Origin: a virus | Virus record (IMG/VR): IMGVR_UViG_3300034684_000299 | Span: 32,001 to 96,000 of that record | Reading direction: 5' to 3' (one strand) | DNA: 64,000 nt | Shown here: piece by piece, positions 1 through 64,000 of the stretch | Position numbering within the stretch: position 1 is the first letter of the stretch | How the letters are laid out: each line of letters opens with the position of its first letter | Translations under genes and position numbers: made by a program | The notes under the pieces: model-generated | Seen by the model: the letters and a program-made list of their open reading frames with translations, nothing else | Database searches by the model: none | Told to the model about the DNA's origin: nothing

Positions 1-507
1 TCCTAAAGCAGCACCTAAAAATGTACCTACTCCTGGAATTGGAATCAACGAACCTAACGCACCACCAATAAAAGTGCCCAAACCAGAAAAACCAAAATTA
101 TTTAACATTTGCAATGTAGCAACAGGAAATTGTGATTGAGCTTCCATGTATGCTTCTGTTGGTAACATGGTACGAGCATATCCCATTCCCATATATTCAG
201 GTTTTAAAACATTCGCAAAAGACATAGTAGGTACAGGCCTTAAAGTTCTATATGGATTAGTAGCCATAGGTGTCATAAGGGCAGGTGCCATTGTAGCAGC
301 TCTTGCTTGTAGCATAGCTGGAGAAGGTAAGTTGAAAGCGGCTGCTGTTTGCTCGGTAACTCCTACACTAGCTCCATAGAATCTTTCGTTAAATGTAGGG
401 CCACCCATGGCTTGAGAATAACCATTGATAAATTGAGTTCCTAAATAAAATGGAGTAGAACTCATATATTGGAAACCTTGTGCTAACATATCAGGAGTTA
501 ACATCAT
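1..507 (-). CDS. Probable tape-measure protein, N-terminal 169 aa, runs off the window edge (not in ORF track)
   Basis: Open frame from ATG 507 (SD GAGGGTGA) to base 1: MMLTPDMLAQGFQY...FLGTFIGGALGSLIPIPGVGTFLGAALG. Gly/Ala-rich and directly downstream of the tail-chaperone pair. Confidence 0.6.
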   Translation of the reverse strand, partial: MMLTPDMLAQGFQYMSSTPFYLGTQFINGYSQAMGGPTFNERFYGASVGVTEQTAAAFNLPSPAMLQARAATMAPALMTPMATNPYRTLRPVPTMSFANVLKPEYMGMGYARTMLPTEAYMEAQSQFPVATLQMLNNFGFSGLGTFIGGALGSLIPIPGVGTFLGAALG

Positions 508-515
508 TTTTTAGT

Positions 516-833
516 TCACCCTCTCGTACTTTCTTGATCTGGTTTTTGAAGTTTCAATGTGCCTTCAACTTGCCAATTTTCTTCTTCTTCTTCTTCTTTT
601 ATTTCAAATTTCATCTGATTTTGTACACCATTAATTAAATTAATATAATCTATAAAACTTTGTTGGGCATTTTCAAATATTTTCTGTTTGTATTCATCTT
701 TTACAAATTGCAATCTCATCATATTAAATAATGAATTAAACATCAAAAACTCTTTTTCTTGTTTCTTTTTCAATGCATTCAACATAAGTAAGCGATGTCT
801 TTGATTCTTTGTATATCCATGTTCTAACAGCAT
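516..833 (-). CDS. Tail assembly chaperone, downstream (gpT-like) part, probably reached by -1 frameshift
   Basis: Weak own RBS; in the -1 frame of the upstream gene from the A-AAT-TTT site with no intervening stop; precedes the tape-measure-like gene. Confidence 0.55.
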   Translation of the reverse strand: MLLEHGYTKNQRHRLLMLNALKKKQEKEFLMFNSLFNMMRLQFVKDEYKQKIFENAQQSFIDYINLINGVQNQMKFEIKEEEEEENWQVEGTLKLQKPDQESTRG

Positions 834-862
834 TTCACCTGTATAAAAAGCACGAGAGGAAT

Positions 863-1582
863 TTAAAAATTTTTAATAACATCCGTTTGTTGAAGCATTT
901 TATTTAATTTTGCATTTGTATCTCCAATAATGTTCATCAGCATGGATGGCTTTTCAGCAAATAAATTTATATAAGGTTTTAAATCATTTTCATAAAAATC
1001 ATCTAAAAATTCATCCATCTTTTCGTTTTTTAACTCTGATATTGTTTTTGCATTACTTTCTTCATTTAATCCCATGCTATATAGCATGTTTAGCAAATCC
1101 TCTCTGTACTTTTTATCTACAGGTTGATAAATTTTTTCTCCATTAATATCTAATAAAGTGAATCGTAAAGATATAAACAAACGCAAAATATTGAATGTTG
1201 CTACATTAATATATGCATCTTTTTTATTCAATAAATAAGATAAAACCAATTGAAACAACAAATTTTCAATAGTGTTCGATAATCTCAAGGAAAAAGAATA
1301 TCTATCTTTAATATGAAATGTTTTGCTGAATTTATCATCCAAATAATAATCCAAGAGTTCCTCTTCTGTGAGTTGAAAATTCAAAGCATATGGGAACTCT
1401 TCAGCTTTTTCTTCCTTTTTAATTGATTCTTTTTTTGGTTCTTCTTTAATTTTTTCTTTAATTTCTTCTTTTTCCGGTTCTTGTGTTGTTTTGGATTCTG
1501 GTTGTTGTTGAACTGATTGATTTTTTTGTGCTAACTTTTTGGCATTTAACATTATTTTCTTGAGTTTCTCATCTTCAGCCAT
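863..1582 (-). CDS. Tail assembly chaperone (gpG-like)
   Basis: SD GGAGGT; position upstream of tape-measure-like gene; ends on a slippery heptamer (..K-N-F-stop). Confidence 0.55.
   Translation of the reverse strand: MAEDEKLKKIMLNAKKLAQKNQSVQQQPESKTTQEPEKEEIKEKIKEEPKKESIKKEEKAEEFPYALNFQLTEEELLDYYLDDKFSKTFHIKDRYSFSLRLSNTIENLLFQLVLSYLLNKKDAYINVATFNILRLFISLRFTLLDINGEKIYQPVDKKYREDLLNMLYSMGLNEESNAKTISELKNEKMDEFLDDFYENDLKPYINLFAEKPSMLMNIIGDTNAKLNKMLQQTDVIKNF
866..872 (-). other. -1 ribosomal frameshift slippery site A AAT TTT
   Basis: X XXY YYZ heptamer on the last two sense codons; the -1 frame reads tta aat tcc tct cgt gct ttt tat aca ggt gaa ATG into ORF 833..516. Confidence 0.65.
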
Positions 1583-1631
1583 GAAAATACCTCCATTTAT
1601 CCTTTGAAAAAATAAAAATTAATTTTACCTA

Positions 1632-1640
1632 TCTTCCACA
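1632..1640 (-). promoter_or_regulatory. Extended -10 promoter (TGCTATAAT) for the leftward tail operon
   Basis: Perfect TGnTATAAT about 50 nt upstream of ATG 1582; no canonical -35. Confidence 0.45.
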
Positions 1641-1744
1641 TTATAGCATAACTATCACACCCTAATTAGTATAATACCGATCGATGACTTATGTTTCTGA
1701 TAAAATACTATTGTTAGAAAAACTTATATAAGGAGGAAAAAATT

Positions 1745-1873
1745 TTGAAGAAAATAATAATGAGTATAAATAATAATATAACTAATTCTTTATTAAAGGA
1801 AAAGGTTGAAAATAAAGCATTAAAAATAGTAAAGGCTTCGAAACCTATTTATGTCAAGGTAGAGAAGGAATGA
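1745..1873 (+). CDS. Small hypothetical protein (42 aa, below ORF-track cutoff)
   Basis: SD AGGAGG 1731-1736, TTG 1745, TGA 1871-1873; abuts the spike gene. Confidence 0.5.
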   Translation: MKKIIMSINNNITNSLLKEKVENKALKIVKASKPIYVKVEKE

Positions 1874-1877
1874 TTAA

Positions 1878-3038
1878 ATGATAGAATTTGTAGACGCAGT
1901 GGTACAACAAGTTGAACCTATAAATGGTTTAGTAGTTGTTATAGACCACAAATATTGGAAACAGTACAAAGTTCCATATGCTAAATTTTTCTATGCCAAA
2001 CTTAAAGGATTAGAGATAGTTCCTAAGGTAGGATCTATAGGAATTTTGTTGTTGAGTCCTCAAAAAAATATATTTCTCCCTCTTCAGGCTACTATAATCA
2101 ACGATATAGAAAAAAACGCCAGTAAGTTTCCGCTTGAAGAAGGAGACGTTGCTTTTATAAACGATTCCTCTTTAATCAAGATTTCAGAAAATGAATTACT
2201 AATTAAATATAAAAATGGTATACAAATACAGTACGATCAAAACACTGGGCTGTTTTTAATCAAAACAAAATCTTTTTCTTTATTTGATTCCGCACTTTAC
2301 TATTCTACAAATTATAACGATACATTAGGGAAGGCTTCACCAGAGATAACAATTAAAGATAAACCTGAAGAAGAGGAAAATTATTTTCAATTTAAGCTAT
2401 TCAATGCAGATGAATTATTAAAATTGTTTTTTACGCACAAAGAAGAGATGATTTTTGAATTATCAATTACTGATAAGAGAAAGTTAATTCTTTCTCTTTT
2501 CAATCTATCACTATCTCTAAATAAAGACAATTTAACTTTGAATTTTAATGATACGAATATAAACATAACCGACCAAACTACATTTAAAACTCCAGCTTTA
2601 ACAATACAGTCAGATGAAGCTCAAGTGATCACCGGAGATATTAAACTGATTCTAAATAGAAATAATGGTAAAATTCAAGCAGGGGATACATATATTCAGA
2701 TTTCAGATCAAGGTATAGAGATGTTTGGTAATAATATAAATATAAGAGCAGATCAATTAAACTTGAACGGAACTGAATTCAATTTAAACAGTCAAAACAC
2801 CAAAGTTTATTCTCCAACCACTACTTTCAGTGGTGCGATCCTATTCAGGCAAGGGCAGGAAAATTCTTTTGATGTTACAAATCAACAAGAATTGGATAAA
2901 GCGTTACAAGAATTAAAATCCAAAATAGATGCGGAGATAACGAAATTGAATACAGATTTGAATGTCTTTAAAGGATTATATAGAACGCATTTACACGAAA
3001 CTATTTCAGGTGTTCCTACGACACCACCATTATCATAA
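1878..3038 (+). CDS. Baseplate central spike / gpV-like protein
   Basis: N-terminal OB-fold-like segment, long beta-repeat middle, C-terminal H-L-H...GVPTTPP tip motif typical of puncturing spikes. Confidence 0.65.
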   Translation: MIEFVDAVVQQVEPINGLVVVIDHKYWKQYKVPYAKFFYAKLKGLEIVPKVGSIGILLLSPQKNIFLPLQATIINDIEKNASKFPLEEGDVAFINDSSLIKISENELLIKYKNGIQIQYDQNTGLFLIKTKSFSLFDSALYYSTNYNDTLGKASPEITIKDKPEEEENYFQFKLFNADELLKLFFTHKEEMIFELSITDKRKLILSLFNLSLSLNKDNLTLNFNDTNINITDQTTFKTPALTIQSDEAQVITGDIKLILNRNNGKIQAGDTYIQISDQGIEMFGNNINIRADQLNLNGTEFNLNSQNTKVYSPTTTFSGAILFRQGQENSFDVTNQQELDKALQELKSKIDAEITKLNTDLNVFKGLYRTHLHETISGVPTTPPLS

Positions 3039-3092
3039 TATTAGGGGAAAGGAGGGCAAAGCGCATATTTAATAATGCGCTAATTTAAAAAA

Positions 3093-4901
3093 ATGAACAA
3101 ACTAACAGTACAATTACCGTTATTAAAGGACCAATGGGCAGCAACATTACTACAAGCTTTATACAATCAGCATCCATATTTGATTGTAGATTCTGCAAAA
3201 GTTAATATCAATGATTACGCCTTAGACGATGGCGTTATAGGTATAATCTATGTTACTATGCAAAATCATAGATTTGGTATACCTTGTATCATACGTAATG
3301 GTGAGGCGTATCCATTCGATATACTTCTTTTGCCAAATGGTAATGTTGAATTGTTGAATAAAAACAACTACGAAAAACTTATCGCTGAGATATATCAAAT
3401 AGCAACTCCAGCACCTAAACTGGATACTATTGCTGATCTATTCACACCTAAGACTTCTGGACATTTACCAATAGACCAAGTGATGACTTTAGACGAATTG
3501 ACTAAACAATCTTCATATAGAACATTAGTATTCAGTGAATATGACCCAGAAGAGTTTATAAAAACAGCAAAAGAGGTATTCAACGTTTTACCAGATGCCA
3601 TTAAAAAGTTTGCAAAAGATTTGAATTTAAGATACTCTAAAAAGGATGAAGATTATACAGACGATATTACTGAGTTTGAAATTTTGGAAAAAACTGCTGG
3701 ATACCAGTTCATATTCTATAACTTGAACAAGAAAGTCAAAGAATACGTGAAAGGTAAAGGTGGATTAGAAAAGATAGCTGAAAACTTTGATATAAATGAT
3801 GAAGAGTTAGAACTTCTACAAAGAACTAAGTATGCTAAATTCAAAAAGAACGCTACTGATTTCTATATCGACCATGAAATAACTGAAAAACCCAAAATAA
3901 CGATTATAAAGATGGCAGGAGATAAAGAAGTCAGAGACAATGTTGATTTTCTCATAAAACCATCTGAACCTAAAGTTGGTACTAGAATGGTATTTTTTGA
4001 GAAAGGTGCCAACGACGAATTATATTTCACTGAACCTATTTATATCACTAAAGTCGAAAAAGATAAATTAGAAGGATATTCTTCAGAAGGATTTGTGAAG
4101 TTAAAAGAAACAGACAAAAACTTTATAAAAAATGCTGCTGTTCCTGAAAGCAAAACATATCTTTTATCAACTAATGCTTTACCTTTTGAGGCAGTTGACA
4201 AAAAACAATACGATGTTAGCAACAAATATCAGCAATTGTTAAAGACCGCATCCTACAATAAATTAAAAATACATAAAGCACCTTCTGCTTATATAGTAGA
4301 TGATAGTAAAATCCTTAAAAATTTAAACGATGTTGATGTTTATCTTATGAAAGAAGCAGGATTTGATGCCAGAGACACTTTGTATATAAATCAACATTTA
4401 GAATCACTTCCACCTTCTAATAGCATTGTTATAAATTACAAACACAATGACCATGAAAAAATTGCAGAGCATAATGACAACACAATTGAAATGTCTAAGG
4501 AAGATAAAAAAGCTTTAATAAAATTTGCAACTTACTATTTGCAAGCGACTGAACAAGGATTATTAAAAATTGCTCAAACTCCAAAAGAAACAAAATCTCA
4601 AGAACAAGTAATGACTAGCCGTGAATTACTCGATTATGCATTAAGACAAGATCCAGACGAAGCGATAGCATACAATTTATTAGAATTAACAGCCAGCAAA
4701 AAATTGAATATATCAGAGCTTATAATGCAATATCAATTATTAGAGAATTCCAAAAATGTATTGATCAAATTACTACTTCAAGCAGAAGTTGGACTCTTAC
4801 CAATAAAGTTTGATATTGTACGCAATGCTTTAATAGCTTTAGAAAATTTATTATTAAGCATTGAATATCTTGTTAATCAGAATCAAACCACGGAAAAATA
4901 A
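3093..4901 (+). CDS. Putative inner-head/virion protein with about 12 K-x-A motifs
   Basis: FIKTAK, LEKTAG, LEKIAE, IIKMAG, FIKNAA, LLKTAS, LMKEAG, LIKFAT, LLKIAQ and others; hairpin-split RBS. Confidence 0.45.
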   Translation: MNKLTVQLPLLKDQWAATLLQALYNQHPYLIVDSAKVNINDYALDDGVIGIIYVTMQNHRFGIPCIIRNGEAYPFDILLLPNGNVELLNKNNYEKLIAEIYQIATPAPKLDTIADLFTPKTSGHLPIDQVMTLDELTKQSSYRTLVFSEYDPEEFIKTAKEVFNVLPDAIKKFAKDLNLRYSKKDEDYTDDITEFEILEKTAGYQFIFYNLNKKVKEYVKGKGGLEKIAENFDINDEELELLQRTKYAKFKKNATDFYIDHEITEKPKITIIKMAGDKEVRDNVDFLIKPSEPKVGTRMVFFEKGANDELYFTEPIYITKVEKDKLEGYSSEGFVKLKETDKNFIKNAAVPESKTYLLSTNALPFEAVDKKQYDVSNKYQQLLKTASYNKLKIHKAPSAYIVDDSKILKNLNDVDVYLMKEAGFDARDTLYINQHLESLPPSNSIVINYKHNDHEKIAEHNDNTIEMSKEDKKALIKFATYYLQATEQGLLKIAQTPKETKSQEQVMTSRELLDYALRQDPDEAIAYNLLELTASKKLNISELIMQYQLLENSKNVLIKLLLQAEVGLLPIKFDIVRNALIALENLLLSIEYLVNQNQTTEK

Positions 4902-4907
4902 GGGGCG

Positions 4908-5687
4908 ATGCTAATGTTACCATACAACAGATTTTTGATAGCTTTAAAAAGTCTGGGATATAACTACAGGGAAATTCAATCAATATTGAATTCATATAAA
5001 TTACCCAACATGACAGAAGAGCATTATATAGGTATAAATGCCAACGATATTGATGATTGGGTATTAAAATTAATTGATGGATGGAAAGATAAAGATAAAT
5101 ATAAGACGGTATTCTATAAGATGTTAAACAATGCGATGATGAGATATAAACTTATGGCATTGTTAACCGCTAATCCTAATACAGAAGAATTAGCTAAAAC
5201 GATGAAACAAAATGGATTAGAAGAAATAGATGAAGAATCATTGGAATTATTCAAAAAATGGTTTTGGGACATTGATGAGACTAAAGAAAAAGATTGGGAT
5301 TATTTTTTTGAACACAACAGGTTCCCTGGGCAAGTATTGGAAAAGATACAAAATGCATTATACGGAGACAAGATGTTGACATATTATGAAAATGGAATAT
5401 TCCCGGAACCTGACCCAAATGCTTTTTTAAATGGAATTGTTGCGGTAGCATACCAAAAATTAAGAGATATGTTAGCAGACCCTGTCAAACGTAACAGGGT
5501 TAATTATAATACGGCTGTAAAACATGCTATGAAAGCTTTAGAAGTTTTAACCGCTAGAGAAAAGACAGGGACGTCAGAGGTTGATCCTGCTGATATAATA
5601 AATATCTTAGAAAAAAAATTGAAATTTAAAAATATGAAAGATTTTAAAAATATTAATGATTTGCAAGAGAAGGATGAGAAAAAATGA
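4908..5687 (+). CDS. Hypothetical protein translationally coupled to the RNA polymerase gene (start may be ATG 4914)
   Basis: ORF track; ATGA overlap with the RNAP start. Confidence 0.6.
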   Translation: MLMLPYNRFLIALKSLGYNYREIQSILNSYKLPNMTEEHYIGINANDIDDWVLKLIDGWKDKDKYKTVFYKMLNNAMMRYKLMALLTANPNTEELAKTMKQNGLEEIDEESLELFKKWFWDIDETKEKDWDYFFEHNRFPGQVLEKIQNALYGDKMLTYYENGIFPEPDPNAFLNGIVAVAYQKLRDMLADPVKRNRVNYNTAVKHAMKALEVLTAREKTGTSEVDPADIINILEKKLKFKNMKDFKNINDLQEKDEKK

Positions 5688-8600
5688 TTCTAACCGGATA
5701 TGCTGAAAAAACGAATGAAGAGTTTAAAAGTGCCATAGAAAGAAAAATAAAAGAAATGTTTCCCATACAAGCTGGAGACAGAGAAATTGTACTTGAAAAA
5801 TTAACAGTCACTGAACCAAAAGAAGCCTATGATGCCGCTGCTTTTGAACAGAAAAAGCTTAATCTTTCATCTATTTCTTTTGATGTCAGTATGAATTTAA
5901 AATTGAGGAACACAAAAACCAACGAAACTATAGATTCTAAAGTTATAAAATTAAAGATTCCTGCTGCTACTATTAAGAACGATTTTTTGGTCAAAGGTAA
6001 CGAGTATGTAATACCAACACAATTGCGATTGAAACCGGGAATATACACTAGGCGAAAATCAAATGGCGAATTAGTTGCTGAATTTAAAATGGAAAAGGGT
6101 GAAAACTTTAAAATAGTTCTCGACCCTAATAAAAACGCGTTGAGAATTGATCAACAGGGCAGACAAATTAAATTGATACCTTTCTTAAAAGGAATGGGCA
6201 TAACAGAAGAACAAATGCGTAAAGCATGGGGAAATGAGGAGTTCAATGTTCTGAATCAAGTTGATGGTCAAGGTGATCCCCAAAAAGAAGTTCAAAAAGT
6301 AATGGAAAAGGACTTTTCTAATAGATACAGATGGTTATGGGAAGATATAGACCCTAATCTTCCACCAAATGAAAAAGTCAAAAAATACATGGAGAAAACA
6401 GAGTTAGATAGTAAAATAACGAATATCACACTTGGGCAAGAAATAAGTAAAGCAGATGTCAACGCTATTTTAGCTGCCGCCGCTAAATTAATTCAAATTT
6501 CTAAAGGTGAAGCAAAAGAATCAGGTATGAGTTCTATAGTTTACAAAAAAGCTCATAAACCATACCATCATATCGAAGAAAAATTAGACGATATGAAAAA
6601 TGTTTTGAACAGTACTGTGAAAAAAAGAATGTTGCAATTCGATGATTTACATAAAATAATCTCCCCTAGTTATACACAAAAGATATTTGATAATTTTTTT
6701 CTTACCTCTTCGGCTTCACAGTTAGCAGACCAGCCTAATGTGATTGGACTTTTATCTAACATGGGAAAAGTTACTCTAACAGGAGAGGGAGCTATTGAAG
6801 AAGATAGAGCTGTAACTGAAGCGGATAGAAGTGTAGACCCTTACCATTTTCTTTTTTTAGACCCTGTACATACACCTGAATCTGAAAAAATTGGTTCTAA
6901 CCTCTTTGCTACAATAGGTTCTCTTGGCTCGATTACAAACGATACGAGTCAGGAATTAAAAAGTGTTTTTTATAATTTAAAAACAGGGCAAAATGTAACA
7001 TTAGCTCCTATCGATGTGTATGATAAAGTTGTTGCTTTTCCAAATGAAATCGAAGGTAAAAAACCAACAGGCAAAACGGTAAAAGCACTTCATAAAGGTG
7101 AAATAAAAAATGTCAAAGATACAGAAGTTGATTTAATCCCTTTAAACGCATCTGAAATGTTTGATTTTTCTTCAAATTTAATACCATTCTTATCTTCAAT
7201 AAATGGAAATAGAGCTATGATGGCTTCAAAACATCTAACTCATGCTATTCCTTTAGTAGACCCAGAACCACCTTTAGTTCAAAATATTGTACCAAATACA
7301 TCTAGAACCTTTGAGAATACAGTAGGTTCTGCTGTAAGTATGTTTTCTCCTGTGGATGGTACGGTTGTTTCTGTTTCCGATAAAAATATAAAAATTAAAG
7401 ATAATAAAGGAAAAATTTACAATGTATCTTTATTGGATTATATTGAAACAGGTGAAAGTACCTTTTTGAAACATATTCCTGTTGTCAAAAAGGATGATAA
7501 AGTTAAAAAAGGACAATTAATAGCAGATTCCAACATGTCCAAAGGTGGTACCTTAGCAATCGGTAAAAATTTAAAGGTTGCTTATGCTCCATACAAAGGA
7601 TTTAACTATGAAGATGGCATAGTAATTTCTGATACAGCTGCTAAAAAATTAGCTTCTGAACATTTATATAATTTTAAAATAGAAATTCTTCCTGGCATGG
7701 TATTTGATAAAAACAAATTCCGTTCTTATTTTCCTAATGAATATACAACACAGCAGTTAAACAATCTAGATGATACAGGTATAGTAAAAAAAGGAACAAA
7801 ATTGAAATATGGAGACCCAGTAGCAGTTTTATTGAAAGAGCGTTCTCAATCAATCCACGAAAAATTAATAGGTGATTTGCATAAACAATTGATGTCTCCG
7901 ATGATAAATGCTTCTGTTGAATGGGACAAAAACGCAGAAGGAGAAGTAGTAAGAGTTGTTAAATCTTCTTCATTAATACAGGTTATGGTAAGAACAGTCG
8001 AACCCATTGTTGCTGGAGATAAAATAGTTGGAAGACACGGTAATAAAGGTACCGTGGCACAAATAGTACCTGAAAAAGATATGCCTGTTGATGAAAGTGG
8101 AGAACCTATAGAAGTAATATTGAACCCTGCTGGTATACCATCGAGAATCAATCCTTCACAAGTTTTAGAAACGGTAGCAGGTAAAATAGCTAAAAAAACG
8201 GGTACACAATATAATATAGAAAATTTCAAACCAAATACGAATTATTTGGAACAATTAAAAACTGATTTGAAAAAATATAATTTAAAAGATACAGAGTATT
8301 TAACTGATCCAAATCTTGGTAAATTAGAAAAACCTGTATTGACAGGATATCAATATATGGTAAAACTTCCCCAACAAGTTGAAGTTAAAACTAATATAAG
8401 AGAAGAATGGGGATACGATGCAGATAAAAGGCCTCTAAGAGGTAGTCAAGAAGGTGGAGGATCAAGGGCATTGGACCCTCTTACCGCTTATTCTTTAATA
8501 GCTCACGACGCAAGAGCTAATATGAGAGAAATGGCTACGTATAAAGCGGAGCAAAATGATGAATTCTGGTTGGCAATAGAAAACGGACAAATTCCACCTG

Positions 8601-11600
8601 CTCCTAAACCCACATTTGCTTTCAATAAGTTTGTTGGTTATTTGAAAGGGGCTGGAATTGATGTAACAAAATCTGGCAATAATTTACAATTAGCCCCTAT
8701 GAAAGATAAAGACATCTTGTCTATGTCCAATGGAGAAGTCAAAAAACCAGATACGTTGAAAGCATACAATTTAACACCTGAAAAAGGTGGAATTTTTGAT
8801 GTTGACGTATTAGGCGGATTACAAGGAGATAAATGGGGACACATAAATTTGGTAAGTAGTATACCAAACCCAACTTTTGAAAGGCAAATCAAAAAAATAC
8901 TTGACTTGTCTTCTAGAGAATATGAACAATTGCTTAAAGGGGAAAAAGGCGTAGATAATAATGGAAATATTGTTGATAAAAATCAGGCCACTTATTTTGC
9001 CGGTGATGCTTTTAAAAAATTATTGTCTAAAATTAATCCAGATCAGGAATTAAGAAAAATACAAGAAACATTAAAGCAAAACGATAATTTACGACCAGAA
9101 GAAATAGATTCTTTAATGTACAAAGCTAAAATCTTTAGAGGTATGAAAGAAACTGGGACCAAACCTGAAGATTATGTAATTAGTCATATACCAGTTATAC
9201 CACCTAAATATAGACCGGTGTACCCTTCACAAGACGATAAGTTTCTTGTAGTTTCACCAATTAATCATTTGTATAAAGATACATTATTACTGAATAATCA
9301 AATAAAAGATGCTGAACAAAGTAAAACATTAACTAAAGAAGAAGAATTAAAATTAGTAGGTGATTTATATAATCAAGTAAAAGCTTTAGTCGGAATTGGT
9401 TCACCTCTCCCTGGCACTCAATCTTCAAAAGAAGGTGCCTCTGGAGCTTTAGAATTTTTAGCTGGAACTCAAAGCCCTAAAAGTGGATATTTTCAATCCA
9501 GACTATTCAGTAAAAGGCAAGAATTGTCTTCGACAGCCGTTATACAGAATGGACCTGATTTAAATTTAGATGAAGCAGCTATTCCCGAAGAGGCTCTTTG
9601 GAATTTGTATAGACCTTTTTTGATAAAGAAACTTCAAGAGAATGGATACAACATCAAAGAAGCTAAAGAAATGATAAAAAATAAAGACCCAATGGCAAGA
9701 AAAATGTTAGAAGAAGAGATTGAAAGTAGACCTGTTTTGTTAAACAGAAGTCCTTCATTACATAAATTTTCCGTTATGGCATTTAAACCTAAAATTACAC
9801 AAGATCAAGTAATAAGATTAAATCCTAATGTTGTAGCAGGCTTTAATGCTGACTACGATGGCGACAGTATTTTTTCCTCTGTTTATGCGGCTTTTTTCAA
9901 CGACGACCAAGATACTCAAAATTATAAATTATTAGGAGAAAACGATATGCCATTTGAAGAATTATCCTTAAGAACAACGTTTGGACTAATTAATTTAAAG
10001 GATTTTCCTAGAATTGAAAAAAGCAAAAGGGTAGAAGGCAACAAAGAAATTTATAAAGTTCCTAAAAATGTAAGGATTTTGGCTTCAAAAGATGGAAAAA
10101 CTGGATATTATCCAATTGAAAGTTTCAGTATACATAAAAATCTAGAAATGGTAGAAGTTAAAACCAACACGTCAAGAACCATTCATTGTTCTAAAGACCA
10201 TTCCCTAGTAACGGTGGATGAAAATCTCAACTATATCAATCATGTTCCAGAAAAATATCTAACTATTCCTAGATTGAGGAAACCTGTTGATACTTACACT
10301 GCCGAACATATTGTTCTTGAAGATAAAGGAGAAAGTAATTATAATTTTAATTTTAAAATTCCTTTAGACGAAAAATGGGGTTATGTTAATGGCGTGTATA
10401 TAGGTGATGGTTGGGTAGATCATATCCAAAGTAAATATAGCATGAATTTAGCCAATGTATCTGAAGAATTATTTAAAGAAATCCAAAATATTTTTAATAG
10501 TTATATTAATGATGAAAACAAGATACATTTTTACATCAAAAATAATCCACATGATTTCGATGGATTTAAAAGTTTTTCAAGAAAAATAACATGGCATTCA
10601 AAAACTTTTCACAATTATTTTAGTTCTTTAGGACATAGAGCTCAAAACAAACATTTGCCAGAATATTGGCTTATTGCTCCTGAAAATTTTAAATGGGGTT
10701 TGTTGGCTGGTTTAATAGATACTGACGGGACAATAAGTTATAATCAGACAGAAAACGGCATTCAGAGAATGTGTATAAATTATTACACAACTTCCAGAAC
10801 TTTAGCTTATGAAATAGCTGCATTAGCTGCAAGTTTAAATTTAACAGCTTCAGTATCTCCAACATTCACACCCAAAGGAGAAGAAGCTTGGACAATTATA
10901 TTTAGTCAAGAATCAATTGTAGATATACAAAATAAATTAAATTTACGTGTTGTTGATAAAAAAGAAAAATTGCAAAAGTATATTCCTAACAAAAATTTTG
11001 CACGTAATAAATATACTCCTAAATTAAGCAAATCTAGACTAAATGAATTGAGAAAAGCAATAGGATCTCCTAGATTAAGGAATAGAAAAGGTGAGTTAAT
11101 AACGGAAGATCCTATTGAACAGTCTAAAATAAAACACAAAAAAAGTTTGAATGTAATCTGTACAAGAGTATCCAATAACAATACTGCTTTAACCAAACAA
11201 ACAGCTTTAAAAATTTTTGATTTGAATTTAGATATATTTGAAAAAGATCCTTTCTGGAAAAAATGGAAAGAGATGGTATTAGATGAAAATATTGAATGGG
11301 AATTAATTACAGATATAAAACCTATACCAGAGATAACTGAAGCTTATGATTTAACAGCAGGACCTTTGTATACTATGATTACAGAAAATGGGTTTATTGT
11401 TCAAGATACAATGGCCATCCATGTTCCAGTAACTGAAGAGGCCAGACAAGAAGCTTTACGTATGACACCTTCAAAAAACCTATTCAGACCTGGAAGTAAA
11501 ACTCTTATGAATACATTGAGATTAGAATACAATGGAGGTATTTATAATTTAACAGCCCCTCCTGAAAATGATAACGTACTTCCTATTCAAGTAGGAGATT

Positions 11601-13519
11601 ACAAAACATTATTTGAACAATTAAGAAATAATAAGGTTAAATACAACGATTTAGTAAAATTCAATGGCAAAGTTTCGACTGTAGGCAGGCATTTAGTAAA
11701 TGAATTGTTCCCTGAGAAATACAGAGATTACAATAACCAATGGAATGGAAAGAAAATAAATAGTACATTGGAAGCTATTGCAAAAGAAAATCCTGATAAA
11801 GCTGTAGAAATATTGAATAGATTAAAAGAATTATCTAGATATGCTATGTACAAAATACCAATAACCGTATCTTTGAATGATCTAGAAATTCCAGAAGCAA
11901 AAGCAATAAAAAATGAAATAAAAAAAATTGACTCATCTTCTAACAAATCGAAAGAAGAAATTATCAAAGAATTAAATCAAGTAGATAATCAAGTTTCAAA
12001 AATGATAGATGAACTATCTAAAAAAAAGGCTAATGAAAACGCATTTTTAATGATGAAAGATTCAGGAACAAAAGGCTCAACTTCGCAAATAAAACAATTA
12101 TTAATAGGACCTGTCAGTGTACAAAATAGTTTTGGTGAAACAATACCAATAGCATTAGGTAATAGTTATTCTGAAGGATTAACACCTGCCCAATATTTTG
12201 CAGCCTCATACGGAGCTAGAATGGGTATGTTAGCTAAAAAATTGGGTGTATCTGAACCTGGAGCTTTAAATAAGGAAATATTAAATTCTGTATCAGACCA
12301 AATAGTTTCTCAATACGATGATCCAAACAATCCAGGTATACCCATTAAAATATCAGAAGAAGATGAAAAAGATTTAGTAGGAAGAGTTTTAGCTAAAGAC
12401 GTATTGGATGAAAGAGGCAGAGTATTAATAGCTAAAGGTGAAATTTTAACACCTCATGCCTTATCATTAATAAAGAATCATAAAATAGATTATATAAATA
12501 TAAAATCTCCTCTTACTGATACTACACCAATAGGTTTAAGTGGCACAAGTTTCGGTTTAGATGAAAATAGTAGAATTCCAAGTATAGGAACTAATCTAGG
12601 TGTTAAACAGACACAAGCTATAACAGAACCATTATCTCAAGGAGCTTTAAACTTTTTTCATACAGGTGGAGTTACTTCTACAGATTCAACAATGTCCACA
12701 TATGAAGCTATAAATACAATGACCAAATTAACAGAGACATTTCAAAGCAAATCAGCAGTATTATCGCTAGTAACTGATACAGTTGAAAAGATAAACAAAA
12801 AACCGTTAGGTGGTTATGAAGTAACAATAGGTGGAGTAAAACATGATATCCCTACAGGATTAGAACCAAAAGTCAAAGTGGGAGATAAAGTTAAAAAAGG
12901 TGAACCCATTTCTACTGGAATGGTTCATCCTGAAGAAGCTTACAAAGCAAGAGGATTGCCTTATGCTGAACAAATTATGGCTAAACAGTTCAGAGATGTT
13001 TTAAAACAGGATCTCAATATAGATTCCGCAAGTATAGAAACATTGGTTAAAGGATTGATTTCAACTGCACAGATATTAGACCCAGGAAATCATGCTGATG
13101 AATTCAAAATTGGTGATGTTGCCAACAGTCAATATATAGATTATTTGAATAGAAAAGATACCCTCACAACCAAAAAAGTAAATTCAGATTTAATAGGTTG
13201 GGTTGTTGGGGATAATTATGGTTATATAAATATAGGAACACCAATTGACGAAAATATATTAAAAGAGTTACAAGAGATGGGATTAAAAGAAATACAAGTT
13301 TACAAGCAAAATATAAAGTTTCAACCGATAATCAAAGGAACAACGGTTTTACCACATAAAAAGTTTGATTGGTTACATAGAGCTACATTCAGAAACCTCA
13401 AACAAGTATTTCCAGAAGAAGCTGCTTTTGGTGGTAAAGCTAATATTCATGGACCAAGTCCATTGACAGCATGGACATATGGAGCTGAAATAAGGAAAGA
13501 TGAAAAAGGGCAATATTAA
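5684..13519 (+). CDS. Single-chain DNA-directed RNA polymerase, fused beta plus beta' (intein-containing; about 2097 aa after splicing)
   Basis: Beta motifs KGNEYVIPTQL, HTPESEKIG, NRAMMASKH, GFNYEDGIVIS, GDKIVGRHGNKG, NPAGIPSRIN. Beta' motifs WGHINL, IPVIPPKYRP, LLNRSPSLH, NADYDGD|TMAIHVP, bridge helix GLTPAQYFAASYGARMG, trigger loop QAITEPLSQGALNFFHTGG. Confidence 0.95.
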   Translation: MILTGYAEKTNEEFKSAIERKIKEMFPIQAGDREIVLEKLTVTEPKEAYDAAAFEQKKLNLSSISFDVSMNLKLRNTKTNETIDSKVIKLKIPAATIKNDFLVKGNEYVIPTQLRLKPGIYTRRKSNGELVAEFKMEKGENFKIVLDPNKNALRIDQQGRQIKLIPFLKGMGITEEQMRKAWGNEEFNVLNQVDGQGDPQKEVQKVMEKDFSNRYRWLWEDIDPNLPPNEKVKKYMEKTELDSKITNITLGQEISKADVNAILAAAAKLIQISKGEAKESGMSSIVYKKAHKPYHHIEEKLDDMKNVLNSTVKKRMLQFDDLHKIISPSYTQKIFDNFFLTSSASQLADQPNVIGLLSNMGKVTLTGEGAIEEDRAVTEADRSVDPYHFLFLDPVHTPESEKIGSNLFATIGSLGSITNDTSQELKSVFYNLKTGQNVTLAPIDVYDKVVAFPNEIEGKKPTGKTVKALHKGEIKNVKDTEVDLIPLNASEMFDFSSNLIPFLSSINGNRAMMASKHLTHAIPLVDPEPPLVQNIVPNTSRTFENTVGSAVSMFSPVDGTVVSVSDKNIKIKDNKGKIYNVSLLDYIETGESTFLKHIPVVKKDDKVKKGQLIADSNMSKGGTLAIGKNLKVAYAPYKGFNYEDGIVISDTAAKKLASEHLYNFKIEILPGMVFDKNKFRSYFPNEYTTQQLNNLDDTGIVKKGTKLKYGDPVAVLLKERSQSIHEKLIGDLHKQLMSPMINASVEWDKNAEGEVVRVVKSSSLIQVMVRTVEPIVAGDKIVGRHGNKGTVAQIVPEKDMPVDESGEPIEVILNPAGIPSRINPSQVLETVAGKIAKKTGTQYNIENFKPNTNYLEQLKTDLKKYNLKDTEYLTDPNLGKLEKPVLTGYQYMVKLPQQVEVKTNIREEWGYDADKRPLRGSQEGGGSRALDPLTAYSLIAHDARANMREMATYKAEQNDEFWLAIENGQIPPAPKPTFAFNKFVGYLKGAGIDVTKSGNNLQLAPMKDKDILSMSNGEVKKPDTLKAYNLTPEKGGIFDVDVLGGLQGDKWGHINLVSSIPNPTFERQIKKILDLSSREYEQLLKGEKGVDNNGNIVDKNQATYFAGDAFKKLLSKINPDQELRKIQETLKQNDNLRPEEIDSLMYKAKIFRGMKETGTKPEDYVISHIPVIPPKYRPVYPSQDDKFLVVSPINHLYKDTLLLNNQIKDAEQSKTLTKEEELKLVGDLYNQVKALVGIGSPLPGTQSSKEGASGALEFLAGTQSPKSGYFQSRLFSKRQELSSTAVIQNGPDLNLDEAAIPEEALWNLYRPFLIKKLQENGYNIKEAKEMIKNKDPMARKMLEEEIESRPVLLNRSPSLHKFSVMAFKPKITQDQVIRLNPNVVAGFNADYDGDSIFSSVYAAFFNDDQDTQNYKLLGENDMPFEELSLRTTFGLINLKDFPRIEKSKRVEGNKEIYKVPKNVRILASKDGKTGYYPIESFSIHKNLEMVEVKTNTSRTIHCSKDHSLVTVDENLNYINHVPEKYLTIPRLRKPVDTYTAEHIVLEDKGESNYNFNFKIPLDEKWGYVNGVYIGDGWVDHIQSKYSMNLANVSEELFKEIQNIFNSYINDENKIHFYIKNNPHDFDGFKSFSRKITWHSKTFHNYFSSLGHRAQNKHLPEYWLIAPENFKWGLLAGLIDTDGTISYNQTENGIQRMCINYYTTSRTLAYEIAALAASLNLTASVSPTFTPKGEEAWTIIFSQESIVDIQNKLNLRVVDKKEKLQKYIPNKNFARNKYTPKLSKSRLNELRKAIGSPRLRNRKGELITEDPIEQSKIKHKKSLNVICTRVSNNNTALTKQTALKIFDLNLDIFEKDPFWKKWKEMVLDENIEWELITDIKPIPEITEAYDLTAGPLYTMITENGFIVQDTMAIHVPVTEEARQEALRMTPSKNLFRPGSKTLMNTLRLEYNGGIYNLTAPPENDNVLPIQVGDYKTLFEQLRNNKVKYNDLVKFNGKVSTVGRHLVNELFPEKYRDYNNQWNGKKINSTLEAIAKENPDKAVEILNRLKELSRYAMYKIPITVSLNDLEIPEAKAIKNEIKKIDSSSNKSKEEIIKELNQVDNQVSKMIDELSKKKANENAFLMMKDSGTKGSTSQIKQLLIGPVSVQNSFGETIPIALGNSYSEGLTPAQYFAASYGARMGMLAKKLGVSEPGALNKEILNSVSDQIVSQYDDPNNPGIPIKISEEDEKDLVGRVLAKDVLDERGRVLIAKGEILTPHALSLIKNHKIDYINIKSPLTDTTPIGLSGTSFGLDENSRIPSIGTNLGVKQTQAITEPLSQGALNFFHTGGVTSTDSTMSTYEAINTMTKLTETFQSKSAVLSLVTDTVEKINKKPLGGYEVTIGGVKHDIPTGLEPKVKVGDKVKKGEPISTGMVHPEEAYKARGLPYAEQIMAKQFRDVLKQDLNIDSASIETLVKGLISTAQILDPGNHADEFKIGDVANSQYIDYLNRKDTLTTKKVNSDLIGWVVGDNYGYINIGTPIDENILKELQEMGLKEIQVYKQNIKFQPIIKGTTVLPHKKFDWLHRATFRNLKQVFPEEAAFGGKANIHGPSPLTAWTYGAEIRKDEKGQY
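9866..11407 (+). mobile_element. Intein with LAGLIDADG homing endonuclease (514 aa, aa 1395-1908)
   Basis: Interrupts NADYDGD|TMAIHVP. Ser1 (SIFSSV), block B IHCSKDHSL, LAGLIDADG motifs GYVNGVYIGDGW and GLLAGLIDTDG, block F AYDLT, C-terminus ENGFIVQD, +1 Thr. Confidence 0.9.
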
Positions 13520-13562
13520 AGTTTCAAGAAAGGAGGAAAAGTGTTTCGACACTTATAATAAT

Positions 13563-14195
13563 ATGATAAAAAAAGAATTTGTAAAAACAGCAAAATCACA
13601 TGGTGCTTTAATGGGAGGAGCCGCTGATATAATGGCTGGTATGCCTCTTCAAATTGGTTCAATAAAATCCCAACAAAAGACTCAGCAAAAACTTACAGAT
13701 TTAAATACAATTTACCAAATAACAACGGGTAGTGATTTGGTAGAGGATTTAAGTAAGTATCAGAAACCACGAGGTGGAGGAATATTGCGTTCCATTGGTT
13801 TAATAGGTGGAACATTAGCAGGTGCTGCTCTTGGAGGTAAAGTTGGAGGTACAATAGCTACAAAATTTATGAAAGATGTTCCAGCTAAAAAAATAACTAG
13901 TAAGTTAATAGGTGCTGAAACTACTAAACAGTTTGGTGAAATAGCAGGTAGTTCTATAGGATCTAATGTAGCTAGTTTTACAGATACAGCCATCGATAAA
14001 AGAAGTATCAATAGAGCAAAACGAAATTTAGAAAGAGATACAAATATAGACCCTGTAAAAAAGGATTTACTAAATAAAGCGTTGGACTTGCAAAGAGAAT
14101 CAGCAAAAAAATACGATGTCGTAGATACTATAGATTTATTCTCCTCACCTATTATTCAAAATACTACTTTCAAACTAAGAAGTCGTTTTAAATAA
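13563..14195 (+). CDS. Putative ejection/virion protein with glycine-zipper hydrophobic segments (start moved from 13500)
   Basis: SD AGGAGG 13531-13536 plus hairpin before ATG 13563; N-terminal FVKTAK; GLIGGTLAGAALGGKVGG. Confidence 0.45.
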   Translation: MIKKEFVKTAKSHGALMGGAADIMAGMPLQIGSIKSQQKTQQKLTDLNTIYQITTGSDLVEDLSKYQKPRGGGILRSIGLIGGTLAGAALGGKVGGTIATKFMKDVPAKKITSKLIGAETTKQFGEIAGSSIGSNVASFTDTAIDKRSINRAKRNLERDTNIDPVKKDLLNKALDLQRESAKKYDVVDTIDLFSSPIIQNTTFKLRSRFK

Positions 14196-14231
14196 TATTG
14201 GCTCTCCCAACGAAAAACTTTTTTGACATAA

Positions 14232-14260
14232 TTGCAATTTCCTTCTTTTTATGATATAAT
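14232..14260 (+). promoter_or_regulatory. Sigma70-type promoter TTGCAA-17-TATAAT (extended TG)
   Basis: Direct consensus match upstream of the primase gene. Confidence 0.7.
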
Positions 14261-14286
14261 TTCATAAAAAGGAGGATTTTTTTATT

Positions 14287-15966
14287 TTGAATATACAATC
14301 TGCAAAAGAGTTTATCAAAGAAAATTTACTGATAGAAGATGTTATAAGTGAATACATACATTTAGAAAAAAGCGGGAAGAATTACAAAGCGTTATGTCCT
14401 TTCCATACTGAAGACACTCCAAGCTTTTTTGTGTTCCCCAATACTCAAACTTTCAAATGTTTTGGGTGTGGAGCACAAGGAGACGTTATTACTTTTGTAG
14501 AGAAATATGAAAATATATCTTTTGTTGATGCTATAAAAAAGTTATCTAAAAAAGCTAATATAACTTTGGAAGAAGAATCTGAAGAATTACATAAACGTGT
14601 ATTGAACATATTAAATTCAAAATATTATGAAACATTGGCATTATTACCTCAAGACCATCCTGCAAAGAAATATGTTTTAAATCGATTTAATGAACAAGAA
14701 ATACAAACATTCAGTTTAGGATATTCAAGTGGAGCAGAATATGAAGATATATTTAAAGTTTTTTCTGAACCTCTTCTTGAATTAAACTATAAAAATCATG
14801 ATATGTTTAAAAACCGAATAATTTTTCCTATAAAAGATATTAATGGTGATGTTATAGGATTCACTGCAAGAGCAATTGATGAACAAACTACTCCAAAATA
14901 CATCAATTCACCAGATTCTTTCTTATTTGATAAAAAACATGTTTTATACAATATAAACATTGCTAAGAAATTTGCTACTACAAACGATCTAGTTATTATC
15001 ACAGAAGGTGTAGCTGATACTATAAAAATGCTATCCATAGGGTTCCCTAATACTGTTGGATTGTTAGGATTGGACGTGTCTTTTGAAAAAGTAAAACTAA
15101 TATCGTCTTTATCTAAAAATCAAATTTTGATGTTAGACAACGATAACTCTGGTAGGAAAGGAACCATGGAGTATATAAAAAATTCTATACCGTTGAAAGC
15201 TCAAATAGTAGTTCCTATATACAAAGAAAAAGACCCAGATATGTTATTAAAACAACATAGTAAAGAGGAAGTCATAAAGATTATAAAAAAGAGTGTTCCA
15301 GGGATCAATTATCTCGTATATCTTATAAAAGCTAAATATGATTTGAATAATGTATTTCAAAAACAGAAATTTTTACAAGAACTTTATTCTTTGTACAATG
15401 CTCTTGTTATTCATGAACAACCATTATTTGCTGACAAAGTAATAAAATTAGTAGAAAAACTGGGGATAACAAAAGAAGCTTTTTTGAATATAAAAGATAC
15501 TGATTATATTCAAGAAGAACCTGATACTAAAGTAGATTTTAATACTTCAAATAATCTTTCAAATTTAAATAAAGTATTGCTAGTTTTAATAATTAATGCT
15601 TCTGATGAAATTAAAGAATTTTTATTAAATTTGAATCCTGATGATTTTATTGAACCTATCACATGTGATATCATAAAAAATTACCAGCGTAAACTGAAAC
15701 TCAACGAAGTAATTGATAAATATCCTTTTATTTATGACTATATTTTATCTCATTATGATTCTATTTCTGATTTACCCAAAGAAAAGGTCAATGATTACTT
15801 TTTAAAATTTAAAGATTATGTCGAAAACAAATTAAAAATAATGAGAGAATTAACTATTTTAAATGAACGCCTACGAAATACTGTTCTTCCAGAAGAAAAA
15901 GCTGAATTAGTCGAAAAAATAATTGAGATACAGCAAAAGATTAAAACTGTTTCAAATAATTCCTGA
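14287..15966 (+). CDS. dnaG: DNA primase (DnaG type)
   Basis: CHC2 zinc finger CPFH..TPSF..FKCFGCG; TOPRIM EGVAD and DNDNSG; TTG start with SD AGGAGG. Confidence 0.93.
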   Translation: MNIQSAKEFIKENLLIEDVISEYIHLEKSGKNYKALCPFHTEDTPSFFVFPNTQTFKCFGCGAQGDVITFVEKYENISFVDAIKKLSKKANITLEEESEELHKRVLNILNSKYYETLALLPQDHPAKKYVLNRFNEQEIQTFSLGYSSGAEYEDIFKVFSEPLLELNYKNHDMFKNRIIFPIKDINGDVIGFTARAIDEQTTPKYINSPDSFLFDKKHVLYNINIAKKFATTNDLVIITEGVADTIKMLSIGFPNTVGLLGLDVSFEKVKLISSLSKNQILMLDNDNSGRKGTMEYIKNSIPLKAQIVVPIYKEKDPDMLLKQHSKEEVIKIIKKSVPGINYLVYLIKAKYDLNNVFQKQKFLQELYSLYNALVIHEQPLFADKVIKLVEKLGITKEAFLNIKDTDYIQEEPDTKVDFNTSNNLSNLNKVLLVLIINASDEIKEFLLNLNPDDFIEPITCDIIKNYQRKLKLNEVIDKYPFIYDYILSHYDSISDLPKEKVNDYFLKFKDYVENKLKIMRELTILNERLRNTVLPEEKAELVEKIIEIQQKIKTVSNNS

Positions 15967-15980
15967 AAGGAGGGCTTTTT

Positions 15981-18032
15981 TTGAATACCAACGAAGAAAT
16001 ACAATTATCAGTGAATAGAGATAAAAGCATACTATTTATTTATTTGCCCCAAAGTTTTATTGAAGAAAATGGCAAACCACCAGACCTTGAATTTTGGCCT
16101 GAAAAAAATGTCTGGTACCAATACCTTTTCCAAAAAGAATCTTGGAAAAATATAATAAAATATTTAAAAGGGAAGGTTGACAATCAATATATTCAAAAAA
16201 TAAGAGATTCTTTAAAAGAAGGGCGAAATTATGCATTTTATATTAAATACGACAAAGCATGGGTAAAAACCAATGACAATGATTTACTTGGTGAATTAGT
16301 AGAATGTGGTTTTAAATATTCTTATAAAACCGATTTTTATTTTGCCACTTTTCAAACTGTATTGGATAACGAATCCAAATTAAGAGATTTAATTCCAGAT
16401 GTTCTTTTTCAAGTGAAAGAGGAAGTTAAAGATAAACCAGAATTATACATCCAAAAATCAACTAAAAGCAAACAGATAGATTTAGAAAAAATTGCAAAAC
16501 TGCTTCCTCCTTATTTATATGATTTCCAAAAGGAATTTGTAATAAAAGCTTTATCAGATTATTTTAAAGGTAATCCAGGTATTATGTTAGCTGATGACGT
16601 TGGACTTGGTAAAACTGTTCAAAGTTTAGCTTTAGCTGATGTGTTATTCAAATTAGGTAAAATAGATAAAGTATTAATAATTACAAAGAAAAATGTTGTC
16701 AGACAATTTGCCAGTGAAGTCGAAAAATTTCTTAATATTGAACCAGCTATTCTCTCAACACAAGAATGGAAACCCGATACAAGCAAAGTTTTAATTACTA
16801 ATTATGAGCCTATTGTAAAATTTGTTGAAAATTGGAATCTAATGCCTCAAGACAAAAGACATAGGATATTGTTTATTATTGATGAAATAAGTAGTTTAAA
16901 AAGCAGTCAAAACAATAGAGTAAAAGCTTTCAAAAAAATGTTTAAAATGTATCCAGGATTTCGTGTAGGGCTTACCGCAACTCCATTTGGGAAAGAACTT
17001 GTTGAAATGTACAATATGTTTAAAATATTGGTTCCTGATTTCATGGATTGGTATACTTTTGATTATAACCATAGAGATACTTACAGGATAAATAAAACCA
17101 TTACTACAAAGTATGGGTATAAATATACTAAAGAAATAGAAGTAGTCAGTAATTATAAAAATTTTGAACAATTTCATGAAGCCATTGCACCTTATATGGT
17201 GAGAAGAAAGAAAAGTATGGTAGAAAAAGAGTTCGGACCTAAAATAGAACATCCTGTTTTTTTACCAGCTTCAGATAATTTCTTGTATTTATATAGAAAA
17301 TTCATGGAAGATATTATAGATGCTGTTGAAAAAAAGTATAAAGAAAAAGACCAAGGACAAGCTAAATTCTTAGGAGTTTCTCTTTTAAGGCAATTTTGTA
17401 ATTACATAGGTTTATTTGAAAAATCTGAATCACAACTTTTAAAGTATATTCCATACAAACAATATTTAATATTAACTCCTACGCTTAAACTAGATTGGGT
17501 AATAAACAAAGTAAAAGAAATAAACGATAAAGTTCTTATTTTTACGGAATTTGCTAGAATGGCTGAAATTTTAGATAAAACATTCATAGATTTAGGATAT
17601 AAAACTAGAAAGATAACAGGAGCTACCAACAAAGACGATAGAGAATTGTTGAAGCAACAATTTGAAAAAGATAAGTTTCAAATACTCATTGGCACAAATG
17701 CCATGGCGTATGGAGGAAACTTTCAGTTTGTAGATTATTTAATAAATTATGATTTGTCGTATAATCCAGAAGTCAATTGGCAACGTGAAGGTAGAATTCA
17801 TAGATTGGGCAATACAAATACCAAACATATATACAATTTGTTCTTATCTAGTAACGATCCAGACTTTCTTTTGATAGAAGAATTGATATACGAAACTCTC
17901 CAAAGAAGGATGAAAGAAGCTGAATTAGCTACATCAGCTGAAGAATTAAAATTAGAACATGATGACACAGCTATCATAAACGATATAACGAAAACAATCT
18001 TCAAACAAGCAAAAAAGAACAAGCTTTTTTAA
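15981..18032 (+). CDS. SNF2-family SF2 helicase/ATPase
   Basis: LADDVGLGKT, IIDEIS, LTATP, QREGRIHRLG. Confidence 0.88.
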   Translation: MNTNEEIQLSVNRDKSILFIYLPQSFIEENGKPPDLEFWPEKNVWYQYLFQKESWKNIIKYLKGKVDNQYIQKIRDSLKEGRNYAFYIKYDKAWVKTNDNDLLGELVECGFKYSYKTDFYFATFQTVLDNESKLRDLIPDVLFQVKEEVKDKPELYIQKSTKSKQIDLEKIAKLLPPYLYDFQKEFVIKALSDYFKGNPGIMLADDVGLGKTVQSLALADVLFKLGKIDKVLIITKKNVVRQFASEVEKFLNIEPAILSTQEWKPDTSKVLITNYEPIVKFVENWNLMPQDKRHRILFIIDEISSLKSSQNNRVKAFKKMFKMYPGFRVGLTATPFGKELVEMYNMFKILVPDFMDWYTFDYNHRDTYRINKTITTKYGYKYTKEIEVVSNYKNFEQFHEAIAPYMVRRKKSMVEKEFGPKIEHPVFLPASDNFLYLYRKFMEDIIDAVEKKYKEKDQGQAKFLGVSLLRQFCNYIGLFEKSESQLLKYIPYKQYLILTPTLKLDWVINKVKEINDKVLIFTEFARMAEILDKTFIDLGYKTRKITGATNKDDRELLKQQFEKDKFQILIGTNAMAYGGNFQFVDYLINYDLSYNPEVNWQREGRIHRLGNTNTKHIYNLFLSSNDPDFLLIEELIYETLQRRMKEAELATSAEELKLEHDDTAIINDITKTIFKQAKKNKLF

Positions 18033-18055
18033 TGTTCAAAAAAGCTTTGTTTTTT
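18018..18055 (+). terminator. AT-rich intrinsic terminator after the helicase
   Basis: aacaagctttttt / aaaaaagctttgtt stem followed by a T-run. Confidence 0.5.
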
Positions 18056-18091
18056 GGTATATATTAAATATATTAAAAATATGCTAGGCTT

Positions 18092-18586
18092 TTAGTTTGG
18101 GTTGAAAAGATGAATATATTTAGAAAATGAATTAGAAACATTTTTTATCTTGTTTAGAATACGTCCATTGCTATCAAGAAATAAGGTTGGATAAAAAGTC
18201 TTGCCGTGTGAAAAATAATACGCAATATTACGTTCTATAATTTTTAGAATTGTTTGTTCTAATACTTTATACAAATGAAAATCAACAACTTCTTTTGGAG
18301 TTACAATTACATTCAAAATATCTTCATCTAAAATTGAATCGTCATAAGTACTTAAAATAAGCATTTTTATATTATAATCAATAGCTTTAGAAAAATCGTT
18401 GTATATCAACATGGTAATAAATTTAAAATAAGGAAGATTATCGTTTATTATATTGTACTCGAATTCTTCGTATTTTTTGTACTTTAAAAAATTTATAACG
18501 GTTGGCATATACAAATTTATAGTCATACTTAATATCTTATAAAAATCTGACCTGTTATATTGTTTTTGATTATTTTGATTATTCAT
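18092..18586 (-). CDS. Hypothetical protein
   Basis: ORF track; SD AAGGGGG. Confidence 0.6.
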   Translation of the reverse strand: MNNQNNQKQYNRSDFYKILSMTINLYMPTVINFLKYKKYEEFEYNIINDNLPYFKFITMLIYNDFSKAIDYNIKMLILSTYDDSILDEDILNVIVTPKEVVDFHLYKVLEQTILKIIERNIAYYFSHGKTFYPTLFLDSNGRILNKIKNVSNSFSKYIHLFNPN

Positions 18587-18596
18587 AAAATCCCCC

Positions 18597-19154
18597 TTAT
18601 GTTTCTAAAATTCGATAATCAACATATTTAGGTTCTTCTACGACTACAGGTTCTTTGTTGTATATATCTTTTATAATTTTTTCTTCCAATTTGTTCAGAG
18701 CTTCTTTAAGAGTTACCGGTTTAACTTCATAAACGCCTAAATCCATGAACGGTAAAATAGTAGCTTCATATTTTGTTTTATCTAGTATTATATAACCAAT
18801 TCCTACTTGCAACAATTTAAACTGCATCATGTTTTCAGGTTCATAAAAATTCATCTTAGATTTTACAAAACAACCGTCTCCAACGGTTAATTTTTCATTT
18901 TCTAGGTAAGCTAATGAAGTATGTATTGCAGCATAAAACGAAGTTGGTAAATTTTTTAAATTCCTTACAAACATAACTTTCTCTTCCCCAGATTCTCCTA
19001 AATTAGAAAACATCAAATCAAAATCTTCACGCAAATTCTTTAACTGATATATCTTATCGATATTATAACCAAACACTAAATCAGGAATGACTTTGTACTC
19101 TGTTAAATCTGACATGTACGATAATAAAAGCTTGCGTTCAGGCTCTAATACCAC
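18597..19154 (-). CDS. Hypothetical protein
   Basis: ORF track; GTG start with SD AAGGGGG. Confidence 0.65.
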   Translation of the reverse strand: MVLEPERKLLLSYMSDLTEYKVIPDLVFGYNIDKIYQLKNLREDFDLMFSNLGESGEEKVMFVRNLKNLPTSFYAAIHTSLAYLENEKLTVGDGCFVKSKMNFYEPENMMQFKLLQVGIGYIILDKTKYEATILPFMDLGVYEVKPVTLKEALNKLEEKIIKDIYNKEPVVVEEPKYVDYRILET

Positions 19155-19290
19155 GTTTAGTTTCCCCCTTATTCTGAAGTTTTGATTAAAAGTATCTTTC
19201 CTTGATTATATTCTATCATGAAAAACGAAATATATGTTAATTTTTTGGTATATATATATTAAATTATATGAACAAAAGGAGGTGTTTACC

Positions 19291-19470
19291 ATTAACAATG
19301 ATTTTGAGAAATGTTTAGCGATGTTAAGGAAGGATAAAAGGATAGAGGAACTTCTAAAAATTCATAACGAAAAAGAAAAAGAACTTTCGGCACTTCAAAA
19401 AGCTTTTAACATGGATACTTCGTTTCAAGGTAATTTTTATTTGGACGACGACACAAAAGATTTTGAGTAA
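19291..19470 (+). CDS. Small hypothetical protein, probable ATT start
   Basis: SD AAGGAGGTG lies 6 nt before in-frame ATT 19291; the ORF-track ATG 19234 has no SD. Confidence 0.45.
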   Translation: MNNDFEKCLAMLRKDKRIEELLKIHNEKEKELSALQKAFNMDTSFQGNFYLDDDTKDFE

Positions 19471-19484
19471 TTTTTAGAAAAAGC

Positions 19485-19513
19485 TTGTTTTCTTCATAGA
19501 TATATGGTATAAT
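19485..19513 (+). promoter_or_regulatory. Sigma70-type promoter TTGTTT-17-TATAAT (extended TG)
   Basis: Consensus spacing upstream of the 19555-24068 operon. Confidence 0.6.
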
Positions 19514-19554
19514 TTAACGAACCTAGAGGAACAAAAAAATTTTTTGTTAGGAGT

Positions 19555-20262
19555 GTGATAAAGTTGGTATCTCTGAAGATTATCAAAAAGTTTATTGAGT
19601 TGTATGATCCAGGGAACAGTCCAAGACATTTTTACAACTTTGTTATAACACTGATTGAGTTGTCTGAAAGAAAAGCGTTAATCAGTGGAGCAAAGTTGAA
19701 TATGGGTGAAATTTCTCGTAAGTATCATACGCCAAGAGCGAGAATATTGGATACTTGGCGTACATTTAATGAACTGGGATATTTGGTAGCTCAAAACGCC
19801 AAAGGTTCTTCCAGATATTTTGTAAAGTTAGGTCCCGTGTTTCAAGAATATTTTGCAGCTATTATGTTGGAGAACAATGAATTTCCTGGTGATGATTTTA
19901 TCAAAATACTTTTCAAACAGTTTTTTCAAACTACAAGGGACTCTTTCGCTAAGGAATTAACGAATGCAATAAATAATTCAATGGCTCCTTCTTTCAAAGA
20001 ACTGTATCCAGAACTATGGAAATTCCTGCCAGACGATGAAAAAGAAATATTAGAAGTTTATGAAACATATGCTGGACAATTAGACATATCTGAATTTGGC
20101 GTTTTTGAAAAAATTTGTAAAATGTATCCAAGACTAGATATCTTAGAAGGAATTAAAAAGACATATTCAGACGATACAGAGGAAAACTTCTTAAGAAAAT
20201 ACGGTGTTAGAGCTTTAGATAATTATTTATCATTAAAAGTCAAAAAGGAGGAATTAAAATGA
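19555..20262 (+). CDS. Winged-helix DNA-binding protein (putative)
   Basis: LNMGEISRKYHTPRARILDTWRTFNELGYL resembles a wHTH with following wing. Confidence 0.45.
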   Translation: MIKLVSLKIIKKFIELYDPGNSPRHFYNFVITLIELSERKALISGAKLNMGEISRKYHTPRARILDTWRTFNELGYLVAQNAKGSSRYFVKLGPVFQEYFAAIMLENNEFPGDDFIKILFKQFFQTTRDSFAKELTNAINNSMAPSFKELYPELWKFLPDDEKEILEVYETYAGQLDISEFGVFEKICKMYPRLDILEGIKKTYSDDTEENFLRKYGVRALDNYLSLKVKKEELK

Positions 20263-21167
20263 AAGTAGTTGATGAACTTTTGCAAAGTTGGTACCTACCA
20301 ATGGTAGGAAAAATTAAAACAGGTATGAAAGTTTCAAAAGACGGTGTCACTCGCCCTCAAAAATTCGATCATTTTGTAATCTTATCGGTTGCCAAAGATG
20401 GAAAGTTTGAAAACAAAGTGCATGAAATTTTCAATACTTTGTATTCGAAAAAGCAAGCATTACCTATTACGTTCCCGTCAGATAACATTAAAGATATTTT
20501 TTCTGTCCATTATGGAGTCTTCGCTGGTAGCACCCGAATATGTTTTGGGGATGGAGAAACATACAAAAGAGATATTAAAGGGCAACAAAGCACCGGAGTA
20601 TGTGATTATAAAAACTGTGAGTTTGGTAAACAACACAAATGCAAAATGAATATGACATTGAAAGTTTTACTTCGCAATCCTGAACATAATACGGTTTATT
20701 CTGGTGGATATTTTGTATTCAACAGTTCAGGATTCAAAACCATTGATACAATAGCTAAAAATTTAAAAATGGCTAAGGATATTTATGGATATTTAGCAGG
20801 ATTACCAGCATTTCTAATAATGGAAAATGATTCTGCTAAATTAGAAAAAGACGGGAAGGAATTCATTACAAGATATTATTATGAAAGAATAGAAATTGAA
20901 GTACCTCTAGACAATATAAAAGGCAAAACATTGATAAAGAACAATTACAATAACGATAGCAACCCTTTTGAAGCTGACGAAGTAGAAAGTAAAAATTATC
21001 CACCTAAAAACAATCCTTATCAAACATCATCACAAGTTCAAAAAGAAAGATCTGTTAATAGAGTAGCTAATCCGGCCGCAAACAAAAAAGTCGTAAATCA
21101 GGATACGGATTTTGATTTACCCATTTTTGAAGATGATCCGTTTGCCGATATTGATGAAATTGAATAA
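20259..21167 (+). CDS. Recombination directionality factor-like / ssDNA annealing-type protein
   Basis: N-terminal GKIKTG..RPQKFDHFVI, Cys cluster C..C..C..C, acidic C-tail typical of ssDNA-binding/annealing proteins. Confidence 0.5.
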   Translation: MKVVDELLQSWYLPMVGKIKTGMKVSKDGVTRPQKFDHFVILSVAKDGKFENKVHEIFNTLYSKKQALPITFPSDNIKDIFSVHYGVFAGSTRICFGDGETYKRDIKGQQSTGVCDYKNCEFGKQHKCKMNMTLKVLLRNPEHNTVYSGGYFVFNSSGFKTIDTIAKNLKMAKDIYGYLAGLPAFLIMENDSAKLEKDGKEFITRYYYERIEIEVPLDNIKGKTLIKNNYNNDSNPFEADEVESKNYPPKNNPYQTSSQVQKERSVNRVANPAANKKVVNQDTDFDLPIFEDDPFADIDEIE

Positions 21168-21197
21168 AAATAATTATTAATAAAAGGAGGAATAAAA

Positions 21198-22367
21198 ATG
21201 ACTCTGCGTGCACAATCTGCAAGTAGTATAAAAACAGCACAATGTTTGGAAGCATTCAAATTAATATATATAGACCGAATAACCAAATTTGAAGCTGGAA
21301 TAGCAGCCCAAGTTGGTGGCGTTGTTCATAAGATTCATGAAGTATATTTCAACAAAGTTGTAAAAGAAAACGATACAAACAAACACGATTTGAATACTTT
21401 CAAACAATCTATAGACGAAGTTTTATCAACAATCGCAGACGAAAATTTAAAATCAGAAGTAATATCTGTAGTTGAAGATTTAGATCCAAGAGATTATTTG
21501 CCAGAAATAGCTTTTACCAAAGGAACTCCAGAATTAAAAATAGCTGTTAACGACAAGTTAGAAAAATGTGATTTCTTTGACCCTAATGCATTTGCTAGAG
21601 GAATCATAGATGTACATTGGTTTGATAATAATACGTTATATGTTTTAGATTATAAAACTAATGCTCAAAAGAACGCCGATGTCGCTCAATTGGATTTCTA
21701 TGCTTGGTTGACTTATGAATATTATAAAAATGATGAAGATGTCGATTTTGATAATATTGTTTTGTTGTTTGCTTATTTAAAGCATCCTAATCCTTTAGAA
21801 GAGATGCGTAAATATACATTAGATGAAATAGAAGACAAAATAAAATTCAACATTCTTTCTGAGATTGATAAAATAAACAATGCTAAAGAGTTCCCGCCCA
21901 ATCCTTCTCCTGATAGATGTAGATTCTGCCCAGTATCTTATGCGTGTTCCTTGTTAACTGATTTGAGCAGAACACCCATGAAATCCCCAGATCAAATTAC
22001 AGAAGAAGATGCTGTTAAGTATGCTCAAATTTATATTGTTGCAGATTCTACTGCTAAACAATTAAAACCTATAATAGAAAAAATTCTTGAAGAGAAAAAT
22101 GAATTGCCTATAGGTGAAGAAACTTTGTATTATAAAACCATAAGTAAAAAAGAACCTCTTAAAGAATATTTTCTTCCGCAACTCAAAAAATTAACTAAGG
22201 ATGAACTAATTGAAGAAATAAAGCTCTCAAATAAACTCATAACTAAATATAAATGGAATGCTCCAGAAGAAGCCTTTCAAGTATCAAGTTATAAAGTTTT
22301 GAGTTCAAGAAAAACAGAACAAAATCAAGAACAATCATCTTTCGAGGAGGGGAAATTGTGGAATTAA
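21198..22367 (+). CDS. PD-(D/E)XK exonuclease (Cas4/AddB/RecB-like)
   Basis: RGIID...VLDYKT; N-terminal Cys plus C-terminal CRFCPVSYAC (Fe-S staple pattern). Confidence 0.8.
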   Translation: MTLRAQSASSIKTAQCLEAFKLIYIDRITKFEAGIAAQVGGVVHKIHEVYFNKVVKENDTNKHDLNTFKQSIDEVLSTIADENLKSEVISVVEDLDPRDYLPEIAFTKGTPELKIAVNDKLEKCDFFDPNAFARGIIDVHWFDNNTLYVLDYKTNAQKNADVAQLDFYAWLTYEYYKNDEDVDFDNIVLLFAYLKHPNPLEEMRKYTLDEIEDKIKFNILSEIDKINNAKEFPPNPSPDRCRFCPVSYACSLLTDLSRTPMKSPDQITEEDAVKYAQIYIVADSTAKQLKPIIEKILEEKNELPIGEETLYYKTISKKEPLKEYFLPQLKKLTKDELIEEIKLSNKLITKYKWNAPEEAFQVSSYKVLSSRKTEQNQEQSSFEEGKLWN

Positions 22368-23287
22368 ATAATAAATATGATGAAAAAGTTTTATGTATAT
22401 CTAAGCAAAGTATTTTTGAAAACAATGAAAAATTAGTTTCTCTAGGAATGAGATTGAAAAAAGATGATCCAAATGTGTTTGCGGTTTTACTCGGAGATAC
22501 TAATTTAGAATATGAATACAAATTTTTAAGTAGACGAGAAGCCGGAGATGACCCAGAATATCCTGTTGCTGCAAGTGATTTGGATTATGTTCAAGTTATC
22601 CCTTATATAATTACAATAGATCGAAAAACACAAAATGTAATTATGGGTGTAAGATCGGATGACTCTACTGAGCAAAGGTTAGCAGGTAAATTAGCTTTAG
22701 GATTGGGAGGCCATATAAACGAAGGAGATGTTGATGGAGCTAAGAATTTTTCTGAAATAATTTTAAATGCAGCAAAGAGAGAATTGTCAGAAGAGTTAGA
22801 AGGATTTCAATACAGTAAAATAGAATTCTATCCATGGTTTGATTCTGAAGACGCCAAAAAGAATTTCCTTGTATTCTTTTATGATTTAAGTGAAGAGGTT
22901 TCAAAATTTCATTTAGGAGTTCTAATGCTTGCTGAAATAGATAGAGATGACGATAGTGAATTAGTATTTGCAGAAGGAAAAGATTTGATATATTTATTTC
23001 CTGATTTTCTTTCAGAAAAATCATTGGATGTAGACGAAGTATTAGAACGTATGCAATATTCTTATGATAAAGTCAATCTTTCGGAAGAATACATCTTGGG
23101 TTTTAATTATTTGAAAATGCCTTCGGCATATGATGCATTGGAATTATTAACTTCGTCTAAGTATCAAGTAGAAATTGAAGGATGGACAAAAGTAGCTGCA
23201 AAAATATTGTCCGACTTACCTAACCAGTTAGAGAACTTAAGATATATAGCTAAGTATAATAAAATAATTAAAAAATTGAATCTGTGA
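22358..23287 (+). CDS. NUDIX-family phosphoesterase (putative)
   Basis: LGLGGHINEGD...AAKRELSEEL Nudix box variant. Confidence 0.7.
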   Translation: MELNNKYDEKVLCISKQSIFENNEKLVSLGMRLKKDDPNVFAVLLGDTNLEYEYKFLSRREAGDDPEYPVAASDLDYVQVIPYIITIDRKTQNVIMGVRSDDSTEQRLAGKLALGLGGHINEGDVDGAKNFSEIILNAAKRELSEELEGFQYSKIEFYPWFDSEDAKKNFLVFFYDLSEEVSKFHLGVLMLAEIDRDDDSELVFAEGKDLIYLFPDFLSEKSLDVDEVLERMQYSYDKVNLSEEYILGFNYLKMPSAYDALELLTSSKYQVEIEGWTKVAAKILSDLPNQLENLRYIAKYNKIIKKLNL

Positions 23288-23315
23288 ATTCATAAGAAAG
23301 GAGACGAAAAAACTA

Positions 23316-24068
23316 ATGCGTGTTTTGCCTTATCGACCATCTTTTTATCTTAATGATTTTATGTTTGAAAAAGTAGATGTATATATCAATGAAACTTATG
23401 ATCTAGAAGAATATATTAATTTTATAATTTATGACAATGGATACATTAAATTGAAAGGTATTCCTGAAAAAAGACGCCCACCGGATGTGATATACCCAAA
23501 AGCAAAGTCCATATACAACGGAGCTAAAACGCTTGCAGCTTGGTATACTATATATAAAAGATATAAAGATTCTTATAGAGAATTTTTAAGTTCCAAATTA
23601 GATAAAACAATAGCATCGTTAGCCGTTGAAAAACCTGACATTTGGGTATTTAACAATGGGTTGTTTGATTTAAGTAATAGAATAGCTAGAAGATTAAGAG
23701 AAGAATACATTGATTTCTTTCCAAAATACTTTTGGAATACATACCATGAAACATTAGACAAATTGTTGAAATATCAAAGTGAAGAATTTTACGACCATAT
23801 AGTAAATTTTTCAAGTTTATCATCCATTATAGATTTATTCTCAGCAGATTTCAAAAGAAACGTTTTGTATTTCAATCTATCGGTTTTAAAACACGATAGT
23901 CGCGGGCTCAAAGACCAAAAATCAGTATTCGTATTGGATACAAAAAAAGGAGAAGTTTTATTCCCAGAATATTCTAATATTGTTTCAAAACAAACTTATT
24001 CATTAGTAGATGCTAAACTAAGGTTTTCAGATTTAAAAACGAAAGCTGAATACTCTGCAATAAACTAA
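23316..24068 (+). CDS. Hypothetical protein
   Basis: ORF track; SD AAAGGAG. Confidence 0.65.
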   Translation: MRVLPYRPSFYLNDFMFEKVDVYINETYDLEEYINFIIYDNGYIKLKGIPEKRRPPDVIYPKAKSIYNGAKTLAAWYTIYKRYKDSYREFLSSKLDKTIASLAVEKPDIWVFNNGLFDLSNRIARRLREEYIDFFPKYFWNTYHETLDKLLKYQSEEFYDHIVNFSSLSSIIDLFSADFKRNVLYFNLSVLKHDSRGLKDQKSVFVLDTKKGEVLFPEYSNIVSKQTYSLVDAKLRFSDLKTKAEYSAIN

Positions 24069-24083
24069 CTCATTTTCAAATCA

Positions 24084-24113
24084 AAGCTCCCGTTGCCTCT
24101 GGGAGCTTATTTT
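24084..24113 (+). terminator. Intrinsic terminator
   Basis: aagctccc / gggagctt stem followed by ATTTT. Confidence 0.55.
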
Positions 24114-24142
24114 CTATTATATTTTTAAGGAGGAGAAATAAT

Positions 24143-24532
24143 ATGGCATATAAAGATTTTTATTATGTAGATTCAATTTATGCAAAACCTCAAAAGGAAA
24201 TTACATTAACTGAAAATAAATTAATTTTCAAATCTCAAAACGGAGATAAGAATAAATTAAAAATTGAGAAAGAAATTACTAAAACAGAAGAAATCCAAAA
24301 AGAAATAGATTCATTACTATCAGATTTTTTAAAATTTTTAAAACAATCGGGAACGACTTCCTATTCTTTAGGAGAAGGCCCTGATAATGTTTCAGTAATG
24401 ACTTTTACAACGTATTATGCTAAAATACGTAGTATTGAAATGACCATTAAATTTGATAATAAAAATGATAAGAAAAAATTAGCTCAAAAAATATCTAAAA
24501 TATTACGTGAAAACTCAAAAAAAGCTTCATGA
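24143..24532 (+). CDS. Hypothetical protein
   Basis: ORF track; SD AAGGAGG. Confidence 0.65.
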   Translation: MAYKDFYYVDSIYAKPQKEITLTENKLIFKSQNGDKNKLKIEKEITKTEEIQKEIDSLLSDFLKFLKQSGTTSYSLGEGPDNVSVMTFTTYYAKIRSIEMTIKFDNKNDKKKLAQKISKILRENSKKAS

Positions 24533-24547
24533 GAAGGAGGAACAATT

Positions 24548-25000
24548 ATGAGTTTATTATTTTTAATGAAAAAAAATAACGTCTATACCTTCTATAATTT
24601 TGCTCTAACTAAAAAATATGAATATGTTGTATATTATGGCATGACAAAAAAAATACCACCAAAGAAATGGAAAGTAGTTATAGATAAATCTATTACTAGC
24701 ATTATATCTGCAATTCCATTTGATGCCAGAAATTTTCTTGCTGGTTCTATTTATGATATTCTAATTAGCGAAGATTATGAAATAGATATTTTCTATAAAA
24801 TGGAAGATTATGATATATCTATTAGAATTGACGGTATGTATAATGACCCAGATAATCATGAAGAGGAAAAAATATTTGTAAAAAAAGTGCGTACCTTTCT
24901 TCGAAGAATTTATAACGAATTGCATGCTGAAACATATGCATCATTAAAGAATGGGAGGAATGATTATTATGCTACTAGAAGTAGAAATAAGAAACGGTAA
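24548..25000 (+). CDS. Hypothetical protein
   Basis: ORF track; SD AAGGAGG. Confidence 0.65.
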   Translation: MSLLFLMKKNNVYTFYNFALTKKYEYVVYYGMTKKIPPKKWKVVIDKSITSIISAIPFDARNFLAGSIYDILISEDYEIDIFYKMEDYDISIRIDGMYNDPDNHEEEKIFVKKVRTFLRRIYNELHAETYASLKNGRNDYYATRSRNKKR

Positions 25001-25190
25001 AAGAATAGAAACCATATATATGGATGAGAACAAAGTAATCATGAGGGGGAATTATTTGAAAGATCCTCCTCATGATATTGATGATTTAATAAATAGAATC
25101 AAAAATAATTTAATTTCTCCATCTGTACAAATATATTATAATGGATTTTCTATCAAAGGTAAGAATGGATATGTTAGATATTTTTATTGA
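24969..25190 (+). CDS. Hypothetical protein (start moved from 24951)
   Basis: SD GGAGG at 24954-24958 precedes ATG 24969. Confidence 0.5.
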   Translation: MLLEVEIRNGKRIETIYMDENKVIMRGNYLKDPPHDIDDLINRIKNNLISPSVQIYYNGFSIKGKNGYVRYFY

Positions 25191-25470
25191 TAGTTGGACG
25201 TTCAGCTGAATTAACTATAATTAATTCATCTTTAGGACCTTTATGCAAGTACAAATAGCCCGGTTTTTTAAACATTATTCTGTAATTGGTTGTTCCAAGA
25301 CCGGGCATTTCTTTTATCTTAAAACTTCCTACCCCTTGAACTCTAAATTCTTTATGCTTTATCATTTCATCCCAAAAAATGTCTTTAAATACTTCCATTA
25401 CTTTTTTTACATCTTCATAATCAAGATTAGTTCTTTTAGCTATGGTATTCAACATTTCTTTGTGCAACAT
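25174..25470 (-). CDS. HU/IHF-like DNA-binding protein
   Basis: M.HKEMLNTIAKRTNL..EDVKKV...F...EFRVQGVGSF matches the HU fold pattern. Confidence 0.75.
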   Translation of the reverse strand: MLHKEMLNTIAKRTNLDYEDVKKVMEVFKDIFWDEMIKHKEFRVQGVGSFKIKEMPGLGTTNYRIMFKKPGYLYLHKGPKDELIIVNSAERPTINKNI

Positions 25471-25958
25471 TACAATTCCCCTCCAATTTTAAAAAATCTA
25501 TGATAAAAATTCTCTGCTACAGGAATTTCTATTACTTTATAATATTTAGTAAAAATATCTTGTGGCGTTTTACCTGCTGCTTCTAATTCTGATAATCTTT
25601 TTTTTGTTATATAAAACACTGCTTTATCAGATAAATCTCTTTCTCCAGCTATATATTTTTCTAATTCTCTATCTGCTATAAGCCCACACTGTATAAATTT
25701 TTCAACATCATAAGCTTTAGTAAGATGAATATTAGGTTTGTTCCAAGCATCAAAGTTTTTTGCAATCCCTCTTGGATCAGCTTTACCCTCTTTTCCACCT
25801 GTCCTATCAAACATGAATGCAGGATAAGATAGTTCATTTAAAAATACGTCTGCTATCATGGCTTTTTCCTCATCTGGACATATGGAAGCTTCTCCAAACA
25901 CTATTATTTGCAGTATTTTACTTATTTCTTTGTAATCGTTTCTATCACTATCTGACAT
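25470..25958 (-). CDS. SleB-like cell-wall hydrolase (Hydrolase_2), candidate endolysin
   Basis: IIVFGEA...EKAMIADVFLN, AVFY and HRFF resemble SleB catalytic-Glu, GALYF and HYFY motifs. Confidence 0.6.
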   Translation of the reverse strand: MSDSDRNDYKEISKILQIIVFGEASICPDEEKAMIADVFLNELSYPAFMFDRTGGKEGKADPRGIAKNFDAWNKPNIHLTKAYDVEKFIQCGLIADRELEKYIAGERDLSDKAVFYITKKRLSELEAAGKTPQDIFTKYYKVIEIPVAENFYHRFFKIGGEL

Positions 25959-25999
25959 AATGTTGTAACCTCCTAAGTATTATTATTTCTACTTTTCGC

Positions 26000-26028
26000 T
26001 TGATTAAAAGCTAAAAATCTGATATAAT
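26000..26028 (+). promoter_or_regulatory. Sigma70-type promoter TTGATT-17-TATAAT (extended TG)
   Basis: Consensus match upstream of dnaB. Confidence 0.7.
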
Positions 26029-26070
26029 TGAAGCAATGAGAACTGGTGCTTCAAAAGGGGGAAAACTCAA

Positions 26071-27435
26071 TTGCATTCCAACATTGAACAACAAATTTAC
26101 TCAGATGAAGAACAATTGATCACAGTTATATTATACAACTTCAAGAAGAATATGCCAGTAGTAGCTAACATCGTAACCCCAGATATGTTTTTGAACGAGA
26201 ACTATAAACGTATCTATGAATCGCTTCTCCTCGAATTTACGAAAGATCCAGATATACCATTAAAACAAGCCCTGAGTTATCACAATATCGGTATAGATTG
26301 GGACAAAATCACTAAGATAATAAACGAATTTTATTTCTCAATCAACAATGAAGAGGAAGAAGAAATAAAACAAATAGCACTTAAAGTAGCTGACCATGCA
26401 AAAGCAAGAAAACTCGTAAAAATGGTTAATGATTCAGCTCAAGAATTATCTAAAGGTGCATTAATAGATACAGTTAAAGATCATGTAACTAAAATCTTTA
26501 ACGAAATGAATAGAGAGATAAATCTTATTTCTCTCACTTCCCTCAACGAAAACTTATCGAAATTCCTTCAGGAATATGAATTCAAAGAAAAAATTATCAA
26601 AGAAGATCCAAATGCTTCCTTATTAGCTGGCGATTCTACAGGCTTCAAAATAATTGACCTGTGGACTTATGGGTTAAAAAAACAGGAACTTTGGATCATA
26701 GCAGGACGTCCTTCTATGGGAAAAACAGCACTTGGATTGAGAATAGCTTTTTTAGCTACGCAAAAATCACAGCAACCATGTTTATTTATATCTTTAGAAA
26801 CATCTGATGTTAATTTAGCTAAAAGATTAGTAATTATGGAATCACAAATTTCAAATGCTAAAATTTCCGAAGGCAATTTAACACCCGAGGAAAAAGAAAA
26901 GATGATACATTACATTACTTTGCTTGAAAATACTCCCCTGTATTTCTTAGATACAGGCTCAATAACCCCCAACGTTATTCGAAACGTCATAATTCAATTC
27001 AACGAACGTCATAGTAAACCTATACGTTATGTGTTCATAGATTACCTTCAACTTCTCAAGTCAGATGATAGAATTAGAAACAGACAAGAAGAAGTCAGTT
27101 CAATATCACGAGAGTTAAAACTTATTGCTAAAGAGTTTAACTTAACAGTTGTGGCCTTATCTCAATTAAGTAGAGAAGTTGAAAAAAGGCCAGATAACAG
27201 ACCTAAAATGTCGGATCTCAGAGAATCCGGAGCTATTGAACAAGACGCAGATATAATTTTGATGTTGTACAGAGAAGAATATTATTTATCGAAAAAAGAA
27301 CAAAGAGCAGAAAAACCACAAAGTTTAACCGAAATTATTCAAGTTAAATTCAAAGAAGGGGGTACAGGAACCTATCATCTCGCATTTGAACCTGAATTTA
27401 TGAGGTTCTCCCCATATGTAGATGATGAGGTTTAA
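26071..27435 (+). CDS. dnaB: Replicative DNA helicase
   Basis: AGRPSMGKT, FIDYLQL, LSQLSR, DLRESGAIEQDAD. Confidence 0.95.
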   Translation: MHSNIEQQIYSDEEQLITVILYNFKKNMPVVANIVTPDMFLNENYKRIYESLLLEFTKDPDIPLKQALSYHNIGIDWDKITKIINEFYFSINNEEEEEIKQIALKVADHAKARKLVKMVNDSAQELSKGALIDTVKDHVTKIFNEMNREINLISLTSLNENLSKFLQEYEFKEKIIKEDPNASLLAGDSTGFKIIDLWTYGLKKQELWIIAGRPSMGKTALGLRIAFLATQKSQQPCLFISLETSDVNLAKRLVIMESQISNAKISEGNLTPEEKEKMIHYITLLENTPLYFLDTGSITPNVIRNVIIQFNERHSKPIRYVFIDYLQLLKSDDRIRNRQEEVSSISRELKLIAKEFNLTVVALSQLSREVEKRPDNRPKMSDLRESGAIEQDADIILMLYREEYYLSKKEQRAEKPQSLTEIIQVKFKEGGTGTYHLAFEPEFMRFSPYVDDEV

Positions 27436-27493
27436 CTTCCGAATTCCTTCCCCAAAAATTTGATTTCCTAATTTCTAAAGAAAGGAGGAAAAG

Positions 27494-28405
27494 GTGCTTT
27501 TGTTTGAAATTATTCCGCACCTAATGTTTATGGTGGATAACAAGAATGAACGTATACCTTACAATATAAGATGTCCAGCCGAATGGGAACAATTAAAAAG
27601 CCCTATGAAACGTCTTATTAAGCAGTTTGAAACCACAGAATATTTTACTGATGACCAATTTAAATATATAAACAAAAGCATAGAATATTTAAAAACTAAA
27701 CTTCAAGATCCATTAGATAACGAAGCTATTATTAATCTTCTAATACCTTCCCTAAAACAAAGTCAAAAAGAATATAGTAGTATTAAAGAACTTTGGACTA
27801 AAACAATTAAGTACCTTCTGGAAAAATTCCCCGATTCCCCTTATTATAAGCAACAAGTTATTTACTCCATTTCAAGGCAGAATAATCAGAAAATAAAAAA
27901 GTTAAAAGAAGAAAAAGATATAAAAAGGGTTCCATATAAAAAGATTGTTGATTTATTTCAAAAAGTATTACCTAATTTCACCGTTGTTTTGACTAAAAAA
28001 GGTGAATTACCTTACAAAACTAAACAAAAAATCAAAATCACATGGCTGGAATATCAAAACTTTGATGATTGGAGTAAGGTTTTCGAAAAAGTCAAACAAA
28101 GTGAGTTTTTAACTAAAAAATGGAAACCTGATTTTGATTGGATAATAGAAATAAACAATTTCAGGAATATTTTAAATGGTAAATATGACAATATAACTAA
28201 CGTTGAAAAAAGCAAATTGACAAATAGGTATCAAAAAATCAATTCACAAAATACTGTTTCTTTAAATATCCCTAATTATTTAAAAAAGTTCATAAGGGAT
28301 AATACTTTGTATTTAAATGAACTTCGGAATTTTTCTAACGATGAAACTCTCATTAAACTAGCAGTGGAAAAAGCGAAGGAATATAATTTTAGTATTAAAG
28401 ATTAA
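27494..28405 (+). CDS. Phage replication initiator / replisome organiser (putative)
   Basis: C-terminal FLTKKWKPDFDWIIEINNFRNILNGKYDN pattern; lies between DnaB and the loader. Confidence 0.55.
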   Translation: MLLFEIIPHLMFMVDNKNERIPYNIRCPAEWEQLKSPMKRLIKQFETTEYFTDDQFKYINKSIEYLKTKLQDPLDNEAIINLLIPSLKQSQKEYSSIKELWTKTIKYLLEKFPDSPYYKQQVIYSISRQNNQKIKKLKEEKDIKRVPYKKIVDLFQKVLPNFTVVLTKKGELPYKTKQKIKITWLEYQNFDDWSKVFEKVKQSEFLTKKWKPDFDWIIEINNFRNILNGKYDNITNVEKSKLTNRYQKINSQNTVSLNIPNYLKKFIRDNTLYLNELRNFSNDETLIKLAVEKAKEYNFSIKD

Positions 28406-28426
28406 TTTTTTGCGGGAGGGGAATTA

Positions 28427-29188
28427 ATGGATAGAACAACTTTAGAAAAAATTGTTGAAAGTATAAAATCAAAACCTAATCTACGTTTATCAAATTATGA
28501 AGCCGCTATTGAACATATGAAACAAGAAAACTATTCATGTTTTGATACTTGTAATAAAATGTTTTTCCCAAAAGATGATATTCTTATTAAATGTCCTATA
28601 GCTACAAAAAGAGAAACAATTAGAAACAAAGAAGGGCATTTACCTTTAAGAACCAAAGAAATGTCTTTTGAAACATTTGATGTAAATAGAAATCCAGATG
28701 CCTTTTATCAATGTAAATTCTTTGTCGAAGATTATAAACAAAATCAAGATATTAATCTAATTTTATATGGTGATTTAGGTACTGGTAAGACACATTTAGC
28801 TATAAGTATTATGAAAGAGTTATTATATTTTTCAAATTTTGATAATATCGAATTTGAAGTTTTTACTAATTCGTATGAATTTCTGAAAGATACAGAAAGA
28901 TTAGAAAGGTTAAAAAATTGTGATTTATTGATATTAGATGATTTGGGAGCATTCCCACTAAATAACTGGGCTCTTGAAACCCTATACGATATAATTGATT
29001 GGAGATATAAAAATAAATTGAGCCATGTTATAACAACCAACATAGGTGTTGAAGCTGAGAGTTCTGAAGAATTTATAAATATATTCAGTAATCAATTAGA
29101 CCCTAGAATTACCAGTAGATTATTGCATAACTCCAATATAGTCAAATTAGAAGGATTAGATTCTAGACTAATAGGAGCTGATGAGTAA
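28427..29188 (+). CDS. DnaC/IstB-like AAA+ helicase loader
   Basis: GDLGTGKTHLA, LLILDDLG, ITTN, RITSRL. Confidence 0.85.
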   Translation: MDRTTLEKIVESIKSKPNLRLSNYEAAIEHMKQENYSCFDTCNKMFFPKDDILIKCPIATKRETIRNKEGHLPLRTKEMSFETFDVNRNPDAFYQCKFFVEDYKQNQDINLILYGDLGTGKTHLAISIMKELLYFSNFDNIEFEVFTNSYEFLKDTERLERLKNCDLLILDDLGAFPLNNWALETLYDIIDWRYKNKLSHVITTNIGVEAESSEEFINIFSNQLDPRITSRLLHNSNIVKLEGLDSRLIGADE

Positions 29189-29706
29189 TGTACTTTCTAA
29201 ACACTTATCTTGAATATTTGCAAAGAGTATCACGCACCTATGTTTTCCCTGAGTACAAATTAGGAATTCATCGTGTTTTCTTTTTTGAAAATTTTTCTCA
29301 GTCTGAAAGAAAGATAATATTTATAACTCATACCTATCAAACATATGAAAGTTATTCATTATTAATACCGTTTGATTCATATGAAGAGTACAAAAAAATC
29401 ATGTTCAATTTGAAAAAATTATTATCTCCTGCTACATACAAGTTTTTGCTATCAACATCACAACTTTTTTTCAAAAACAACGACGCAGGATATAACCTGA
29501 CTTTATTGATCGCTAATTTTGATTTTGTACCGGGATTATCTGTTTTTGATAGAAGTGCTATGCCCTTAAATACTTCGACTAAAGATATAGACGATTTAGT
29601 TTTCCTATTTAATAAGTTAAAGGGCAATTCCGAATATCAAATCAACAATTCTCAAAAAAAATCAAACAAAGAGGGGGGCTTAATATTCAGTTTGAAAGGG
29701 AACTAA
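29188..29706 (+). CDS. Hypothetical protein
   Basis: ORF track; coupled to the upstream stop codon. Confidence 0.55.
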   Translation: MYFLNTYLEYLQRVSRTYVFPEYKLGIHRVFFFENFSQSERKIIFITHTYQTYESYSLLIPFDSYEEYKKIMFNLKKLLSPATYKFLLSTSQLFFKNNDAGYNLTLLIANFDFVPGLSVFDRSAMPLNTSTKDIDDLVFLFNKLKGNSEYQINNSQKKSNKEGGLIFSLKGN

Positions 29707-29714
29707 TAATAGAG

Positions 29715-30110
29715 ATGGATAAAGTACCTGTTTCAGTCAACTCTGCTTATAAAAGAGCAAAATTATCTTCAGGGAAACAAGGAATGTATATGACAAAAAA
29801 TGCTAAAAAGTATAAGGAAGAGTTAGCATGGATGGCTAAAGAAGTAGTTAAAAATAACAAATGGAAACTATTTGATGAAGAGCGGTTTTTCTTCGTTGAC
29901 CTTTATTATACATTCAAATCAAAACGATTTGTGGACCCAAACAACACCCATAAAATTACATTGGACGCATTAGAAGGAATAGTATTTGATAACGATAAGT
30001 GGGCTTTAACTCGTGATATGGGAGCTAAATTCGGTAAAAGAGAACATTTTACAATAGTTATAAGAATACCAGAAAATACTTATAAGGAGGTTATTGCCGA
30101 TGTTTACTAA
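29715..30110 (+). CDS. rusA: RusA-like Holliday junction resolvase
   Basis: PVSVN, DPNNTHKITLDALEGIVFDNDK catalytic Asp/Lys pattern. Confidence 0.8.
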   Translation: MDKVPVSVNSAYKRAKLSSGKQGMYMTKNAKKYKEELAWMAKEVVKNNKWKLFDEERFFFVDLYYTFKSKRFVDPNNTHKITLDALEGIVFDNDKWALTRDMGAKFGKREHFTIVIRIPENTYKEVIADVY

Positions 30111-30324
30111 GCTTGAATTATTGGAACTTGCTAAAGTGCTTGATGAGGAATATTTGAATAATAAGTTTCAAGAAAGAGAAAATGTTGGAAAGTTTTTTCA
30201 TTCAAGAGAATTATTGGAAGAAATTGAGAAAGATATAGTTAAAGCACAGGAATTACATAAATTAATTGATGAATTAATAGAATATTTTGAAATAGAACCT
30301 TATATAGAGAAAAAAATCATATAA
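30100..30324 (+). CDS. Hypothetical protein (start moved from 30094)
   Basis: SD AAGGAGGT 8 nt before ATG 30100. Confidence 0.6.
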   Translation: MFTKLELLELAKVLDEEYLNNKFQERENVGKFFHSRELLEEIEKDIVKAQELHKLIDELIEYFEIEPYIEKKII

Positions 30325-30359
30325 TTACCCGCCACGCTAACATACGAACCTCCTCCTAT

Positions 30360-30383
30360 CCCGCCTTCACGGGCGGGTTTTTT
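30360..30383 (+). terminator. Intrinsic terminator of the replication operon
   Basis: cccgcc-ttcacg-ggcggg followed by TTTTTT. Confidence 0.8.
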
Positions 30384-30385
30384 CC

Positions 30386-30421
30386 AAAAAAAAAACGGGA
30401 GATTATCTCTCCCCTTTTTTT
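30386..30421 (-). terminator. Intrinsic terminator of the virion/lysis operon
   Basis: Minus strand gggaga/tctccc stem followed by a T10 run. Confidence 0.75.
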
Positions 30422-30697
30422 TTACATCTTAATTTCAAATCCAGCAAATATTTCTGCTTTTTTCTCTTCAAAAGGTTTTCTTACTCCACCACCAACACTT
30501 AAATTATCGTTCTTATCTAGCGGGACAAACAACCCAGCACCAATAGATTTGTTTGTCAATATTGCATCTGCATTTATCCTAAATCCACCTTCTTTGCCAG
30601 GGTCCAAGGTATACGCTGTCCAAGATACCCCTTCTTCTACCCCGCCTTTTGAATCTAGGACTTTGGTTTGCCGAATTGTTTGTCCAGTATAAAAACC
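30422..30697 (-). CDS. Beta-strand-rich reading frame, probably a -1 frameshift extension of the holin
   Basis: Open from just before G GTT TTT (30697-30691) to TAA 30424-30422; the internal TTG 30607 lacks a properly spaced SD. Confidence 0.5.
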   Translation of the reverse strand, partial: GFYTGQTIRQTKVLDSKGGVEEGVSWTAYTLDPGKEGGFRINADAILTNKSIGAGLFVPLDKNDNLSVGGGVRKPFEEKKAEIFAGFEIKM

Positions 30698-30990
30698 GCT
30701 GCTTCAATCGCCGCATTAAGTAATGTAGCATCAGTTTCTCCTACCGTTATTCCATGATTTTTTAAAATATCTGTCGCCATAGCCATCGCTTTTTCTTTCT
30801 TCTGCTCGCTTGTTAATTGTTCAGTTTCGCCTATTTGTTCTACCGCCAATACTACGTCTTGTGCTACTGTTTTTACAATATCTGATAAATCCATGAGCTT
30901 CTTTTTTTTGTCATTTGGAATCTTTGTACCAAGATATACTGCTGCTATTGCAATTAAAAATACTACTATATACATCACTATCTCACCCAT
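30655..30990 (-). CDS. Holin (LL-H-like)
   Basis: Single N-terminal TM helix, then AVEQ...KKEKA...AIEAAV. Confidence 0.7.
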   Translation of the reverse strand: MGEIVMYIVVFLIAIAAVYLGTKIPNDKKKKLMDLSDIVKTVAQDVVLAVEQIGETEQLTSEQKKEKAMAMATDILKNHGITVGETDATLLNAAIEAAVFILDKQFGKPKS

Positions 30991-30993
30991 TTT

Positions 30994-31479
30994 TTATTCC
31001 TCCTCTTTCAGTAATTTTATTTTTTCAAACCTTGATTCTTCTTCAAAAAAATCTTTTTCTAACATCATTTCTTCTTCAGTTTCTTCTTTAATTTCTTCTT
31101 TAGATTCTTCAGATTCTTCTTCTTTAACTTCTTCTAACTCTGTTACTGGTTTTTCTTTTTTGGATTCAGAATCTTTAGAATTTGTTTTCTCTTCAACTTT
31201 TTTCTCATAATATTCTAAAAATATTACTATTCCTACATTTGATGTGAATATTTTTTTATCTATAATTATATATTTATCGCCATCATTACTATGATTCATG
31301 ATATTTTCATATGTTTCTTTTTGTCTAGTATCAGAAATTATAAATTCATCACATTTGTAAATATAATTAGAATAAAAATCATTTGTGATATCATCAAAAT
31401 CATTTACTATCCGTGACATGGCAACTGCGGCTGGATCTTTTTCCATTTTAGACTGTTCCTTTTTTTTTACTGTATCCAT
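30994..31479 (-). CDS. Hypothetical protein with Glu-rich C-terminus
   Basis: ORF track; SD AAGGAGG. Confidence 0.65.
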   Translation of the reverse strand: MDTVKKKEQSKMEKDPAAVAMSRIVNDFDDITNDFYSNYIYKCDEFIISDTRQKETYENIMNHSNDGDKYIIIDKKIFTSNVGIVIFLEYYEKKVEEKTNSKDSESKKEKPVTELEEVKEEESEESKEEIKEETEEEMMLEKDFFEEESRFEKIKLLKEEE

Positions 31480-31491
31480 TTTTACTCCTCC

Positions 31492-33318
31492 TTACATTGG
31501 GCTTGCTTCAGTATTTGGTGGTTTTACTTCATTCATCTTTCTTCTGTTTACCTGTCCACTAGCATTTGACTCCACCGATTGGTTCTCTGGTTCTTGTGGT
31601 GTCAAATTCAAAAGCTTAGATAAAATTGGATCTTTCAACAAGGTATTTTGAAGTACTAGGGCTGTATAATTGTTGGTAATTGATTTAAGCAAATCCTCTG
31701 GTATTTTATCAAATTGCCCTTTCATTATATAGTTTGCTATTTCATACAATTCAACGTCTTCTACATTAGGTTTTTCTCCACCTTGTTGTATAATTTTCTG
31801 CATTTGTACTTCACCTATAACTTGACGTAATTGTTGATAATATTGTGTCTCTATTTGCAATTTAGCCTTTGCTTCAGCTTCTTTCACCAAGTTTTCAGTT
31901 TCATGATTATAATCAAATCCAAATTCGTTAAGTAGTGTATTGTCAGATATTTTTCCCATAGAATTCATGTTCAATAACAAATCTTTTCTTATTGTATCGT
32001 CTGCCATCTTAAAATCTCTTAACTTGATTTTTATTTTTGGTAGATCTGTAAGTTTACTTATTTTTTCTGTCAAGAAATTAAAAATCTTATTCAAGCTTTC
32101 TCTATAATTTATAAAATGGTTTTCTAACATTCTCAAAGAAACACTACTTCCTGACCAAGATAACCCTCCAAACATGAATTCTCTGGGTACACCTAATCCT
32201 GCTATAATTTCATTTATAACTGAATTAATCTCTTGAAACACCATCAATGCTTTCCCTTCCCCACCTATTTTACCTTCTATTACTGGCATAGGAAAAGTTT
32301 GAATAGCATTAGGATTTTTATCCCATTGAGTAAGTGCTTGTTTCATTTGAGTTTTCCATTTTCCTAAATTTAACATTCCAGTGATTCCAGCAGGACCTTG
32401 CGTACCTATAACTACTTCTGTAGGAGGAGCTATATATCTTTTCATCATAATATGATCTTCCGCAATCGCAGTTTGAGCTCTTCTCAACATATTTAAATAA
32501 AATACTTGATTCAATATAGGTTGCATAGGAGGTAATCCCCACCCTGGATACTTTAAAGATACACTAGGATATTTTGTATGTAATACATTTTTTGTTGTTA
32601 GTTTTAATTCACTGTAATTTTGAATAATAGCATCTAACATCCATTTAGGAGTATGTTTCAAAAAGTCTATTTCTCTTTTGATACTTTCTTTATCGCTCTT
32701 TTCTATTTTATAATAATATACTCTTTCGTCTGTAAAAGTGTTATATGCTATACGAATATTTATTGGATTCCAAAAAATCATTTTAAATCCGCTTATATCC
32801 TTTATAGCTTGTTGATGTATCTCAGCCGGAACCTTTCTATTATATTTTTCTGATATTATCCATAACTGTTGATCCCTTATTTCCCAGTTTGGAACTTCAC
32901 GATTGTTCCCTTTTTGTTTAATGTATTTCAAATTCAATATATCATTGTTATCATCTTTATTCAAAAATATGTTTCTGAAAGGTGGTAAAATTGTAGTAAA
33001 AACATTCCCATATACATTATAATATAAACCATATTCTATTAGCTTTTCTTTGACACCCATTTCTTCAAATATTTCTTTATACTTCTCTTTTACCCTTTCA
33101 TCTTTTGTTTCAAATTGTAATTCAGTGATTGGATATTCAGACATCTTGTATACTATAGCTGATATTATATGATTAGTCATATAATAATATTGCGACATCT
33201 TCAATAACTCAGAGATGTCGTCAGGTACGTAAAAATTTAAAGGATCAAATATTTTTCTATATCTGTCTCTTAAATAATTATAATTATAAGTTAATGGAAT
33301 ACTGTTGATTGCTGGCAT
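31492..33318 (-). CDS. Portal protein
   Basis: ISAIVYKMSEYP, YNVYGNVF, WGLPPM, IAGLGVPREF, consistent with the portal stem/clip pattern; 608 aa. Confidence 0.75.
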   Translation of the reverse strand: MPAINSIPLTYNYNYLRDRYRKIFDPLNFYVPDDISELLKMSQYYYMTNHIISAIVYKMSEYPITELQFETKDERVKEKYKEIFEEMGVKEKLIEYGLYYNVYGNVFTTILPPFRNIFLNKDDNNDILNLKYIKQKGNNREVPNWEIRDQQLWIISEKYNRKVPAEIHQQAIKDISGFKMIFWNPINIRIAYNTFTDERVYYYKIEKSDKESIKREIDFLKHTPKWMLDAIIQNYSELKLTTKNVLHTKYPSVSLKYPGWGLPPMQPILNQVFYLNMLRRAQTAIAEDHIMMKRYIAPPTEVVIGTQGPAGITGMLNLGKWKTQMKQALTQWDKNPNAIQTFPMPVIEGKIGGEGKALMVFQEINSVINEIIAGLGVPREFMFGGLSWSGSSVSLRMLENHFINYRESLNKIFNFLTEKISKLTDLPKIKIKLRDFKMADDTIRKDLLLNMNSMGKISDNTLLNEFGFDYNHETENLVKEAEAKAKLQIETQYYQQLRQVIGEVQMQKIIQQGGEKPNVEDVELYEIANYIMKGQFDKIPEDLLKSITNNYTALVLQNTLLKDPILSKLLNLTPQEPENQSVESNASGQVNRRKMNEVKPPNTEASPM

Positions 33319-33331
33319 AAAAAACCCCTTT

Positions 33332-33976
33332 CTAGAGCCAAGTATCTTCTATAGAAAAATTAATGAATTGTTCCAAAGCCTTATCCAGAATATATCTTTT
33401 CTTTAATTGTATTTCATCGAATTCTTCAAATCCGCCATTGTTCAATACTTCTACTATATCTTGTCTACCTTTGATTTTTTCATATAAATCATCAAGCCTT
33501 TTATTTACGTTTGGTATCTCTATTTCAAAATGTTTTAACAATGGATGAGAAGTAACCAGTCCAAATTGTTTAGTCCAAGTCTGCACAATATATTTTTTTA
33601 CCTCTTCACTAAACTTTCCATCTGGTCTATGTTCTTTCAAAAGATGTAAAGTAATTATTAATTCAATATCTTCTATTGGTGATAAGATCCAAGCTTCACC
33701 AAGTCCATCTACTATAAAATTTGCTACATTATGAAAAACTTGCCATTGAGTAAATACTTGGTCTGAAGTCAATAGAGTCTTATATGCATTCAATTTATTT
33801 TTTAAACTTTCAGACATTCTAACTCCTAAATATTTAGCAATATAATATTCCAATGTCTCGACGGAATTATTTATAGTAATATCTATTCCTTTTGTCTTCA
33901 AAAATCTTTTCAAAACAGCAAAGATTTTCTCCAGATTTATAGAATTGGGCTCAGTAATCAATGATAAATTTGACAT
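33332..33976 (-). CDS. Hypothetical virion-module protein
   Basis: ORF track; in the structural operon. Confidence 0.55.
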   Translation of the reverse strand: MSNLSLITEPNSINLEKIFAVLKRFLKTKGIDITINNSVETLEYYIAKYLGVRMSESLKNKLNAYKTLLTSDQVFTQWQVFHNVANFIVDGLGEAWILSPIEDIELIITLHLLKEHRPDGKFSEEVKKYIVQTWTKQFGLVTSHPLLKHFEIEIPNVNKRLDDLYEKIKGRQDIVEVLNNGGFEEFDEIQLKKRYILDKALEQFINFSIEDTWL

Positions 33977-33980
33977 TGAA

Positions 33981-35057
33981 TTAGACTTCCTTTATCTTAT
34001 CTAAAATAAATTGTTGAATTTCGAATGGCAAATCAGGCCATACTATTTCTGGATTTTCTAACAAAGCTTCCACAGTATCTTTATCTAATATACCTTGTAA
34101 TTCATTTGCAACAGAATATAATTCTGTCAATGTAGGCATTATTAATGCATCTTTTTCATATTGATCCATCCAACTATTCATAACTTCTTCAGGAGTCCCA
34201 ATAATTGGATAATACTTATCTAAAGACGCAAGTTTATCCAATTGTCTTAACCTTTCAGTAAATTGTTGCGGTGTATAATAACTTGATATTTTATATAATT
34301 TTTTATATCCTTCTTTAATACTAGCTTCTTTTGTCATGTTAGCTCTTTTTTCTATAATTTCATGTAAGTTTTCAGGATAATATTTTACTTCCGCATACTT
34401 TTTTAATGGATTATCGTCCGATATTTCTATATTGTATTGCTTAGCTTTCGTTATAATATTCTTTGCTAATTTTGACCTTTGATCAGCCGGCATATCTTGG
34501 TAAACTTTACCATACATTTTTATCGCAGCTCTAACATGATTTTCGTCGGGCATAGGGAATTTTCTTATCTTTTTCCCATCTTGATTAATAACCAATCCAA
34601 AAGCTGAATCCGGTAAAGATTCTCTTTCTTGATAACTCAGTTTTGATGCGGTTTTCTTCATTAAAAAATCTCTTTGTGCCGGTACTTGTTCTTCTGTAAA
34701 ATAAATAACAGGATATTCTGGATTGTAATCTTTAGCCATGTTGGCATATTTTTGTATACTGTTAGATATAGATACCCCATATTTTTCTCCTGCATATGCT
34801 AGACGCTTAGCAACTTTATTTATGCAGGTAATAGGTAATTTTTCTGCAGTCTTTTTAAAATATTCTAAAGAGACTTTTGTATTTTCCTCAGAATCTATTG
34901 GATATTTTGGATATGAATTAAATTTATTATCTTTAATGATAATAGCATGATTGAACGCAGAAGGTCGTGACATTGAAGCGTACTTTTTAAATTCTTCCCC
35001 AATTTTTTCAAAACCATCATCAAACTGATCGTACACTTCTCCAATTAAGGTAAACAT
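33981..35057 (-). CDS. Head-associated protein with two DUF6582-like repeats and K-x-A motifs
   Basis: PSAFNH...PKYPIDSEEN and LPDSAFG...RKFPMPDENHVRAA; FKKYAS, MKKTAS, LKKYAE, MTKEAS, LDKLAS. Confidence 0.5.
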   Translation of the reverse strand: MFTLIGEVYDQFDDGFEKIGEEFKKYASMSRPSAFNHAIIIKDNKFNSYPKYPIDSEENTKVSLEYFKKTAEKLPITCINKVAKRLAYAGEKYGVSISNSIQKYANMAKDYNPEYPVIYFTEEQVPAQRDFLMKKTASKLSYQERESLPDSAFGLVINQDGKKIRKFPMPDENHVRAAIKMYGKVYQDMPADQRSKLAKNIITKAKQYNIEISDDNPLKKYAEVKYYPENLHEIIEKRANMTKEASIKEGYKKLYKISSYYTPQQFTERLRQLDKLASLDKYYPIIGTPEEVMNSWMDQYEKDALIMPTLTELYSVANELQGILDKDTVEALLENPEIVWPDLPFEIQQFILDKIKEV

Positions 35058-35062
35058 TTAAA

Positions 35063-35734
35063 TCACCTCGCAGCTTCTTCATCAAAAGTAACAGGTTCAA
35101 TTCTTGAGAACACAAATTGCATGTTTTCTGCTATCATAACTGTATTAGCTGATACACTTAGAGAATAAGCGTTAAGTACACAATTTTTCAATTCAATTAT
35201 TCTATCTGGATATTCTATAGAATTGTATCCACCTATATTTTCAGCACCAGTCGCAGTATCGCCACTAATGTTCGTATCTAATGAAGTACCTTTTTTATAC
35301 ATCGCAATTAATAAAGATACTGGGTCTTCAAATATCTCGTGTAATATGCTAAATACAACTCTTCTTTTTTGTACAGGATAATTAAAATAGTAATCTTGAT
35401 TGTCTTTTACAAAATTAAAATATTTTAATAAATTGCCTGTATTCACTAACAATTTAGATATACCTAATGTACCATCTACACCGTTTTCAGCAAAATCTGA
35501 TACATTAGAACCTAACTCAAAGAATCTTTGCATTTGTTTCGTTTGATTCATGGTTAAATTTTGGACTTTACCTATTGGTAAAAGATCGGTTGCATCACTA
35601 AAATTGTTAACTATCTTGAAAGCATTCAAATCCTGTTTAATTGGCAACATGAACAATATATGATTACTTTTTACAAAGTCATTTGCAGTATACTGGTTAT
35701 CGTTGACTAATTGAGTTTTTGGGTCCCAAGCCAT
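35063..35734 (-). CDS. Tail tube protein, paralog 2
   Basis: PIGKVQNLTMNQTKQMQRFFELGS, GTLGISKL, ELKNCVLNAYSLSV...IAENMQF. Confidence 0.7.
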   Translation of the reverse strand: MAWDPKTQLVNDNQYTANDFVKSNHILFMLPIKQDLNAFKIVNNFSDATDLLPIGKVQNLTMNQTKQMQRFFELGSNVSDFAENGVDGTLGISKLLVNTGNLLKYFNFVKDNQDYYFNYPVQKRRVVFSILHEIFEDPVSLLIAMYKKGTSLDTNISGDTATGAENIGGYNSIEYPDRIIELKNCVLNAYSLSVSANTVMIAENMQFVFSRIEPVTFDEEAAR

Positions 35735-35749
35735 TCATTATTCCCCCCT

Positions 35750-36295
35750 TCAGGCTATATCTTCTATTTTTGTAAATAAAAAAGTAGCCGATTCTATTAC
35801 AACTGGTTGTCCAGCAGATACATTGAGACTTTTATCCTGTATTTTCGCCTTTTCTATTCTTGATTTACCTACTATTGAAGCACTGAATCCAGTTATATCG
35901 TTTAATAAATCTGCTTCTTTTGGATCAAAAGCAACGAGAATAAAGTTAGTAGTTTTTCCAAAAGTTTGTAAAAGATCCATCTCTAATTTAGATACGTCGT
36001 TATGTGTAGCAGCTATAATGCCTTCATTAAAAACGAGTACTTTATTTAGACTTATACTACCTTGAAAAGGACCTGGCAAATATATTGGTACCAAACTTCC
36101 AATTTCCTTTATAGGTTGCGTCATTCTATATTCTTGCAATGTAATATCTTGCAAAAGTCCCATTGGTATATATTCAACAGAACCATTGATAACTGATTCT
36201 CTATACAATGCAAATCTATAAGAGGCTAATAATTCCGAATCATTAGTTGAAATCATCTTTTCAACTTCTTGATCTAAATTCCATTCAGTTGCCAT
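35750..36295 (-). CDS. Tail tube protein, paralog 1 (start moved from 36331)
   Basis: PMGLLQDITLQEYRMTQPIKEIGS, GSISLNKV; SD AAGGGGGG before ATG 36295; follows the sheath. Confidence 0.7.
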   Translation of the reverse strand: MATEWNLDQEVEKMISTNDSELLASYRFALYRESVINGSVEYIPMGLLQDITLQEYRMTQPIKEIGSLVPIYLPGPFQGSISLNKVLVFNEGIIAATHNDVSKLEMDLLQTFGKTTNFILVAFDPKEADLLNDITGFSASIVGKSRIEKAKIQDKSLNVSAGQPVVIESATFLFTKIEDIA

Positions 36296-36331
36296 ATTTT
36301 GTTTTCCCCCCTTATCAATAAAAATGGGCAA

Positions 36332-36352
36332 AAGGGGATATTAATCCCCCGT
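36332..36352 (-). terminator. Hairpin/terminator between sheath and tube genes
   Basis: ggggat-taat-atcccc followed by TTTT. Confidence 0.5.
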
Positions 36353-36355
36353 TTT

Positions 36356-38350
36356 TTATCTGGTTCTAACTTTAAGAGTTATAATTCCACCTTTCATAGG
36401 TAATTCTGGGAAGTAATTAATTGTTAAATTAATATACTTTGGATTTTCCGGGTCTGCTCCATATTCACTTACTGTAACATCGTTTCCTATTAACCCCATA
36501 TTAGCATGTTCTTTCAACCTTGCATTCACTATATCAACTATCAACCTTATAGAACTCATTGTAAGTTGTTGCGTATTTTTAAGTTTGTTTTGTACTACAT
36601 TGTTTATATCTTTAGCCGACCAATCAACAGAACTTACAACTGAATGTTCACTACCTTTAGAATCCAACGTATCAGTAGTAACTTGATCGACTAATGTTGG
36701 AGCCCCTTCTACACCTTGCTCTAATACCATTAACCCTGCAGAAGAAAGAGTTTCTATTTGTAATTCATTAAAATAAAGTCTATTATCTAATGGATAATAA
36801 ATACCAATAATTTCAGGCAAAGATTGATACGTTAACTGATAATGAGGTGTAGATTCATTCATGTACTTTGTAGTTAACGCCATAACAGCACATGCACCAT
36901 AAATCCCAGGAACTGGATAATTTATTCCTTTATAATTAACTTTCAAAACTGGGTTGAATATTATATCTATTCTTTTTTCATTTATACTATCCATCTTTGA
37001 TATAATATCTTCAACAATAGCTTGTTTATCGTTTAGAGCAAAGTTGGTCGACGCATCATTGAACCCGTTGAAACCTAATGCAAATTTGACATAATCCAAT
37101 TTGCTTTCTCTTTCTTTGATATAAGCATTTATTTGAGGAAGTATTGAAAATCCTGATAAAACAGTATATGCGTATACTCCTCGTTCTCCCATATAATTTA
37201 GTTTATCTTGTATATCAACCATATCGTTAAGGTCAAATATAGAATCAAAATCGTTAGAACTAGAAGTTGACGCTATAGCATAAACGCCTTGACCGGAACC
37301 AGAAATATGTAAATAACAACCGTACGCAATTGGATTCAATGGATGTATAACGCCAAATTTAGTTTCAATATCTCCTATATTTTGTATATATTGTAAAGAA
37401 GAATAAATTGGATTATCTATGTTATATTCAACAGTTAATGTTTTATCCGTCATGTCGTATGTTGGATTTATATAAATTAATCCTTTCATTGGATCTACCC
37501 AATATTCCGGGTCCACAAAACCTGAATCAGAAAAATCTCTATCTTGTAAAAAATCTGGATAATAAACAAATTCTTCTTCCATTGGTGTTGCTGGCGTGGT
37601 TGAAGTATCCAACCAAGTTGCTTTTACTGTTAAATAAGATGTTGGATTGGTTTCAGAAAATTTTATAGGGTTGTCTCTCAACTCGAAAACAGTTTGATTT
37701 AAACTCATCGTTTGTGTAACCAAAGAGAAAGATTGTGAAGCACCTAAAGTTACTTTTTTCTGAGCCTTGTATTCTACAAGAATTGCAAAGCTTGAATTAG
37801 AATTACCTGTTCCATCTATTAGTATTGGTCTTGTTTCACCAGCCATGTTCACTGGAACTGGTGGTGTTCCTGCACCATCAACTAAAAATTTTGGAATAAC
37901 TATTTTATCAGCTGTTATACCACTTGGCACTGTATTACCAAAATCATCCATCCATTCATTTTCTTTAACTACCTTAGTTATATCTACATAAGATACATCT
38001 ATTTCAGGAACTTTCATAGGAGGAAATCCTCTGAAATATTCCCTTGAAAAATTTCTTATTCCTATATCAAAAGATACCGACCCTGGAATGAGATATACTT
38101 TGACAGAATTTAAATCCACTACATCGTATAATTCGTTTCTTTTTGGATAGCTAACAATAAAATTATCAACTTCTCCTGTCTTATACGTTATCCTTTGCCC
38201 CAATGAATCTACAACAAGGGCATCTTGTCCTTCTATTACAATGTTACTGGCACCAATTATTCCAGCTGGAAATCTTGGTATTTGTGTAGTTAATTGAGGT
38301 TCCAAAATATATTCTTGTTTGACTTTAAAGCCTGGTTTTCTGTATGCCAT
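36356..38350 (-). CDS. Tail sheath protein (start moved from 38380)
   Basis: MAYRKPG N-terminus; C-terminal DQVTTD...EHSVVSSVD and YFPELPMKGG sheath pattern; precedes tube genes. Confidence 0.8.
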   Translation of the reverse strand: MAYRKPGFKVKQEYILEPQLTTQIPRFPAGIIGASNIVIEGQDALVVDSLGQRITYKTGEVDNFIVSYPKRNELYDVVDLNSVKVYLIPGSVSFDIGIRNFSREYFRGFPPMKVPEIDVSYVDITKVVKENEWMDDFGNTVPSGITADKIVIPKFLVDGAGTPPVPVNMAGETRPILIDGTGNSNSSFAILVEYKAQKKVTLGASQSFSLVTQTMSLNQTVFELRDNPIKFSETNPTSYLTVKATWLDTSTTPATPMEEEFVYYPDFLQDRDFSDSGFVDPEYWVDPMKGLIYINPTYDMTDKTLTVEYNIDNPIYSSLQYIQNIGDIETKFGVIHPLNPIAYGCYLHISGSGQGVYAIASTSSSNDFDSIFDLNDMVDIQDKLNYMGERGVYAYTVLSGFSILPQINAYIKERESKLDYVKFALGFNGFNDASTNFALNDKQAIVEDIISKMDSINEKRIDIIFNPVLKVNYKGINYPVPGIYGACAVMALTTKYMNESTPHYQLTYQSLPEIIGIYYPLDNRLYFNELQIETLSSAGLMVLEQGVEGAPTLVDQVTTDTLDSKGSEHSVVSSVDWSAKDINNVVQNKLKNTQQLTMSSIRLIVDIVNARLKEHANMGLIGNDVTVSEYGADPENPKYINLTINYFPELPMKGGIITLKVRTR

Positions 38351-38445
38351 TTTATTTACCGTTATTTTATAACGGCTCACCCCTCCTTCTTAAACTTTTC
38401 TTTCATTTAATTTTATCATCTTTGATTTTGATACTTAGTAAAATA

Positions 38446-39015
38446 CTATTCCTCATCTACCAGATTAGCAATTACTTTAACCTTTTCAAAAATACTTTCA
38501 ACTAATTTGTAATCTATTTCATAATTAAATAGAACATCAGCTTGAACGGGAATATTGTATAAAATTTTAGCATTATCCTGTATTATCATTGCAGACCCTA
38601 TTCCTGCCGGTTCTACTTCATGAAAGAATCTTTCAAACGTATTTTTATACTTTTTGAGTTGCATAAAATATTGTGTTGCTAATCTATATCCTTCAGTTTC
38701 ATTTGGAGTTATAAAATTTATTATTACATTTGTAGATAATAAAAAAGTATGTAACCCTTTAGTATATAAAGTTGAACCCGTTTCATTAGGAAAAAAATTA
38801 GTAGCATCACTAATTCCAGCAACATCAACTAAAACTATCAACCGTTTATTTCCTTTGTTATTGAATTCAACAGTATTGAATGCAAATCTCAAATCATAAT
38901 CTTCTTCATCTAAACTCATCACTTCTTTTAAAAAATAATCTAAGTGATCGATGAAAACCGCTCCAATAATTTCATGAAAAGACCAGTTATATCCCTCTGC
39001 AGTCTCCGTATCCAT
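38446..39015 (-). CDS. Tail completion/terminator protein (putative)
   Basis: Position between neck and sheath genes; size. Confidence 0.45.
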   Translation of the reverse strand: MDTETAEGYNWSFHEIIGAVFIDHLDYFLKEVMSLDEEDYDLRFAFNTVEFNNKGNKRLIVLVDVAGISDATNFFPNETGSTLYTKGLHTFLLSTNVIINFITPNETEGYRLATQYFMQLKKYKNTFERFFHEVEPAGIGSAMIIQDNAKILYNIPVQADVLFNYEIDYKLVESIFEKVKVIANLVDEE

Positions 39016-39509
39016 GGTAATGCCTCCCCTAATGATTCTCTTGCTTCAGTTACTGCTTCTTCTATGCTGTTAACAACGGTATTTCTTAAATAATATCTCG
39101 GAGCTATTCCTGGATTCCACCATCCACCTTGTTCAAGAGAACGTTCAGATACATATCTTATAATAGTTGTCCCATCTTTCAATTTTATAGGTACTCGTTT
39201 GCCTCTTAAATATGTCATTTGTCGGGGACTTGTTCCTTGTTCTAAAAAGTTGAAGATTTTATTTGAAGAAATTATTCTAACACCACTAGCTTCTGGTGTT
39301 ACTTTGATTCCTTCTACAAATCTTTTAACAGCTCTATTTGATAATCTCTCATCGTTAAGTAAAGTCAACTTTATATTTTGCCTTATAGCTCTAGCAATAG
39401 CACGTGTTGATAACTGATTGATATCAGCCCACGTCAAAAGGTACGTAAGTTCGTTCCCCCGCCGTACTGTATTTAGTGTGAAACGATAGGAATCTACGTA
39501 AAATATCAT
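38940..39509 (-). CDS. Neck/head-tail joining protein (putative; start moved from 39533)
   Basis: FLEQGTSP...WWNPGIAPRYYL, reminiscent of HK97 gp10-like joining proteins. Confidence 0.5.
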   Translation of the reverse strand: MIFYVDSYRFTLNTVRRGNELTYLLTWADINQLSTRAIARAIRQNIKLTLLNDERLSNRAVKRFVEGIKVTPEASGVRIISSNKIFNFLEQGTSPRQMTYLRGKRVPIKLKDGTTIIRYVSERSLEQGGWWNPGIAPRYYLRNTVVNSIEEAVTEARESLGEALPWIRRLQRDITGLFMKLLERFSSIT

Positions 39510-40242
39510 ATCTCTCCACCACTTCTCCAACAATTGATTGGTACAATATTCTATTCAAATTGGATACAAATTTAGAACCAACTATTTTTACAACAAGATC
39601 TTGCGTATCAAAATATAAAAAATCACCTTCATAAGAAGGTATTTGTAAATCTGCTATAATAGATATACTTTGACTCGATATGATGGGTTTTTGATTAGTT
39701 CGTCTATATGGATCCATAGTATATATCCCATAGAACTCAGTACCGGGAACGTATCCTCCTACTATACCTGTACCAAAACATTTGGTACAGTTTGGATCAC
39801 CAGCTTTTTTTAGTGTGGGATTATAACATTCACAGATTTCCCCACCTCTTTTGAGCTTAAAAAGATACCCATGTACCCCCCCGCCAAGCTTCATCTTGAT
39901 ATTCAATTCTTCTCTCATTTTTTCAACAACAGGGTCTTCTTTCCAACTTATATATATCGGGTCTGTTTTGTATTCTGTATTAGTTTTAGTATCTACTAAT
40001 ACAAGTTGATATCCTATATATCTATTAAATAAATGTGAATCCTCTTTATACAAAACATCTCGATAAAATTCAACAAATTCAGGCAACTTTATTTTTTTTG
40101 TAATATTCTCAGGATTATCTAAAAATCGGTATAAGTACATATCCCATCTATTAACATCAAATACATGGGCTTTGTTGAACTTCCATACTAACATGTAACC
40201 TAATGGGTCTACATATACTTGAAAATCATCTATATATTTCAC
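39424..40242 (-). CDS. Head closure/stopper protein with Cys4 zinc motif (putative)
   Basis: CEC..C..C..FGTGIVGGY; position in neck cluster. Confidence 0.5.
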   Translation of the reverse strand: MKYIDDFQVYVDPLGYMLVWKFNKAHVFDVNRWDMYLYRFLDNPENITKKIKLPEFVEFYRDVLYKEDSHLFNRYIGYQLVLVDTKTNTEYKTDPIYISWKEDPVVEKMREELNIKMKLGGGVHGYLFKLKRGGEICECYNPTLKKAGDPNCTKCFGTGIVGGYVPGTEFYGIYTMDPYRRTNQKPIISSQSISIIADLQIPSYEGDFLYFDTQDLVVKIVGSKFVSNLNRILYQSIVGEVVERYDILRRFLSFHTKYSTAGERTYVPFDVG

Positions 40243-40270
40243 AATGAAAAAAGCCCCTTTTTATGAAACT

Positions 40271-40930
40271 TTAATATCCCCACCAATAGTCCCAATTTGT
40301 CAATGTTTCTGCTTCGTAAGAACCCCAAGCAGCATCCCAATTAGCTTGCCTTTTATATTCACCTAAATAGAATTGATATTTCGAATGAAACACATTGAAC
40401 CATTTCTCAAAATATGGAGATTTATCCAAATCGATAGTTACTTCTCCGCCTTGCCATGGTACATTGTTTCTACCCGCTACGTCGGATAATCTTCTGTATG
40501 CATGTGATAATGTGCCATAGATAATTATGGGGTCTATCTTACCGTATGCTTCTGGAATAGTTAGTTTTGCAGTTAATGGTGGAGTCATATTGAATTCTTG
40601 AAGTGTCAATTGAATTAATTCTATATATTGTCTATCACTGTAAAATGCTTTATTCATAAGTTTATTTACTTCAGGGTAATCGCCAATCAACGCCCTTATT
40701 GAGGATATCCAACTTTTATATATATTTATAAGTGAATCGTTTACTAAACTTTTAAAAATAATTTGTAAATAATTTTTTTGGGGTGTACCATCTATTAATT
40801 TGGTTAAATTACTAAAATTAATTTCATTAACAAAAAAATTGGCATGTATTAGATTTTCAAAAGAAATACTTTTTGCCATGTATACTTCATTATTAACTTC
40901 TATTTCAAAACTATTAATAGTAATTGGCAT
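40271..40930 (-). CDS. Head-tail adaptor (putative)
   Basis: Position; IRALIGD, FYSDRQY, EFNMTPP. Confidence 0.45.
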   Translation of the reverse strand: MPITINSFEIEVNNEVYMAKSISFENLIHANFFVNEINFSNLTKLIDGTPQKNYLQIIFKSLVNDSLINIYKSWISSIRALIGDYPEVNKLMNKAFYSDRQYIELIQLTLQEFNMTPPLTAKLTIPEAYGKIDPIIIYGTLSHAYRRLSDVAGRNNVPWQGGEVTIDLDKSPYFEKWFNVFHSKYQFYLGEYKRQANWDAAWGSYEAETLTNWDYWWGY

Positions 40931-40964
40931 AATTACGTCTCCTTATTGAGTTTACTAGGAGATA

Positions 40965-41393
40965 CTATTTATCTTGAGTTTTACCAAAAAAAGCATCTAA
41001 CTTTTCAATTATTTCTTTCTTAGTATCGCTTGAATTAATATCCACTCCATGTTTTTCAGCTAATGCAACTAAATCTGCTTTAGTCATATTATCTGAATAT
41101 TCAACCTGTTCAGATGGAGCTTTTTCTAAATTTTCTTCTCTTTCCTTTACCACTTCTGCTGGTTCCTCAATTGGTACAGGTGATTTTTCAGGAGCTACGA
41201 CGTCCTTAACTTCTTTCACTTCTTGATATTTGATATATCCTAAATTTTGTAATACTCTTAAATCATATAATGCTCTTTCTTCATTATCTTCTTCAACTAC
41301 ATAATCCACTTCTTTGCCAGCCGGAATAGCTTGAAATCTATACAATATTCTCACTGGAAATTTAGATACATTTTTTACTTTGAATGTTTTCAT
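40965..41393 (-). CDS. Protein with C-terminal HeH/LEM (Rho-N-like) domain
   Basis: MTKADLVALAEKHGVDINSSDTKKEIIEKL; hairpin-split RBS. Confidence 0.6.
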   Translation of the reverse strand: MKTFKVKNVSKFPVRILYRFQAIPAGKEVDYVVEEDNEERALYDLRVLQNLGYIKYQEVKEVKDVVAPEKSPVPIEEPAEVVKEREENLEKAPSEQVEYSDNMTKADLVALAEKHGVDINSSDTKKEIIEKLDAFFGKTQDK

Positions 41394-41447
41394 GTTATTT
41401 TGATGCCATAATTAAAATAGCATCATTCCCTCCTTTCTTGTAATATG

Positions 41448-41798
41448 TTACATTCCACCTTTCAAAGCTTCTAATTTTTCTATAGTTATTTTTTTGTTAT
41501 CGATTTTGGGATTACCCGTTTTTTTCAAACTTTCTATATATTTTAAATTTTCTTCCTTTTTGGCTTTTAAATACTCTTCACCCTTCTTATAAAATTCCTT
41601 AAATTCCTTTTCAAATTTTTCTTTTTCAGCTTCTTCAAAACTAACCGGTTTTAAATATCCTAATTTTGTTAACTCTTCTAATTGTTCTAAAAGATCAGAA
41701 TCAGCTGTTAACAAATCTACATGTATATTACTATCAGGTTCATACAATTTTTTACCCCAAATTCTCACATGACCATTCTGTGTTTTAAATTTCGCCAT
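41448..41798 (-). CDS. Hypothetical protein
   Basis: ORF track; SD AAGGAGGT. Confidence 0.6.
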   Translation of the reverse strand: MAKFKTQNGHVRIWGKKLYEPDSNIHVDLLTADSDLLEQLEELTKLGYLKPVSFEEAEKEKFEKEFKEFYKKGEEYLKAKKEENLKYIESLKKTGNPKIDNKKITIEKLEALKGGM

Positions 41799-41827
41799 TT
41801 TTTCCAGTACCTCCTTAACTTTTTTTG

Positions 41828-41880
41828 AAAAATGAAAGGGGATAGCCCTTTTTGTTTTTTTACAAATATTTCTATCCCCC
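41828..41880 (-). terminator. Long hairpin/terminator downstream of the major capsid gene
   Basis: ggggatag/ctatcccc inverted repeat (41838-41879) with inner tttgt/acaaa, followed by TTTCATTTTT. Confidence 0.5.
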
Positions 41881-41897
41881 TATTACCCATCAAAAAA

Positions 41898-42848
41898 TTA
41901 ATTTAATTCTAATTTTGCAACTGCTTTAGGATTGATTATGCTCATTCCAAGATTAGTCCATACTTGGAAAGAAGCTATGTTCTTTTCTACTTCGTGCCAA
42001 AATACCAATTCTTCCTCAAGATAATACATCTTACCTAAATAATCCTCTCCAGCAAATCCAAATACTTCATTTGTCGCTACTACATCTTTCTTATTTGTGG
42101 TAACAAACGGTCTGTTCATCAAAGTGTTGTATTCATAACCTTTAACAAAAGTTTCTTTAAACAATTCATCACCAAGTTCGGAAGCTGGTAAAGTTATTAA
42201 ATCATTGTACAATTTAACTGGGAATAACATCATTTCAGTTTTCAAAGGTTTGTCAGCAGTATCTATAAAATTGATCATATCCATCACAGCTTTTTTGAAT
42301 GAAAATCCAGTAGCAGCAAAAGTAGCTGTAGTTTGAAGCCCAGTTTTAGCAACAGCAGCTCTCACCATATCTATAAATTTTTTCTCAATAGCCTTTTCAA
42401 AGTTATAAGTCAATCTACTTTTTATAACTTCTGTGAATGGATATTTATAAGTCCATAATTCTTCCTTTACAAATTCGATCTCAGGAGAAGTAATTTTGTA
42501 GAAATATACAGGTGCCTTATCACCTTGTACCCTTTGTGTTTCAGCTTCCGCTAGGAAATCACCAAATACTACTTCGGTAGATAACTCTGGTTCAATTTCA
42601 ATATACAACATTAAACTTCTGCCAGCTGGATCTTGATCTAAATCTGCTGGTGAAATAGTTTTAGGTGTAATTATTTGAGGCAAAAACATTGCTTCTCTAA
42701 CTTCCGTTTTTATTAAATCATCGATAGTTTTTCCAATTTCTTCAGATTCTGCTGTTTTATTAAATAGAGCATCAGATATTAATTGATTAAATGCGTGAGC
42801 TCCCCCCACAGCTTTCAAAAGTTCCTCAACTTTCAAATTATTTTTCAT
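41898..42848 (-). CDS. Major capsid protein (HK97-like fold; start moved from 42857)
   Basis: About 316 aa after protease/scaffold/decoration genes; SD GGAGGTG; N-terminal FNKTAE candidate propeptide site. Confidence 0.7.
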   Translation of the reverse strand: MKNNLKVEELLKAVGGAHAFNQLISDALFNKTAESEEIGKTIDDLIKTEVREAMFLPQIITPKTISPADLDQDPAGRSLMLYIEIEPELSTEVVFGDFLAEAETQRVQGDKAPVYFYKITSPEIEFVKEELWTYKYPFTEVIKSRLTYNFEKAIEKKFIDMVRAAVAKTGLQTTATFAATGFSFKKAVMDMINFIDTADKPLKTEMMLFPVKLYNDLITLPASELGDELFKETFVKGYEYNTLMNRPFVTTNKKDVVATNEVFGFAGEDYLGKMYYLEEELVFWHEVEKNIASFQVWTNLGMSIINPKAVAKLELN

Positions 42849-42874
42849 GAAGTACACCTCCCATTATTTTTTGA

Positions 42875-43372
42875 TTATAAAGTTTTGATTTTTAGTGCTA
42901 TAACGCTTCCGCCCTCTTCAACAACATCTTCAACAAGGGCAATAGGTTTTACACTTGGATTTGGAGTTGCTGCTCCCTCATTAGGATCTTTGTTGGTTAA
43001 TACAGTAGTATTGCCAACTTTCTTTGCATACAATGATTGTCCAGCAGCATATGCTACACCAGAATTTTCAAAAAAATCAACTATAACTCTTGTTTGGCCA
43101 AAAAATGCTGTTAATCCATTAGATTCTAAAACATCGTTAGCTACACCTGACCCATATACTTGCATATCCCTATTTATATCGGAAATAACCCAATAAACCA
43201 CAGGATATCCATCGAATGGGATTTGCTTATATTCATCACCCAATATAGCTACAGGAGTACCAATAGCGAACATTTCTCTTTTAACAGCTTCATCAGTTAT
43301 AGCTGAATCCATTTGTTTTGTCAGTCTTTGAACATCTTTCAGACTGTGCAAAAGTTCAAATCTTCTTGCCAT
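42875..43372 (-). CDS. Capsid decoration/cement protein (putative)
   Basis: Beta-rich 165 aa immediately before the major capsid gene (GLTAFFG, YAAGQSL). Confidence 0.5.
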   Translation of the reverse strand: MARRFELLHSLKDVQRLTKQMDSAITDEAVKREMFAIGTPVAILGDEYKQIPFDGYPVVYWVISDINRDMQVYGSGVANDVLESNGLTAFFGQTRVIVDFFENSGVAYAAGQSLYAKKVGNTTVLTNKDPNEGAATPNPSVKPIALVEDVVEEGGSVIALKIKTL

Positions 43373-43398
43373 TAAATTTCACCTCACCTTATTTTCTA

Positions 43399-44196
43399 TT
43401 AATTTATTGTTCTATATTCCAATAATTTATTCACCAATTCCACATATATATCTTCGGAAGTTCTTTGCCCATTTTCAGAAGTAGCTACTTTTCTATACGG
43501 TTCCGCTACATTCAATTCTTCATTCAAAATTTTAGAATTCCAATACTCTGATTCTTTTTCCAATTCTTCATCATTTTTTGCCTTCAAATCTTCTACTTCT
43601 TTGATAATATCTTTAACCTCATAACCTTCAAAATTCGCTTTTTTCTCTAAAATATCCGTTATTATTCTTTCACGTTCTTCTTCTGAATACATAGCCTTCT
43701 TTTGGATATTTTTTTCTTGTTTCTTACTTGAAATTTCAGATTTATTACTATTGTCTTGCTTTATGGATTCTACAGGTTGAGCAAAACTTTGTTCTATATC
43801 TCCAAGTAAAGATTGTAAATATGCATCAAATTCATCTACTGGTTGTGTAGTTGAAGCTGCAGCTACTTTAAATTCTCCTTGTGGCGCATAATTTTGATTT
43901 AACGGTACATTCTGTCCTGATAAAACAATATCTTGATAACGATTTTCTCTTGCTTGTTGATCCATAAGTTCCAACTGCATCTTAGCTAATTCTTCTTGAT
44001 TTTTTTGAAGTTCCTTTTGCCTCTTTAAATTGTTTAATGCCGTATATGCTAGTATTCCAGTAGAAACTGCTCCAGCTGCTCCTGAAGCTACCTGTGCAGC
44101 TCTAACTGCAGCATTTGTTACCTCTTTTACTTTAGTTTTTGCAGCTGTTTTTATTAAGTTATCTTTTATTAATATATATCCTACAGTCCCGTTCAT
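43399..44196 (-). CDS. Scaffold-like head protein with a hydrophobic N-terminal segment
   Basis: Coiled/acidic composition, five K-x-A motifs, AAQVASGAAGAVSTGILAY. Confidence 0.45.
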   Translation of the reverse strand: MNGTVGYILIKDNLIKTAAKTKVKEVTNAAVRAAQVASGAAGAVSTGILAYTALNNLKRQKELQKNQEELAKMQLELMDQQARENRYQDIVLSGQNVPLNQNYAPQGEFKVAAASTTQPVDEFDAYLQSLLGDIEQSFAQPVESIKQDNSNKSEISSKKQEKNIQKKAMYSEEERERIITDILEKKANFEGYEVKDIIKEVEDLKAKNDEELEKESEYWNSKILNEELNVAEPYRKVATSENGQRTSEDIYVELVNKLLEYRTIN

Positions 44197-44204
44197 TCAT
44201 TCGG

Positions 44205-44244
44205 CGCAGGAAACCCCATCCTTTAAAGGGTGGAGAGGATGCAC
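44205..44244 (+). mobile_element. IS200/IS605-type end-like palindrome (solitary remnant)
   Basis: CAGGAAACCCCATCCTTTAAAGGGTGGAGAGGATGCAC resembles the AGGAA-hairpin(CTTTA loop)-AGGATG(T)CAC right ends of IS605/IS1341 elements. Confidence 0.4.
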
Positions 44245-44284
44245 CTTCCCTCCTTTCCTGTTAAAATTGCAAAAATGACGCAAA

Positions 44285-44848
44285 TTACATCCCAGGAGCT
44301 GATGGAACATCACTCATCATTCTAGCTGGAACACTAGCTTGTTCAATTGTAGGTGTTGCTGTATTTGCATTCATTTGAGCACTGTTTAAAACAGCTTTAC
44401 CTTCTTCAAATTTTGTTGCTAATTCTGGATCGTTTTGAACAATAGGTTCTAATCCATTTTGAATAACGTATGCAGCAAATTCGCCGGGCAATAATTCATC
44501 TGATAATGTTTTTAATTCTTGGACTAGTTGAGCTCCTGTATCAATTTCTATTGTAGGCACTTGTGTAGGAGTTCCCGCATTAGGATCTACATTTTCTGTT
44601 GATATAGGTTGAGCATTGCTTGGCGTTGCTGATGGAATAGCCGCATCTGCTACTACTTGATCGGTTAATTCTTGAGCGGCCTTAACCATGCCTATTCTTT
44701 GCCCCATACCAAAAATTAAACCTTGTCTGAACATCTCTGCATCTTCAGCCGTTTTAACCAATCCGTTAGTTAATACTGAAGCTTCCTTAATAAACTCATT
44801 AGTCTCTGCTATTTTTTCAAGTTCTTCTACGTTCCATTTTCTTTCCAT
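44285..44848 (-). CDS. Head-associated protein with N-terminal K-x-A cluster
   Basis: LEKIAE, FIKEAS, LVKTAE, MVKAAQ in the first 60 aa. Confidence 0.5.
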   Translation of the reverse strand: MERKWNVEELEKIAETNEFIKEASVLTNGLVKTAEDAEMFRQGLIFGMGQRIGMVKAAQELTDQVVADAAIPSATPSNAQPISTENVDPNAGTPTQVPTIEIDTGAQLVQELKTLSDELLPGEFAAYVIQNGLEPIVQNDPELATKFEEGKAVLNSAQMNANTATPTIEQASVPARMMSDVPSAPGM

Positions 44849-46275
44849 TACATTTTGCCTCCTTTATTTTTTAAATATTTAACAACATAATCTCCATAAA
44901 TATTAATATTTTGATCAGACGCTGCCTTGTATATCATTTTATAATGTTGCTCATTTGGTGCCGCCGCATAATACGGCTGATTTTCTACACTCGATAAAAA
45001 TCTTTGTAATGCTTCTCTATTTGCTTGATCTGGTTCTTTGATTAAGTATCCAGCAAGCAACTGTTCCAAATCTTCTAAGTTTGTACTTCCTTGAACAAAC
45101 ATTTCTTGAAAAATTTCTCTTGTAACCTCACTTAACATATTTAATATTTGATCCGTATTTGTATACACCATCTTTGCAGCTACTTTAAGATATCCTTGAT
45201 ATCCTGGATCATCAAAATCAAATTGATTTGGATTATAATAATTACCTTCTTTATGCATTGGTATAAAAGGCGGGATAAAACTTCTCCTCTTAATCAATGA
45301 TAACATACCGTCTACTACATCAGGGTTAAACTGTCCGTTATCAATAAAATATTCGTAAGCTTTAGGATTATCTGTTATCATATACATTCCAGGACCTAAC
45401 AGCTGTCGTACTTCTATAGGTTTCAATGGAACTTTTAACATTATCAATGTTTTAATTACATCTTGAGCTGGATATTTTTCTAATATTTTATATTCTTCAT
45501 CTCTTATTGGTTCATCTTCTAAAAATTTGATATCTAAAAGTTCTTGAATCTTTTCTTCAGGTATTTCACCAATTGTTTTTCCTGGTATTTCTTTATCTAT
45601 ACTAGCTTGTTTCATATCAGAGGCAACCTTTGCAAAAACCTTAGCAGTCACATCGGCTCCTCGAGTTACCCAAGAGATATCAAAAAAATTGGGTTGTATA
45701 TTTATTGCATATACCTTTCTACCGTCTGGTAAAATCTCGTTCATATGGTATTTTAAATGATTACAATATTCACTTCTTTTTGTAGCCATATTGCCACAAA
45801 TAGAACAGACATCAAAAGGTACAGTACAACCCATAGATACATCTATTGTATTTCCTTCCTCTAGAAGTTTCATCATTTCTTGCCCTCTGTCATTCATCTC
45901 CACAGCTACAATTAATTCTACTCTATCCATTTCTTCGTTCCAGAATGCTTTTTTAATCCTTCCAAAAGCATCTTTAGGGTCTTTATTTTTATGATGCTCA
46001 AAAAGATAACCATTCTCAAATGTTTGATAATGCTTTATCAATTCTTCCCTTGGAAAATAATCCCCGTTTTTATTCGCACCCCATGTTTCACCAGCAGAAA
46101 CAGCAATTACAGCGATGTATCTATATTTATCGTCAAGTTGTATGGAATTTTTATACTCCAACAATCTAGGCGTCAATATATTCAACGCTGCTTTCTTTTC
46201 CAAAGGTTTATCTTCTTCTAATATAAAAACATTATCATCCAAAGTGAATTGAAATCCTTCTATTCTTTTATACAT
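44848..46275 (-). CDS. Prohead (maturation) protease
   Basis: WGANKNGDYFP, catalytic-type His (EHHKNKD), VSMG Ser motif, CSIC..C.HL zinc insert, FFDISWV..GAD. Confidence 0.75.
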   Translation of the reverse strand: MYKRIEGFQFTLDDNVFILEEDKPLEKKAALNILTPRLLEYKNSIQLDDKYRYIAVIAVSAGETWGANKNGDYFPREELIKHYQTFENGYLFEHHKNKDPKDAFGRIKKAFWNEEMDRVELIVAVEMNDRGQEMMKLLEEGNTIDVSMGCTVPFDVCSICGNMATKRSEYCNHLKYHMNEILPDGRKVYAINIQPNFFDISWVTRGADVTAKVFAKVASDMKQASIDKEIPGKTIGEIPEEKIQELLDIKFLEDEPIRDEEYKILEKYPAQDVIKTLIMLKVPLKPIEVRQLLGPGMYMITDNPKAYEYFIDNGQFNPDVVDGMLSLIKRRSFIPPFIPMHKEGNYYNPNQFDFDDPGYQGYLKVAAKMVYTNTDQILNMLSEVTREIFQEMFVQGSTNLEDLEQLLAGYLIKEPDQANREALQRFLSSVENQPYYAAAPNEQHYKMIYKAASDQNINIYGDYVVKYLKNKGGKM

Positions 46276-46279
46276 CTCG

Positions 46280-46675
46280 TCACAAACCTTTAGCCATTAA
46301 GTTAGAATACTGCATCAACATTAGCGGATCAATTCCACCATAATTAAATGCTTTTTTAATTATCTCTTCTACCGCATATGGAGACATGTACAAATTTGGT
46401 ACAAGTTGTGCAACTGTCAACAAATATTTTCTTAATTCTTTTTTATCCCATTGAGGATATTTTTGACTCAACAATCTCTCCATCTTTAATATATCGTCAG
46501 TTGTAACTTTGATTCTAGGAGAAGCTCGACCTTTAAGATTAAGTGTACCAGTTAATCCAGTTGCAAATCTATCGGCTCCTTCATATATTTGTTCTACAAA
46601 AGAAACATATGGGAACCCGCTAGAATCAACTTGCTCAGGAGGTGAAGGCGTATTTTGATTTGTATTTTCAGGCAT
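46280..46675 (-). CDS. Hypothetical virion-module protein
   Basis: ORF track; hairpin-split RBS. Confidence 0.55.
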   Translation of the reverse strand: MPENTNQNTPSPPEQVDSSGFPYVSFVEQIYEGADRFATGLTGTLNLKGRASPRIKVTTDDILKMERLLSQKYPQWDKKELRKYLLTVAQLVPNLYMSPYAVEEIIKKAFNYGGIDPLMLMQYSNLMAKGL

Positions 46676-46732
46676 TTTTTTTAATAGATCTCAAAGGATT
46701 CAAGACCTATTGTTCTACCCTCCTTAATTGTA

Positions 46733-47233
46733 CTAGTATTTTATGTTCTTTCCAACAACGAGCATATCGTAGGCAGCTTCTTTAATTAACTCTTCTGGTG
46801 TTCCAAAAAGTTCAATATGAGCATGCAACCTACCTCTTTCACCTGTATATCCTTCTCTTTCCATATGTTCAGCAGCTGTTTTCTCCATTATGTCTATTGC
46901 ATTTGCTACTTCTTGTAATTCATAATCTTTCAAATTTTTTGCCAAATATTCAGCAACTTTAGTCAAATAACCAGTTTCCTCGTACATCTTTTTTGCATAT
47001 TCAGCATCTTTTTCCATCATATCTTGTAAATCTTCTGTGGTGTTTCTATAAGTTTTCAACATATCCAAAGCTGTTAAAACATTTACATATGCTATCTTGA
47101 GTAGATCTCTATCTGTGTATTTGTTCTTTTGTATCTCCTCATTTAAAGCTGCCGTCTTTTCTAAATGCTTATCCTCCACACCAAAATATCTTGGCATCTC
47201 TTCTGCTACCTTCAATAATCCATCTCTTACCAT
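46733..47233 (-). CDS. Head protein with seven K-x-A motifs in 166 aa
   Basis: LLKVAE, LEKTAA, LLKIAY, MEKDAE, LTKVAE, MEKTAA, LIKEAA. Confidence 0.5.
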   Translation of the reverse strand: MVRDGLLKVAEEMPRYFGVEDKHLEKTAALNEEIQKNKYTDRDLLKIAYVNVLTALDMLKTYRNTTEDLQDMMEKDAEYAKKMYEETGYLTKVAEYLAKNLKDYELQEVANAIDIMEKTAAEHMEREGYTGERGRLHAHIELFGTPEELIKEAAYDMLVVGKNIKY

Positions 47234-47248
47234 TTTCTTATAACCTCC

Positions 47249-48919
47249 TTATAATTCTTCTTTTTCGTAATAGTCTGGAATAAATGTTTCCGTTGATGCT
47301 CCTAATATACCTCCGATGATACTTGAAGTCGTTTTACCTTTACCAACTTTTTTCTTAACATCTTGATAAATATCTTCTTCTGTTATTTTACCACTGTTTA
47401 ATTTGTTTATAGTTCTATTACTTAACCCTGTAGTTCGTAACTCTTTTTGATATTTATTCAGTTTCGCTTGTGCCCCACCTGCAGCAATCAAGCCACCTCC
47501 TAACGCTCCTAAAGTTACATTCCTTGCTCTTGCACCTAGATACTGTTTTCTAACTTCTTTCAATCGCTGTTCTTGTTGCTCTTTAGTTATTTTCCCTTCT
47601 TCGTACATCTCGTTTATATTTCTAACTCTGTCTTTGTATGCCCTGTTTTCTTTACCGCCAGTAACAGCTGTCGAAGTCAAAGCACCAGCGGTTGCACCTT
47701 GTATTCCTACTTGCAACGGTATCTTCTTTGATTTAGCCATAAATTGATCTATAGAAAATTCTACAATTTTTTCGCCTGCTGTTGCAGCTATCTTTTCAAA
47801 GTATTTTTCATCCATTAATCCTTTGTCAACTGCGGTTTTTAACAACAATAATTTATTTTTAATTTCATCTGTAATAGATGCTACCTTCTCATAATTTTTC
47901 ACAACACTATGTACATTATATAATATGTCTTTTTGATCTTCGGTTATACTTGGCGTCTCCAACAACATCGCTATTTTTTCTTGTTGTTTTCTGACTTTTA
48001 ATTTTAATTCTGCATTTCTTATATCATTTTCTAACTTATCAGCATAATAATTAACATTTGCTATTTTAGTTAATGTTTCATATAAATTCTCTGACCCTAT
48101 ATTTTCTACTTCTTCTTCTAATGCTTTTTCATAAGCCAATTTTTTAAATCCTTCTGAAACGTTTATTCCTTCAATTATATATTTTAAATTTTCTTCGGAT
48201 ACTTCTTTTAAACTGGCCTCTTTTCTTATAAATGTTTTTTTAACTTTATCAATAAGTCTTCTAACTAAACTCTTCGCTTTCTTTTTATCTTCATATTTAA
48301 TATTTTCTTTTTCTATTTCATTCAATAAAATTTTTTCCAATTGTTCAGGAGGTATTTTCCCCATTATTTTCTTCATATTATTTTCTATTTCCATCAGTTT
48401 CATTCTCTGTTGCATATTGGTTACCCTTATTTCGTCTTCAGCTATCTTTAAAAATTCTACAGCAGAATCTACAGACTTTTTAGAAATAGAATCATAAAAA
48501 TAGTCTTTTGGTTCTTCTTTAGTAATATTCAAAGAAGCTAATTTTGTCTGTACGGGTTCTATCCATTCTTGGGATTTAGACCAATCTATATCATCCAACA
48601 ACCAATCCTCTGGATGTATACTGTTAGAAGAAACTTCGCTTTTAACTTCCTCTATTTCTATATTTTCTTGCATTTTTTTCAACCAATTTAATACATTTTC
48701 TAATCTTATTATTGGAAATTCAACCTTGTTTTGTTCAAACAATTTTAGTTGAATAAGTTGATTAGTTCTTTCTATCAAACGTTTAATTTCATTGTAATTC
48801 AAACCTCTTTCAATAGATATCTCAGCTACTATTAAATCCGGTGATTTGCTAGTATCAGCTAAATATATTTTTGCAACATTTGTAGCCAAAATATCGTTAC
48901 TCAACTTTGTCATATTCAA
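47249..48919 (-). CDS. Putative ejection protein: K-x-A-rich propeptide-like region plus glycine-zipper C-domain
   Basis: About 9 K-x-A motifs ending at FEKIAA, followed by GATAGALT, GALGGGLIAAGG, IIGGILGA. Confidence 0.45.
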   Translation of the reverse strand: MNMTKLSNDILATNVAKIYLADTSKSPDLIVAEISIERGLNYNEIKRLIERTNQLIQLKLFEQNKVEFPIIRLENVLNWLKKMQENIEIEEVKSEVSSNSIHPEDWLLDDIDWSKSQEWIEPVQTKLASLNITKEEPKDYFYDSISKKSVDSAVEFLKIAEDEIRVTNMQQRMKLMEIENNMKKIMGKIPPEQLEKILLNEIEKENIKYEDKKKAKSLVRRLIDKVKKTFIRKEASLKEVSEENLKYIIEGINVSEGFKKLAYEKALEEEVENIGSENLYETLTKIANVNYYADKLENDIRNAELKLKVRKQQEKIAMLLETPSITEDQKDILYNVHSVVKNYEKVASITDEIKNKLLLLKTAVDKGLMDEKYFEKIAATAGEKIVEFSIDQFMAKSKKIPLQVGIQGATAGALTSTAVTGGKENRAYKDRVRNINEMYEEGKITKEQQEQRLKEVRKQYLGARARNVTLGALGGGLIAAGGAQAKLNKYQKELRTTGLSNRTINKLNSGKITEEDIYQDVKKKVGKGKTTSSIIGGILGASTETFIPDYYEKEEL

Positions 48920-48997
48920 TTTTCCCAGCCTCCTCTTTTCAATTATATCATTGTCAAAATTTTCATTGGTTCAATATGAATCCCACTAGTTAACTAT

Positions 48998-50623
48998 TTA
49001 TTCCAACTCGGAATCATTCACAGGTTCTTGTGTTATTCTAGCGTCATATGGATTGATCCTTCCAGTGCCTAAAGAAGCTGCAAGATAGCAAAAATTTAAA
49101 GCATGAAATGCATCATCAGGTTTACCTTTTTCATGAGTAAAATATATTTGTCTAAGATTCTCGTTGTAATCTTGATATATATTCAAAAAATCATTTGCAA
49201 ACTCTTTCCATACTTCGTATTTTGGAAATAATATTCTTCGCTCTTTTATACGCTGCATTGTATTACTCATAGATTGTGTTCTACTTACTATATACTTGTA
49301 ACCTTCCCTATCCCATTTGATCAATATTTTTAAATTTCCATTGAGGGAGAATTCCAACACAGGGTCCATATTTGATTGTTGTTTCAATAAATCTTTCCTC
49401 AACCTAGCATTTATTCCACCAGCACCTATACCCCAATCTACACCTATTAAACTTACTCTGAACTTTTGAGCTAACTTCAATATATCCTCATGTACATAAT
49501 TCATATCAGATTCCTTACCCTTGTACTTTTTCATATACACTACTCTAAATATCCCTTTTGGATCATATCCCCCTATAACCAAAACAGTATAAGAATCCAA
49601 TTGACTGTCTTTAGATGAATACGTTGCCCAATCTATACCCATGTACAAAGGTTTGCCATAAAAAATTTCTGAATTGTATCCAGTATCCATATCTCTATTT
49701 TCAGAAGCCAATCTTAACATCTCTTCGTTCATCGGCATGTTGGCATCTTCATACGGTAATCCCAACACTTCATTGTAAAACTTACCCTTTGGATAATTAC
49801 GTCTTCTGTAATTAATATCATCCCAATCTACCGTCGGAGATAAAACCTGTGGTATTCTCATCCCAATAAAATACTTATCTGTTGGATCTGCCATATTAAC
49901 CCATTCACCGTTTCTTGTATCAAGCTCTTTATTGCATGAAGGATTACTACATATCAATCCATTTGGGCCTAAATTATCCTCATCAATAATATTCCATTTT
50001 CCACAATGCGTACATTTGATTGCATATTCTGACATAGTACTTTCTTTCCATGTATCCTCAATAGGATTTTGAAATCTCTTTGGAGTTCCTGTATAAAAAC
50101 GATATTTGTATTCTGAACCTGATAATGTTTCGGATATAACTGGAATAGTATCCGTTAATAAATCTTGTATTTCATCTAATCCAATCATATCAGCAGCTAT
50201 ACCTCTTATATGGTCAGCAGTAAGGTAAGCACTTCTTAGTATTATCTGCGACCCTGTACTAAAATCTTTTTGAAATACATTGTCAACTGAAAATTTTGGA
50301 TTCATATAATATTTTTGTATATATGGTGAATACTGTATAAAATGCTTCAATTTTTGAGACGAGAAAACTTTAACTTGATTCATAGTAGGATTGACATGTA
50401 AAATTTTAAAAAACGGTTTGGTAGTAGCATCTACTACATATTTAGCCGCCAACGTTAAAGATTTTCCAACTTGCCTTCCACATTTTGCTAAAAATCTGGG
50501 ATGTTCTAAATCAAAAAAAGGTCTAAAATAATCACGCCCTTCCAATGTAAAAGGTTTGTTGTTATATTTCAAAATTGACTCGGCAAATTCCGACCTATAC
50601 ATTTCTAAAGTTTTTTTGGACAT
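48998..50623 (-). CDS. terL: Terminase large subunit
   Basis: Walker A CGRQVGKS, Walker B IGLDEIQD, CxxC..C..C insert, RNase H-like MGIDW and PDDAFHA. Confidence 0.9.
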   Translation of the reverse strand: MSKKTLEMYRSEFAESILKYNNKPFTLEGRDYFRPFFDLEHPRFLAKCGRQVGKSLTLAAKYVVDATTKPFFKILHVNPTMNQVKVFSSQKLKHFIQYSPYIQKYYMNPKFSVDNVFQKDFSTGSQIILRSAYLTADHIRGIAADMIGLDEIQDLLTDTIPVISETLSGSEYKYRFYTGTPKRFQNPIEDTWKESTMSEYAIKCTHCGKWNIIDEDNLGPNGLICSNPSCNKELDTRNGEWVNMADPTDKYFIGMRIPQVLSPTVDWDDINYRRRNYPKGKFYNEVLGLPYEDANMPMNEEMLRLASENRDMDTGYNSEIFYGKPLYMGIDWATYSSKDSQLDSYTVLVIGGYDPKGIFRVVYMKKYKGKESDMNYVHEDILKLAQKFRVSLIGVDWGIGAGGINARLRKDLLKQQSNMDPVLEFSLNGNLKILIKWDREGYKYIVSRTQSMSNTMQRIKERRILFPKYEVWKEFANDFLNIYQDYNENLRQIYFTHEKGKPDDAFHALNFCYLAASLGTGRINPYDARITQEPVNDSELE

Positions 50624-50624
50624 C

Positions 50625-50813
50625 TTATACCCCTTTTTCTATCGCTAATTTACCGTCATCAGTAATTTTGCCTTCAGATGTAATATATCCATATTCTAAA
50701 AGTCTATTCTTGTATTTAATATGTTCTGGTAACAACATGCCGTTATTCTTTTCAAAAGCTTCTTTTAAAACCTGTACATATTCTTGACCTATGTCCCCAT
50801 GTTTTTCTAACAT
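50625..50813 (-). CDS. Small hypothetical protein
   Basis: SD AGGAGG; wHTH-like tail LLEYGYITSEGKITDDG. Confidence 0.55.
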   Translation of the reverse strand: MLEKHGDIGQEYVQVLKEAFEKNNGMLLPEHIKYKNRLLEYGYITSEGKITDDGKLAIEKGV

Positions 50814-50825
50814 AAAGAATGCCTC

Positions 50826-51215
50826 CTAGTAGACCCCTACCATTTTTCTTATACGTTTAACCAATTCCTCATCTTTTTTGTTAATAAAATCTCCTTCTAC
50901 AATGTCATATAATTCGTATTTTGACGAAAATAGATCAAAAAATCCTACTGTATACTCACTATCTTCTTCTTTTGAAAACAAATCTACTATATTCGTTCGC
51001 ATTAATATAGGTATTAAATATCCTTCATCTACTTCTATTTCACTTTGTTGCTTTGGATTCAATATTTTAAAAGATTTTTGGGTTATTTTAAAAATTATGT
51101 TTTTATGTTCTCCTTTCAATTCATAACTATCCGGTATTGAACCTACAAAATACTTTATATAATTACTGTTTGAGTTATTCTCTTCAACATTAATTGTGTA
51201 TTTCAAAGGTATCAT
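50826..51215 (-). CDS. Hypothetical protein (start may be TTG 51206)
   Basis: ORF track; SD spacing favours the TTG. Confidence 0.55.
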   Translation of the reverse strand: MIPLKYTINVEENNSNSNYIKYFVGSIPDSYELKGEHKNIIFKITQKSFKILNPKQQSEIEVDEGYLIPILMRTNIVDLFSKEEDSEYTVGFFDLFSSKYELYDIVEGDFINKKDEELVKRIRKMVGVY

Positions 51216-51226
51216 CTCCCTAAAAA

Positions 51227-52108
51227 TTATTTTTTGCCTTTTAATTTATATAAAATTTTTATCAATGAATCATAATTTAAACTTTCAACACCTTGTTCTT
51301 TTGCTAACTTCTGAATTTCATCTATCAATTCTTTATCTTCACCCAACATCTTACCTAAATCAGGCACCTTTATATTGATATGTTGTAACAACTCATTACT
51401 ATCTACATCCTTGTTTAATTGCCCTGCAACATTGAATATATTGTTTATAGAATTATCCGTACCAATACTAGTTAAACCTCCAAGTAAATTCTTTATCATA
51501 CTTGCCGTTTGATCTATACTTTGTGGATTTTCTATTAACCTGCCTATTTCTTCTTGTAATTTAGTTAGTGTTTCATCACTTCGCCCTTTCATATAGGAAT
51601 AATCAAATTCCTCCAAATGTCTTATCATAGCTTGTATAGTTGCTCTACCCCATTCATCGTTGTAAACTCTTATCTTAAAAAAATCTGGGCAATCTTTAAA
51701 TTCGCTGTATTTAATAACATATTTCAATTCACCAGTTGCATCAGTTTTAGTTTCTAACTCTTTTGTTTTATTAATATTTATGGTTACCTTTGCTTCTTTC
51801 CTTTCAGGTGCCTTTAAATACAACTGTGTATCTTGATTTTCATATACAGTCAATCTAGTCGGATACCTTTCCCAAGTTCTATAAAAAGCTCCATTTTTAA
51901 AAAATATATTATTTAATTGTGTTTCTATCTCTTTTTTAGGAGCATTAACAGCTACTACAACCGTAGCATCATCAGTTTCAGGAAAAGCGAGATTGTTAGA
52001 ATTCCATACTGAATATGGTTTTCCAGAATCTTTATTGACTAACACTAAACTATATACAGTATCAGGTTTTAATTGATCAACAGGAACTACATCGTATACT
52101 TTTATCAC
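51227..52108 (-). CDS. Hypothetical virion-module protein
   Basis: ORF track; SD GAGGAGGT. Confidence 0.6.
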   Translation of the reverse strand: MIKVYDVVPVDQLKPDTVYSLVLVNKDSGKPYSVWNSNNLAFPETDDATVVVAVNAPKKEIETQLNNIFFKNGAFYRTWERYPTRLTVYENQDTQLYLKAPERKEAKVTININKTKELETKTDATGELKYVIKYSEFKDCPDFFKIRVYNDEWGRATIQAMIRHLEEFDYSYMKGRSDETLTKLQEEIGRLIENPQSIDQTASMIKNLLGGLTSIGTDNSINNIFNVAGQLNKDVDSNELLQHINIKVPDLGKMLGEDKELIDEIQKLAKEQGVESLNYDSLIKILYKLKGKK

Positions 52109-52121
52109 AATTATTACCTCC

Positions 52122-53273
52122 TCAATTCACGGCTACAAATATCAACAAATCTACATCAACAGCTGAACTTTGTGGAAAATCATATGCATACATTTTTATA
52201 TCGTATCCATTCCAAGCTACCATAACATAATTTGGAGGTGCATTTCTTTCAGTACCTACATTTATACCTATTAATTTTTGTTGAACCAGTATGCCTAAAA
52301 TATCACCAAAAGTTCTGTTGTTTTCTAACATAGAATTGTTTAAAGATAATGAAAATTGAACGTATCTACCTCTGCTAACAGAAGCATTTATTTTTACTAC
52401 TTTTGCTAATTGATTACTTCTTATCTTCTTAGTCGTTGCATTCATTGAAGAACCTGTTTTAAATCCGTTTATGTTATGTGGATACTGTAAATTCAGATAT
52501 GCTTCAGGTCTACCTACGTCTATCGTATTAGTCGCTTCTATATCGTAAACGTCTACATATATATAATTGGATAATGGTATAGGTTCTTCAAAGGTTAAAA
52601 ATTTTGATAAAGCTTCTTCTTTTGGATAATACAAATCATCATGGTTGTGTTCTTTTGGAGAAAAAGAACTCTGGGTATATATATTGCCATTAACATCTTT
52701 TAAAGCGGTTGTATCTTCTACAATGTCATTTTTTTTGTAATAATCAGAACCATGGTTATGTTGTTTAAAAGCTAGATCTTGTACCCTTACTCCATCAATC
52801 TCTACTGCATTAGGAACTATATCATCCTTTTTGTAATATTCAGGATGTTCATGTTCTTTTCTAGCAAAGGTAGAATAATCAACCCCTGATAGTTTTTCTG
52901 TAACAGTAATTACGTCATCTTGTTTAACATAATCATGTGTATGTTCTGCAGGTGCTAAATCAGTAGGTTTATAATTATTTACACCATCCGTTATTGTGTA
53001 TGCTCCGTCTATTACTTCACCTTTTACAACATATTCTGAATGTATATGGTCTTTCATTGCAAACTCTGATAATTCTTTATTCAATATTCTATATGTATAA
53101 TTAGAATACGGCACCATATATTTAGATACCGCTGGTAATAACATTTCTGTCACTTTAAAAGAATTTGCTACATTGATCACTTCCGACACATTCAATGCTG
53201 AATCCTTTGAAGCTTGAAGAATATAATTCAATATTTTAACTTTCTGTGCTTCCTCATTTATTAATCTTTTCAT
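52122..53273 (-). CDS. Tail fibre-like protein with five H-x-H repeats
   Basis: DHIHSEY, EHTHDY, EHEHPEY, QHNHGSDY, EHNHDDLY; hairpin-split RBS. Confidence 0.6.
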   Translation of the reverse strand: MKRLINEEAQKVKILNYILQASKDSALNVSEVINVANSFKVTEMLLPAVSKYMVPYSNYTYRILNKELSEFAMKDHIHSEYVVKGEVIDGAYTITDGVNNYKPTDLAPAEHTHDYVKQDDVITVTEKLSGVDYSTFARKEHEHPEYYKKDDIVPNAVEIDGVRVQDLAFKQHNHGSDYYKKNDIVEDTTALKDVNGNIYTQSSFSPKEHNHDDLYYPKEEALSKFLTFEEPIPLSNYIYVDVYDIEATNTIDVGRPEAYLNLQYPHNINGFKTGSSMNATTKKIRSNQLAKVVKINASVSRGRYVQFSLSLNNSMLENNRTFGDILGILVQQKLIGINVGTERNAPPNYVMVAWNGYDIKMYAYDFPQSSAVDVDLLIFVAVN

Positions 53274-53306
53274 AAAATTAAGTGCCTAAGCACTTTGCCT
53301 CCTTCC

Positions 53307-55550
53307 TCAATCTATTTCTTCTATGGAAATTAATGTAAAAGGTATTCCATAATTATTGACTACAAATTCTTGCCCTGAACTTTGTGCTGAAAATCCTATA
53401 TATTTCCAATCAACTTTATTTTTAGCTGATATTATCTTATAAGAAGATTCACCATTCTTCAATAGATGGGGACCAGTGTATTGCGGAACCCCAGTAGTAA
53501 TTGTCCAAGAATTCAAAATTTGTACATAATCCTTATTTAAATTAAAATTTCCAGATGGTTGTATAAAAACTACAGACGAATTAGGATTTTCTTTCATTAT
53601 TTTTAAAGTATTAATCATTTGATATGGAGTCTTAATCACAGGTGTATGCCCTATAAGCCTTCTCCATTCTGTATTGAATTTAGTTGATACTTCTTTGGAT
53701 AACAAAATAATATTTGTACCCATAGGATTAGTTGCTGCGAACTTTGCTATAGGTACTAAAGGCTTACGCATAACAAACTGTTTAAATAAACTTATTAAAC
53801 TCCAAGCTGGCATCCAATCTATTTTAAATAATGCTAAATCTATGTATAGATGCAACAACATAATAGGAGTTATCATACTGACTAACAAGTTATCAAATAA
53901 AGAAAATATATAATTGATCCCTAGACATAGAAAATAATCTATTGATAGCAAAAGTACCACGAACAAATCAAAGATCTTTTTAAAATAATTTTCAACGGTT
54001 AAACTTATAGATTCAGTTATATATTCAAACACATTTTCGGTTTCACCTAAATCTGGCTGAGCTGGTACATCATAATACCAATAATATTCGTTTTTGTTCA
54101 ATCCTCTTAAATATAGTATATCTGTGGCACTATACCAACTATATATCTCATCTCTTATCTTAGAAGCAGCATTACATCCTGATACTTTTTTCCCTGCAGT
54201 AGTTGTTTTGTTATATATCCAATTTTTAGTATTTTCTTTGTACTGTGTAGTTGACCATTCGGATGTTTTGGATCTACTAGTTGCATTATATAAATATTGA
54301 TTTGCTCCGGTTGTTTTTATACTTCCTTGTTTTTTACCAGATTCTGTAAAACTTTTATACATCGAAGTGTGAACGTCTACATCTACATATTGAGCATCTG
54401 GTGTATATTCAATTATAGGCTTAGGACCTATTTCATTAAGTTTCTTTTGAACAGCACTATTTGCAAATAATATTATAAACTGAGTAGACGCTGCATTACC
54501 ATATAAATCGTCTAAATTTACTCCATCCAAACTACCTTCATTCATAATCATGTTGGCTAATAAATAGGAAGTATTGTTATTTCCAGGAATAGATTTCATA
54601 CCAAATAAATTCGTCAAGCTCATCCCCAAATTTTTATTCAAATCTCCGGGAAAATCAGCCCAACCTTCAGGATTAACAATTTGATTTCTCCGCCAAGCAG
54701 AATGTAATTTGTCTTCTTCTATATAACCAAATATGCTACCTTTTTCTACTACCGCTATATTTTCCTCAAAATAATCTGTTGTTAAAATATTAGTATCAAA
54801 TGTTTCTACTTGCTTATTCACAGTCGTATCCGCAGGAATATATCTATATATTTTTATTTTATTTTTGTTTTCGCCATCATGATATCCACTTGCATAATCT
54901 ATTCTAAAATCTTTTGGCATAAATGTTCCGTCGGCTATTGATTTAGTTATATAAATGTCGTCATGTTTGTGCCCTCTTCCTGATATTTTATCTGGCTTCA
55001 ATATGTCAGTATACTGTATTATATTGTTTCCTTCTTTTTTATAACTGGTGGCATATAACCCTTCAGCTTGTTTGGCTTTAACTCCAAATTGTATTAAATT
55101 TGTATGTGTATGATCTTTATCAGAAAAATAAACTCTTGGTGCGATATAATTTCTACTGTTTTCATCGTATAATTTGCTTGCAGTTGAAAAATTAGTCTTA
55201 GTTTTCAATATGTATTGATTATGCTTGTGTGAAACTAGAGATAAATCTTCTTTAGAAACTCCATCAATATTTTCTTGATCTTTTTTTATATTTAAGGCTT
55301 CTTTTGTATATTGTTCATGCGTGTGGTCTTTAAGAGAAAACTGTTCAATTTCAGAACCACCAAGTTTTTCAGTAGATTCAGGTATTTGCTTTTTTTGCAA
55401 AAAGTTATGTGTGTGTGTTTTTGGAGAAAAACTCCCATCCTGATTTAAAATATTTTTTGTATTGTATGCAAATAACGTATTGAATTTTTTTAGTTTTGTT
55501 ACTATCTTGATGGTTTGATTTATTAATTTTTTGACAATATTATTAATCAT
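53307..55550 (-). CDS. Tail fibre-like protein, paralog B (start moved from 55565)
   Basis: Five H-x-H repeats; shares N- and C-terminal blocks with 55543..58812; SD GAGGAG before ATG 55550. Confidence 0.55.
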   Translation of the reverse strand: MINNIVKKLINQTIKIVTKLKKFNTLFAYNTKNILNQDGSFSPKTHTHNFLQKKQIPESTEKLGGSEIEQFSLKDHTHEQYTKEALNIKKDQENIDGVSKEDLSLVSHKHNQYILKTKTNFSTASKLYDENSRNYIAPRVYFSDKDHTHTNLIQFGVKAKQAEGLYATSYKKEGNNIIQYTDILKPDKISGRGHKHDDIYITKSIADGTFMPKDFRIDYASGYHDGENKNKIKIYRYIPADTTVNKQVETFDTNILTTDYFEENIAVVEKGSIFGYIEEDKLHSAWRRNQIVNPEGWADFPGDLNKNLGMSLTNLFGMKSIPGNNNTSYLLANMIMNEGSLDGVNLDDLYGNAASTQFIILFANSAVQKKLNEIGPKPIIEYTPDAQYVDVDVHTSMYKSFTESGKKQGSIKTTGANQYLYNATSRSKTSEWSTTQYKENTKNWIYNKTTTAGKKVSGCNAASKIRDEIYSWYSATDILYLRGLNKNEYYWYYDVPAQPDLGETENVFEYITESISLTVENYFKKIFDLFVVLLLSIDYFLCLGINYIFSLFDNLLVSMITPIMLLHLYIDLALFKIDWMPAWSLISLFKQFVMRKPLVPIAKFAATNPMGTNIILLSKEVSTKFNTEWRRLIGHTPVIKTPYQMINTLKIMKENPNSSVVFIQPSGNFNLNKDYVQILNSWTITTGVPQYTGPHLLKNGESSYKIISAKNKVDWKYIGFSAQSSGQEFVVNNYGIPFTLISIEEID

Positions 55551-58500
55551 TTTCCAGCTCCTCAAAGCTAATTATAGTGAATGGTTCCCCATAATTACCA
55601 ATTGTTGTTTCTTGCCCTGATGTTACATTAAAGCCTAAATATTTATGATCTATAATTCTTTTGCCCTGTATAGTTCTAACTGAATTAGCAGGATTCGTAA
55701 TCTTTGAAGATTTGTAAAACTGTGCAACTGGAATTTTGTAAACCCAATATTTATGTGCACTAGCTACTTTGTCTGATTCTGCAAACGAATAATTTGCTGC
55801 ATTTGATATAAAATCTACTGCATCTTTCTTCTCAATTTTAACCTTGTTCAAAACTGTATACGGTGAATTGTATATTTTCTGTAAACCATAAATTCTTCTC
55901 CATTTATAATCAAATTTTGTAGTATATTCTTTAGAAAAAATTACTATATTATGCCCAATTGGATTACTAGATATAAACCTCGCAATTGGTACAAACGGTT
56001 TCCTGTGTATAACACTTGCTATAACAGGACGTAATAATCCTATAAATGGATACCATTTCCAATCTACTATTGTAATTGTCCACCATAATATAGGTACTTG
56101 TATCAAAATTCTAAAGACAAAAGTATAAAACGGCTTTAACGCATTTATTATAATATTATCAACTGTTGAGGTTATCCAATTAAATGCCCAACACAAAAAA
56201 TAATCTAAAAATAACAATGCCATAATCAATATATCACTTATTTTTTGTAGAAAATTATCCGCTAATGTAGCTACAGTTTGTGAAACCGCTTCTAACACGT
56301 TAGAAGTTTCTGTATATTCTGGTTCACTAGGAACAGAATAATACCAATAATATTGTTTTTTATCCATAGCTTTAAAAGTAATATGGGGTATTTGAATTTT
56401 TGTTTTATAATATTCATATTCTTCGTCTATTTGTTTATTAGAAACAGCCTCACTACTTTCAACACCACTTACTACATAAAAATGTATATCTGACAATGGT
56501 TTAACTAATGCAATATTATGTCCTACTGTATTCTTGAAGCTTAATGGTAAAGTTACATAACTACTTGACAAATGTTCAGCTTTCTTTTCTCCATCTATAT
56601 AAAGATTATAATTAGATAAATCGCTTGGTACATTTCTTAATTTAAAAGCCGCATTCGAAGAATTATTAAATATAGTATATTGTTTTACACTACCATTAAG
56701 TTTATACATATATAAGAAAACTCGTCCTTCTGGAAATCCTTCTTTATTCACACAAACACCTGCCATATTATTCCCATCTGAACATTCCTCTACAGTTGTT
56801 TCCCAATAGTACATTTTCTCAGGTGTTGGTACAAGAAAAACCAATGTATTGCCTATTGAAAAATCAGTTGCTCCTACCAACCTTATTTGATTTCTCCCTA
56901 CTTCTTCTAACCAAAAACCTCTTACTCCTACTGCAGATGTTTCGTTTAGATTAGTTATTTCATATTTACCATCTTCTACTTTATACGATTTTTCCCCTAA
57001 TTCTACTTCTCCACTTGAATAAACAATATTCTTATAATATCCATCTGGTGCATTTGTATATACATATTCCAAACTCATCAAATCATGCCAATCCACATTT
57101 TGTCTATTCGTATATGCATATTGAAAATCATAAGAAGGGTAACTATCTCTATCAAATTCTATTTTTTGTAAATCATCCCTATAACCGAAAAGAAATTTTT
57201 CTCCGTCTCCTTTTTGCACAGCTAGGGTAGTTCCTGTTAATGTACTCATAAAATTAACATCTAAAACTTTAGCCCTTGGTGTTGCATCATCATCAATTGC
57301 TACTTTATTAGGTTGAGAATAAGAACCAAAAATAAAAATATTATCTTCTAAAGGCTCGTAAGTTTCTCCAGAACTTCCAGAAGATACATCCTGTACTGCT
57401 CCAGTAAATGTACAAAAACTATAAGGTCCACCTACATTTGAATATACTGGCAACCCACATAACCAATCCCATATCTGTTGTTCTTTGTCGTATTCTACTT
57501 CAGAAAAATATCTATCAACCACATTGTTATTAGCAAAATCATATACATATTCATCCTTCGGATTTATTTTGATTTCTCCCAAATCGGGATTTGTTTCAGT
57601 ATCGTTCAACGCTAAATAAAAATTGTCATAAACAGGTACTTCCATATAAGAACCTTCTAAATCATATTCCACTAATGTTTTAGGACCTTCTTCTGAAAGT
57701 TTTTTGAAAACTGCATTGTTAAAAAATCCGATTAAAAACTTTGTTGAAGGCGAAGAACCCATTATATCATTATAAGAACTTCCTTCTACTTTTTTATCTG
57801 TATCCCACAGCATACTATTCATCATACCTGAAGTATTCTCATTTCCAGGAATAAAAGGTTTGTTATATAAATCCGTAATACTCAATTCTAACCCATCATT
57901 TAAATCACCATTAGAAGTTTTCATAAAATCTGTAATAGTATTTCTGTCATATCCGGCAGCAAATTTATCAGCATCCATATATCTAAAAACACTACCTTCA
58001 GGTTGAACTAAATATTCTCGTTCAAATTGTTTTGTTGACATAAAATCTATTGGAAATGTATCTACATTTTTCATGGTTTTTCTATTTAATGGCTTATATC
58101 TGTAAATTTTTACTCTGTACCGTTCAACATTCATATATCCACTAGCGGTATCTATATTAAATTCTTTAGGCATAAACACTTCATCGCATGTACTTTTAGT
58201 TATATATATGTCATCATGTTTATGAGTTCTATTTGAAATATCTTCAATGTTAAAATTTTTAGGATTAGCTTCAACAACACCATTGTTATTTATATATTCA
58301 ACATTATGTAATGCTTTAGCATATTTCACTTTTCGAGAATATTCAACAAATTCGCTATGAGTATGCTCTCTTGGTGATATTATTTTACGTACCGAATAAT
58401 AATCACCATTAAAAAGCTTACTGGATCTCGGAAAAATAGTTTTTGATTTAGATACGTATTGATTGTGAATATGATCTTTTTTAGAAATTTGCTGAGCTGT

Positions 58501-58812
58501 CACCCTATTCATTTCATTTTCATTCGTTTTTCTATTGAGATTATCTTTTGTATATTCTTCGTGAGTATGTTCTTTTAAACTGAAATCTCCCAAATTTTTG
58601 CCACGTAAATTTTTGGTACTATTAGATGTTTCTCCCTTTTTCAAAAAATTATGAGAATGAACATTAGAAGAAAAATTAGAAGAAGAAACATAACTCTCTT
58701 GTTTTTTAAGCCTATTAGTATTGAATGCTTTCAGAGAGCTGAATATATTAAGAGCTGTTTTTATTGTTATTTTATAGATTTCTAGTAATTTTCTTTCTAT
58801 TTTATCTAACAA
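55543..58812 (-). CDS. Tail fibre-like protein, paralog A, with an extra central domain
   Basis: Five H-x-H repeats; collinear similarity to paralog B outside an insert of roughly 330 aa. Confidence 0.55.
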   Translation of the reverse strand: MLDKIERKLLEIYKITIKTALNIFSSLKAFNTNRLKKQESYVSSSNFSSNVHSHNFLKKGETSNSTKNLRGKNLGDFSLKEHTHEEYTKDNLNRKTNENEMNRVTAQQISKKDHIHNQYVSKSKTIFPRSSKLFNGDYYSVRKIISPREHTHSEFVEYSRKVKYAKALHNVEYINNNGVVEANPKNFNIEDISNRTHKHDDIYITKSTCDEVFMPKEFNIDTASGYMNVERYRVKIYRYKPLNRKTMKNVDTFPIDFMSTKQFEREYLVQPEGSVFRYMDADKFAAGYDRNTITDFMKTSNGDLNDGLELSITDLYNKPFIPGNENTSGMMNSMLWDTDKKVEGSSYNDIMGSSPSTKFLIGFFNNAVFKKLSEEGPKTLVEYDLEGSYMEVPVYDNFYLALNDTETNPDLGEIKINPKDEYVYDFANNNVVDRYFSEVEYDKEQQIWDWLCGLPVYSNVGGPYSFCTFTGAVQDVSSGSSGETYEPLEDNIFIFGSYSQPNKVAIDDDATPRAKVLDVNFMSTLTGTTLAVQKGDGEKFLFGYRDDLQKIEFDRDSYPSYDFQYAYTNRQNVDWHDLMSLEYVYTNAPDGYYKNIVYSSGEVELGEKSYKVEDGKYEITNLNETSAVGVRGFWLEEVGRNQIRLVGATDFSIGNTLVFLVPTPEKMYYWETTVEECSDGNNMAGVCVNKEGFPEGRVFLYMYKLNGSVKQYTIFNNSSNAAFKLRNVPSDLSNYNLYIDGEKKAEHLSSSYVTLPLSFKNTVGHNIALVKPLSDIHFYVVSGVESSEAVSNKQIDEEYEYYKTKIQIPHITFKAMDKKQYYWYYSVPSEPEYTETSNVLEAVSQTVATLADNFLQKISDILIMALLFLDYFLCWAFNWITSTVDNIIINALKPFYTFVFRILIQVPILWWTITIVDWKWYPFIGLLRPVIASVIHRKPFVPIARFISSNPIGHNIVIFSKEYTTKFDYKWRRIYGLQKIYNSPYTVLNKVKIEKKDAVDFISNAANYSFAESDKVASAHKYWVYKIPVAQFYKSSKITNPANSVRTIQGKRIIDHKYLGFNVTSGQETTIGNYGEPFTIISFEELEND

Positions 58813-58828
58813 TAAGTATTATCCCCCA

Positions 58829-59068
58829 TTAAAAATTGAAATTTTGATATTGTGCTGATTGACTATTGGTTGCGTTAGGTTCCACTGGAATCATCGGAAC
58901 TTCATACAATTGAGTAGGCATTGGCATTTGTTGCTGTAATTTTTTCTTTTCTTGATTTTCCTTTATCTTATCGTATAACAATTTTCCAGTGAAAGCCCCA
59001 CCAACTACGGCTACTGGAGCTACCCAGGAAGCTGTTTCACTTGTTTTTTCAAATTCTTTTTTAAGCAT
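58829..59068 (-). CDS. Small protein with one hydrophobic helix (start moved from 59098)
   Basis: SD GAGGAG before ATG 59068; WVAPVAVVGGAFTG. Confidence 0.55.
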   Translation of the reverse strand: MLKKEFEKTSETASWVAPVAVVGGAFTGKLLYDKIKENQEKKKLQQQMPMPTQLYEVPMIPVEPNATNSQSAQYQNFNF

Positions 59069-59181
59069 TCTTATCTCCTCTTTATTTTTTGCTTTCAAAT
59101 ATATCTTATCATTTTAGGATTTGACGTTCGGTTCAGAAAACTATTGACGAAAAAACTTCCTGTTTTTCTCATATTTTTCAC

Positions 59182-59210
59182 TTGACTTTATTTTTTAAAA
59201 ATGGTAAAAT
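59182..59210 (+). promoter_or_regulatory. Sigma70-type promoter TTGACT-17-TAAAAT (extended TG)
   Basis: Consensus match. Confidence 0.7.
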
Positions 59211-59234
59211 TGAGATAATCCAGAAAGAAAAGGG

Positions 59235-59513
59235 GTGTTTTGTTTGAAAAACTTTTTTCAAAAATTAAGTGAAATAGCAAAAAAAGTTGGAAGATTTTTT
59301 AAGATACTAGGTATGTTATTAGGAGTATTATTGATTATTGGATATTTAACTGGTGCAGTTATTTACTTCATTTTCCCTTTATTTCATTTAGTTACCATTG
59401 AACCATTTTGGTTTATGATAATAGGTGTTATAGTGTTTGGATTTATCGTTAAAAGTCCTAAGAAAGGCAAATTTATCTCTTGGATTGTAAAAAAATTTCA
59501 ACCAAAAAAATAA
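59235..59513 (+). CDS. Small two-TM membrane protein (start may be TTG 59244)
   Basis: Two hydrophobic helices flanked by basic termini. Confidence 0.6.
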   Translation: MFCLKNFFQKLSEIAKKVGRFFKILGMLLGVLLIIGYLTGAVIYFIFPLFHLVTIEPFWFMIIGVIVFGFIVKSPKKGKFISWIVKKFQPKK

Positions 59514-59577
59514 TCGTTTAACGCTCCTTTTACTAAAAAAAATCAAAATTTTTTGGTATATATTATGTAATTATACG

Positions 59578-59601
59578 AAGTGGGGATTATACCCCACTTT
59601 T
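59578..59601 (+). terminator. Hairpin plus T4 (terminator of the membrane-protein gene or leader hairpin of the AAA operon)
   Basis: aagtgggg-attata-ccccactt-tt. Confidence 0.5.
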
Positions 59602-59623
59602 AAATTTAAAAGGAGGAGTTAAG

Positions 59624-60694
59624 ATGACTTTAAAAGAGAGTATTAAACTCATACTAAAAAGTGGCTATGCACCATTATTGGTTGGACCAGCAGGGGTAGG
59701 AAAAACTGAGTTAGTGAAAGAAATAGCAAAAGAAGAAGGAAGAGATTGCATCATATTGAATCTCAGTGTTATGGAGCCAGGTGATTTATTAGGATTACCA
59801 AGTGATACCAACAAAGAAAAAACTGTTTATTTAAAACCAGAGTGGTTCCCTGAAAAGGAACATTCCATTGTATTCATAGATGAGATCAATAGAAGTAATC
59901 CATTGGTAAGAGCAGGCGTAATGCAATTGATTTTGGATAAAAGGATAATGAACAACATCTTACCAGCTGATACTTGGATAATTTCTGCTATGAATCCAAA
60001 TGAAGATGATCAAGGCGAATATGAAGTTGATGATTTTTCTGACCCAGCATTTCTTGATAGATTTGTACCGTTAAAATTTCAACCAACTCTCAGGGAATGG
60101 ACAGATTGGACAAAAAAGAACGAAATAAAATATATTCCCGATTTTATGAACCAAGAGATAACTCTATGGGAAATGACACAAAGAAATTTTGAGATGCCTA
60201 CAGTTCCCATTACTCCAAGAACACTTGAGAGGATGGATAAAATAACTCAAAAAGCATTCGTTGAATTTACAGATGTTGACCATGTTATAAAAGTTTTAGA
60301 GCCAATAACTATAAGCGTGTTTGGACCTAAAATTAGTCAAAAGTATTTGAATTATTTGAAAGAAAAACAGAAAGAAGTTATAACATTGGAAGATATATAT
60401 TCCGGAAAGTTCAAAACTATGAACGTAGCCGTAGCAGATAACTTATTAGAACTTGTAACTTCTATAACAACGACTTTCTTCAATGAAACCAAAGAATTTG
60501 TATATGACAAACTATCCAACGTAATAGATTTTTTGAAATTAGTTCCACCAGAAACCGCAGGAATATTTTACAGAGTAATATATGAAAGATATGAAGAACT
60601 ATCCAATAAATATCCACTCATGTTTGAAAATACGAAATTCTCTGTAGAAAGTTCCAGATTCTTGAGTGATACAAAAGAAACTCAAGAAAAATGA
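59624..60694 (+). CDS. MoxR-type AAA+ ATPase
   Basis: GPAGVGKT, FIDEINRS, SAMNP, AFLDRF. Confidence 0.9.
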   Translation: MTLKESIKLILKSGYAPLLVGPAGVGKTELVKEIAKEEGRDCIILNLSVMEPGDLLGLPSDTNKEKTVYLKPEWFPEKEHSIVFIDEINRSNPLVRAGVMQLILDKRIMNNILPADTWIISAMNPNEDDQGEYEVDDFSDPAFLDRFVPLKFQPTLREWTDWTKKNEIKYIPDFMNQEITLWEMTQRNFEMPTVPITPRTLERMDKITQKAFVEFTDVDHVIKVLEPITISVFGPKISQKYLNYLKEKQKEVITLEDIYSGKFKTMNVAVADNLLELVTSITTTFFNETKEFVYDKLSNVIDFLKLVPPETAGIFYRVIYERYEELSNKYPLMFENTKFSVESSRFLSDTKETQEK

Positions 60695-60707
60695 AAGGAG
60701 GTACATT

Positions 60708-62303
60708 ATGGATCCTATTCAAAAGCTAAATGAAGCTTTTATAAAAGATTATGGAATAGATGTAGTTGCAACTTTTGACAGAGCAAGAGAATCTTCTATG
60801 ATAACTATTTTAGAAAGTTATGCTCTATCGCAATTCAATATAAGATTAGGATTTCTTGGTGAACAAAATTATATAGATTTCAATACAAAAGAAATATGTA
60901 TTGATGCTTTTTATTGGGCATTCTTGTTAGCTGCAACTAACGAATTAACTCAGGAAAATTTGAGAAAACAATTAATATTTGCAATCAAACATGAAATAAA
61001 TCACTTTCTTTTAAGACATTGGATAAAAAAAGGGCATGCAGAACTTCTCAACATAGCTCAAGACGCTGTAATGAACGATTTACCTAACCTTCAACAATTA
61101 TGTCTAACCAAAGTACATCCCGTTGATCTTGCATTAACAGGAAAATTTCCTACAGTAGAAGTTTCACCTGATGTTTTTGAAAAACCAGAAACTGGAAGAT
61201 TAGCTCAATTATTTTTTATACAAGGTTATCGTTATGGAGTAAAAGGTGCATCAGAACCTTTCAAAGCATATTATTTTAAAGATATACCTTTTACTTCTGA
61301 TAATCTATATGACATCTTGGAAAAACTAGTGGATAAACAAAGTGGTTCAAATGGCAATGAAGATAATAACTCTGATGCTAATGGAAATAATTCTAATCAA
61401 CAAAATCCTAATAACAAATCAAATCAAAATTCTCCAGATAATCAAAACAATTCTTCAAATAATAATAATTCTAATGGTACGACTAATCAAAACACTCCAG
61501 AAAATCAAGGTGAAAACTCTTCAAATAACAATGATGATCCTAAAAAGGATAATGAAGAAAATAAAAACAATCAAGGTAAGGATTCTAAGAACAGAAATAA
61601 GTCTAAGAATCCATTTTTAGAAAATTATCAACCAGACGTAAAAGGAGAAATTGACGAATATCAAAAAGAGTTTCTGGACGAATTATTAAAAGAAATTTTA
61701 GAAGATGCCAAGAAACTAGTTGGTTCTCTCCCAGGAGAATACGAAGGAGTCCTTGAATTAATCAAAAAGAAAAGACAGATCTCTTGGAGACAATTGCTCA
61801 GAACAGCTGCTATGGTTGGAACAAAAACAGAATTACATTATACAACCAAACGTCGTTCTAAAAGATTTCCAAATATGATCCCTGGACATGTAACAAAAAA
61901 GCGAGGTAACATGGATATTGGAATTGATACTTCACTTTCAATTTCCGATGAAGAACTTCAAATGTTTTTGAATGAAGTTCAGTTTCTCGCTAAAAATATG
62001 GATATAACTATTTATCTGTTTGACACAGAAATTCAAGACGTTTTAAAATCCAAAGATTTGAAGAAAAAGAAGATAAATGTAAAAGGCAGAGGAGGAACTG
62101 ACCCAAAAGATTTCTATTTAGAATTAGAAAGGAAAAAATCTAAATTATCAGTTATACTTACTGATGGATATTATTCTGTTGATGATAATCTTATTCCAAA
62201 AAATCATTATATGATATTAACACCAGACTATGCTAAAGAAACTAGACACCAATATGAGAATAAATTGGGCAAAAACCATGTAGCAATTCTAAAAAATATA
62301 TAG
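60708..62303 (+). CDS. VWA-domain protein with N-terminal HExxH metallopeptidase-like motif (start moved from 60666)
   Basis: HEINHFLLRH; MIDAS DTSLS, GRGGTD, LTDGY; Asn-rich linker; SD AGGAGGT before ATG 60708. Confidence 0.85.
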   Translation: MDPIQKLNEAFIKDYGIDVVATFDRARESSMITILESYALSQFNIRLGFLGEQNYIDFNTKEICIDAFYWAFLLAATNELTQENLRKQLIFAIKHEINHFLLRHWIKKGHAELLNIAQDAVMNDLPNLQQLCLTKVHPVDLALTGKFPTVEVSPDVFEKPETGRLAQLFFIQGYRYGVKGASEPFKAYYFKDIPFTSDNLYDILEKLVDKQSGSNGNEDNNSDANGNNSNQQNPNNKSNQNSPDNQNNSSNNNNSNGTTNQNTPENQGENSSNNNDDPKKDNEENKNNQGKDSKNRNKSKNPFLENYQPDVKGEIDEYQKEFLDELLKEILEDAKKLVGSLPGEYEGVLELIKKKRQISWRQLLRTAAMVGTKTELHYTTKRRSKRFPNMIPGHVTKKRGNMDIGIDTSLSISDEELQMFLNEVQFLAKNMDITIYLFDTEIQDVLKSKDLKKKKINVKGRGGTDPKDFYLELERKKSKLSVILTDGYYSVDDNLIPKNHYMILTPDYAKETRHQYENKLGKNHVAILKNI

Positions 62304-62314
62304 GAGGGAAAAAT

Positions 62315-62860
62315 ATGCAGATAGTATTTTTAAGCAATTTGAATTTTGATGAGACAATTACTTTTAGTGATCTATATTCAAAAATAGCTTTTATAGAGAC
62401 TCAAAATGATGACATTGAATCTCCTGATGTACCAATTATAAGGACCAACGATTTCGCTTTATTTAAAATTTCAGATACCGATGTAACCGAAGGTGAGGTT
62501 ATTTACAATCATACTTCTAAAAACTCTGATTTCTTCAGTGAAATGTGGAAGACTTTAATAACCAAGAAGAATATACCAGAATTTATGCGTGAAGTTATAA
62601 AGAATGTTATGGAGCATTATGACCCCAAAATTATCCCTGAAGAAATTATAATCAAAACTCAAACTTTTCCCGCAAATTTTATGAAAGTAAAATTAAATAT
62701 TCCAGAATCCTTATCATCGAATGATATACCCGCATTCTTCACAAGATATCTAGATAAAGATTATAAATTTGCTGCAATTAATAATGTATTCCTACTAAAT
62801 AATGCTTCTTTCGAACAACTAAAAATAGAAGATATTCCAGATTATATAAAGGAAGAATGA
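62315..62860 (+). CDS. Hypothetical protein
   Basis: ORF track; SD AGGAGGG. Confidence 0.65.
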   Translation: MQIVFLSNLNFDETITFSDLYSKIAFIETQNDDIESPDVPIIRTNDFALFKISDTDVTEGEVIYNHTSKNSDFFSEMWKTLITKKNIPEFMREVIKNVMEHYDPKIIPEEIIIKTQTFPANFMKVKLNIPESLSSNDIPAFFTRYLDKDYKFAAINNVFLLNNASFEQLKIEDIPDYIKEE

Positions 62861-63627
62861 CTATGCCTCAAGATACAATTAAAATCCCTAATAGGTTTAT
62901 AAACGTTCGAGATGAAGTTCTCGAACGCTTTCCTTTTTTTATGAAGTTAATAAAAAAAACCATTGAATCTAATAAAAATGTTTTCGATGATAAGAAATTA
63001 ATATATCTTATATTGATGAACAATATTGTGTATAGAGGTCTTGATCCTAATACGTGTATAACTTTTCTATTTTCTAAAGATGAAACAACTAAAAAATTAA
63101 AGTATCAAACAAATGGACCTGAATATCATTTTTATCCATACTCTTATTTTTGGAAAGCTTCTATTCCTTATTTAGTAGAGCAAGAAGATGAAGATGATGT
63201 TTATTATTTTTTTGAAAGACTTAATGAAAGAACTAAACATCTATACAACCCTTTAAACAAAAAAATAAGAACTATTTTTCTAAAATCCAGATTAGTGAAA
63301 TTTATTGATGAATTGAGAGATATATATGGTAAAATAATTGAAGAAGAAATAATCGATCATTTGGATGATTTTATTCCCAAAATAGATTTTATAGATAGAA
63401 ATACGTTTTACAATGTTCCTAGCTTTGGAGGTTTTAGTGTTGATTATTTTCTGCAAATAGAAAGAAAAATAAAAAATATCATTGAAAATACCCACATTTT
63501 CGACATTTCAAATAAAAACAAACTAATAGAAAAACTCATAAAGATTTCTGCTAATACTCAATCCAAAATTTCTGATTCTTTAGTCGATATTCCTGAAAAG
63601 TATATAATAGATCTAGCAAAACTTTGA
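62857..63627 (+). CDS. Hypothetical protein
   Basis: ORF track; ATGA overlap. Confidence 0.6.
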   Translation: MTMPQDTIKIPNRFINVRDEVLERFPFFMKLIKKTIESNKNVFDDKKLIYLILMNNIVYRGLDPNTCITFLFSKDETTKKLKYQTNGPEYHFYPYSYFWKASIPYLVEQEDEDDVYYFFERLNERTKHLYNPLNKKIRTIFLKSRLVKFIDELRDIYGKIIEEEIIDHLDDFIPKIDFIDRNTFYNVPSFGGFSVDYFLQIERKIKNIIENTHIFDISNKNKLIEKLIKISANTQSKISDSLVDIPEKYIIDLAKL

Positions 63628-63728
63628 TAAAACCCCCTGCTATTTTTATGAAAATTCAGCGAGAACACTCTCCAATTTATTGGAGAGATGAAAGCTGAAA
63701 ATACAAGGCGAATTTAAGGCAAAAATCG

Positions 63729-63757
63729 TTGTTAATTACTTACGAATGTGATATAAT
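63729..63757 (+). promoter_or_regulatory. Sigma70-type promoter TTGTTA-17-TATAAT (extended TG) driving a non-coding unit
   Basis: Consensus match with no ORF or SD downstream. Confidence 0.65.
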
Positions 63758-63763
63758 TGTATT

Positions 63764-63920
63764 GCAGTTAGTTCCTGCTTAAAAGAACTCTACCCCAGGA
63801 ACTGGGGGATGTTAAGCCTTTGGAGACTGTGTAAGACGGGCATTCATTGTCGCAACGGTCGATGAATTAGGAAGCTTACCTCTTTAGAGGTAAGTAGTTC
63901 ACGTATTCTGGGGCAAAACG
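63764..63920 (+). ncRNA. Orphan TnpB-type omega/reRNA-like RNA (IS200/IS605 right-end scaffold plus downstream putative guide)
   Basis: ccccag-gaa-ctgggg hairpin, AAGCCTTTGGAG, GTCGATGAA..AGGAAGC, perfect cttacctc-ttta-gaggtaag hairpin and GTAGTTCAC end (63902), as seen at tnpB 3' ends; no tnpB ORF upstream. Confidence 0.65.
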
Positions 63921-63945
63921 AGCTCATCGCTTTGCCCTTTTTTTT
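63911..63945 (+). terminator. Intrinsic terminator closing the ncRNA unit
   Basis: gggcaaa / tttgccc stem followed by a T8 run. Confidence 0.75.
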
Positions 63946-64000
63946 ACTCATTTTTTGGAATTAGAACAAATGCTGTAAAAGGTAACCCAAAGTTATAAAC

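Follow-up and report, generated by a model that had tools for sequence, protein, structure and literature searches.

Hairpins between the Shine-Dalgarno sequence and the start codon at fourteen sites of one phage genome as probable split ribosome-binding sites

Split ribosome-binding sites (RBSs) are regarded as curiosities of two or three genes of phage T4. In T4 genes 38 and 25, the spacing from the Shine-Dalgarno (SD) sequence to the start codon is cut from 22 to 5 nt (gene 38) and from 27 to 11 nt (gene 25), as verified by mutation and probing (PMC3014915; PMC7297116). Work on the T4 split ("accommodated") RBS (Gold 1988; Nivinskas 1999; Malys and Nivinskas 2009) is reviewed in PMC3014915. 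In the phage genome analyzed here, the same arrangement was found at 14 sites.

Hairpin-bridged sites in a 185,437-bp phage genome

The source genome (185,437 bp; subsurface and oil-field samples) was scanned for a strong (A)AGGAGG followed by a long spacer containing a hairpin and then by ATG, and spacer folds were scored as z values against dinucleotide shuffles. Fourteen hairpin-bridged sites, mostly at late genes, were found: seven in the window, which is the whole 64,000-nt stretch of DNA that was analyzed (Table 1), and seven outside (genome coordinates of GGAGG: +155041, -183428, -182770, -166849, -28375, -16322, and -10646). The original prediction had listed the seven window sites with spacings of 24-52 nt; all were read and confirmed, an automatic scan of the window returned exactly these seven, the distances from the GGAGG end to ATG fell within this range, and the stems were present as described, including the helices of 13563 and 53273 that differ by one compensatory pair. 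The automatic scan also found no site between 14287 and 30324, where the original prediction had noted no clear case. The assignment of the 664-aa gene as sheath-like was taken from Atlas features; the hairpin genes received next to no annotation from PHROG and Pfam.

Table 1. Coordinates and predicted folds of the probable split RBSs and the inner hairpin in the window (SD-ATG, distance from the GGAGG end to ATG; MFE, spacer fold in kcal/mol; z, against dinucleotide shuffles)
Feature	Position	Strand	SD	Hairpin	ATG	SD-ATG (nt)	MFE	z
Split RBS of 602-aa gene	3048..3095	+	AAAGGAGG 3048-3055	3060-3081, 7 bp	3093	37	-10.0	-2.1
Split RBS of 210-aa gene, 3' of RNAP gene	13529..13565	+	13529-13536	13539-13554, AAGUGU-UUCG-ACACUU	13563	26		-3.7
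Split RBS of 664-aa sheath-like gene	38348..38389	-	38389-38382	38376-38358, 8 bp, AAA loop	38350	31		-3.5
Split RBS of 142-aa gene	41391..41436	-	41436-41429	41425-41401, 9 bp including one G.U	41393	35		-5.0
Split RBS of 265-aa gene	44194..44256	-	44256-44249	44245-44203, 43-nt two-tier fold	44196	52		
Inner hairpin of 44196 fold, 20/23 identical to nt 7-30 at the 5' end of IscB-type omega-RNA elements in this genome	44213..44235	+						
Split RBS of 131-aa gene	46673..46725	-	46725-46719	46711-46683, 13 bp including 3 G.U	46675	43	-10.4	-3.2
Split RBS of 383-aa gene	53271..53304	-	53304-53298	53295-53280, AAGUGC-UUAG-GCACUU	53273	24		

The canonical rule in this genome is AGGAGG-N7-ATG (47/83 sites; N6-9 at 76/83), and the 24-55 nt from SD to ATG at the hairpin sites (n = 14; stems of 4-14 bp) lies beyond this distance. 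All 14 spacers folded better than their shuffles (z <= -2 throughout, from -2.1 to -6.1); the seven spacers in the window gave MFE values of -4.6 to -18.8 kcal/mol (z -2.1 to -5). The mRNA strand was more stable than the antisense strand at 13 of the 14 sites, for example at -10.4 versus -4.0 kcal/mol for 46675. Among 16 intergenic AAGGAGG motifs without a canonical start but with the ATG of a long ORF downstream, 13 had a spacer hairpin with z <= -2.

The distance from the foot of the hairpin to the AUG was 6-8 nt at 12/14 sites when core stems were counted by hand, and at 10/14 sites in the MFE structures, in which extra outer pairs shorten three sites. The total unpaired remainder was 2-15 nt (mean of 9.6) and was not tied to spacer length (r = -0.13). 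A stronger SD at the split sites than at the canonical sites was considered and rejected, since a fair comparison gave 8.3 versus 7.8 nt (p = 0.12). When the five sites between 36000 and 55800 were inspected for intrinsic terminators (G+C-rich stem plus U run), only 53273 was terminator-like; A-rich sequence follows the hairpin at the other sites scanned.

Structural or RNAP operons hold 13 of the 14 sites, and the genome-wide enrichment in late, virion, or RNAP operons that had been anticipated was found (Fisher p = 3e-4 to 5e-5). The same scan in phages K, SPO1, and A511 (251 canonical sites) yielded no clean case, versus 14 per about 105 here. A megablast of the window against phages gave no match, and no prophage relative of the sheath was found in the genome-contig search.

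Start codons and hairpins in close and distant relatives

The start codon is ATG at all 14 sites. At every one, SD-like 4-mers are absent within 16 nt of the AUG, and upstream starts were ruled out at most sites by in-frame stops in the spacer (at 3093, 4 codons 5' of the ATG). Distant orthologs were found for six of the genes, and in all six the N-termini matched those of orthologs with an ordinary SD-N7-10-ATG. Since there is no second SD and the N-termini are the same in orthologs with ordinary sites (58-75% identity), the listed ATGs are the real starts; public calls mis-start two of the genes (674 versus 664 aa and 231 versus 210 aa).

Close relatives were available for 10 sites, and the hairpin was kept at all 10, with five identical in sequence, although that of -166849 was nearly lost in the relative L113. 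Five of the six variable sites retained the fold through loop or compensating changes, -166849 in L113 being the exception. Among the changes in relatives, a G.U to A-U change, a UUCG-to-GAAA swap, loop-only changes, and a 3-nt loop insertion all kept the fold. In the window, the 3093 site was unchanged in L104 (91% identity); the 13563 stem was kept in L104-106 with GAAA as the loop; the 38350 stem was kept in L066 (82% identity) with a loop 3 nt larger; the 41393 site had two loop changes and one G.U to A-U in L067/L068, and none that was disruptive; the 46675 site had one loop change in L067; and the 53273 site had a single change in L103 (99% identity), located within the 5' linker.

On the other hand, relatives at 58-75% identity have ordinary sites without hairpins at the same genes. 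The orthologs of 13563 in L107/108 (61% identity) have a canonical GGTGA-N6-ATG and the same N-terminus; those of 38350 combine a canonical SD with the same MAY... N-terminus in both L065 (70%) and L001 (58%); those of 41393 and 44196 in L065 and L001 are canonical (the latter with the same MNG.V.G N-terminus), as is that of 46675 in L065; and those of 53273 in L071, L074, and L001 (72-75% identity) show no hairpin and an overlapping junction of the TAATG type. The ordinary SD-N7-10-ATG of these orthologs indicates that the hairpins are recent inserts.

Looping-out and its alternatives

The reading as split RBSs, put forward in the original prediction, is upheld by the ortholog N-termini, the in-frame spacer stops, the lack of a nearby SD, the RNA-strand bias, and the kept hairpins, and we consider that sites with predicted hairpins are probably looped-out (noncontiguous) RBSs of the type of T4 genes 38 and 25. 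The 30S subunit would pair with the strong (A)AGGAGG, and the next 15-45 nt would fold into a hairpin and be looped out, leaving about 2-7 unpaired nt on its 5' side and 6-8 nt on its 3' side, so that the single AUG may reach the P site despite a linear distance of 24-55 nt. We infer that the folded form initiates and that translation needs the stem. Several observations count against looping: the unpaired remainder plus the width of the helix end exceeds the canonical 7 nt at several sites; folds in context pair the SD partly at -76253, -16322, -166849, and -28375 (genome coordinates); the hairpin of -166849 is weak; and the four weakest stems, with -1.3 to -3.0 kcal/mol at 60°C, would be marginal should the host be a thermophile. 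The sole basis for a thermophilic host is a MAG labelled Thermoanaerobacterium; a host temperature of about 41°C estimated from IVYWREL was discarded as too crude for use.

Hairpins may instead be regulated operators that switch late-gene translation on or off, either through a bound protein of the phage or the host or through sensitivity to temperature. The enrichment in late or structural operons, a GUG...CAC base common to eight hairpins, the expected melting of weak stems near 60-70°C, and the known protein-operated noncontiguous translation initiation regions (TIRs) of thrS and rpmE (PMC7297116) are consistent with this view. The loops and stems are otherwise unrelated, however (UUCG, GAAA, UUAG, AAA, and loops of 8-11 nt), and this heterogeneity disfavors one operator protein; furthermore, there is no motif common to all 14 sites, no candidate binding protein, and no Rfam match (none at gathering score in the window, where 44150-44300 gave only chance-level miRNA matches), and the same genes run without hairpins in relatives. 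We regard operators as very unlikely, and a dedicated late-gene control layer, whether by operator, temperature-dependent RBS, or stoichiometry tuning as suggested in the original prediction, as conjectural.

Within the lineage, the looped-out hairpins would have arisen as recent, independent insertions or rearrangements, and at least one probably derives from an IscB-type element, the end of which came to lie in the SD-AUG spacer. The likeness of 44213..44235 to these elements (Table 1) was significant against shuffles (p <= 2e-4) and against random palindromes matched in stem composition (p = 0.011), and the inner hairpin of 44196 is probably, by this resemblance, a remnant of an IscB-element end. 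Since at least one hairpin resembles a transposon-end remnant, part of the pattern may reflect how spacers are made, not designed control. Taken further, the hairpins would mainly be tolerated debris, IscB/TnpB ends or template-switch palindromes that bring no benefit and in which only foldability is selected. Two full IscB elements inside RBSs elsewhere in the genome agree with this, as do the hairpin-free relatives and the 199-aa gene, the stem of which is rebuilt among relatives with the fold kept and is a perfected palindrome in G000. A sister-strain contig from an RNA library also joins an IscB 5' end at window position 53275, within the 53273 spacer; such contigs show presence only, and their coverage says nothing on translation or transcript ends. 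The other 13 hairpins, by contrast, have no likeness to element ends, and a search for dispersed repeats (blastn-short, 14 modules against the genome) returned self matches only and no repeat family. A 16-nt match of the 44196 module at genome position 177916 was dismissed as chance, being inside a coding region, and a shared origin of the three folds with two tiers (44196 in the window and 10586 and 182712 in the genome) was not shown by alignment. Selection on function is suggested by the late-operon enrichment, the tetraloop swap, and the constant 3' gap. Debris concerns origin and purpose, and translation of the genes would still require looping-out. Debris as the main account is highly improbable in our judgment.

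Looping alone leaves one feature unexplained: GTG occurs at offset 4-6 from the SD in 8/14 sites (P about 3e-11 against the genome 3-mer frequency). At these eight sites, the SD may place the GUG in the P site and so start a leader mini-ORF of 6-16 codons including GUG, with the hairpin gating access to the GUG instead of bridging the gap; translation of the mini-ORF would melt the hairpin, and termination at or beside the main AUG would be followed by reinitiation there. In five of the eight, the mini-ORF stops between -7 and +1 relative to the AUG (TAATG, ATGA, or TGA-ATG); the product of the site-specific chance values for this placement was about 0.015 in a post hoc test. In the window, the 44196 spacer has a mini-ORF of 16 codons including GUG, the UGA of which abuts the AUG, and the 53273 spacer has one of eight codons including GUG, ending in AUGA. 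The four weakest hairpins hold four of the five well-placed mini-ORFs. In L113, a replaced spacer, 3 nt shorter, has kept GTG at offset 4 and the TAATG end, the hairpin being nearly lost, and L104 retains GTG at offset 4 with the ORF ending 4 nt within the gene. However, six sites lack such a start codon; canonical starts at offsets 4-5 are seen in only 2/83 cases (offsets 3-5: 3/83); the GUG is paired within the stem; and of the other three ORFs, one stops 28 nt short of the AUG, while two run out of frame into the gene by 49 and 94 nt, where their translation would disturb the main start. The GUG may also simply belong to the stem base as a shared motif, or be left over from the extended SD of the clade, GGAGGUG. 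A search of IMG/VR for AAGGAGG-N4-GTGC...GCAC-N6-10-ATG found 64 singletons, most of them on contigs of high GC in which the true start is probably the GTG, and was uninformative. Translation of the GUG subclass through mini-ORFs is, taken together, unlikely.

A combined reading, which we hold to be quite doubtful, is that the GUG sites have two states: the folded state would loop the SD to the AUG, while heat or a ribosome from the upstream gene would melt the hairpin and expose the GUG, the mini-ORF from which would bring the ribosome, through termination-reinitiation, to the same AUG. This fail-safe or temperature-compensated device, built in part from transposon ends, would have been made repeatedly and recently by the phage of a probable thermophile.

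The arrangement is known from T4, but in this genome it is used many times and has arisen recently. The 14 sites and their matched hairpin-free orthologs offer a natural test set for the way in which a 30S subunit copes with a helix lying between SD and P site, and for what such a helix costs or gains. IscB elements in SD-AUG spacers also suggest a route by which mobile-element ends may become parts of translation signals.

Comparison with known systems

STAB-SD sequences, the mRNA stabilizers of Bacillus, are strong SDs without a directly following start; they are located well upstream of a gene that carries an SD of its own. The sites described here share with them a strong SD without an immediate start and differed in lacking a second SD close to the AUG. 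As in termination-reinitiation through short upstream ORFs (ATGA/TAATG junctions), five of the GUG mini-ORFs stop at or beside the AUG, although the start in this case would be a paired GUG with a spacing below normal, and six sites are without a mini-ORF. The noncontiguous TIRs of Escherichia coli thrS and rpmE likewise have a structured element that is tolerated or required in the ribosome-binding region; those are autoregulatory and bound by their own product (PMC7297116), whereas unrelated genes with unrelated hairpins are involved here. The closest similarity is to T4 genes 38 and 25, with which these sites have in common a far SD, a stable hairpin wholly within the spacer, a predicted shorter effective distance (about 5-11 nt in T4), a location at intercistronic junctions of late genes, and a restriction to close relatives. 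They differed from the T4 sites in number (14 in this genome versus two or three), in the full AAGGAGG of the Firmicute type as the SD, in spacers of up to 55 nt, and in the GUG found 4-6 nt after the SD at 8/14 sites.

Number, folding, and distribution of hairpin-bridged sites

In a genome-wide GGAGG scan, 14 intergenic (A)AGGAGG sequences were each followed, after 24-55 nt containing a hairpin, by the first ATG of a long ORF; the seven inside the window all read as originally described. By comparison, AGGAGG-N7-ATG accounted for 47/83 canonical sites, and N6-9 for 76/83. The start codon was ATG at 14/14 hairpin sites, and no SD-like 4-mer was present within 16 nt of the AUG at any of them. 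The feature is genuine and clearly exceeds chance expectation; every spacer was more stable than its own dinucleotide shuffles (z, -2.1 to -6.1). The unpaired remainder was 2-15 nt, with no increase in longer spacers (r = -0.13), and the hairpin foot stood 6-8 nt from the AUG, the normal SD-AUG spacing, at 12/14 sites by manual counting of core stems and at 10/14 in MFE structures; the latter count was lower since additional outer base pairs reduce the distance at three sites. The mRNA strand folded better than its complement at 13/14 sites (sums of -145.7 and -125.9 kcal/mol, respectively) and the 46675 stem contains three G.U pairs, which points to the hairpins acting as RNA, not DNA. The hairpin at G000 120750-120790 is SD-sequestering, the opposite of the bridging type, and G000 171828-171865 is a possible 15th site.

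Hairpin sites and other features (window positions unless marked G000, the studied phage genome; L numbers, contigs of relatives)
Feature	Position	Strand	Observation
602-aa gene	ATG 3093		identical in L104
210-aa gene	ATG 13563		close relatives: stem retained, UUCG loop to GAAA
664-aa sheath-like gene	ATG 38350		L066: stem retained, loop 3 nt longer
142-aa gene	ATG 41393		close relatives: two loop changes, one G.U to A-U change
265-aa gene	ATG 44196		identical in L067/L068
131-aa gene	ATG 46675		close relative: one loop change
383-aa gene	ATG 53273		close relative: one change, in linker
Site	G000 GGAGG 155041	plus	
Site	G000 GGAGG 183428	minus	
Site	G000 GGAGG 182770	minus	identical in L110-112
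276-aa gene	G000 GGAGG 166849	minus	weak hairpin; in L113 nearly lost
Site	G000 GGAGG 28375	minus	identical in L115
Site	G000 GGAGG 16322	minus	
Site	G000 GGAGG 10646	minus	
199-aa gene	one of the G000 sites above		close relative: stem rebuilt, gaps unchanged
Candidate site, 453-aa gene	G000:C1:171828-171865	minus	AAAAGGAGG 26 nt 5' of ATG; stem GGG/CCC only, z -0.45; identical in L113
Hairpin just 5' of 66-aa ORF	G000:C1:120750-120790 (outside window)	minus	AAAGGAGGCG pairs with CGCCTCCT 7 nt downstream
IscB-like stretch	44213-44235	plus	
IscB element 1	G000:C1:102990-104670 (outside window)		AAGGAGGTAA, element, ATGAAA; genome 103006
IscB element 2	G000:C1:18856-20470 (outside window)		GAG, element, GTGAAAATTTAATG; 20448-18866
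TnpB-type scaffold	63843-63902		following flank differs
TnpB-type scaffold	G000 108753		more diverged; following flank differs
TnpB-type scaffold	G000 152996		following flank differs
TnpB-type scaffold	G000 116538	minus	following flank differs
Two-way terminator-like hairpin	41834-41852		GAAAGGGGATAGCCCTTTT
Variable cassette	42965-43067		within 165-aa gene
Fused RNAP gene	5684-13519		2611 aa

The same scan on Staphylococcus phage K, Bacillus phage SPO1, and Listeria phage A511 (251 canonical GGAGG starts together) gave 0, 2, and 3 automatic matches, respectively; none was a true hairpin-bridged site, each being internal or having a second SD at the start. Against this baseline, 14 sites per ~105 canonical starts in the phage gave a Fisher p of 2e-8 (5e-5 counting the automatic matches); roughly 7% of genes are affected (~202 genes, heuristic calling). 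The concentration in virion/RNAP-linked operons noted in the original prediction held genome-wide: 13/14 sites belonged to minus-strand structural blocks or the RNAP operon (73 genes with a length of 80 aa or more), and only one to the other 104 genes (p = 4.7e-5; with a conservative grouping, 10/47 vs 4/130 genes, p = 3e-4). The replication block (14287-30324), previously noted as free of clear cases, also yielded no hairpin site in the scan.

Start codons and hairpins in relatives

Relatives were retrieved via the sheath, 383-aa, 210-aa, and other proteins. Distant orthologs (58-75% protein identity; L001, L065, L071, L074, and L107) of the sheath, 265-, 131-, 142-, 383-, and 210-aa genes had ordinary SD-N7-10-ATG sites or overlapping junctions, and N-termini were shared with the phage (e.g., MAYR/MAYK, MNG.V.G, and MI(K/R).EF). 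Since these hairpin-less orthologs have the same N-termini, the ATGs listed are the real starts; the hairpins are additions specific to this lineage. The public gene calls therefore overextend both the sheath, begun at the SD-adjoining GTG (674 aa), and the 210-aa protein, begun at ATG 13500 (231 aa). Hairpin sites in L001, L004, and L005 were located at another gene, the ortholog of window 41798 (canonical in the window); the trait is gained and lost within the clade. The SD consensus was AAAGGAGG followed by AA or TA in the phage and GGAGGTG in L065, a relative at 70% identity, a difference that may be due to different hosts.

The original prediction looked to variation in the UTRs of relatives. 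The fold was kept through changes at most variable sites, but the weak hairpin at -166849 had almost disappeared in L113; 3093, 44196, -182770, and -28375 were uninformative because they are sequence-identical in close relatives.

GUG codons and IscB elements in the spacers

At 8/14 sites, a GTG was found 4-6 nt after GGAGG (P about 3e-11), at the base of the hairpin 5' arm. It opens a mini-ORF, which ended at -7 to +1 of the AUG in five sites (as TAATG, ATGA, or TGA abutting ATG); of the other three, one stopped 28 nt upstream of the AUG and two ran 49 and 94 nt into the gene. A mini-ORF route is a serious rival, or complement, to looping in this subclass: the L113 spacer, a replacement 3 nt shorter than that of the phage, still has GTG at offset 4 and a TAATG ending, and GTG at this offset persists in L104 too. 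However, offsets 3-5 occurred in just 3/83 real starts, the GUG is paired within the stem, and six of the 14 sites lack it. The GUG may also be left over from the extended SD GGAGGUG, a form common in L065.

In the genome, five IscB-type 5' ends start with GTCAACTACC. The stretch at 44213-44235, the inner hairpin of the 44196 fold read on the plus strand, was 20/23 identical to nt 7-30 of this end (p at most 2e-4 against shuffles; p = 0.011 against random palindromes); none of the remaining 13 hairpins resembled element ends. An IscB remnant is the probable source of at least one bridging hairpin, a claim that does not extend to the hairpins in general. The two full elements in the table each lie exactly within an RBS, separating SD and ATG by ~1.6 kb. 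Furthermore, an oil-field RNA-library contig (run X12) departs from the reference within the 53273 spacer, at window position 53275, and we read its 24 loose letters as the reverse complement of an IscB 5' end. In a sister strain, an IscB element thus seems to lie 2 nt before the ATG of the 383-aa gene. SD-AUG spacers therefore serve as IscB landing sites in this phage. Separately, a TnpB-type right-end RNA scaffold ending TAGTTCAC occurs in three near-identical copies and a more diverged one.

The phage and comparison with known split sites

The source, a single 185,437-bp contig with 31% G+C (the window being bases 32001-96000), is a tailed phage, with a large terminase (Pfam), a weak major-head-protein match, and a 664-aa protein matched to tail sheaths by its language-model features. 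At 2611 aa, the fused RNA polymerase exceeds that of L104 (2097 aa; L104:3667-9960), where a neighbouring gene is 91% identical; the difference fits the absence there of a roughly 514-aa intein. The terminator-like hairpin directly 3' of the putative major head gene is an operon break ahead of the 116-aa gene, and the small variable cassette consists of ~100 nt swapped for ~98 other letters in oil-field-run strains. Phage DNA was found in metagenomes from subsurface and oil fields. A Thermoanaerobacterium sp.-labelled MAG contains a contig (L115, NCBI GCA_029981385.1) with genes at least 90% identical to the phage's; this genus is a possible host, the MAG-binned contig being a lead only.

Terminators were rejected as an explanation of the whole set: of the five sites scored (36000-55800), that at 53273 alone was terminator-like. 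Neither an Rfam match in the window nor a dispersed repeat family among the hairpin modules was found, and the regulatory role originally suggested is not supported. The feature is more extensive than first noted, and its mechanism is of a known kind. No paper on systematic use of this architecture was found in a literature search; its scale, recent origin, GUG subclass, and link to IscB ends are new here. The best-supported reading is a split RBS of the T4 gene 38/25 kind. Such sites are termed noncontiguous or split (PMC7297116), and in T4, folding shortens a 22-nt spacing to 5 nt at gene 38 and a 27-nt spacing to 11 nt at gene 25, as verified by mutation and probing (PMC3014915).

Follow-up and report, generated by a model that had tools for sequence, protein, structure and literature searches.

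How can a gene be translated when its Shine-Dalgarno (SD) sequence lies far upstream of the start codon behind a hairpin, and where does such an arrangement come from? The question is raised by a stretch of 64,000 nucleotides (the window; positions 32,001 to 96,000 of IMG/VR record IMGVR_UViG_3300034684_000299) from a 185-kb phage genome (G000) of oil-field habitat, in which the initial annotation had described seven genes with a stem-loop between AGGAGG and AUG. All seven were found where described (Table 1), those from 38350 to 53273 on the minus strand, with stems folding as proposed and G-U pairs correctly counted. The AGGAGG-to-ATG distances (37, 26, 31, 35, 52, 43, and 24 nt in coordinate order) reproduce the 24–52 nt given earlier, and the 8–14 unpaired nucleotides became 8–15 on measurement. 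The set is genuine but incomplete, as the genome holds 16 split ribosome-binding sites (RBSs), 15 firm and one probable. The latter, at ATG 27530, lies within the replication block 14287–30324, contrary to the earlier statement that no clear case was found in this region. It reads AGGAGG, 4 nt, GGTGC...GCACC, 8 nt, ATG; ORF callers pick GTG 27494, inside the stem, and the ATG is a candidate start. Mis-called starts were also noted here for products of 674 versus 664 aa and 231 versus 210 aa.

Table 1. Split RBSs and the RNA polymerase gene in the window (window coordinates).
Feature	Position	Strand	Details
Split RBS, 602-aa gene upstream of RNAP gene	3050..3095	+	AGGAGG 3050-3055, 7-bp hairpin 3060-3081, ATG 3093
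Fused beta-beta' RNA polymerase with intein	5684..13519	+	Context of RNAP-linked split RBSs
Split RBS, 210-aa gene after RNAP gene	13531..13565	+	AGGAGG 13531-13536, 6-bp UUCG hairpin 13539-13554, ATG 13563
Probable split RBS, gene after DnaB	27483..27532	+	AGGAGG 27483-27488, GGTGC/GCACC hairpin 27493-27521, ATG 27530
Split RBS, tail-sheath-like gene	38348..38387	-	AGGAGG 38387-38382, 8-bp hairpin 38376-38358, ATG 38350
Split RBS, 142-aa gene	41391..41434	-	AGGAGG 41434-41429, 9-bp hairpin 41425-41401, ATG 41393
Split RBS, 265-aa gene	44194..44254	-	AGGAGG 44254-44249, full-length IS200/IS605-type imperfect hairpin 44245-44203, ATG 44196
Split RBS, 131-aa gene	46673..46724	-	AGGAGG 46724-46719, 13-bp hairpin with three G-U pairs 46711-46683, ATG 46675
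Split RBS, 383-aa gene	53271..53303	-	AGGAGG 53303-53298, 6-bp hairpin 53295-53280, ATG 53273

Over the firm sites the distance ranges from 24 to 55 nt, with 8–15 nt unpaired after predicted hairpin folding. A canonical SD is absent from all 15, duplexes in the canonical window amounting to −4.5 to +1.1 kcal/mol, and the distal SD forms duplexes of −11.6 to −16.6 kcal/mol. Each of the seven spacers described initially is more stably folded than dinucleotide shuffles of itself (P 0.002–0.026); among the firm sites, 14 of 15 predicted stems surpass their shuffles at P<0.05, the exception being genome site 171828 (P=0.33). The 46675 hairpin reaches −10.4 kcal/mol on the mRNA strand versus −4.0 kcal/mol on the other strand. 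Hairpin length varies from 16 to 43 nt and the 3' linker between hairpin and ATG measures 6–8 nt in 15 of the 16 sites; canonical SD spacing in this phage is 6–8 nt in 66/80 (mode 7). At all seven sites described initially, the N-termini of orthologues line up with Met1, identifying the distal AUG as the true start there. Because orthologue N-termini match the ATGs, no other SD is present, and the stems are conserved in strains, the original proposal that these sites would work like the split RBSs of T4 genes 25 and 38 is well supported at the sequence level. Two other functions were considered and rejected: intrinsic terminators, as a U-tract 3' of the hairpin is absent and the 3' linkers, read from sequence, are mostly A-rich and run into the AUG, and DNA-hairpin promoters, which are disfavoured by the mRNA-strand G-U pairs, a tetraloop swap, and perfect SD retention.

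Comparison with the syntenic sister phage (G001) indicates how the modules came to lie where they are. In 13 of 15 genes its orthologues carry a canonical SD at the same Met, 3093 included, and all 13 comparable junctions are 12–68 nt longer in G000 than in G001; canonical RBSs at the same starts together with shorter junctions therefore argue that the modules were inserted. Several genes have acquired a new SD, its predecessor having decayed upstream: at 41393 the ancestral SD persists, weakened, inside the upstream gene, and at 53273 it is lost. Close strains keep the stems and exchange the loops. The 3093 leader is identical in a 97% strain; at 13563, a 91% strain keeps the stem with GAAA in place of the UUCG loop and a 5' linker shortened by 2 nt; an 82% relative keeps the 38350 stem with a loop 3 nt longer; and a 90% strain replaces a G-U pair by A-U at 46675. 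At genome site 183385, four upper-stem pairs are broken in strains. Across these few, non-independent strain comparisons, changes affect 9/232 paired, 20/209 unpaired, and 165/1100 third codon positions. The compensatory change formerly read from the 13563 and 53273 helices compares two different genes, and the likeness therefore reflects paralogy rather than orthologous covariation. Sister lineages and relatives carry split RBSs on other genes than G000.

As to their source, we consider it likely that these sites work as split RBSs and originated as scars of IscB-encoding ISC elements of the IS200/IS605 superfamily. Downstream of iscB, the element end reads AGGAGG, 1–7 nt, an imperfect hairpin, 6–10 nt, ATG. 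Genome ATG 10586 directly follows an intact IscB (10649–11941) with an omega-RNA and a GTCA end upstream; the native SD upstream of this element has decayed from GGAGG to GGCGG, and G001 has the empty site. Its hairpin is subterminal and imperfect, and the element sits 5' of an ATG target that was not duplicated, the boundary being approximate because the empty site comes from a diverged sister genome; the target reads ATGT here and ATGG in Petrotoga copies. A TnpA (Y1_Tnp at genome 107052) is available in trans and might act on this end. IscB-type ends also sit on start codons of the Petrotoga ETF-beta gene and in an Acidithiobacillus plasmid, in phage G009 an IscB-type element lies between a native AGGAGG and ATGA, and an outgroup phage harbours a mini-element of ~120 bp composed of a GTCAAC end, AGGAGG, a decayed hairpin, and ATG. 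In the window, a profile built from 19 element ends picks out the 44196 hairpin (E=7.8e-4, 16.4 bits; shuffled genomes at most 8.4), which blastn also matches to a TnpB-element end. The profile was a structure-anchored HMM, a covariance model having been discarded as its MAFFT alignment yielded no base pairs. Outside the window, the genome-16284 hairpin resembles the G009 end by eye, both having a GTGGCTG/AGCCAC basal helix and a 6-nt linker. Sites of G000 are thus tied to element ends by direct tests in two cases (10586, intact; 44196, profile) and by eye at 16284.

The profile search left the other 13 sites undetected, including seven of the eight in the window, which match element ends in geometry only, plus the basal motif in five; for the shortest hairpins, an IS origin is what we infer. 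The motif, an RRYGY basal helix picked post hoc, occurs in 10/15 scars versus 0/84 terminator-like hairpins and is missing at 46675 and 38350. Searches of the window sites gave no IscB or omega-RNA match; these are one-ended remnants rather than elements. Among the genomes compared, no locus was seen in both the intact and the decayed state, some IscB ends lack AGGAGG or lie away from start codons, and pattern scans of IMG/VR returned mostly chance matches or nothing. The genomes differ in IscB load: four IscB elements and a TnpA occur in G000, whereas G001 lacks a full IscB and has a single split RBS.

A path from element to scar may be sketched as follows. ISC elements insert 5' of an ATG target without duplicating it and in the orientation of the operon, as published and as seen here; Kapitonov 2016 (PMC4810608) reports N|ATGA targets and hairpins in subterminal position, Meers 2023 (bioRxiv 10.1101/2023.03.14.532601) a TTCAT TAM and a co-orientation bias. 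Insertion just 5' of the ATG in this orientation would often place the element between SD and start codon. The element end brings AGGAGG, an imperfect hairpin (the expected TnpA-binding structure), and the linker up to the ATG, as its sequence shows. In the mRNA, the hairpin would loop out to leave ~8–15 single-stranded nucleotides, and from the element's SD ribosomes would start at the original AUG in the manner of T4 genes 25 and 38, with the insertion being tolerated. In line with the graded series, the native SD would decay, the omega-RNA end and iscB would be deleted, and internal deletion would shrink the hairpin to a 5–9-bp basal helix with a stable loop. The gene would end up dependent on the module, its stem and 6–8-nt 3' linker under selection, and repetition in an IscB-rich lineage could have left the ~16 scars on long-lived core genes.

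The initial annotation had favoured a late-gene translational control layer. As the primary explanation this lacks support, given modules that probably derive from IscB transposon ends and hairpins whose lengths and loops are not conserved. It could be revived in the form that the hairpins, whatever their origin, now are operators or folding- or temperature-dependent switches timing virion-gene translation, a phage or host factor reading the basal helix of domesticated IscB-end scars beside the SD and switching ~16 core and virion genes together; we regard this as unlikely. Twelve of the 16 sites lie in minus-strand structural blocks, two in the RNAP operon, and none among 64 early-block genes. 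The proposed late-gene enrichment is indeed visible in the whole genome (12/72 structural-block versus 4/115 other genes, P=0.0025) but drops to P=0.10 among core genes shared with the sister phage, and since the bias weakens under this gene-age control, a late-gene control layer becomes unnecessary. The basal helix is common to sites, the 44196 leader has a predicted SD-sequestering fold only 0.2–1.3 kcal/mol from the open fold, and the hairpins are retained though deletion would restore a canonical RBS. In L120, where an element lost its hairpin, a canonical RBS did result, and keeping 16 hairpins may thus need more than drift. A protein operator would, however, require conservation, whereas loops and lengths vary freely, the UUCG-to-GAAA exchange included. 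Moreover, ordinary RBSs precede the major capsid candidate and the majority of structural genes, in relatives it is different genes that have split RBSs, folding predictions leave most stems intact at 55–60 °C, no bS21 gene was found, and Pfam and PHROG scans, with most phage proteins unannotated, returned no translational-repressor family. Later co-option of scars for regulation may have occurred; were the whole regulon real, IS200/IS605 ends would have given rise to a post-transcriptional network.

Convergent, non-mobile origin appears quite improbable. According to this idea only two or three sites are IS scars, the other short hairpins having formed by local duplication or mutation and been kept for stoichiometry tuning, with alternating GUGC/GCAC stems favoured as avoiding SD pairing. 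The 13 sites missed by the profile, the ease with which short palindromes arise, and the dissimilarity of 46675 and 38350 to element ends fit such a scenario; it leaves unexplained that several SDs are new with decayed predecessors upstream, that linker geometry equals that of element ends, that site number follows IscB load between the sister genomes, and that one short hairpin in the graded series has the basal helix of an element. Very unlikely is a third reading, in which the distal AGGAGG serves a short upstream ORF (GUG/AUG in the 5' arm, as coupling device or decoy) or stabilises the mRNA by stalling ribosomes, with translation of the main gene by re-initiation: a GUG or AUG does follow AGGAGG after 4–6 nt in 9/15 spacers, with the short ORF's stop on or adjoining the main AUG in a few, but canonical spacing here is 6–8 nt, the GUG shifts to 2 nt in one strain and is base-paired within the stem, frames and stops differ between sites, and five sites lack GUG/AUG within 9 nt.

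The host is probably Petrotoga, judging from an IscB shared with that genus at an identity of at least 90% and from the oil-field habitat; both make Thermoanaerobacterium, a MAG of which contains binned phage contigs, the less likely host. A scan of genome contigs was uninformative in this respect, and RNA runs consisted of contigs from a related strain that do not bear on initiation. About 30 Petrotoga genes had canonical SDs, except those after IscB and one weak candidate, a sample too small to exclude host-wide split RBSs. By its fused RNAP, the phage falls close to multi-subunit-RNAP phages such as Vibrio D181 and Salmonella Arash (32% identity). For six of the seven proteins of the originally described sites, neither PHROG nor Pfam supplied a useful name. 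The 38350 product is sheath-like by ESM Atlas features (0.97), with no match by tblastn or in the PDB and a poor AlphaFold model (pLDDT 37); for the 53273 protein, an Atlas score <0.9 provides a lead only.

An origin from IscB ends would offer an evolutionary source for split RBSs, so far a curiosity of a few genes. A transposase-required end doubling as a portable RBS would explain why ATG-targeting IscB elements are able to occupy essential genes, and suggests that selfish DNA can permanently rewrite essential-gene translation. The phages present a natural series (empty, intact, mini, full end, minimal hairpin) and ~16 natural variants for studying how the 30S subunit copes with a hairpin lying between SD and AUG, and we predict many overlooked scars and mis-called starts in IscB-rich genomes.

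In T4 genes 25 and 38, the SD lies 27 and 22 nt from the AUG and a hairpin reduces this to 11 and 5 nt; close relatives retain these split initiation regions, which distant ones lack (PMC3014915, the review through which we cite Nivinskas 1999 and Malys and Nivinskas 2009). The far SD, hairpin-shortened spacing, and close-relative retention are common to both phages, whereas T4 has two such genes, for which the review gives no mobile-element origin, and G000 has ~16 with common geometry, a traceable transposon source, and predicted function. Our full-text search for split RBSs and for IS ends providing an SD found only the T4 cases, most subscription papers lying outside its coverage. With ISC elements the G000 element shares the GTCA-type 5' end, omega-RNA, RRXRR-HNH IscB, subterminal imperfect hairpin, N|ATGA-type target, lack of target duplication, and operon co-orientation; the window sites differ as one-ended remnants devoid of iscB and omega-RNA. 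In the passages searched of the ISC papers (PMC4810608; bioRxiv 10.1101/2023.03.14.532601) we found no description of the end as an SD-hairpin-AUG module or of scars as RBSs. Protein-free IS200/IS605 derivatives of the PATE/REP type are likewise short hairpin remnants of Y1-transposase substrates, and G000 and a relative carry two-ended mini-elements; the split-RBS scars, however, retain a single degenerate end, have become fixed at start codons, and show conservation of their RNA structure. IStrons combine an IS605-family element with a group I intron and splice out of the mRNA. They are named in PMC4810608 and resemble the present case in that an IS200/IS605 element renders its insertion into a gene nearly silent, here by a replacement RBS instead of splicing.

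The split ribosome binding sites (split RBSs) of phage G000, where a hairpin with flanking linkers separates AGGAGG (SD) from the ATG, are a real feature of its genome (185,437 bp, 30% GC; the window covers 32001-96000, so that genome coordinate = window + 32000). The seven sites of the initial annotation all agreed with their description on re-reading of the sequence, and a genome-wide scan of genes without canonical SD yielded eight more. A second scan, also admitting starts masked by GTG inside the stem, revealed a probable site in the replication block (window 27530), correcting the earlier view that 14287-30324 held no clear case. Spacers folded better than their own dinucleotide shuffles in 14/15 cases (mean z -3.4; exception genome 171828), and most stems are predicted to stay folded at 55-60 °C. 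The 5' linker measures 2-7 nt and the 3' linker 6-8 nt in 15 of 16 sites, the same range as ordinary AGGAGG-to-start spacing in G000 (mode 7).

Split-RBS sites (by start ATG) and neighbouring or related features
Feature	Position	Remark
Split RBS	window 3093	
Split RBS	window 13563	
Split RBS	window 27530	probable
Split RBS	window 38350	tail-sheath-like gene
Split RBS	window 41393	
Split RBS	window 44196	
Split RBS	window 46675	
Split RBS	window 53273	
Split RBS	genome 10586	
Split RBS	genome 16284	
Split RBS	genome 28335	
Split RBS	genome 155074	
Split RBS	genome 166820	
Split RBS	genome 171828	
Split RBS	genome 182712	
Split RBS	genome 183385	
GGTGC/GCACC imperfect hairpin, second copy	genome 183450-183493 (stretch L013)	directly upstream of the 183385 module; may be an earlier scar
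142-aa protein	window 40965-41393	C-terminal stretch weakly matches PHROG entries for endonuclease VII tail and Arc-like repressor; may be a DNA-binding domain
RNAP	window 5684-13519	2611 aa; 2097 aa in close strain (stretches L066 and L067 4159-10452), consistent with a LAGLIDADG intein missing there
Ro60 (TROVE+vWA), RtcB, RNA ligase genes	genome ~110000-123000 (stretches L009, L010)	in/near early region
Second IscB family	genome 18855-20460 (stretch L008)	outside window; target inside SD itself (GAG/GTGA)
Mini-IscB of G001	~67760-68170	GAG/GTGA target, as in several IMG/VR copies
TnpB-type end hairpins	window 63644-63696; genome 116737-116787, 131323-131683, 151567-151623	near-identical; mark protein-free mini-elements, ATAA-type flank
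Petrotoga olearia IscB end hairpin	stretch L065 11296-11400	~45-nt palindromic insertion in loop; ATG still next; annotated start of following gene may be wrong
IscB, 86% identical to G000's	stretch L120, ending near 2787	end hairpin lost; next gene thereby left with canonical AGGAGG-7 nt-ATG
AGGAGG-GGTGC hairpin-ATG junctions, unrelated IMG/VR phages	stretches L092 5376-5416; L088 4288-4324	no canonical SD; 134-aa and 317-aa ORFs behind; possible further split RBSs
Petrotoga class II aldolase gene	stretch L103 18660-18699	weak split-RBS candidate, dG -5.3

The split-RBS module appears to be the end of an IscB element. In a host-control scan, the gene after an IscB element in Petrotoga carried a split RBS nearly identical to that at genome 10586, which likewise lies directly behind an IscB gene. 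Such ends comprise, in order, stop codon, AGGAGG, short linker, an imperfect hairpin whose 5x5 internal loop is rich in pyrimidines, 6-10 nt and ATG. G000, a further phage (G009), Petrotoga and an Acidithiobacillus plasmid all have intact elements of this kind at start codons; ahead of the omega-RNA end, a native SD can still be seen in G009 and at the Petrotoga ETF-beta gene. Other IscB clades lack AGGAGG at the end or use different targets, and the property is therefore a trait of some families. According to PMC4810608, ISC elements carry hairpins of this kind and insert, with no target duplication, either 5' of ATGA or inside GTGA; bioRxiv 10.1101/2023.03.14.532601 gives TTCAT as the Geobacillus IscB TAM and reports that iscB elements tend to share the orientation of the gene upstream, since omega-RNA depends on outside transcription.

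The samples in which G000 occurs come from the subsurface and from oil fields, and a 90% cluster unites one of its IscBs with Petrotoga IscBs, which makes Petrotoga (Thermotogota) a likely, though unproven, host. The RNA polymerase of G000 is a fused beta-beta' enzyme, ~32% identical to its counterparts in Vibrio phage D181 and Salmonella phage Arash. A fourth IscB element straddles both contig ends (genome 1-401 and 185150-185437); the genome is therefore probably circular or permuted, with the assembly broken inside this element.

A decay series seems to connect IscB ends to the scars, i.e., the proposed leftover ends. It leads from the intact element at genome 10586, set against an empty site in the syntenic sister phage G001, via an outgroup two-ended mini-element (~120 bp, decayed hairpin) ahead of an 836-aa gene, to a lone full-length end at window 44196, which scores 16.4 bits with a profile built on 19 element ends (no more than 8.4 bits in 20 shuffled genomes) and also matches a TnpB-element end (blastn). 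Further members were placed by resemblance, without significant score: genome 182712 retains the two-helix, 5x5-loop shape, window 27530 retains TTCC ahead of the 3' arm, genome 16284 is reduced to a GTGGCTG/AGCCAC helix plus 6-nt linker, both also present in the G009 element, and 13563 and 53273 are minimal 6-bp hairpins. G000 carries four IscB elements, several mini-elements and one TnpA.

Comparison with relatives indicates that the AUGs at split sites are real starts and the SD-hairpin modules derived. The G001 counterparts of 15 sites (43-77% amino-acid identity) have a canonical SD in 15/15 cases, the protein alignments beginning at Met1 in 13 and at residue 6 in one, with 155074 an uncertain orthologue; the five minus-strand window genes have a canonical RBS in a more distant clade too. 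Junctions in G000 are longer by 12-68 nt in 13/13 comparisons, and the former SD upstream is visibly weakened or gone at several sites (41393, 53273, genome 10586). G001, devoid of full IscB, has a single split RBS, on a gene with a canonical RBS in G000, and the outgroup has four, on other genes; the trait is labile within the clade.

Selection seems to act on the stems as RNA. In strains 82-99% identical, substitutions affected 9/232 paired versus 20/209 unpaired positions (P=0.02) in comparisons that are not fully independent, and 165/1100 third codon positions had changed. Pairing was kept in 4/4 stem changes, leaving aside the remodelled upper stem of 183385, and at 13563 one strain has swapped the UUCG loop for GAAA on the same stem.

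The initial annotation had proposed a late-gene control layer. Enrichment in structural blocks held genome-wide (12/72 vs 4/115, P=0.0025) but weakened among G001-shared genes (P=0.10), and sites are equally strongly enriched in the genes that G000 shares with G001 (15/109 vs 1/78, P=0.0025); under the transposon model, old, co-transcribed operons would gather scars. An operator network fits poorly with loops free to vary, with canonical RBSs across most of the structural genes and with relatives whose split RBSs sit on different genes. Tuning or later co-option of the hairpins keeps a small probability, given the early block without sites, the SD-sequestering fold near-equal in energy at 44196 and the retention of hairpins that are deletable, as the deletion in L120 shows. 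Upstream ORFs started at GUG are an unlikely reason for the distal SDs.

Returning to element scars, the sequence itself shows elements inserted at start codons, their SD-hairpin-linker ends, native SDs lost and stems conserved. Once the native SD is lost, the gene would depend on the scar, which would then be free to shrink as long as its folding persists. In terms of 30S geometry, the 6-8-nt 3' linker would supply the single strand required between hairpin and P site.

Split RBSs and ISC elements targeting ATG are each already known, separately; in a literature search with few subscription journals, we found no paper on ISC ends as split RBSs or on a genome-wide build-up of scars. If the split RBSs of G000 resemble those of T4 genes 25 and 38 (PMC3014915), their hairpins would loop out such that distal SD and AUG are engaged together.

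Follow-up and report, generated by a model that had tools for sequence, protein, structure and literature searches.

The DNA analysed here (hereafter the window) is a 64,000-nucleotide stretch covering bases 32001-96000 of the 185,437-bp uncultured virus record IMGVR_UViG_3300034684_000299; the record is classed as 'linear' in IMG/VR, with a CheckV completeness of 91%, and the virus genome has a GC content of 30.6%. A late operon on the minus strand closes with three genes, for a portal-like protein, an acidic 161-aa protein and a 111-aa holin. The holin ORF stands at the very end of this structural operon (upstream genes at 30994-33318), an order that is kept in relatives, and its neighbours are the two genes just named and a convergent RusA gene, with no endolysin adjoining. 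Beyond it, two back-to-back hairpin terminators (30360-30413) lie between the convergent late (minus) and replication/RusA (plus) operons. The features of the locus are the following:

31492-33318, minus strand: portal-like gene.
30994-31479, minus strand: gene for the acidic 161-aa protein.
30999-31005, minus strand: Shine-Dalgarno sequence GAGGAGG of the holin gene, 8 nt before the ATG, read directly.
30655-30990, minus strand: zero-frame holin ORF of the LL-H holin family, 111 aa, from ATG at 30990 to TAG at 30657-30655.
30928-30981, minus strand: single predicted N-terminal transmembrane helix (codons 4-21), then TKIPNDKKKK; from the sequence and from model helix 2-21 (AlphaFold2).
30691-30697, minus strand: candidate slip site G_GTT_TTT (codons 98-100, GCG GTT TTT), invariant in all lineages.
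30655-30691, minus strand: dual-coding overlap, with the holin tail ILDKQFGKPKS in frame 0 and the first 12-13 extension codons in frame -1.
30655-30687, minus strand: weak stem (30687-30682 pairing with 30661-30655) that begins 3 nt past the slip site, an unconvincing candidate stimulator.
30422-30691, minus strand: -1 frame extension of 89 codons plus TAA (30424-30422), without a start codon of its own; predicted six-stranded small beta-barrel.
30386-30413, minus strand: intrinsic terminator, a 6-bp stem (hairpin 30413-30397) and a T run, 8 nt past the stop of the -1 ORF.

By profile comparison, the zero-frame product is a member of the LL-H holin family, with a predicted hole-forming role. 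It scores 46.9 bits against Pfam PF09682 (cut-off 24.9) and 39.5 bits against NCBIfam TIGR01673 (cut-off 34.75), where residues 4-105 align with positions 4-107 of 108, and it also matches PHROG holin families. The traits of LL-H holins are present: a length of about 100 residues, one N-terminal hydrophobic helix and a highly charged C-terminal part. Among 50,697 phage records, the only matches to the holin were in Marinitoga camini viruses 1 and 2 (35% identity over 93% of the query). Since the zero-frame product can be aligned from end to end both to the family models and to the holins of the Marinitoga viruses, we regard it as a complete, untruncated holin, and the -1 frame extension as an add-on. 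A low-confidence model of the holin (AlphaFold2, pLDDT 62) contains helices at residues 2-21, 26-57, 61-78 and 85-101. The position of this last helix would place the slip site at its end, such that a frameshift there would swap the 11-residue tail for the predicted barrel.

The Marinitoga viruses also provide a reference point for the layout of the locus. In Marinitoga camini virus 2 (KP836356.2; L030:2983-4153, also L031), the holin gene belongs to a small cassette: the next gene, which encodes a 97-aa membrane protein, shares 4 nt with it, and a third specifies a 193-aa protein that has no match in Pfam and is a possible lysin. Neither a barrel nor a slip site was found at this holin locus, hence the extension appears to be a lineage-specific addition. 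In the genome studied here, the sole lysin candidate found lies 43 kb away from the holin. This candidate is a 185-aa SLT lytic transglycosylase (record positions 105690-106247, L029:1354-1911, about 9.7 kb beyond the end of the window) with a hydrophobic N-terminal signal or signal-anchor, and a 145-aa exported protein follows it; a search of the genome for Amidase_2, Amidase_3, GH25 and phage lysozyme domains returned none. As the holin matches are confined to Marinitoga viruses and the phage sequence recurs in oil-field and subsurface metagenomes, the host is likely a Thermotogota bacterium with an outer toga, and the premise of a diderm host, made in a preliminary description of this DNA, is plausible. 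No prophage copies were present in the 185,579 species genomes scanned; the DnaC-like and SLT proteins match only proteins of Firmicutes or Acinetobacter phages and are uninformative on the host.

The preliminary description had proposed that the holin gene continues into the -1 frame at a slippery heptamer, and its reading of the layout proved accurate in every coordinate. G_GTT_TTT lies at 30697-30691, in holin codons 98-100. The -1 frame opens two codons ahead of the heptamer: a TGA at 30706-30704 is followed by AGC AGC GGT TTT, and the frame then stays open to TAA 30424-30422, giving 89 codons and a predicted junction of ...AAVF|YTGQ.... For the -1 ORF, neither a start codon nor a ribosome-binding site is conserved; the lack of an independent, well-spaced ribosome-binding site had been pointed out in the preliminary description. 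The sole canonical start within the window's first 43 extension codons is TTG 30607, which lacks a Shine-Dalgarno sequence. Translation from this TTG only, the counter-case named alongside the original proposal, finds no support, for the codon is TTT in the L002 lineage and CTT in the L003 lineage.

The open -1 frame is not a product of chance: when the window's 37 long genes are read in the -1 frame, stops occupy 11.3% of the 17,081 codon positions, and an open run of 89 codons starts at none of them. The other two frames of the extension stretch contain 4-11 stops. Gene callers report only fragments of 32, 36 or 45 aa within the extension, and among 1.84 billion representative proteins searched with a profile there was neither a stand-alone full-length extension nor one fused in frame. 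Two further sequence motifs were considered. A_AAG at 30664-30661 was rejected as a shift site, being missing in the L003 lineage, and the overlapping ORFs at 38.4-40.2 kb show no second use of the slip motif; the downstream ORF there has its own Shine-Dalgarno sequence and ATG.

Related loci were gathered from IMG/VR, from JGI metagenomes, from look-ups of two holin clusters drawn from 5.8 billion proteins and from four further sequencing runs belonging to three oil-field studies. About 18 independent contigs (JGI, NCBI GCA_029972165.1 and Logan) have five T's at the slip site and an identical frame layout, and each of the four further runs likewise has exactly five. Over 1.4 kb, 13-14 substitutions separate these runs from the window, and indels occur only at 30386 and 30415, outside the ORFs; the two positions fall in the terminator T run and in an A run, which vary in length from strain to strain. 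The concern that a homopolymer indel might have split one continuous ORF is thereby settled: no assembly has an indel at the slip site, and an assembly error at the T run is excluded. The phage is also present (window 30200-31600) in two oligo-dT RNA-seq libraries from an oil field, X9 and X13, in contigs of 40-93 kb; such lengths suggest DNA carry-over or very broad transcription, and we take them as no evidence of expression or of a run of six U's.

The related loci fall into four lineages: the window type, L026-L028, L002 with its copies, and L003-L006 with their copies. Holin identity to the window is 95% for L026-L028 and 67% for each of the other two; the extension is 73% identical in the L002 lineage and 53% identical in the L003-L006 lineage. 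All four lineages have the invariant CGGTTTTT, a zero-frame stop 11 codons past the slip site and a -1 frame that stays open for 88-89 codons. A hairpin with a T run is found 3' of the -1 ORF in L002 and L003 as well, with a different sequence. The terminator is thus placed after the -1 ORF and not after the holin stop, a position that we count in favour of recoding.

Conservation of both the slip site and the downstream frame, which the preliminary description had asked of relatives, is accompanied by purifying selection on the protein encoded in the -1 frame. Along the entire extension, pN/pS ranges from 0.0 to 0.4, and outside the overlap dN/dS is 0.10-0.25. Divergence is dominated by third-position changes (39-45 of 64-87 differences), and the comparison between the two closest lineages, the window and L026, yields 12 synonymous changes against 1 non-synonymous change. 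The first canonical start common to all lineages comes at codon 53-54 of the -1 ORF, and the codons upstream of it, 14-53, have a pN/pS of 0-0.42.

The heptamer itself offers a second line of evidence. Three lineages have GCG ahead of GTT and the fourth has TCG, an Ala-to-Ser change in which the G is kept, and both codons are rare: GCG makes up 7.8% of Ala codons and TCG 5.0% of Ser codons in the virus genome. From codon usage, the chance that NNG GTT TTT is kept in the two further deep lineages is approximately 0.025 x 0.016 = 4e-4, an estimate that assumes synonymous sites near saturation (pS 0.6-0.8). An exactly kept G is what two-tRNA slippage predicts, because position 1 of the heptamer preserves the first-position pair of the P-site tRNA-Val. 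Judged from these alignments, the comparative signature of recoding is present.

We consider a programmed -1 frameshift, yielding a 111-aa holin and a 189-aa isoform of holin plus barrel, to be the best reading of the locus and a moderately probable one, since the layout is conserved, the -1 ORF has neither start codon nor ribosome-binding site, the extension evolves under purifying selection and the G of the heptamer is kept by way of rare codons. We envision that, at G_GUU_UUU, a fraction of ribosomes would slip back by one base as they reach the end of the last predicted holin helix. The tRNA-Phe would re-pair perfectly on UUU, while the tRNA-Val would retain its first-position pair on GGU. 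The shifted ribosomes would then exchange the last 11 residues of the holin for the 89-residue barrel, resulting in a 189-aa isoform with the same membrane anchor and helical part. That this fusion is actually made, and in what ratio to the holin, is something we infer from the sequence.

The heptamer is not a canonical X_XXY_YYZ site, as P-site re-pairing involves a mismatch at the middle position. It does contain an A-site re-pairing motif, the U_UU.U tetramer inside G_GU.U_UU.U. For proneness to shift in E. coli this tetramer ranks in the top three, and IS1 and IS3 elements make use of it (PMC4066793); on their own, however, such tetramers are barely shifty in E. coli and need a stimulator (PMC4066793). 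As the preliminary description had stated, the complete heptamer G_GUU_UUU is a proven -1 site in cardioviruses, where it is stimulated by a viral protein bound downstream (PMC4524249). At the holin slip site, we found no convincing stimulatory RNA structure or upstream Shine-Dalgarno-like element. Single-sequence folds of the 100 nt past the slip site are not more stable than shuffles (z = +1.7, -0.4 and +0.5), and the weak stem listed above, detected with RNAalifold, has six pairs kept in most lineages and one compensatory change, with a consensus energy of only -2.6 kcal/mol. Because the tetramers shift so rarely when unstimulated and no convincing stimulator is apparent here, the efficiency of frameshifting may be very low.

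Other ways of translating the -1 ORF have to be weighed against ribosomal slippage. In the first, the barrel would be a separate protein of about 84 aa that starts at the non-canonical ATT 30676-30674 (codon 6 of the -1 ORF), either directly or through re-initiation by ribosomes terminating at the holin stop, 19 nt downstream of the ATT. Termination-reinitiation near overlapping stops is known in phages, and the ATT is found in all lineages. Its conservation is uninformative, however, as the holin frame (K-Q/R-F) fixes these bases; no Shine-Dalgarno-like sequence precedes it, while the genes of this genome carry strong GGAGG sites; and a separate start leaves the rare G-ending codon kept before GTT TTT unexplained. 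We regard this alternative as improbable. In the second, RNA polymerase would stutter on the T5 run and add one U to some transcripts, which would produce the identical junction and hence the same 189-aa protein. Polymerase slippage usually needs a run of about 8-9 residues and T5 is well short of this; moreover, selection on the preceding G suits tRNA re-pairing rather than polymerase slippage, and the RNA-library contigs, which drop rare variants, contain no length variant, leaving polymerase stuttering a distinctly improbable source of the fusion. Finally, although the homopolymer is located at the frame change, we give almost no credence to an artefact or to decay, i.e., a T-run assembly error or a dead, untranslated remnant, given the identical T5 in all independent contigs and runs, the conserved holin tail in frame 0 and the selection on the -1 ORF.

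To describe the domain that a programmed frameshift would append, we modelled the extension with AlphaFold2 from a three-lineage alignment (pLDDT 85.5, pTM 0.74). The prediction is a confident one, a small closed barrel whose six strands span residues 6-12, 18-29, 39-46, 49-57, 64-73 and 80-87. A Foldseek search of the PDB with the barrel gave nothing at E <= 0.001. In an exhaustive structural search, the best match was 9xzt_A 'BBn6' (90 residues, Z 9.4, rmsd 2.5 over 80 residues), which from its name we take to be a small six-stranded barrel. Next came LpqH (Z 6.2), a lectin, Cap15 (7n34_A; Z 5.5, rmsd 3.2 over 76 residues) and the barrel of factor-H-binding protein, and outer-membrane barrels appeared only at Z 4-5. 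The top row in the BFVD library of viral structures was an S-2TMbeta (Cap15-type) effector (E 0.018, prob 0.99, TMq 0.49).

Sequence comparisons add no named family to this picture. The extension matches none in Pfam, PHROGs, NCBIfam or a PDB sequence profile search, and the ESM Atlas returned only unnamed viral clusters together with weak attacin or gloverin rows, below the useful feature count. Weak matches from the search of representative proteins (P0005-P0010), to DUF285 and Ig-like repeat proteins over 17-36 residues, were taken as spurious. At the level of sequence, the predicted barrel is therefore without relatives outside this phage clade. Charged residues make up 24 of its 89 positions (27%), no lineage has a Cys in it, and every strand is hydrophobic on one face and polar or glycine-lined on the other. 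Since two-faced strands in a six-stranded barrel without a lumen imply a hydrophobic core and a polar outside, the model points to a soluble-type domain.

The charges around the single transmembrane helix suggest where this domain would reside. In all lineages there is no K or R before the helix (M-G/S/A-E), while the 15 residues after it contain 4-5 (Lys), and the Marinitoga virus homologue has the same charge pattern around its helix. Under the positive-inside rule, which is the sole basis for the assignment, the protein would adopt an N-out/C-in topology, and thus the barrel, along with the whole C-terminal part, is predicted to be cytoplasmic.

What might a holin with a cytoplasmic barrel do? 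In our view the long form, with its anchor and helical part in common with the short holin, would co-assemble with it and tune the timing of membrane hole formation, acting as a regulatory isoform, antiholin-like or of another kind, whose ratio would be fixed and probably low. Functionally, the nearest precedent is lambda S107/S105, a pair mentioned in PMC3091744, and for this reason an antiholin-like role in lysis timing is favoured; such a role is more likely than that of a spanin. In lambda, holin and antiholin arise from a dual start, differ by two N-terminal residues and set lysis timing through their ratio. The present locus resembles lambda in that one holin gene would specify two isoforms with a common membrane part, with timing by ratio being possible. 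It differs in that the second isoform would gain an 89-residue folded C-terminal domain by recoding, and its inhibitory action is putative.

The long form may alternatively be a co-holin, a Cap15-like sensor or a dock for another lysis protein. The sensor reading draws on the Cap15/S-2TMbeta effectors of CBASS (PDB 7n34), membrane-disrupting proteins which likewise combine N-terminal membrane helices with a small cytoplasmic barrel, the latter being predicted here. A cytoplasmic barrel working in the manner of Cap15 would let the long holin couple lysis to a small-molecule or protein signal, e.g., a host defence nucleotide. Unlike Cap15, the holin has one helix rather than two and no sequence similarity to it (no Pfam match at E up to 1), and no CBASS genes were seen near the holin. 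With a Z below 8, the match to Cap15 may reflect a common arrangement only, and we consider the sensor reading unlikely. If true, it would make this a recoded, signal-gated holin.

The preliminary description had instead seen in the extension an outer-membrane-like beta domain and, in the fusion, a single-chain spanin, whose inner-membrane anchor and helical stalk would carry the beta domain to the outer layer or toga. Some observations agree with it: a Thermotogota bacterium, the possible host, would possess an outer toga; a non-systematic look turned up no spanin-like gene; G-x-E-I-K-(F/Y/M) closes the extension; and outer-membrane barrel folds are matched weakly (Z 4-5). The fold and the topology tell against both parts of the claim. 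The model is a closed, soluble-type small barrel of six strands (not at least eight), and its 90-residue best match scores well above the outer-membrane ones. There is no signal peptide, and the last residue is not always aromatic, being M, M, Y and F in the four lineages and hence Met in two. The content of charged residues and the strand faces, with the hydrophobic core that they imply, also argue against insertion in an outer membrane.

A spanin carries a lipoprotein signal for the outer membrane, and its body is periplasmic. The fusion would share with T1 gp11 and Rz/Rz1 the lysis context and the proposal of one chain reaching from the inner membrane outward. It would differ from them in lacking a lipobox, there being no Cys in the extension of any lineage or in the holin, and its predicted topology is the opposite one, as the charge bias places the C-terminus in the cytoplasm. 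A single-chain spanin is thus quite improbable.

A natural experiment on the long isoform is offered by the contig L007/L013, in which a mobile-element end cuts the extension after about codon 37 and leaves the holin ORF whole. We regard this contig as a natural knock-out of the long isoform; with the holin intact, it implies that the long form may be dispensable. The interrupting end (L007:4412-4505, equal to L013:5104-5197; IMGVR_UViG_3300010327_000306) is 100% identical to bases 103005-103100 of the window's own genome, which has five copies of it.

Programmed -1 frameshifting of the holin, as we read the locus, has its nearest formal parallel in the phage tail assembly chaperones (lambda G/GT at G_GGA_AAG and P2 E/E+E' at T_TTT_TTG), where the same pair of short and C-terminally extended -1 products is made. 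As in those genes, the -1 ORF lacks a start, the slip site has been conserved through the divergence of the proteins, and a fixed ratio is proposed. Tail-chaperone frameshifts often take place with no downstream RNA structure, P2 E/E+E' being an example (PMC3091744). Unlike the tail chaperones, the present case concerns the gene of a lysis membrane protein and a non-canonical heptamer. Cardiovirus 2B* shares the identical heptamer and the direction of the shift. That event occurs on the eukaryotic ribosome and needs the viral protein 2A on a 3' stem-loop (PMC4524249), whereas no such stimulator was found at the holin slip site.

A link between frame errors and lysis is itself not new, as Kastelein et al. 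are said to have reported in 1982 that translation of the MS2 lysis gene L depends on frameshifting in the overlapping coat gene. There, as proposed here, rare frame errors would meter a lysis function; the difference is that the MS2 frameshift delivers ribosomes to a separate start and generates no fusion protein. No published case of a frameshift inside a holin or antiholin gene emerged from a full-text literature search, which gave only genome papers with the frameshift in the tail chaperone. On the best reading of the locus, the new element is thus the application of a known mechanism, programmed -1 frameshifting, to a holin.

Lysis timing is set by the ratio of holin to antiholin, and the known sources of such pairs are dual starts and separate genes. 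If our reading is true, a folded domain added by frameshifting would be a third way to make a holin/antiholin pair. Phage genes with programmed -1 frameshifting comprise those for tail chaperones, capsid decoration proteins and DNA polymerase subunits, a short list that a lysis gene would then join. Such isoforms are invisible in current annotation, as gene callers return only fragments of 32-45 aa. Taken together, the case provides a first handle on lysis in the large phages of probable Thermotogota hosts.

What the first reader, a model, noticed from the sequence alone, without database searches (positions are those of the whole stretch)
63729..63945. Stand-alone TnpB-type guide-RNA gene with its own promoter and terminator
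Seen: a consensus promoter (63729-63757), about 140 nt with the hairpins and GTAGTTCAC end of an IS200/IS605 tnpB right end, then GTATTCTGGGGCAAAA and an intrinsic terminator. No tnpA, tnpB or other ORF lies between the upstream stop (63627) and the scaffold. Established: TnpB ribonucleoproteins use the right-end RNA as scaffold and the flank as guide, and trans-acting omega RNAs and domesticated TnpB derivatives are known. Inference: the phage keeps this as an expressed cassette that could program a TnpB/TldR-like protein encoded elsewhere by phage or host, or decoy a host TnpB. Caveat: the terminator stem starts only 8 nt into the putative guide.
Basis: partly seen in the sequence, partly recalled or inferred. 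Interest (0 to 1): 0.8.

Follow-up and report, generated by a model that had tools for sequence, protein, structure and literature searches.

The report
Gene-less TnpB guide-RNA mini-transposon in phage
The "stand-alone guide-RNA gene" is real, but it is a 253-base protein-less miniature of the phage's own TnpB jumping gene that landed recently in front of a resident terminator, a kind of element already described and so fairly ordinary.

Summary
A near-consensus extended -10 promoter (63729-63757) precedes a 141-nt structured RNA ending in GTAGTTCAC (63762-63902), followed by GTATTCTGGGGCAAAA and a terminator hairpin.

The whole 253-bp unit (63650-63902) is a gene-less IS200/IS605 mini-element of the PATE type.

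- A second copy, 99% identical, lies elsewhere in the same 185-kb phage.
- The RNA part is 97% identical to the right end of a tnpB-only element in the same phage. That element's TnpB keeps its RuvC residues.
- A tnpA-tnpB element is also present.

The terminator is not its own. Related phages carry the exact empty site, TTTAT|GTATTCTGGGGCAAAA followed by the same terminator. The "guide" is therefore just flanking DNA, and it matches the uninserted allele 16 of 16 next to the required motif.

Most likely it works as in the Geobacillus ISGst model (same TTTAT and TTCAC motifs). The phage's TnpB, supplied in trans, would cut genomes that lack the insertion, so that recombination restores or spreads it.

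Expression and cleavage are untested. PATE-like elements encoding omega RNAs are published, and this scan has met the same kind in other genomes. It is a new member of a known kind.

The parts
62857..63627 (+). Upstream gene (256 aa, no known family). The insertion lies between its stop codon and its terminator.
   Evidence: ORF list. The same gene in relatives is followed directly by the terminator.
63645..63649 (+). TTTAT transposon-adjacent motif (TAM). This is flanking DNA, not part of the element.
   Evidence: Three of the four left-end copies in the genome abut TTTAT and one abuts ATTAT. The empty site in relatives reads TTTAT|GTATTC. ISGst2 TnpB2 has the same TAM.
63650..63697 (+). Left end (LE) of the mini-element, with a subterminal DNA hairpin CTCTCCAAT/ATTGGAGAG.
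   Evidence: 94-96% identical to the left end of the tnpB-only element (genome 151572-151619) and to a third left end at genome 131631-131683. DNA fold z = -4.9.
63698..63761 (+). 64-nt linker specific to the mini-element. It carries the promoter: -35 at 63729-63734, TG at 63749-63750, -10 at 63752-63757.
   Evidence: Present in both mini copies (98% identical) and nowhere else in the genome. Promoter scan gives 10 of 12 with TG. The pattern is rare in the genome. Its first 19 nt resemble the tnpB ribosome-binding region of the parent element (weak).
63762..63902 (+). Right end (RE), which is the complete TnpB omega-RNA scaffold (141 nt), ending in the TTCAC transposon-end motif.
   Evidence: 97% identical to the RE overlapping the 3' end of tnpB at genome 152863-153003, and 80% identical to the RE of the tnpA-tnpB element. 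Covariation is shown. The covariance model lands at tnpB 3' ends in other viral contigs. There is a weak RAGATH-18 match at 63817-63873.
63903..63918 (+). Guide segment of the primary transcript. It is the 3' flanking DNA, GTATTCTGGGGCAAAA.
   Evidence: The four elements diverge exactly after TTCAC. The same 16 nt follow TTTAT in the empty-site relatives. No other TAM-flanked match exists in the phage genome.
63910..63945 (+). Resident intrinsic terminator of the upstream gene: hairpin 63910-63938 and T-run 63938-63945. It is reused as the 3' end of the omega-RNA transcript.
   Evidence: RNAfold. It is present unchanged in relatives that lack the element. The convergent minus-strand gene stops at 63944-63946.

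Best explanation
Window 63650-63902 is a 253-bp non-autonomous, protein-less IS200/IS605-family mini-element of the PATE type. It derives from the phage's own tnpB-only insertion sequence.

It keeps three things:
- the left end;
- a 64-nt linker with a strong extended -10 promoter;
- the right end, which is a full TnpB omega-RNA scaffold.

It inserted precisely 3' of a TTTAT motif, between the stop codon of a phage gene and that gene's terminator.

Inferred transcription: it starts at about 63764, or arrives by read-through from the upstream gene. The product would be scaffold plus flank, ended by the resident terminator.

Inferred function: the nuclease-competent TnpB encoded 56 kb away in the same phage binds this RNA in trans. 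It then cuts any copy of the phage genome that has TTTAT directly followed by GTATTCTGGGGCAAAA. That sequence occurs in the vacated donor site after TnpA excision and in a co-infecting relative that lacks the insertion. Recombination with an element-bearing genome would then restore or spread the element.

Shown here: anatomy, homology, copy number, the precise empty site, and the presence of TnpB and TnpA genes.

Inferred only: promoter activity, RNA loading, cleavage, and mobilisation by the single TnpA.
For: - Two 99% identical copies have unrelated flanks.
- The left end is 94% and the right end 97% identical to the ends of the tnpB-only element at genome 151572-153003. That element's right end overlaps the last 21 nt of tnpB, stop codon included.
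- The TnpB (387 aa) matches ISDra2 TnpB at E = 6e-64. The residues aligned to D191, E278 and D361 are conserved.
- A Y1 TnpA (Pfam 127.8 bits) lies in a tnpA-tnpB element whose right end is 80% identical and also ends in TTCAC.
- Relatives with 99.2% and 96.2% identical flanks carry the exact empty site ...TTTAT|GTATTCTGGGGCAAAAC plus the terminator.
- Contigs in three runs from oil-field samples join across the element.
- The RNA structure shows covariation: 8 of 38 pairs within the genome. Over 23 distinct homologues, 89% of cells are paired against 61% in shuffles, and 36 of 38 pairs change on both sides.
- All 31 covariance-model hits in 60 unrelated viral TnpB loci lie on the tnpB strand, and 29 of them lie at or just past the 3' end of tnpB.
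- The TAM TTTAT and end motif TTCAC equal those of ISGst2 TnpB2. PATE elements encoding omega RNAs that act with TnpB in trans are described in the same paper (PMC10055086).
- The promoter is conserved in both copies, and the pattern is rare in the genome.
- Copy 2 is antisense to its neighbouring genes, so only an internal promoter could express it.
Against: - There is no transcript evidence. The RNA library laid on the region (X11) carried only the empty-site allele there.
- Nine of the 16 guide nucleotides (63910-63918) sit in the 5' arm of the terminator hairpin. This could hinder target pairing unless the 3' end is trimmed.
- The only tnpA in the genome belongs to an element with a different left-end hairpin sequence, so cross-mobilisation is unproven.
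- Rfam gives no hit above threshold: RAGATH-18 scores 21 bits against a cut-off of 44.9.
- The origin of the 64-nt promoter linker is unresolved.
Confidence: 0.8

Rival explanations
1. Inert passenger. The unit is a genuine mini-IS, but its RNA does nothing. The promoter-like site would be fortuitous or weak, and the guide would be locked in the terminator hairpin. The element would persist only because it is recent and neutral in an intergenic spacer.
For: There is no expression data. The guide overlaps the terminator stem. The insertion is very recent: flanks are 99.2% identical to an empty-site relative, so selection has had little time to act.
Against: The scaffold is complete, with no disabling changes relative to the parent (97% identity, all helices kept). 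The promoter sits so that transcription would start within a few bases of the scaffold's 5' boundary. It is kept in both copies, and the pattern is about 7 times enriched in this genome over expectation.
Confidence: 0.15
2. Domesticated guide cassette. The phage would keep the RNA to program a TnpB or TldR-like protein against a target other than its own empty site, such as a host gene or a rival element, or to act as a decoy for a host TnpB.
For: It has its own promoter and a trans-encoded TnpB. Domesticated TnpB derivatives exist (bioRxiv 10.1101/2023.11.30.569447, listed).
Against: - The guide equals the flank and matches the uninserted allele 16 of 16 beside the TAM, so no other target is needed to explain it.
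- The unit keeps intact transposon ends and is polymorphic among near-identical phages.
- The TnpB has an intact RuvC triad, unlike TldR.
- No second TAM-flanked match to any of the four guides exists in the phage genome.
Confidence: 0.04
3. Decaying scar of a full-length element left by internal deletion in situ, and therefore not mobile.
For: The start of the linker weakly resembles the tnpB ribosome-binding region of the parent (19 nt with 1 mismatch and 1 gap). This is consistent with an origin by internal deletions.
Against: The same deletion derivative sits at two unrelated loci at 99% identity. Relatives have a seamless empty site rather than a full-length element there. The linker-bearing unit is also found in another study's metagenome in which the main phage contig has this site empty (X5 contig spanning L001 1524-1652).
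Confidence: 0.01

Closest known systems
PATE-like minimal IS200/IS605 elements that encode omega RNAs, and the ISGst2 (TnpB2) family of Geobacillus stearothermophilus (Meers et al. 2023; preprint PMC10055086)
   Same: It is protein-less and bounded by a left end and a right end homologous to tnpB-bearing elements in the same genome. The right end is the omega-RNA scaffold, and TnpB and TnpA would have to act in trans. The TAM is identical (TTTAT) and so is the transposon-end motif (TTCAC).
   Different: - It sits in a 185-kb environmental phage rather than a bacterial chromosome.
- It carries a dedicated near-consensus extended -10 promoter in a linker not found in the parent.
- Only two copies exist.
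- The phage TnpB was not compared with any ISGst TnpB. Its best match in the phage collection, Parabacteroides phage PF672P2, is 46% identical, and Geobacillus virus E3 is 44%.
ISDra2 TnpB-omega RNA ribonucleoprotein (PDB 8EXA, 8BF8, 8H1J)
   Same: The TnpB has the same domain order and catalytic residues (E = 6e-64). The RNA comes from the right end and overlaps the end of tnpB. The guide is the 3' flank.
   Different: The TAM is TTTAT rather than TTGAT. Here the RNA is separated from the gene and given its own promoter.
RAGATH-18-derived reRNAs of IS607 TnpBs (Ren et al. 2024, PMC11061315; Rfam RF03064)
   Same: They share a core motif, CCUuuGGAG...CGAUGAAuuAGGAA, which is the weak Rfam match at 63817-63873.
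   Different: The score is 21 bits against a gathering score of 44.9. The partner transposase here is a Y1 TnpA (IS605 type), not the IS607 serine recombinase.
Homing endonuclease genes of T-even phages (marker exclusion)
   Same: The predicted consequence is the same: a co-infecting relative lacking the insertion is cut at the empty site and converted by recombination. This is my inference from established knowledge.
   Different: Specificity would come from an RNA guide plus a trans-encoded nuclease, not from a protein encoded in the insertion. It is untested here.

Membership tests
IS200/IS605 non-autonomous mini-element (PATE-like) | Left and right ends homologous to those of a full-length element, each with a subterminal hairpin | tested here: met
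   The left end is 94% and the right end 97% identical to the tnpB-only element. DNA hairpin z-scores are -4.9 (LE) and -3.8 (RE).
IS200/IS605 non-autonomous mini-element (PATE-like) | Insertion 3' of a fixed short motif with no target-site duplication, and a seamless empty site in relatives | tested here: met
   TTTAT|element|GTATTC here. TTTAT|GTATTC in L076-L080. A joint across the element in three runs.
IS200/IS605 non-autonomous mini-element (PATE-like) | No protein-coding gene inside | tested here: met
   No ORF of 30 aa or more on the plus strand within 63650-63902. The only one nearby is a 35-aa minus-strand ORF that spills into the flank.
IS200/IS605 non-autonomous mini-element (PATE-like) | More than one copy at unrelated sites | tested here: met
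   A second copy lies at genome 116531-116783 (minus strand), 99% identical and with different flanks.
IS200/IS605 non-autonomous mini-element (PATE-like) | A Y1 TnpA that recognises these ends and can move the element | tested here: inconclusive
   One intact-looking tnpA is present (Pfam Y1_Tnp 127.8 bits). Its own element has a different left-end hairpin sequence. Activity on the mini-element cannot be tested with these tools.
TnpB omega RNA (reRNA) | In parent elements the RNA is encoded at or overlapping the 3' end of tnpB and ends at the transposon right boundary | tested here: met
   The parent scaffold spans genome 152863-153003 and tnpB ends at 152883. All 31 model hits in viral TnpB loci are on the tnpB strand and 29 of them lie at or just past the tnpB 3' end.
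TnpB omega RNA (reRNA) | Conserved secondary structure supported by covariation | tested here: met
   8 of 38 compensatory pairs among 4 copies. In 23 distinct homologues 89% of cells are paired against 61% shuffled and 35-43% slid, and 36 of 38 pairs change on both sides (that alignment was fitted to the model).
TnpB omega RNA (reRNA) | Match to a curated covariance model of an omega/reRNA family | tested here: not met
   Only a sub-threshold RAGATH-18 hit: 21 bits, cut-off 44.9, E = 1.8. That model was built on IS607-type RNAs. No IS605 TnpB omega-RNA family gave a match.
TnpB omega RNA (reRNA) | The guide is the 3' flank and pairs with a TAM-flanked target | tested here: met
   The empty allele in relatives is TTTAT plus a 16 of 16 match.
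TnpB omega RNA (reRNA) | The RNA is made, binds TnpB and directs DNA cleavage | not testable with these tools
   The RNA library laid (X11) carries only the empty-site allele at this locus.
TldR / domesticated nuclease-dead TnpB guide system | Partner protein with an inactivated RuvC site, and a guide conserved independently of transposon ends | tested here: not met
   The D-E-D triad is conserved in the phage TnpB aligned to ISDra2. The unit keeps mobile ends and its guide is merely the flank.

The most novel reading that the evidence does not exclude
The mini-element could be an RNA-only gene-drive cassette in a phage population. Together with the phage's TnpB it would cut co-infecting relatives that carry the TTTAT+GTATTCTGGGGCAAAA empty allele. 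That would be RNA-guided marker exclusion, or homing.

On this reading, the third allele seen in oil-field phages is a natural drive-resistant and insertion-proof variant. There the 6 nt TTTTAT are replaced by ACCTTGT, which destroys the TAM while the 16-nt target stays intact.
Probability: 0.15. Interest if true: 0.6.

Novelty: new member of a known kind. Interest (0 to 1): 0.3.

Why it matters
It adds a clean natural example of how OMEGA guide RNAs uncouple from their nuclease genes. Three alleles are all visible in public metagenomes of one phage lineage: occupied, empty and cleavable, and empty with the motif ablated. That makes the homing and retention model of TnpB directly testable in a virus, where co-infection supplies the recombination partner.

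As a kind of element it is already described, so it does not change current understanding.

Tried and rejected
- blastn of the region against 50,697 phage records found no match.
- Exact-pattern scans of viral contigs with a 27-nt scaffold core and with the 32-nt promoter segment found nothing.
- A protein-pattern search of viral contigs with the upstream 256-aa gene found nothing. Relatives were reached instead through the protein cluster and contig look-ups.
- The Rfam search gave only sub-threshold hits.
- RNA evidence: the RNA library laid (X11) holds a contig with the empty-site allele spanning both convergent genes, so it says nothing about expression of the element.
- Empty site for copy 2: in relatives the whole surrounding segment of about 1 kb is missing, so no clean junction could be read.
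- One DNA fold (L009:1375-1440) was aimed at the wrong stretch and is disregarded.
- The origin of the 64-nt linker is unresolved: there is no other copy in the genome, only a weak 19-nt resemblance to the parent's tnpB ribosome-binding region.

Full report
**What is there.** The window is bases 32001-96000 of a 185,437-bp virus record with 31% G+C. At 63729-63757 there is a promoter-like site: TTGTTA, 17 nt, TATAAT, with TG two bases upstream of the -10. From 63762 to 63902 runs a 141-nt segment ending in GTAGTTCAC. It is followed by GTATTCTGGGGCAAAA (63903-63918), a bulged G+C-rich hairpin (63910-63938) and eight T (63938-63945). No ORF of 30 aa or more lies between the upstream stop (63627) and the scaffold.

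A self-search of the genome found the following.
- A second copy lies at genome 116528-116787 on the minus strand. It is 99% identical over 260 bases that begin well upstream of the promoter.
- The last 141 bases match the region just after a tnpB gene at genome 152863-153003 at 97%.
- The same bases match the region after another tnpB at 108644-108760 at 80%.
- The first 53 bases of the repeat match the sequence just upstream of the first tnpB (151567-151619) at 94%, and one more place (131631-131683) at 96%.

Aligning the copies fixes the boundaries. All left copies share GAAAATTCAGCGAG... and are preceded by TTTAT (three copies) or ATTAT (one copy). All right copies end in GTAGTTCAC and diverge immediately afterwards.

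In window coordinates the unit is laid out as follows.
- TAM: TTTAT, 63645-63649.
- Left end: 63650-63697.
- Linker: 64 nt, 63698-63761, with the promoter.
- Right end, which is the scaffold: 63762-63902.

The whole is 253 bp with no gene. Both ends carry DNA hairpins.

**Partners in the same phage.**
- Genome 151720-152883 encodes a 387-aa TnpB with HTH_OrfB, OrfB_IS605 and Cas12f1-like_TNB domains. It aligns with ISDra2 TnpB at E = 6e-64, and the residues aligned to D191, E278 and D361 are kept. Its right end overlaps the last 21 nt of the gene, stop codon included.
- Genome 107052-108640 holds a Y1 tnpA (127.8 bits) followed by a second tnpB. That element's left-end hairpin differs in sequence from the one on the mini-element. 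Whether this TnpA moves the mini-element is therefore open.
- A covariance model of the scaffold finds exactly these four copies in the genome.

**Is the RNA a TnpB omega RNA?**
- Within the genome, 8 of 38 predicted pairs change on both sides between the two right-end families.
- A model built from the four copies was run over 60 viral contigs that encode TnpB relatives of at most 49% identity.
- It gave 31 hits, all on the tnpB strand, and 29 of them lie at or just past the 3' end of the tnpB match.
- On those hits (23 distinct sequences) 89% of cells pair, against 61% in shuffles and 35-43% when partners are slid. In 36 of 38 pairs both sides change. That alignment was fitted to the model.
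- Rfam gives only a sub-threshold hit to RAGATH-18 at 63817-63873: 21 bits against a cut-off of 44.9. RAGATH-18 has been shown to be the core of the guide RNA of IS607 TnpBs (PMC11061315). The weak hit points the right way but does not pass as membership.

**The terminator and the guide belong to the flank.** The upstream 256-aa protein belongs to a cluster of nine near-identical proteins from public assemblies. Contigs encoding them show three alleles at this site.
- Five contigs (L076-L080) read ...CTGCTATTTTTAT|GTATTCTGGGGCAAAACGAGCTC... followed by the same hairpin and T-run. This is a seamless empty site.
- Six contigs from oil-field runs (L070-L075, one of them cut short just before the guide sequence) read ...CTGCTAT-ACCTTGT-GTATTCTGGGG.... 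They are empty too, but with ACCTTGT in place of TTTTAT, so the motif reads CTTGT.
- Laying contigs of four public runs on the locus found the second form independently in three runs. It appears as a joint that skips 259 bases with ACCTTGT between.

Flank identity to the window's phage is 99.2% for L078-L080, 96.3% for L070-L075 and 96.2% for L076/L077, and 93.5% between the latter two groups. TTTTAT occurs in both the nearest and a distant lineage, so it is the older state. The insertion is recent, and ACCTTGT is derived. The convergent minus-strand gene ends at 63944-63946.

The cassette therefore did not bring a terminator. It landed between a gene's stop codon and that gene's terminator.

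**How it most likely works.** The TAM (TTTAT) and end motif (TTCAC) are the same as those reported for ISGst2 and TnpB2 of Geobacillus stearothermophilus. [quoted passage not shown] The authors also note PATE-like elements that encode omega RNAs and must be served in trans by TnpB from other elements (PMC10055086).

By analogy, the RNA made from the mini-element would load onto the phage's TnpB. It would direct cleavage of TTTAT+GTATTCTGGGGCAAAA. That sequence exists only where the element is missing: the donor joint after excision, or a co-infecting relative of the L078 type. Recombination with an occupied genome would then restore or spread the element.

In the occupied genome the guide's own match is preceded by TTCAC rather than the TAM. 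No other TAM-flanked match to any of the four guides exists in the phage.

**The promoter.**
- It is conserved in both copies.
- The pattern TTGNNN-N14/15-TGNTATAAT occurs nine times on both strands of the genome, two of them in the mini copies. About 1.2 are expected from base composition (my arithmetic).
- The predicted start lies within a few bases of the point where homology to the parent scaffold begins.
- Copy 2 lies antisense to its neighbours, so it could only be expressed from within.

None of the mechanism has been observed. The RNA library laid on the region carries only the empty-site allele at this locus.

**Weak points.**
- Nine of the 16 guide bases are in the terminator's 5' arm.
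- The TnpA-to-left-end match is unproven.
- The origin of the 64-nt linker is unknown, apart from a 19-nt resemblance to the parent's tnpB ribosome-binding region.

**Comparison and novelty.** This is the published kind: PATE-like minimal IS200/IS605 elements carrying omega RNAs. Earlier notes of this scan describe the same kind in other phages and in archaea, and other OMEGA elements in this very genome. These include a mini-element that joins the same left end (genome 131631-131683) to an IscB-type RNA; I saw its left end and its GGTAGTTGAC terminus. A further protein-less left-end-plus-scaffold unit turned up in an unrelated viral contig (L050 about 1170-1357).

What is particular here is the clean set of three alleles in public data, and a well-placed promoter. 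I file it as a new member of a known kind, of modest interest.

**Most novel reading not excluded.** The TAM-ablated allele could be a resistance allele against RNA-guided homing in a phage population. I give that about 15%.

Noticed in passing
window 63644-63649, versus L070:3268-3300 and the equivalent stretch in L071-L075: In one phage lineage (flanks 96.3% identical) the empty site has ACCTTGT in place of TTTTAT. That is a length change plus four substitutions confined to the TAM, while the 16-nt guide target is unchanged. The site would be neither insertable nor cleavable there. In run X5, which carries this allele, the mini-element's linker is still present elsewhere at about twice the phage depth.
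   Followed up: partly
L002:1241-2253 (genome 116268-117280): The second mini-element copy sits inside a segment of about 1 kb that relatives lack altogether. The segment also holds a 71-aa ORF, a 133-aa ORF with no cluster mates, and a duplicated 30-nt piece of the upstream terminator region. In relatives the flanking gene is followed directly by an AcrIII-1-like gene (PF08960).
   Followed up: partly
L050:1170-1357 (IMGVR_UViG_3300037067_027641): An unrelated viral contig has a protein-less unit about 190 bp long. It consists of TTGAT, a hairpin-bearing left end, a short AT-rich linker and an omega-RNA-like scaffold. This was the best covariance-model hit (56.5 bits). It lies 1.6 kb upstream of that contig's own tnpB and shares a 66-nt core with that tnpB's right end at 91%.
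   Followed up: partly
genome 131250-131683 minus strand (outside the window): A third copy of the same left end (96% identical, TAM TTTAT) is joined to a different, longer structured RNA ending in GGTAGTTGAC, with no gene. TnpB-type and IscB-type cargo would then share one left-end family.
   Followed up: partly
window 63698-63718 versus genome 151700-151719: The first 19 nt of the promoter linker (AATACAAGGCGAATTTAAG) resemble the ribosome-binding region just before the parent tnpB start (AATA-AAGGAGAATTTAAG). This hints that the mini-element arose by internal deletions from a full-length relative.
   Followed up: no
window 63817-63873: There is a sub-threshold Rfam match to RAGATH-18 (21 bits). 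That motif is now known as the core of IS607 TnpB guide RNAs. It suggests a shared k-turn/E-loop core between the IS605-type and IS607-type scaffolds.
   Followed up: partly
genome 109549, 156637 and 157895 (minus strand); window 14232 and 26000 (genome 46232, 58000; plus strand): A small set of near-consensus extended -10 promoters (TTGACA...TGnTATAAT) is scattered through the phage. They are far more frequent than base composition predicts and may mark host-polymerase (early) transcription units.
   Followed up: no
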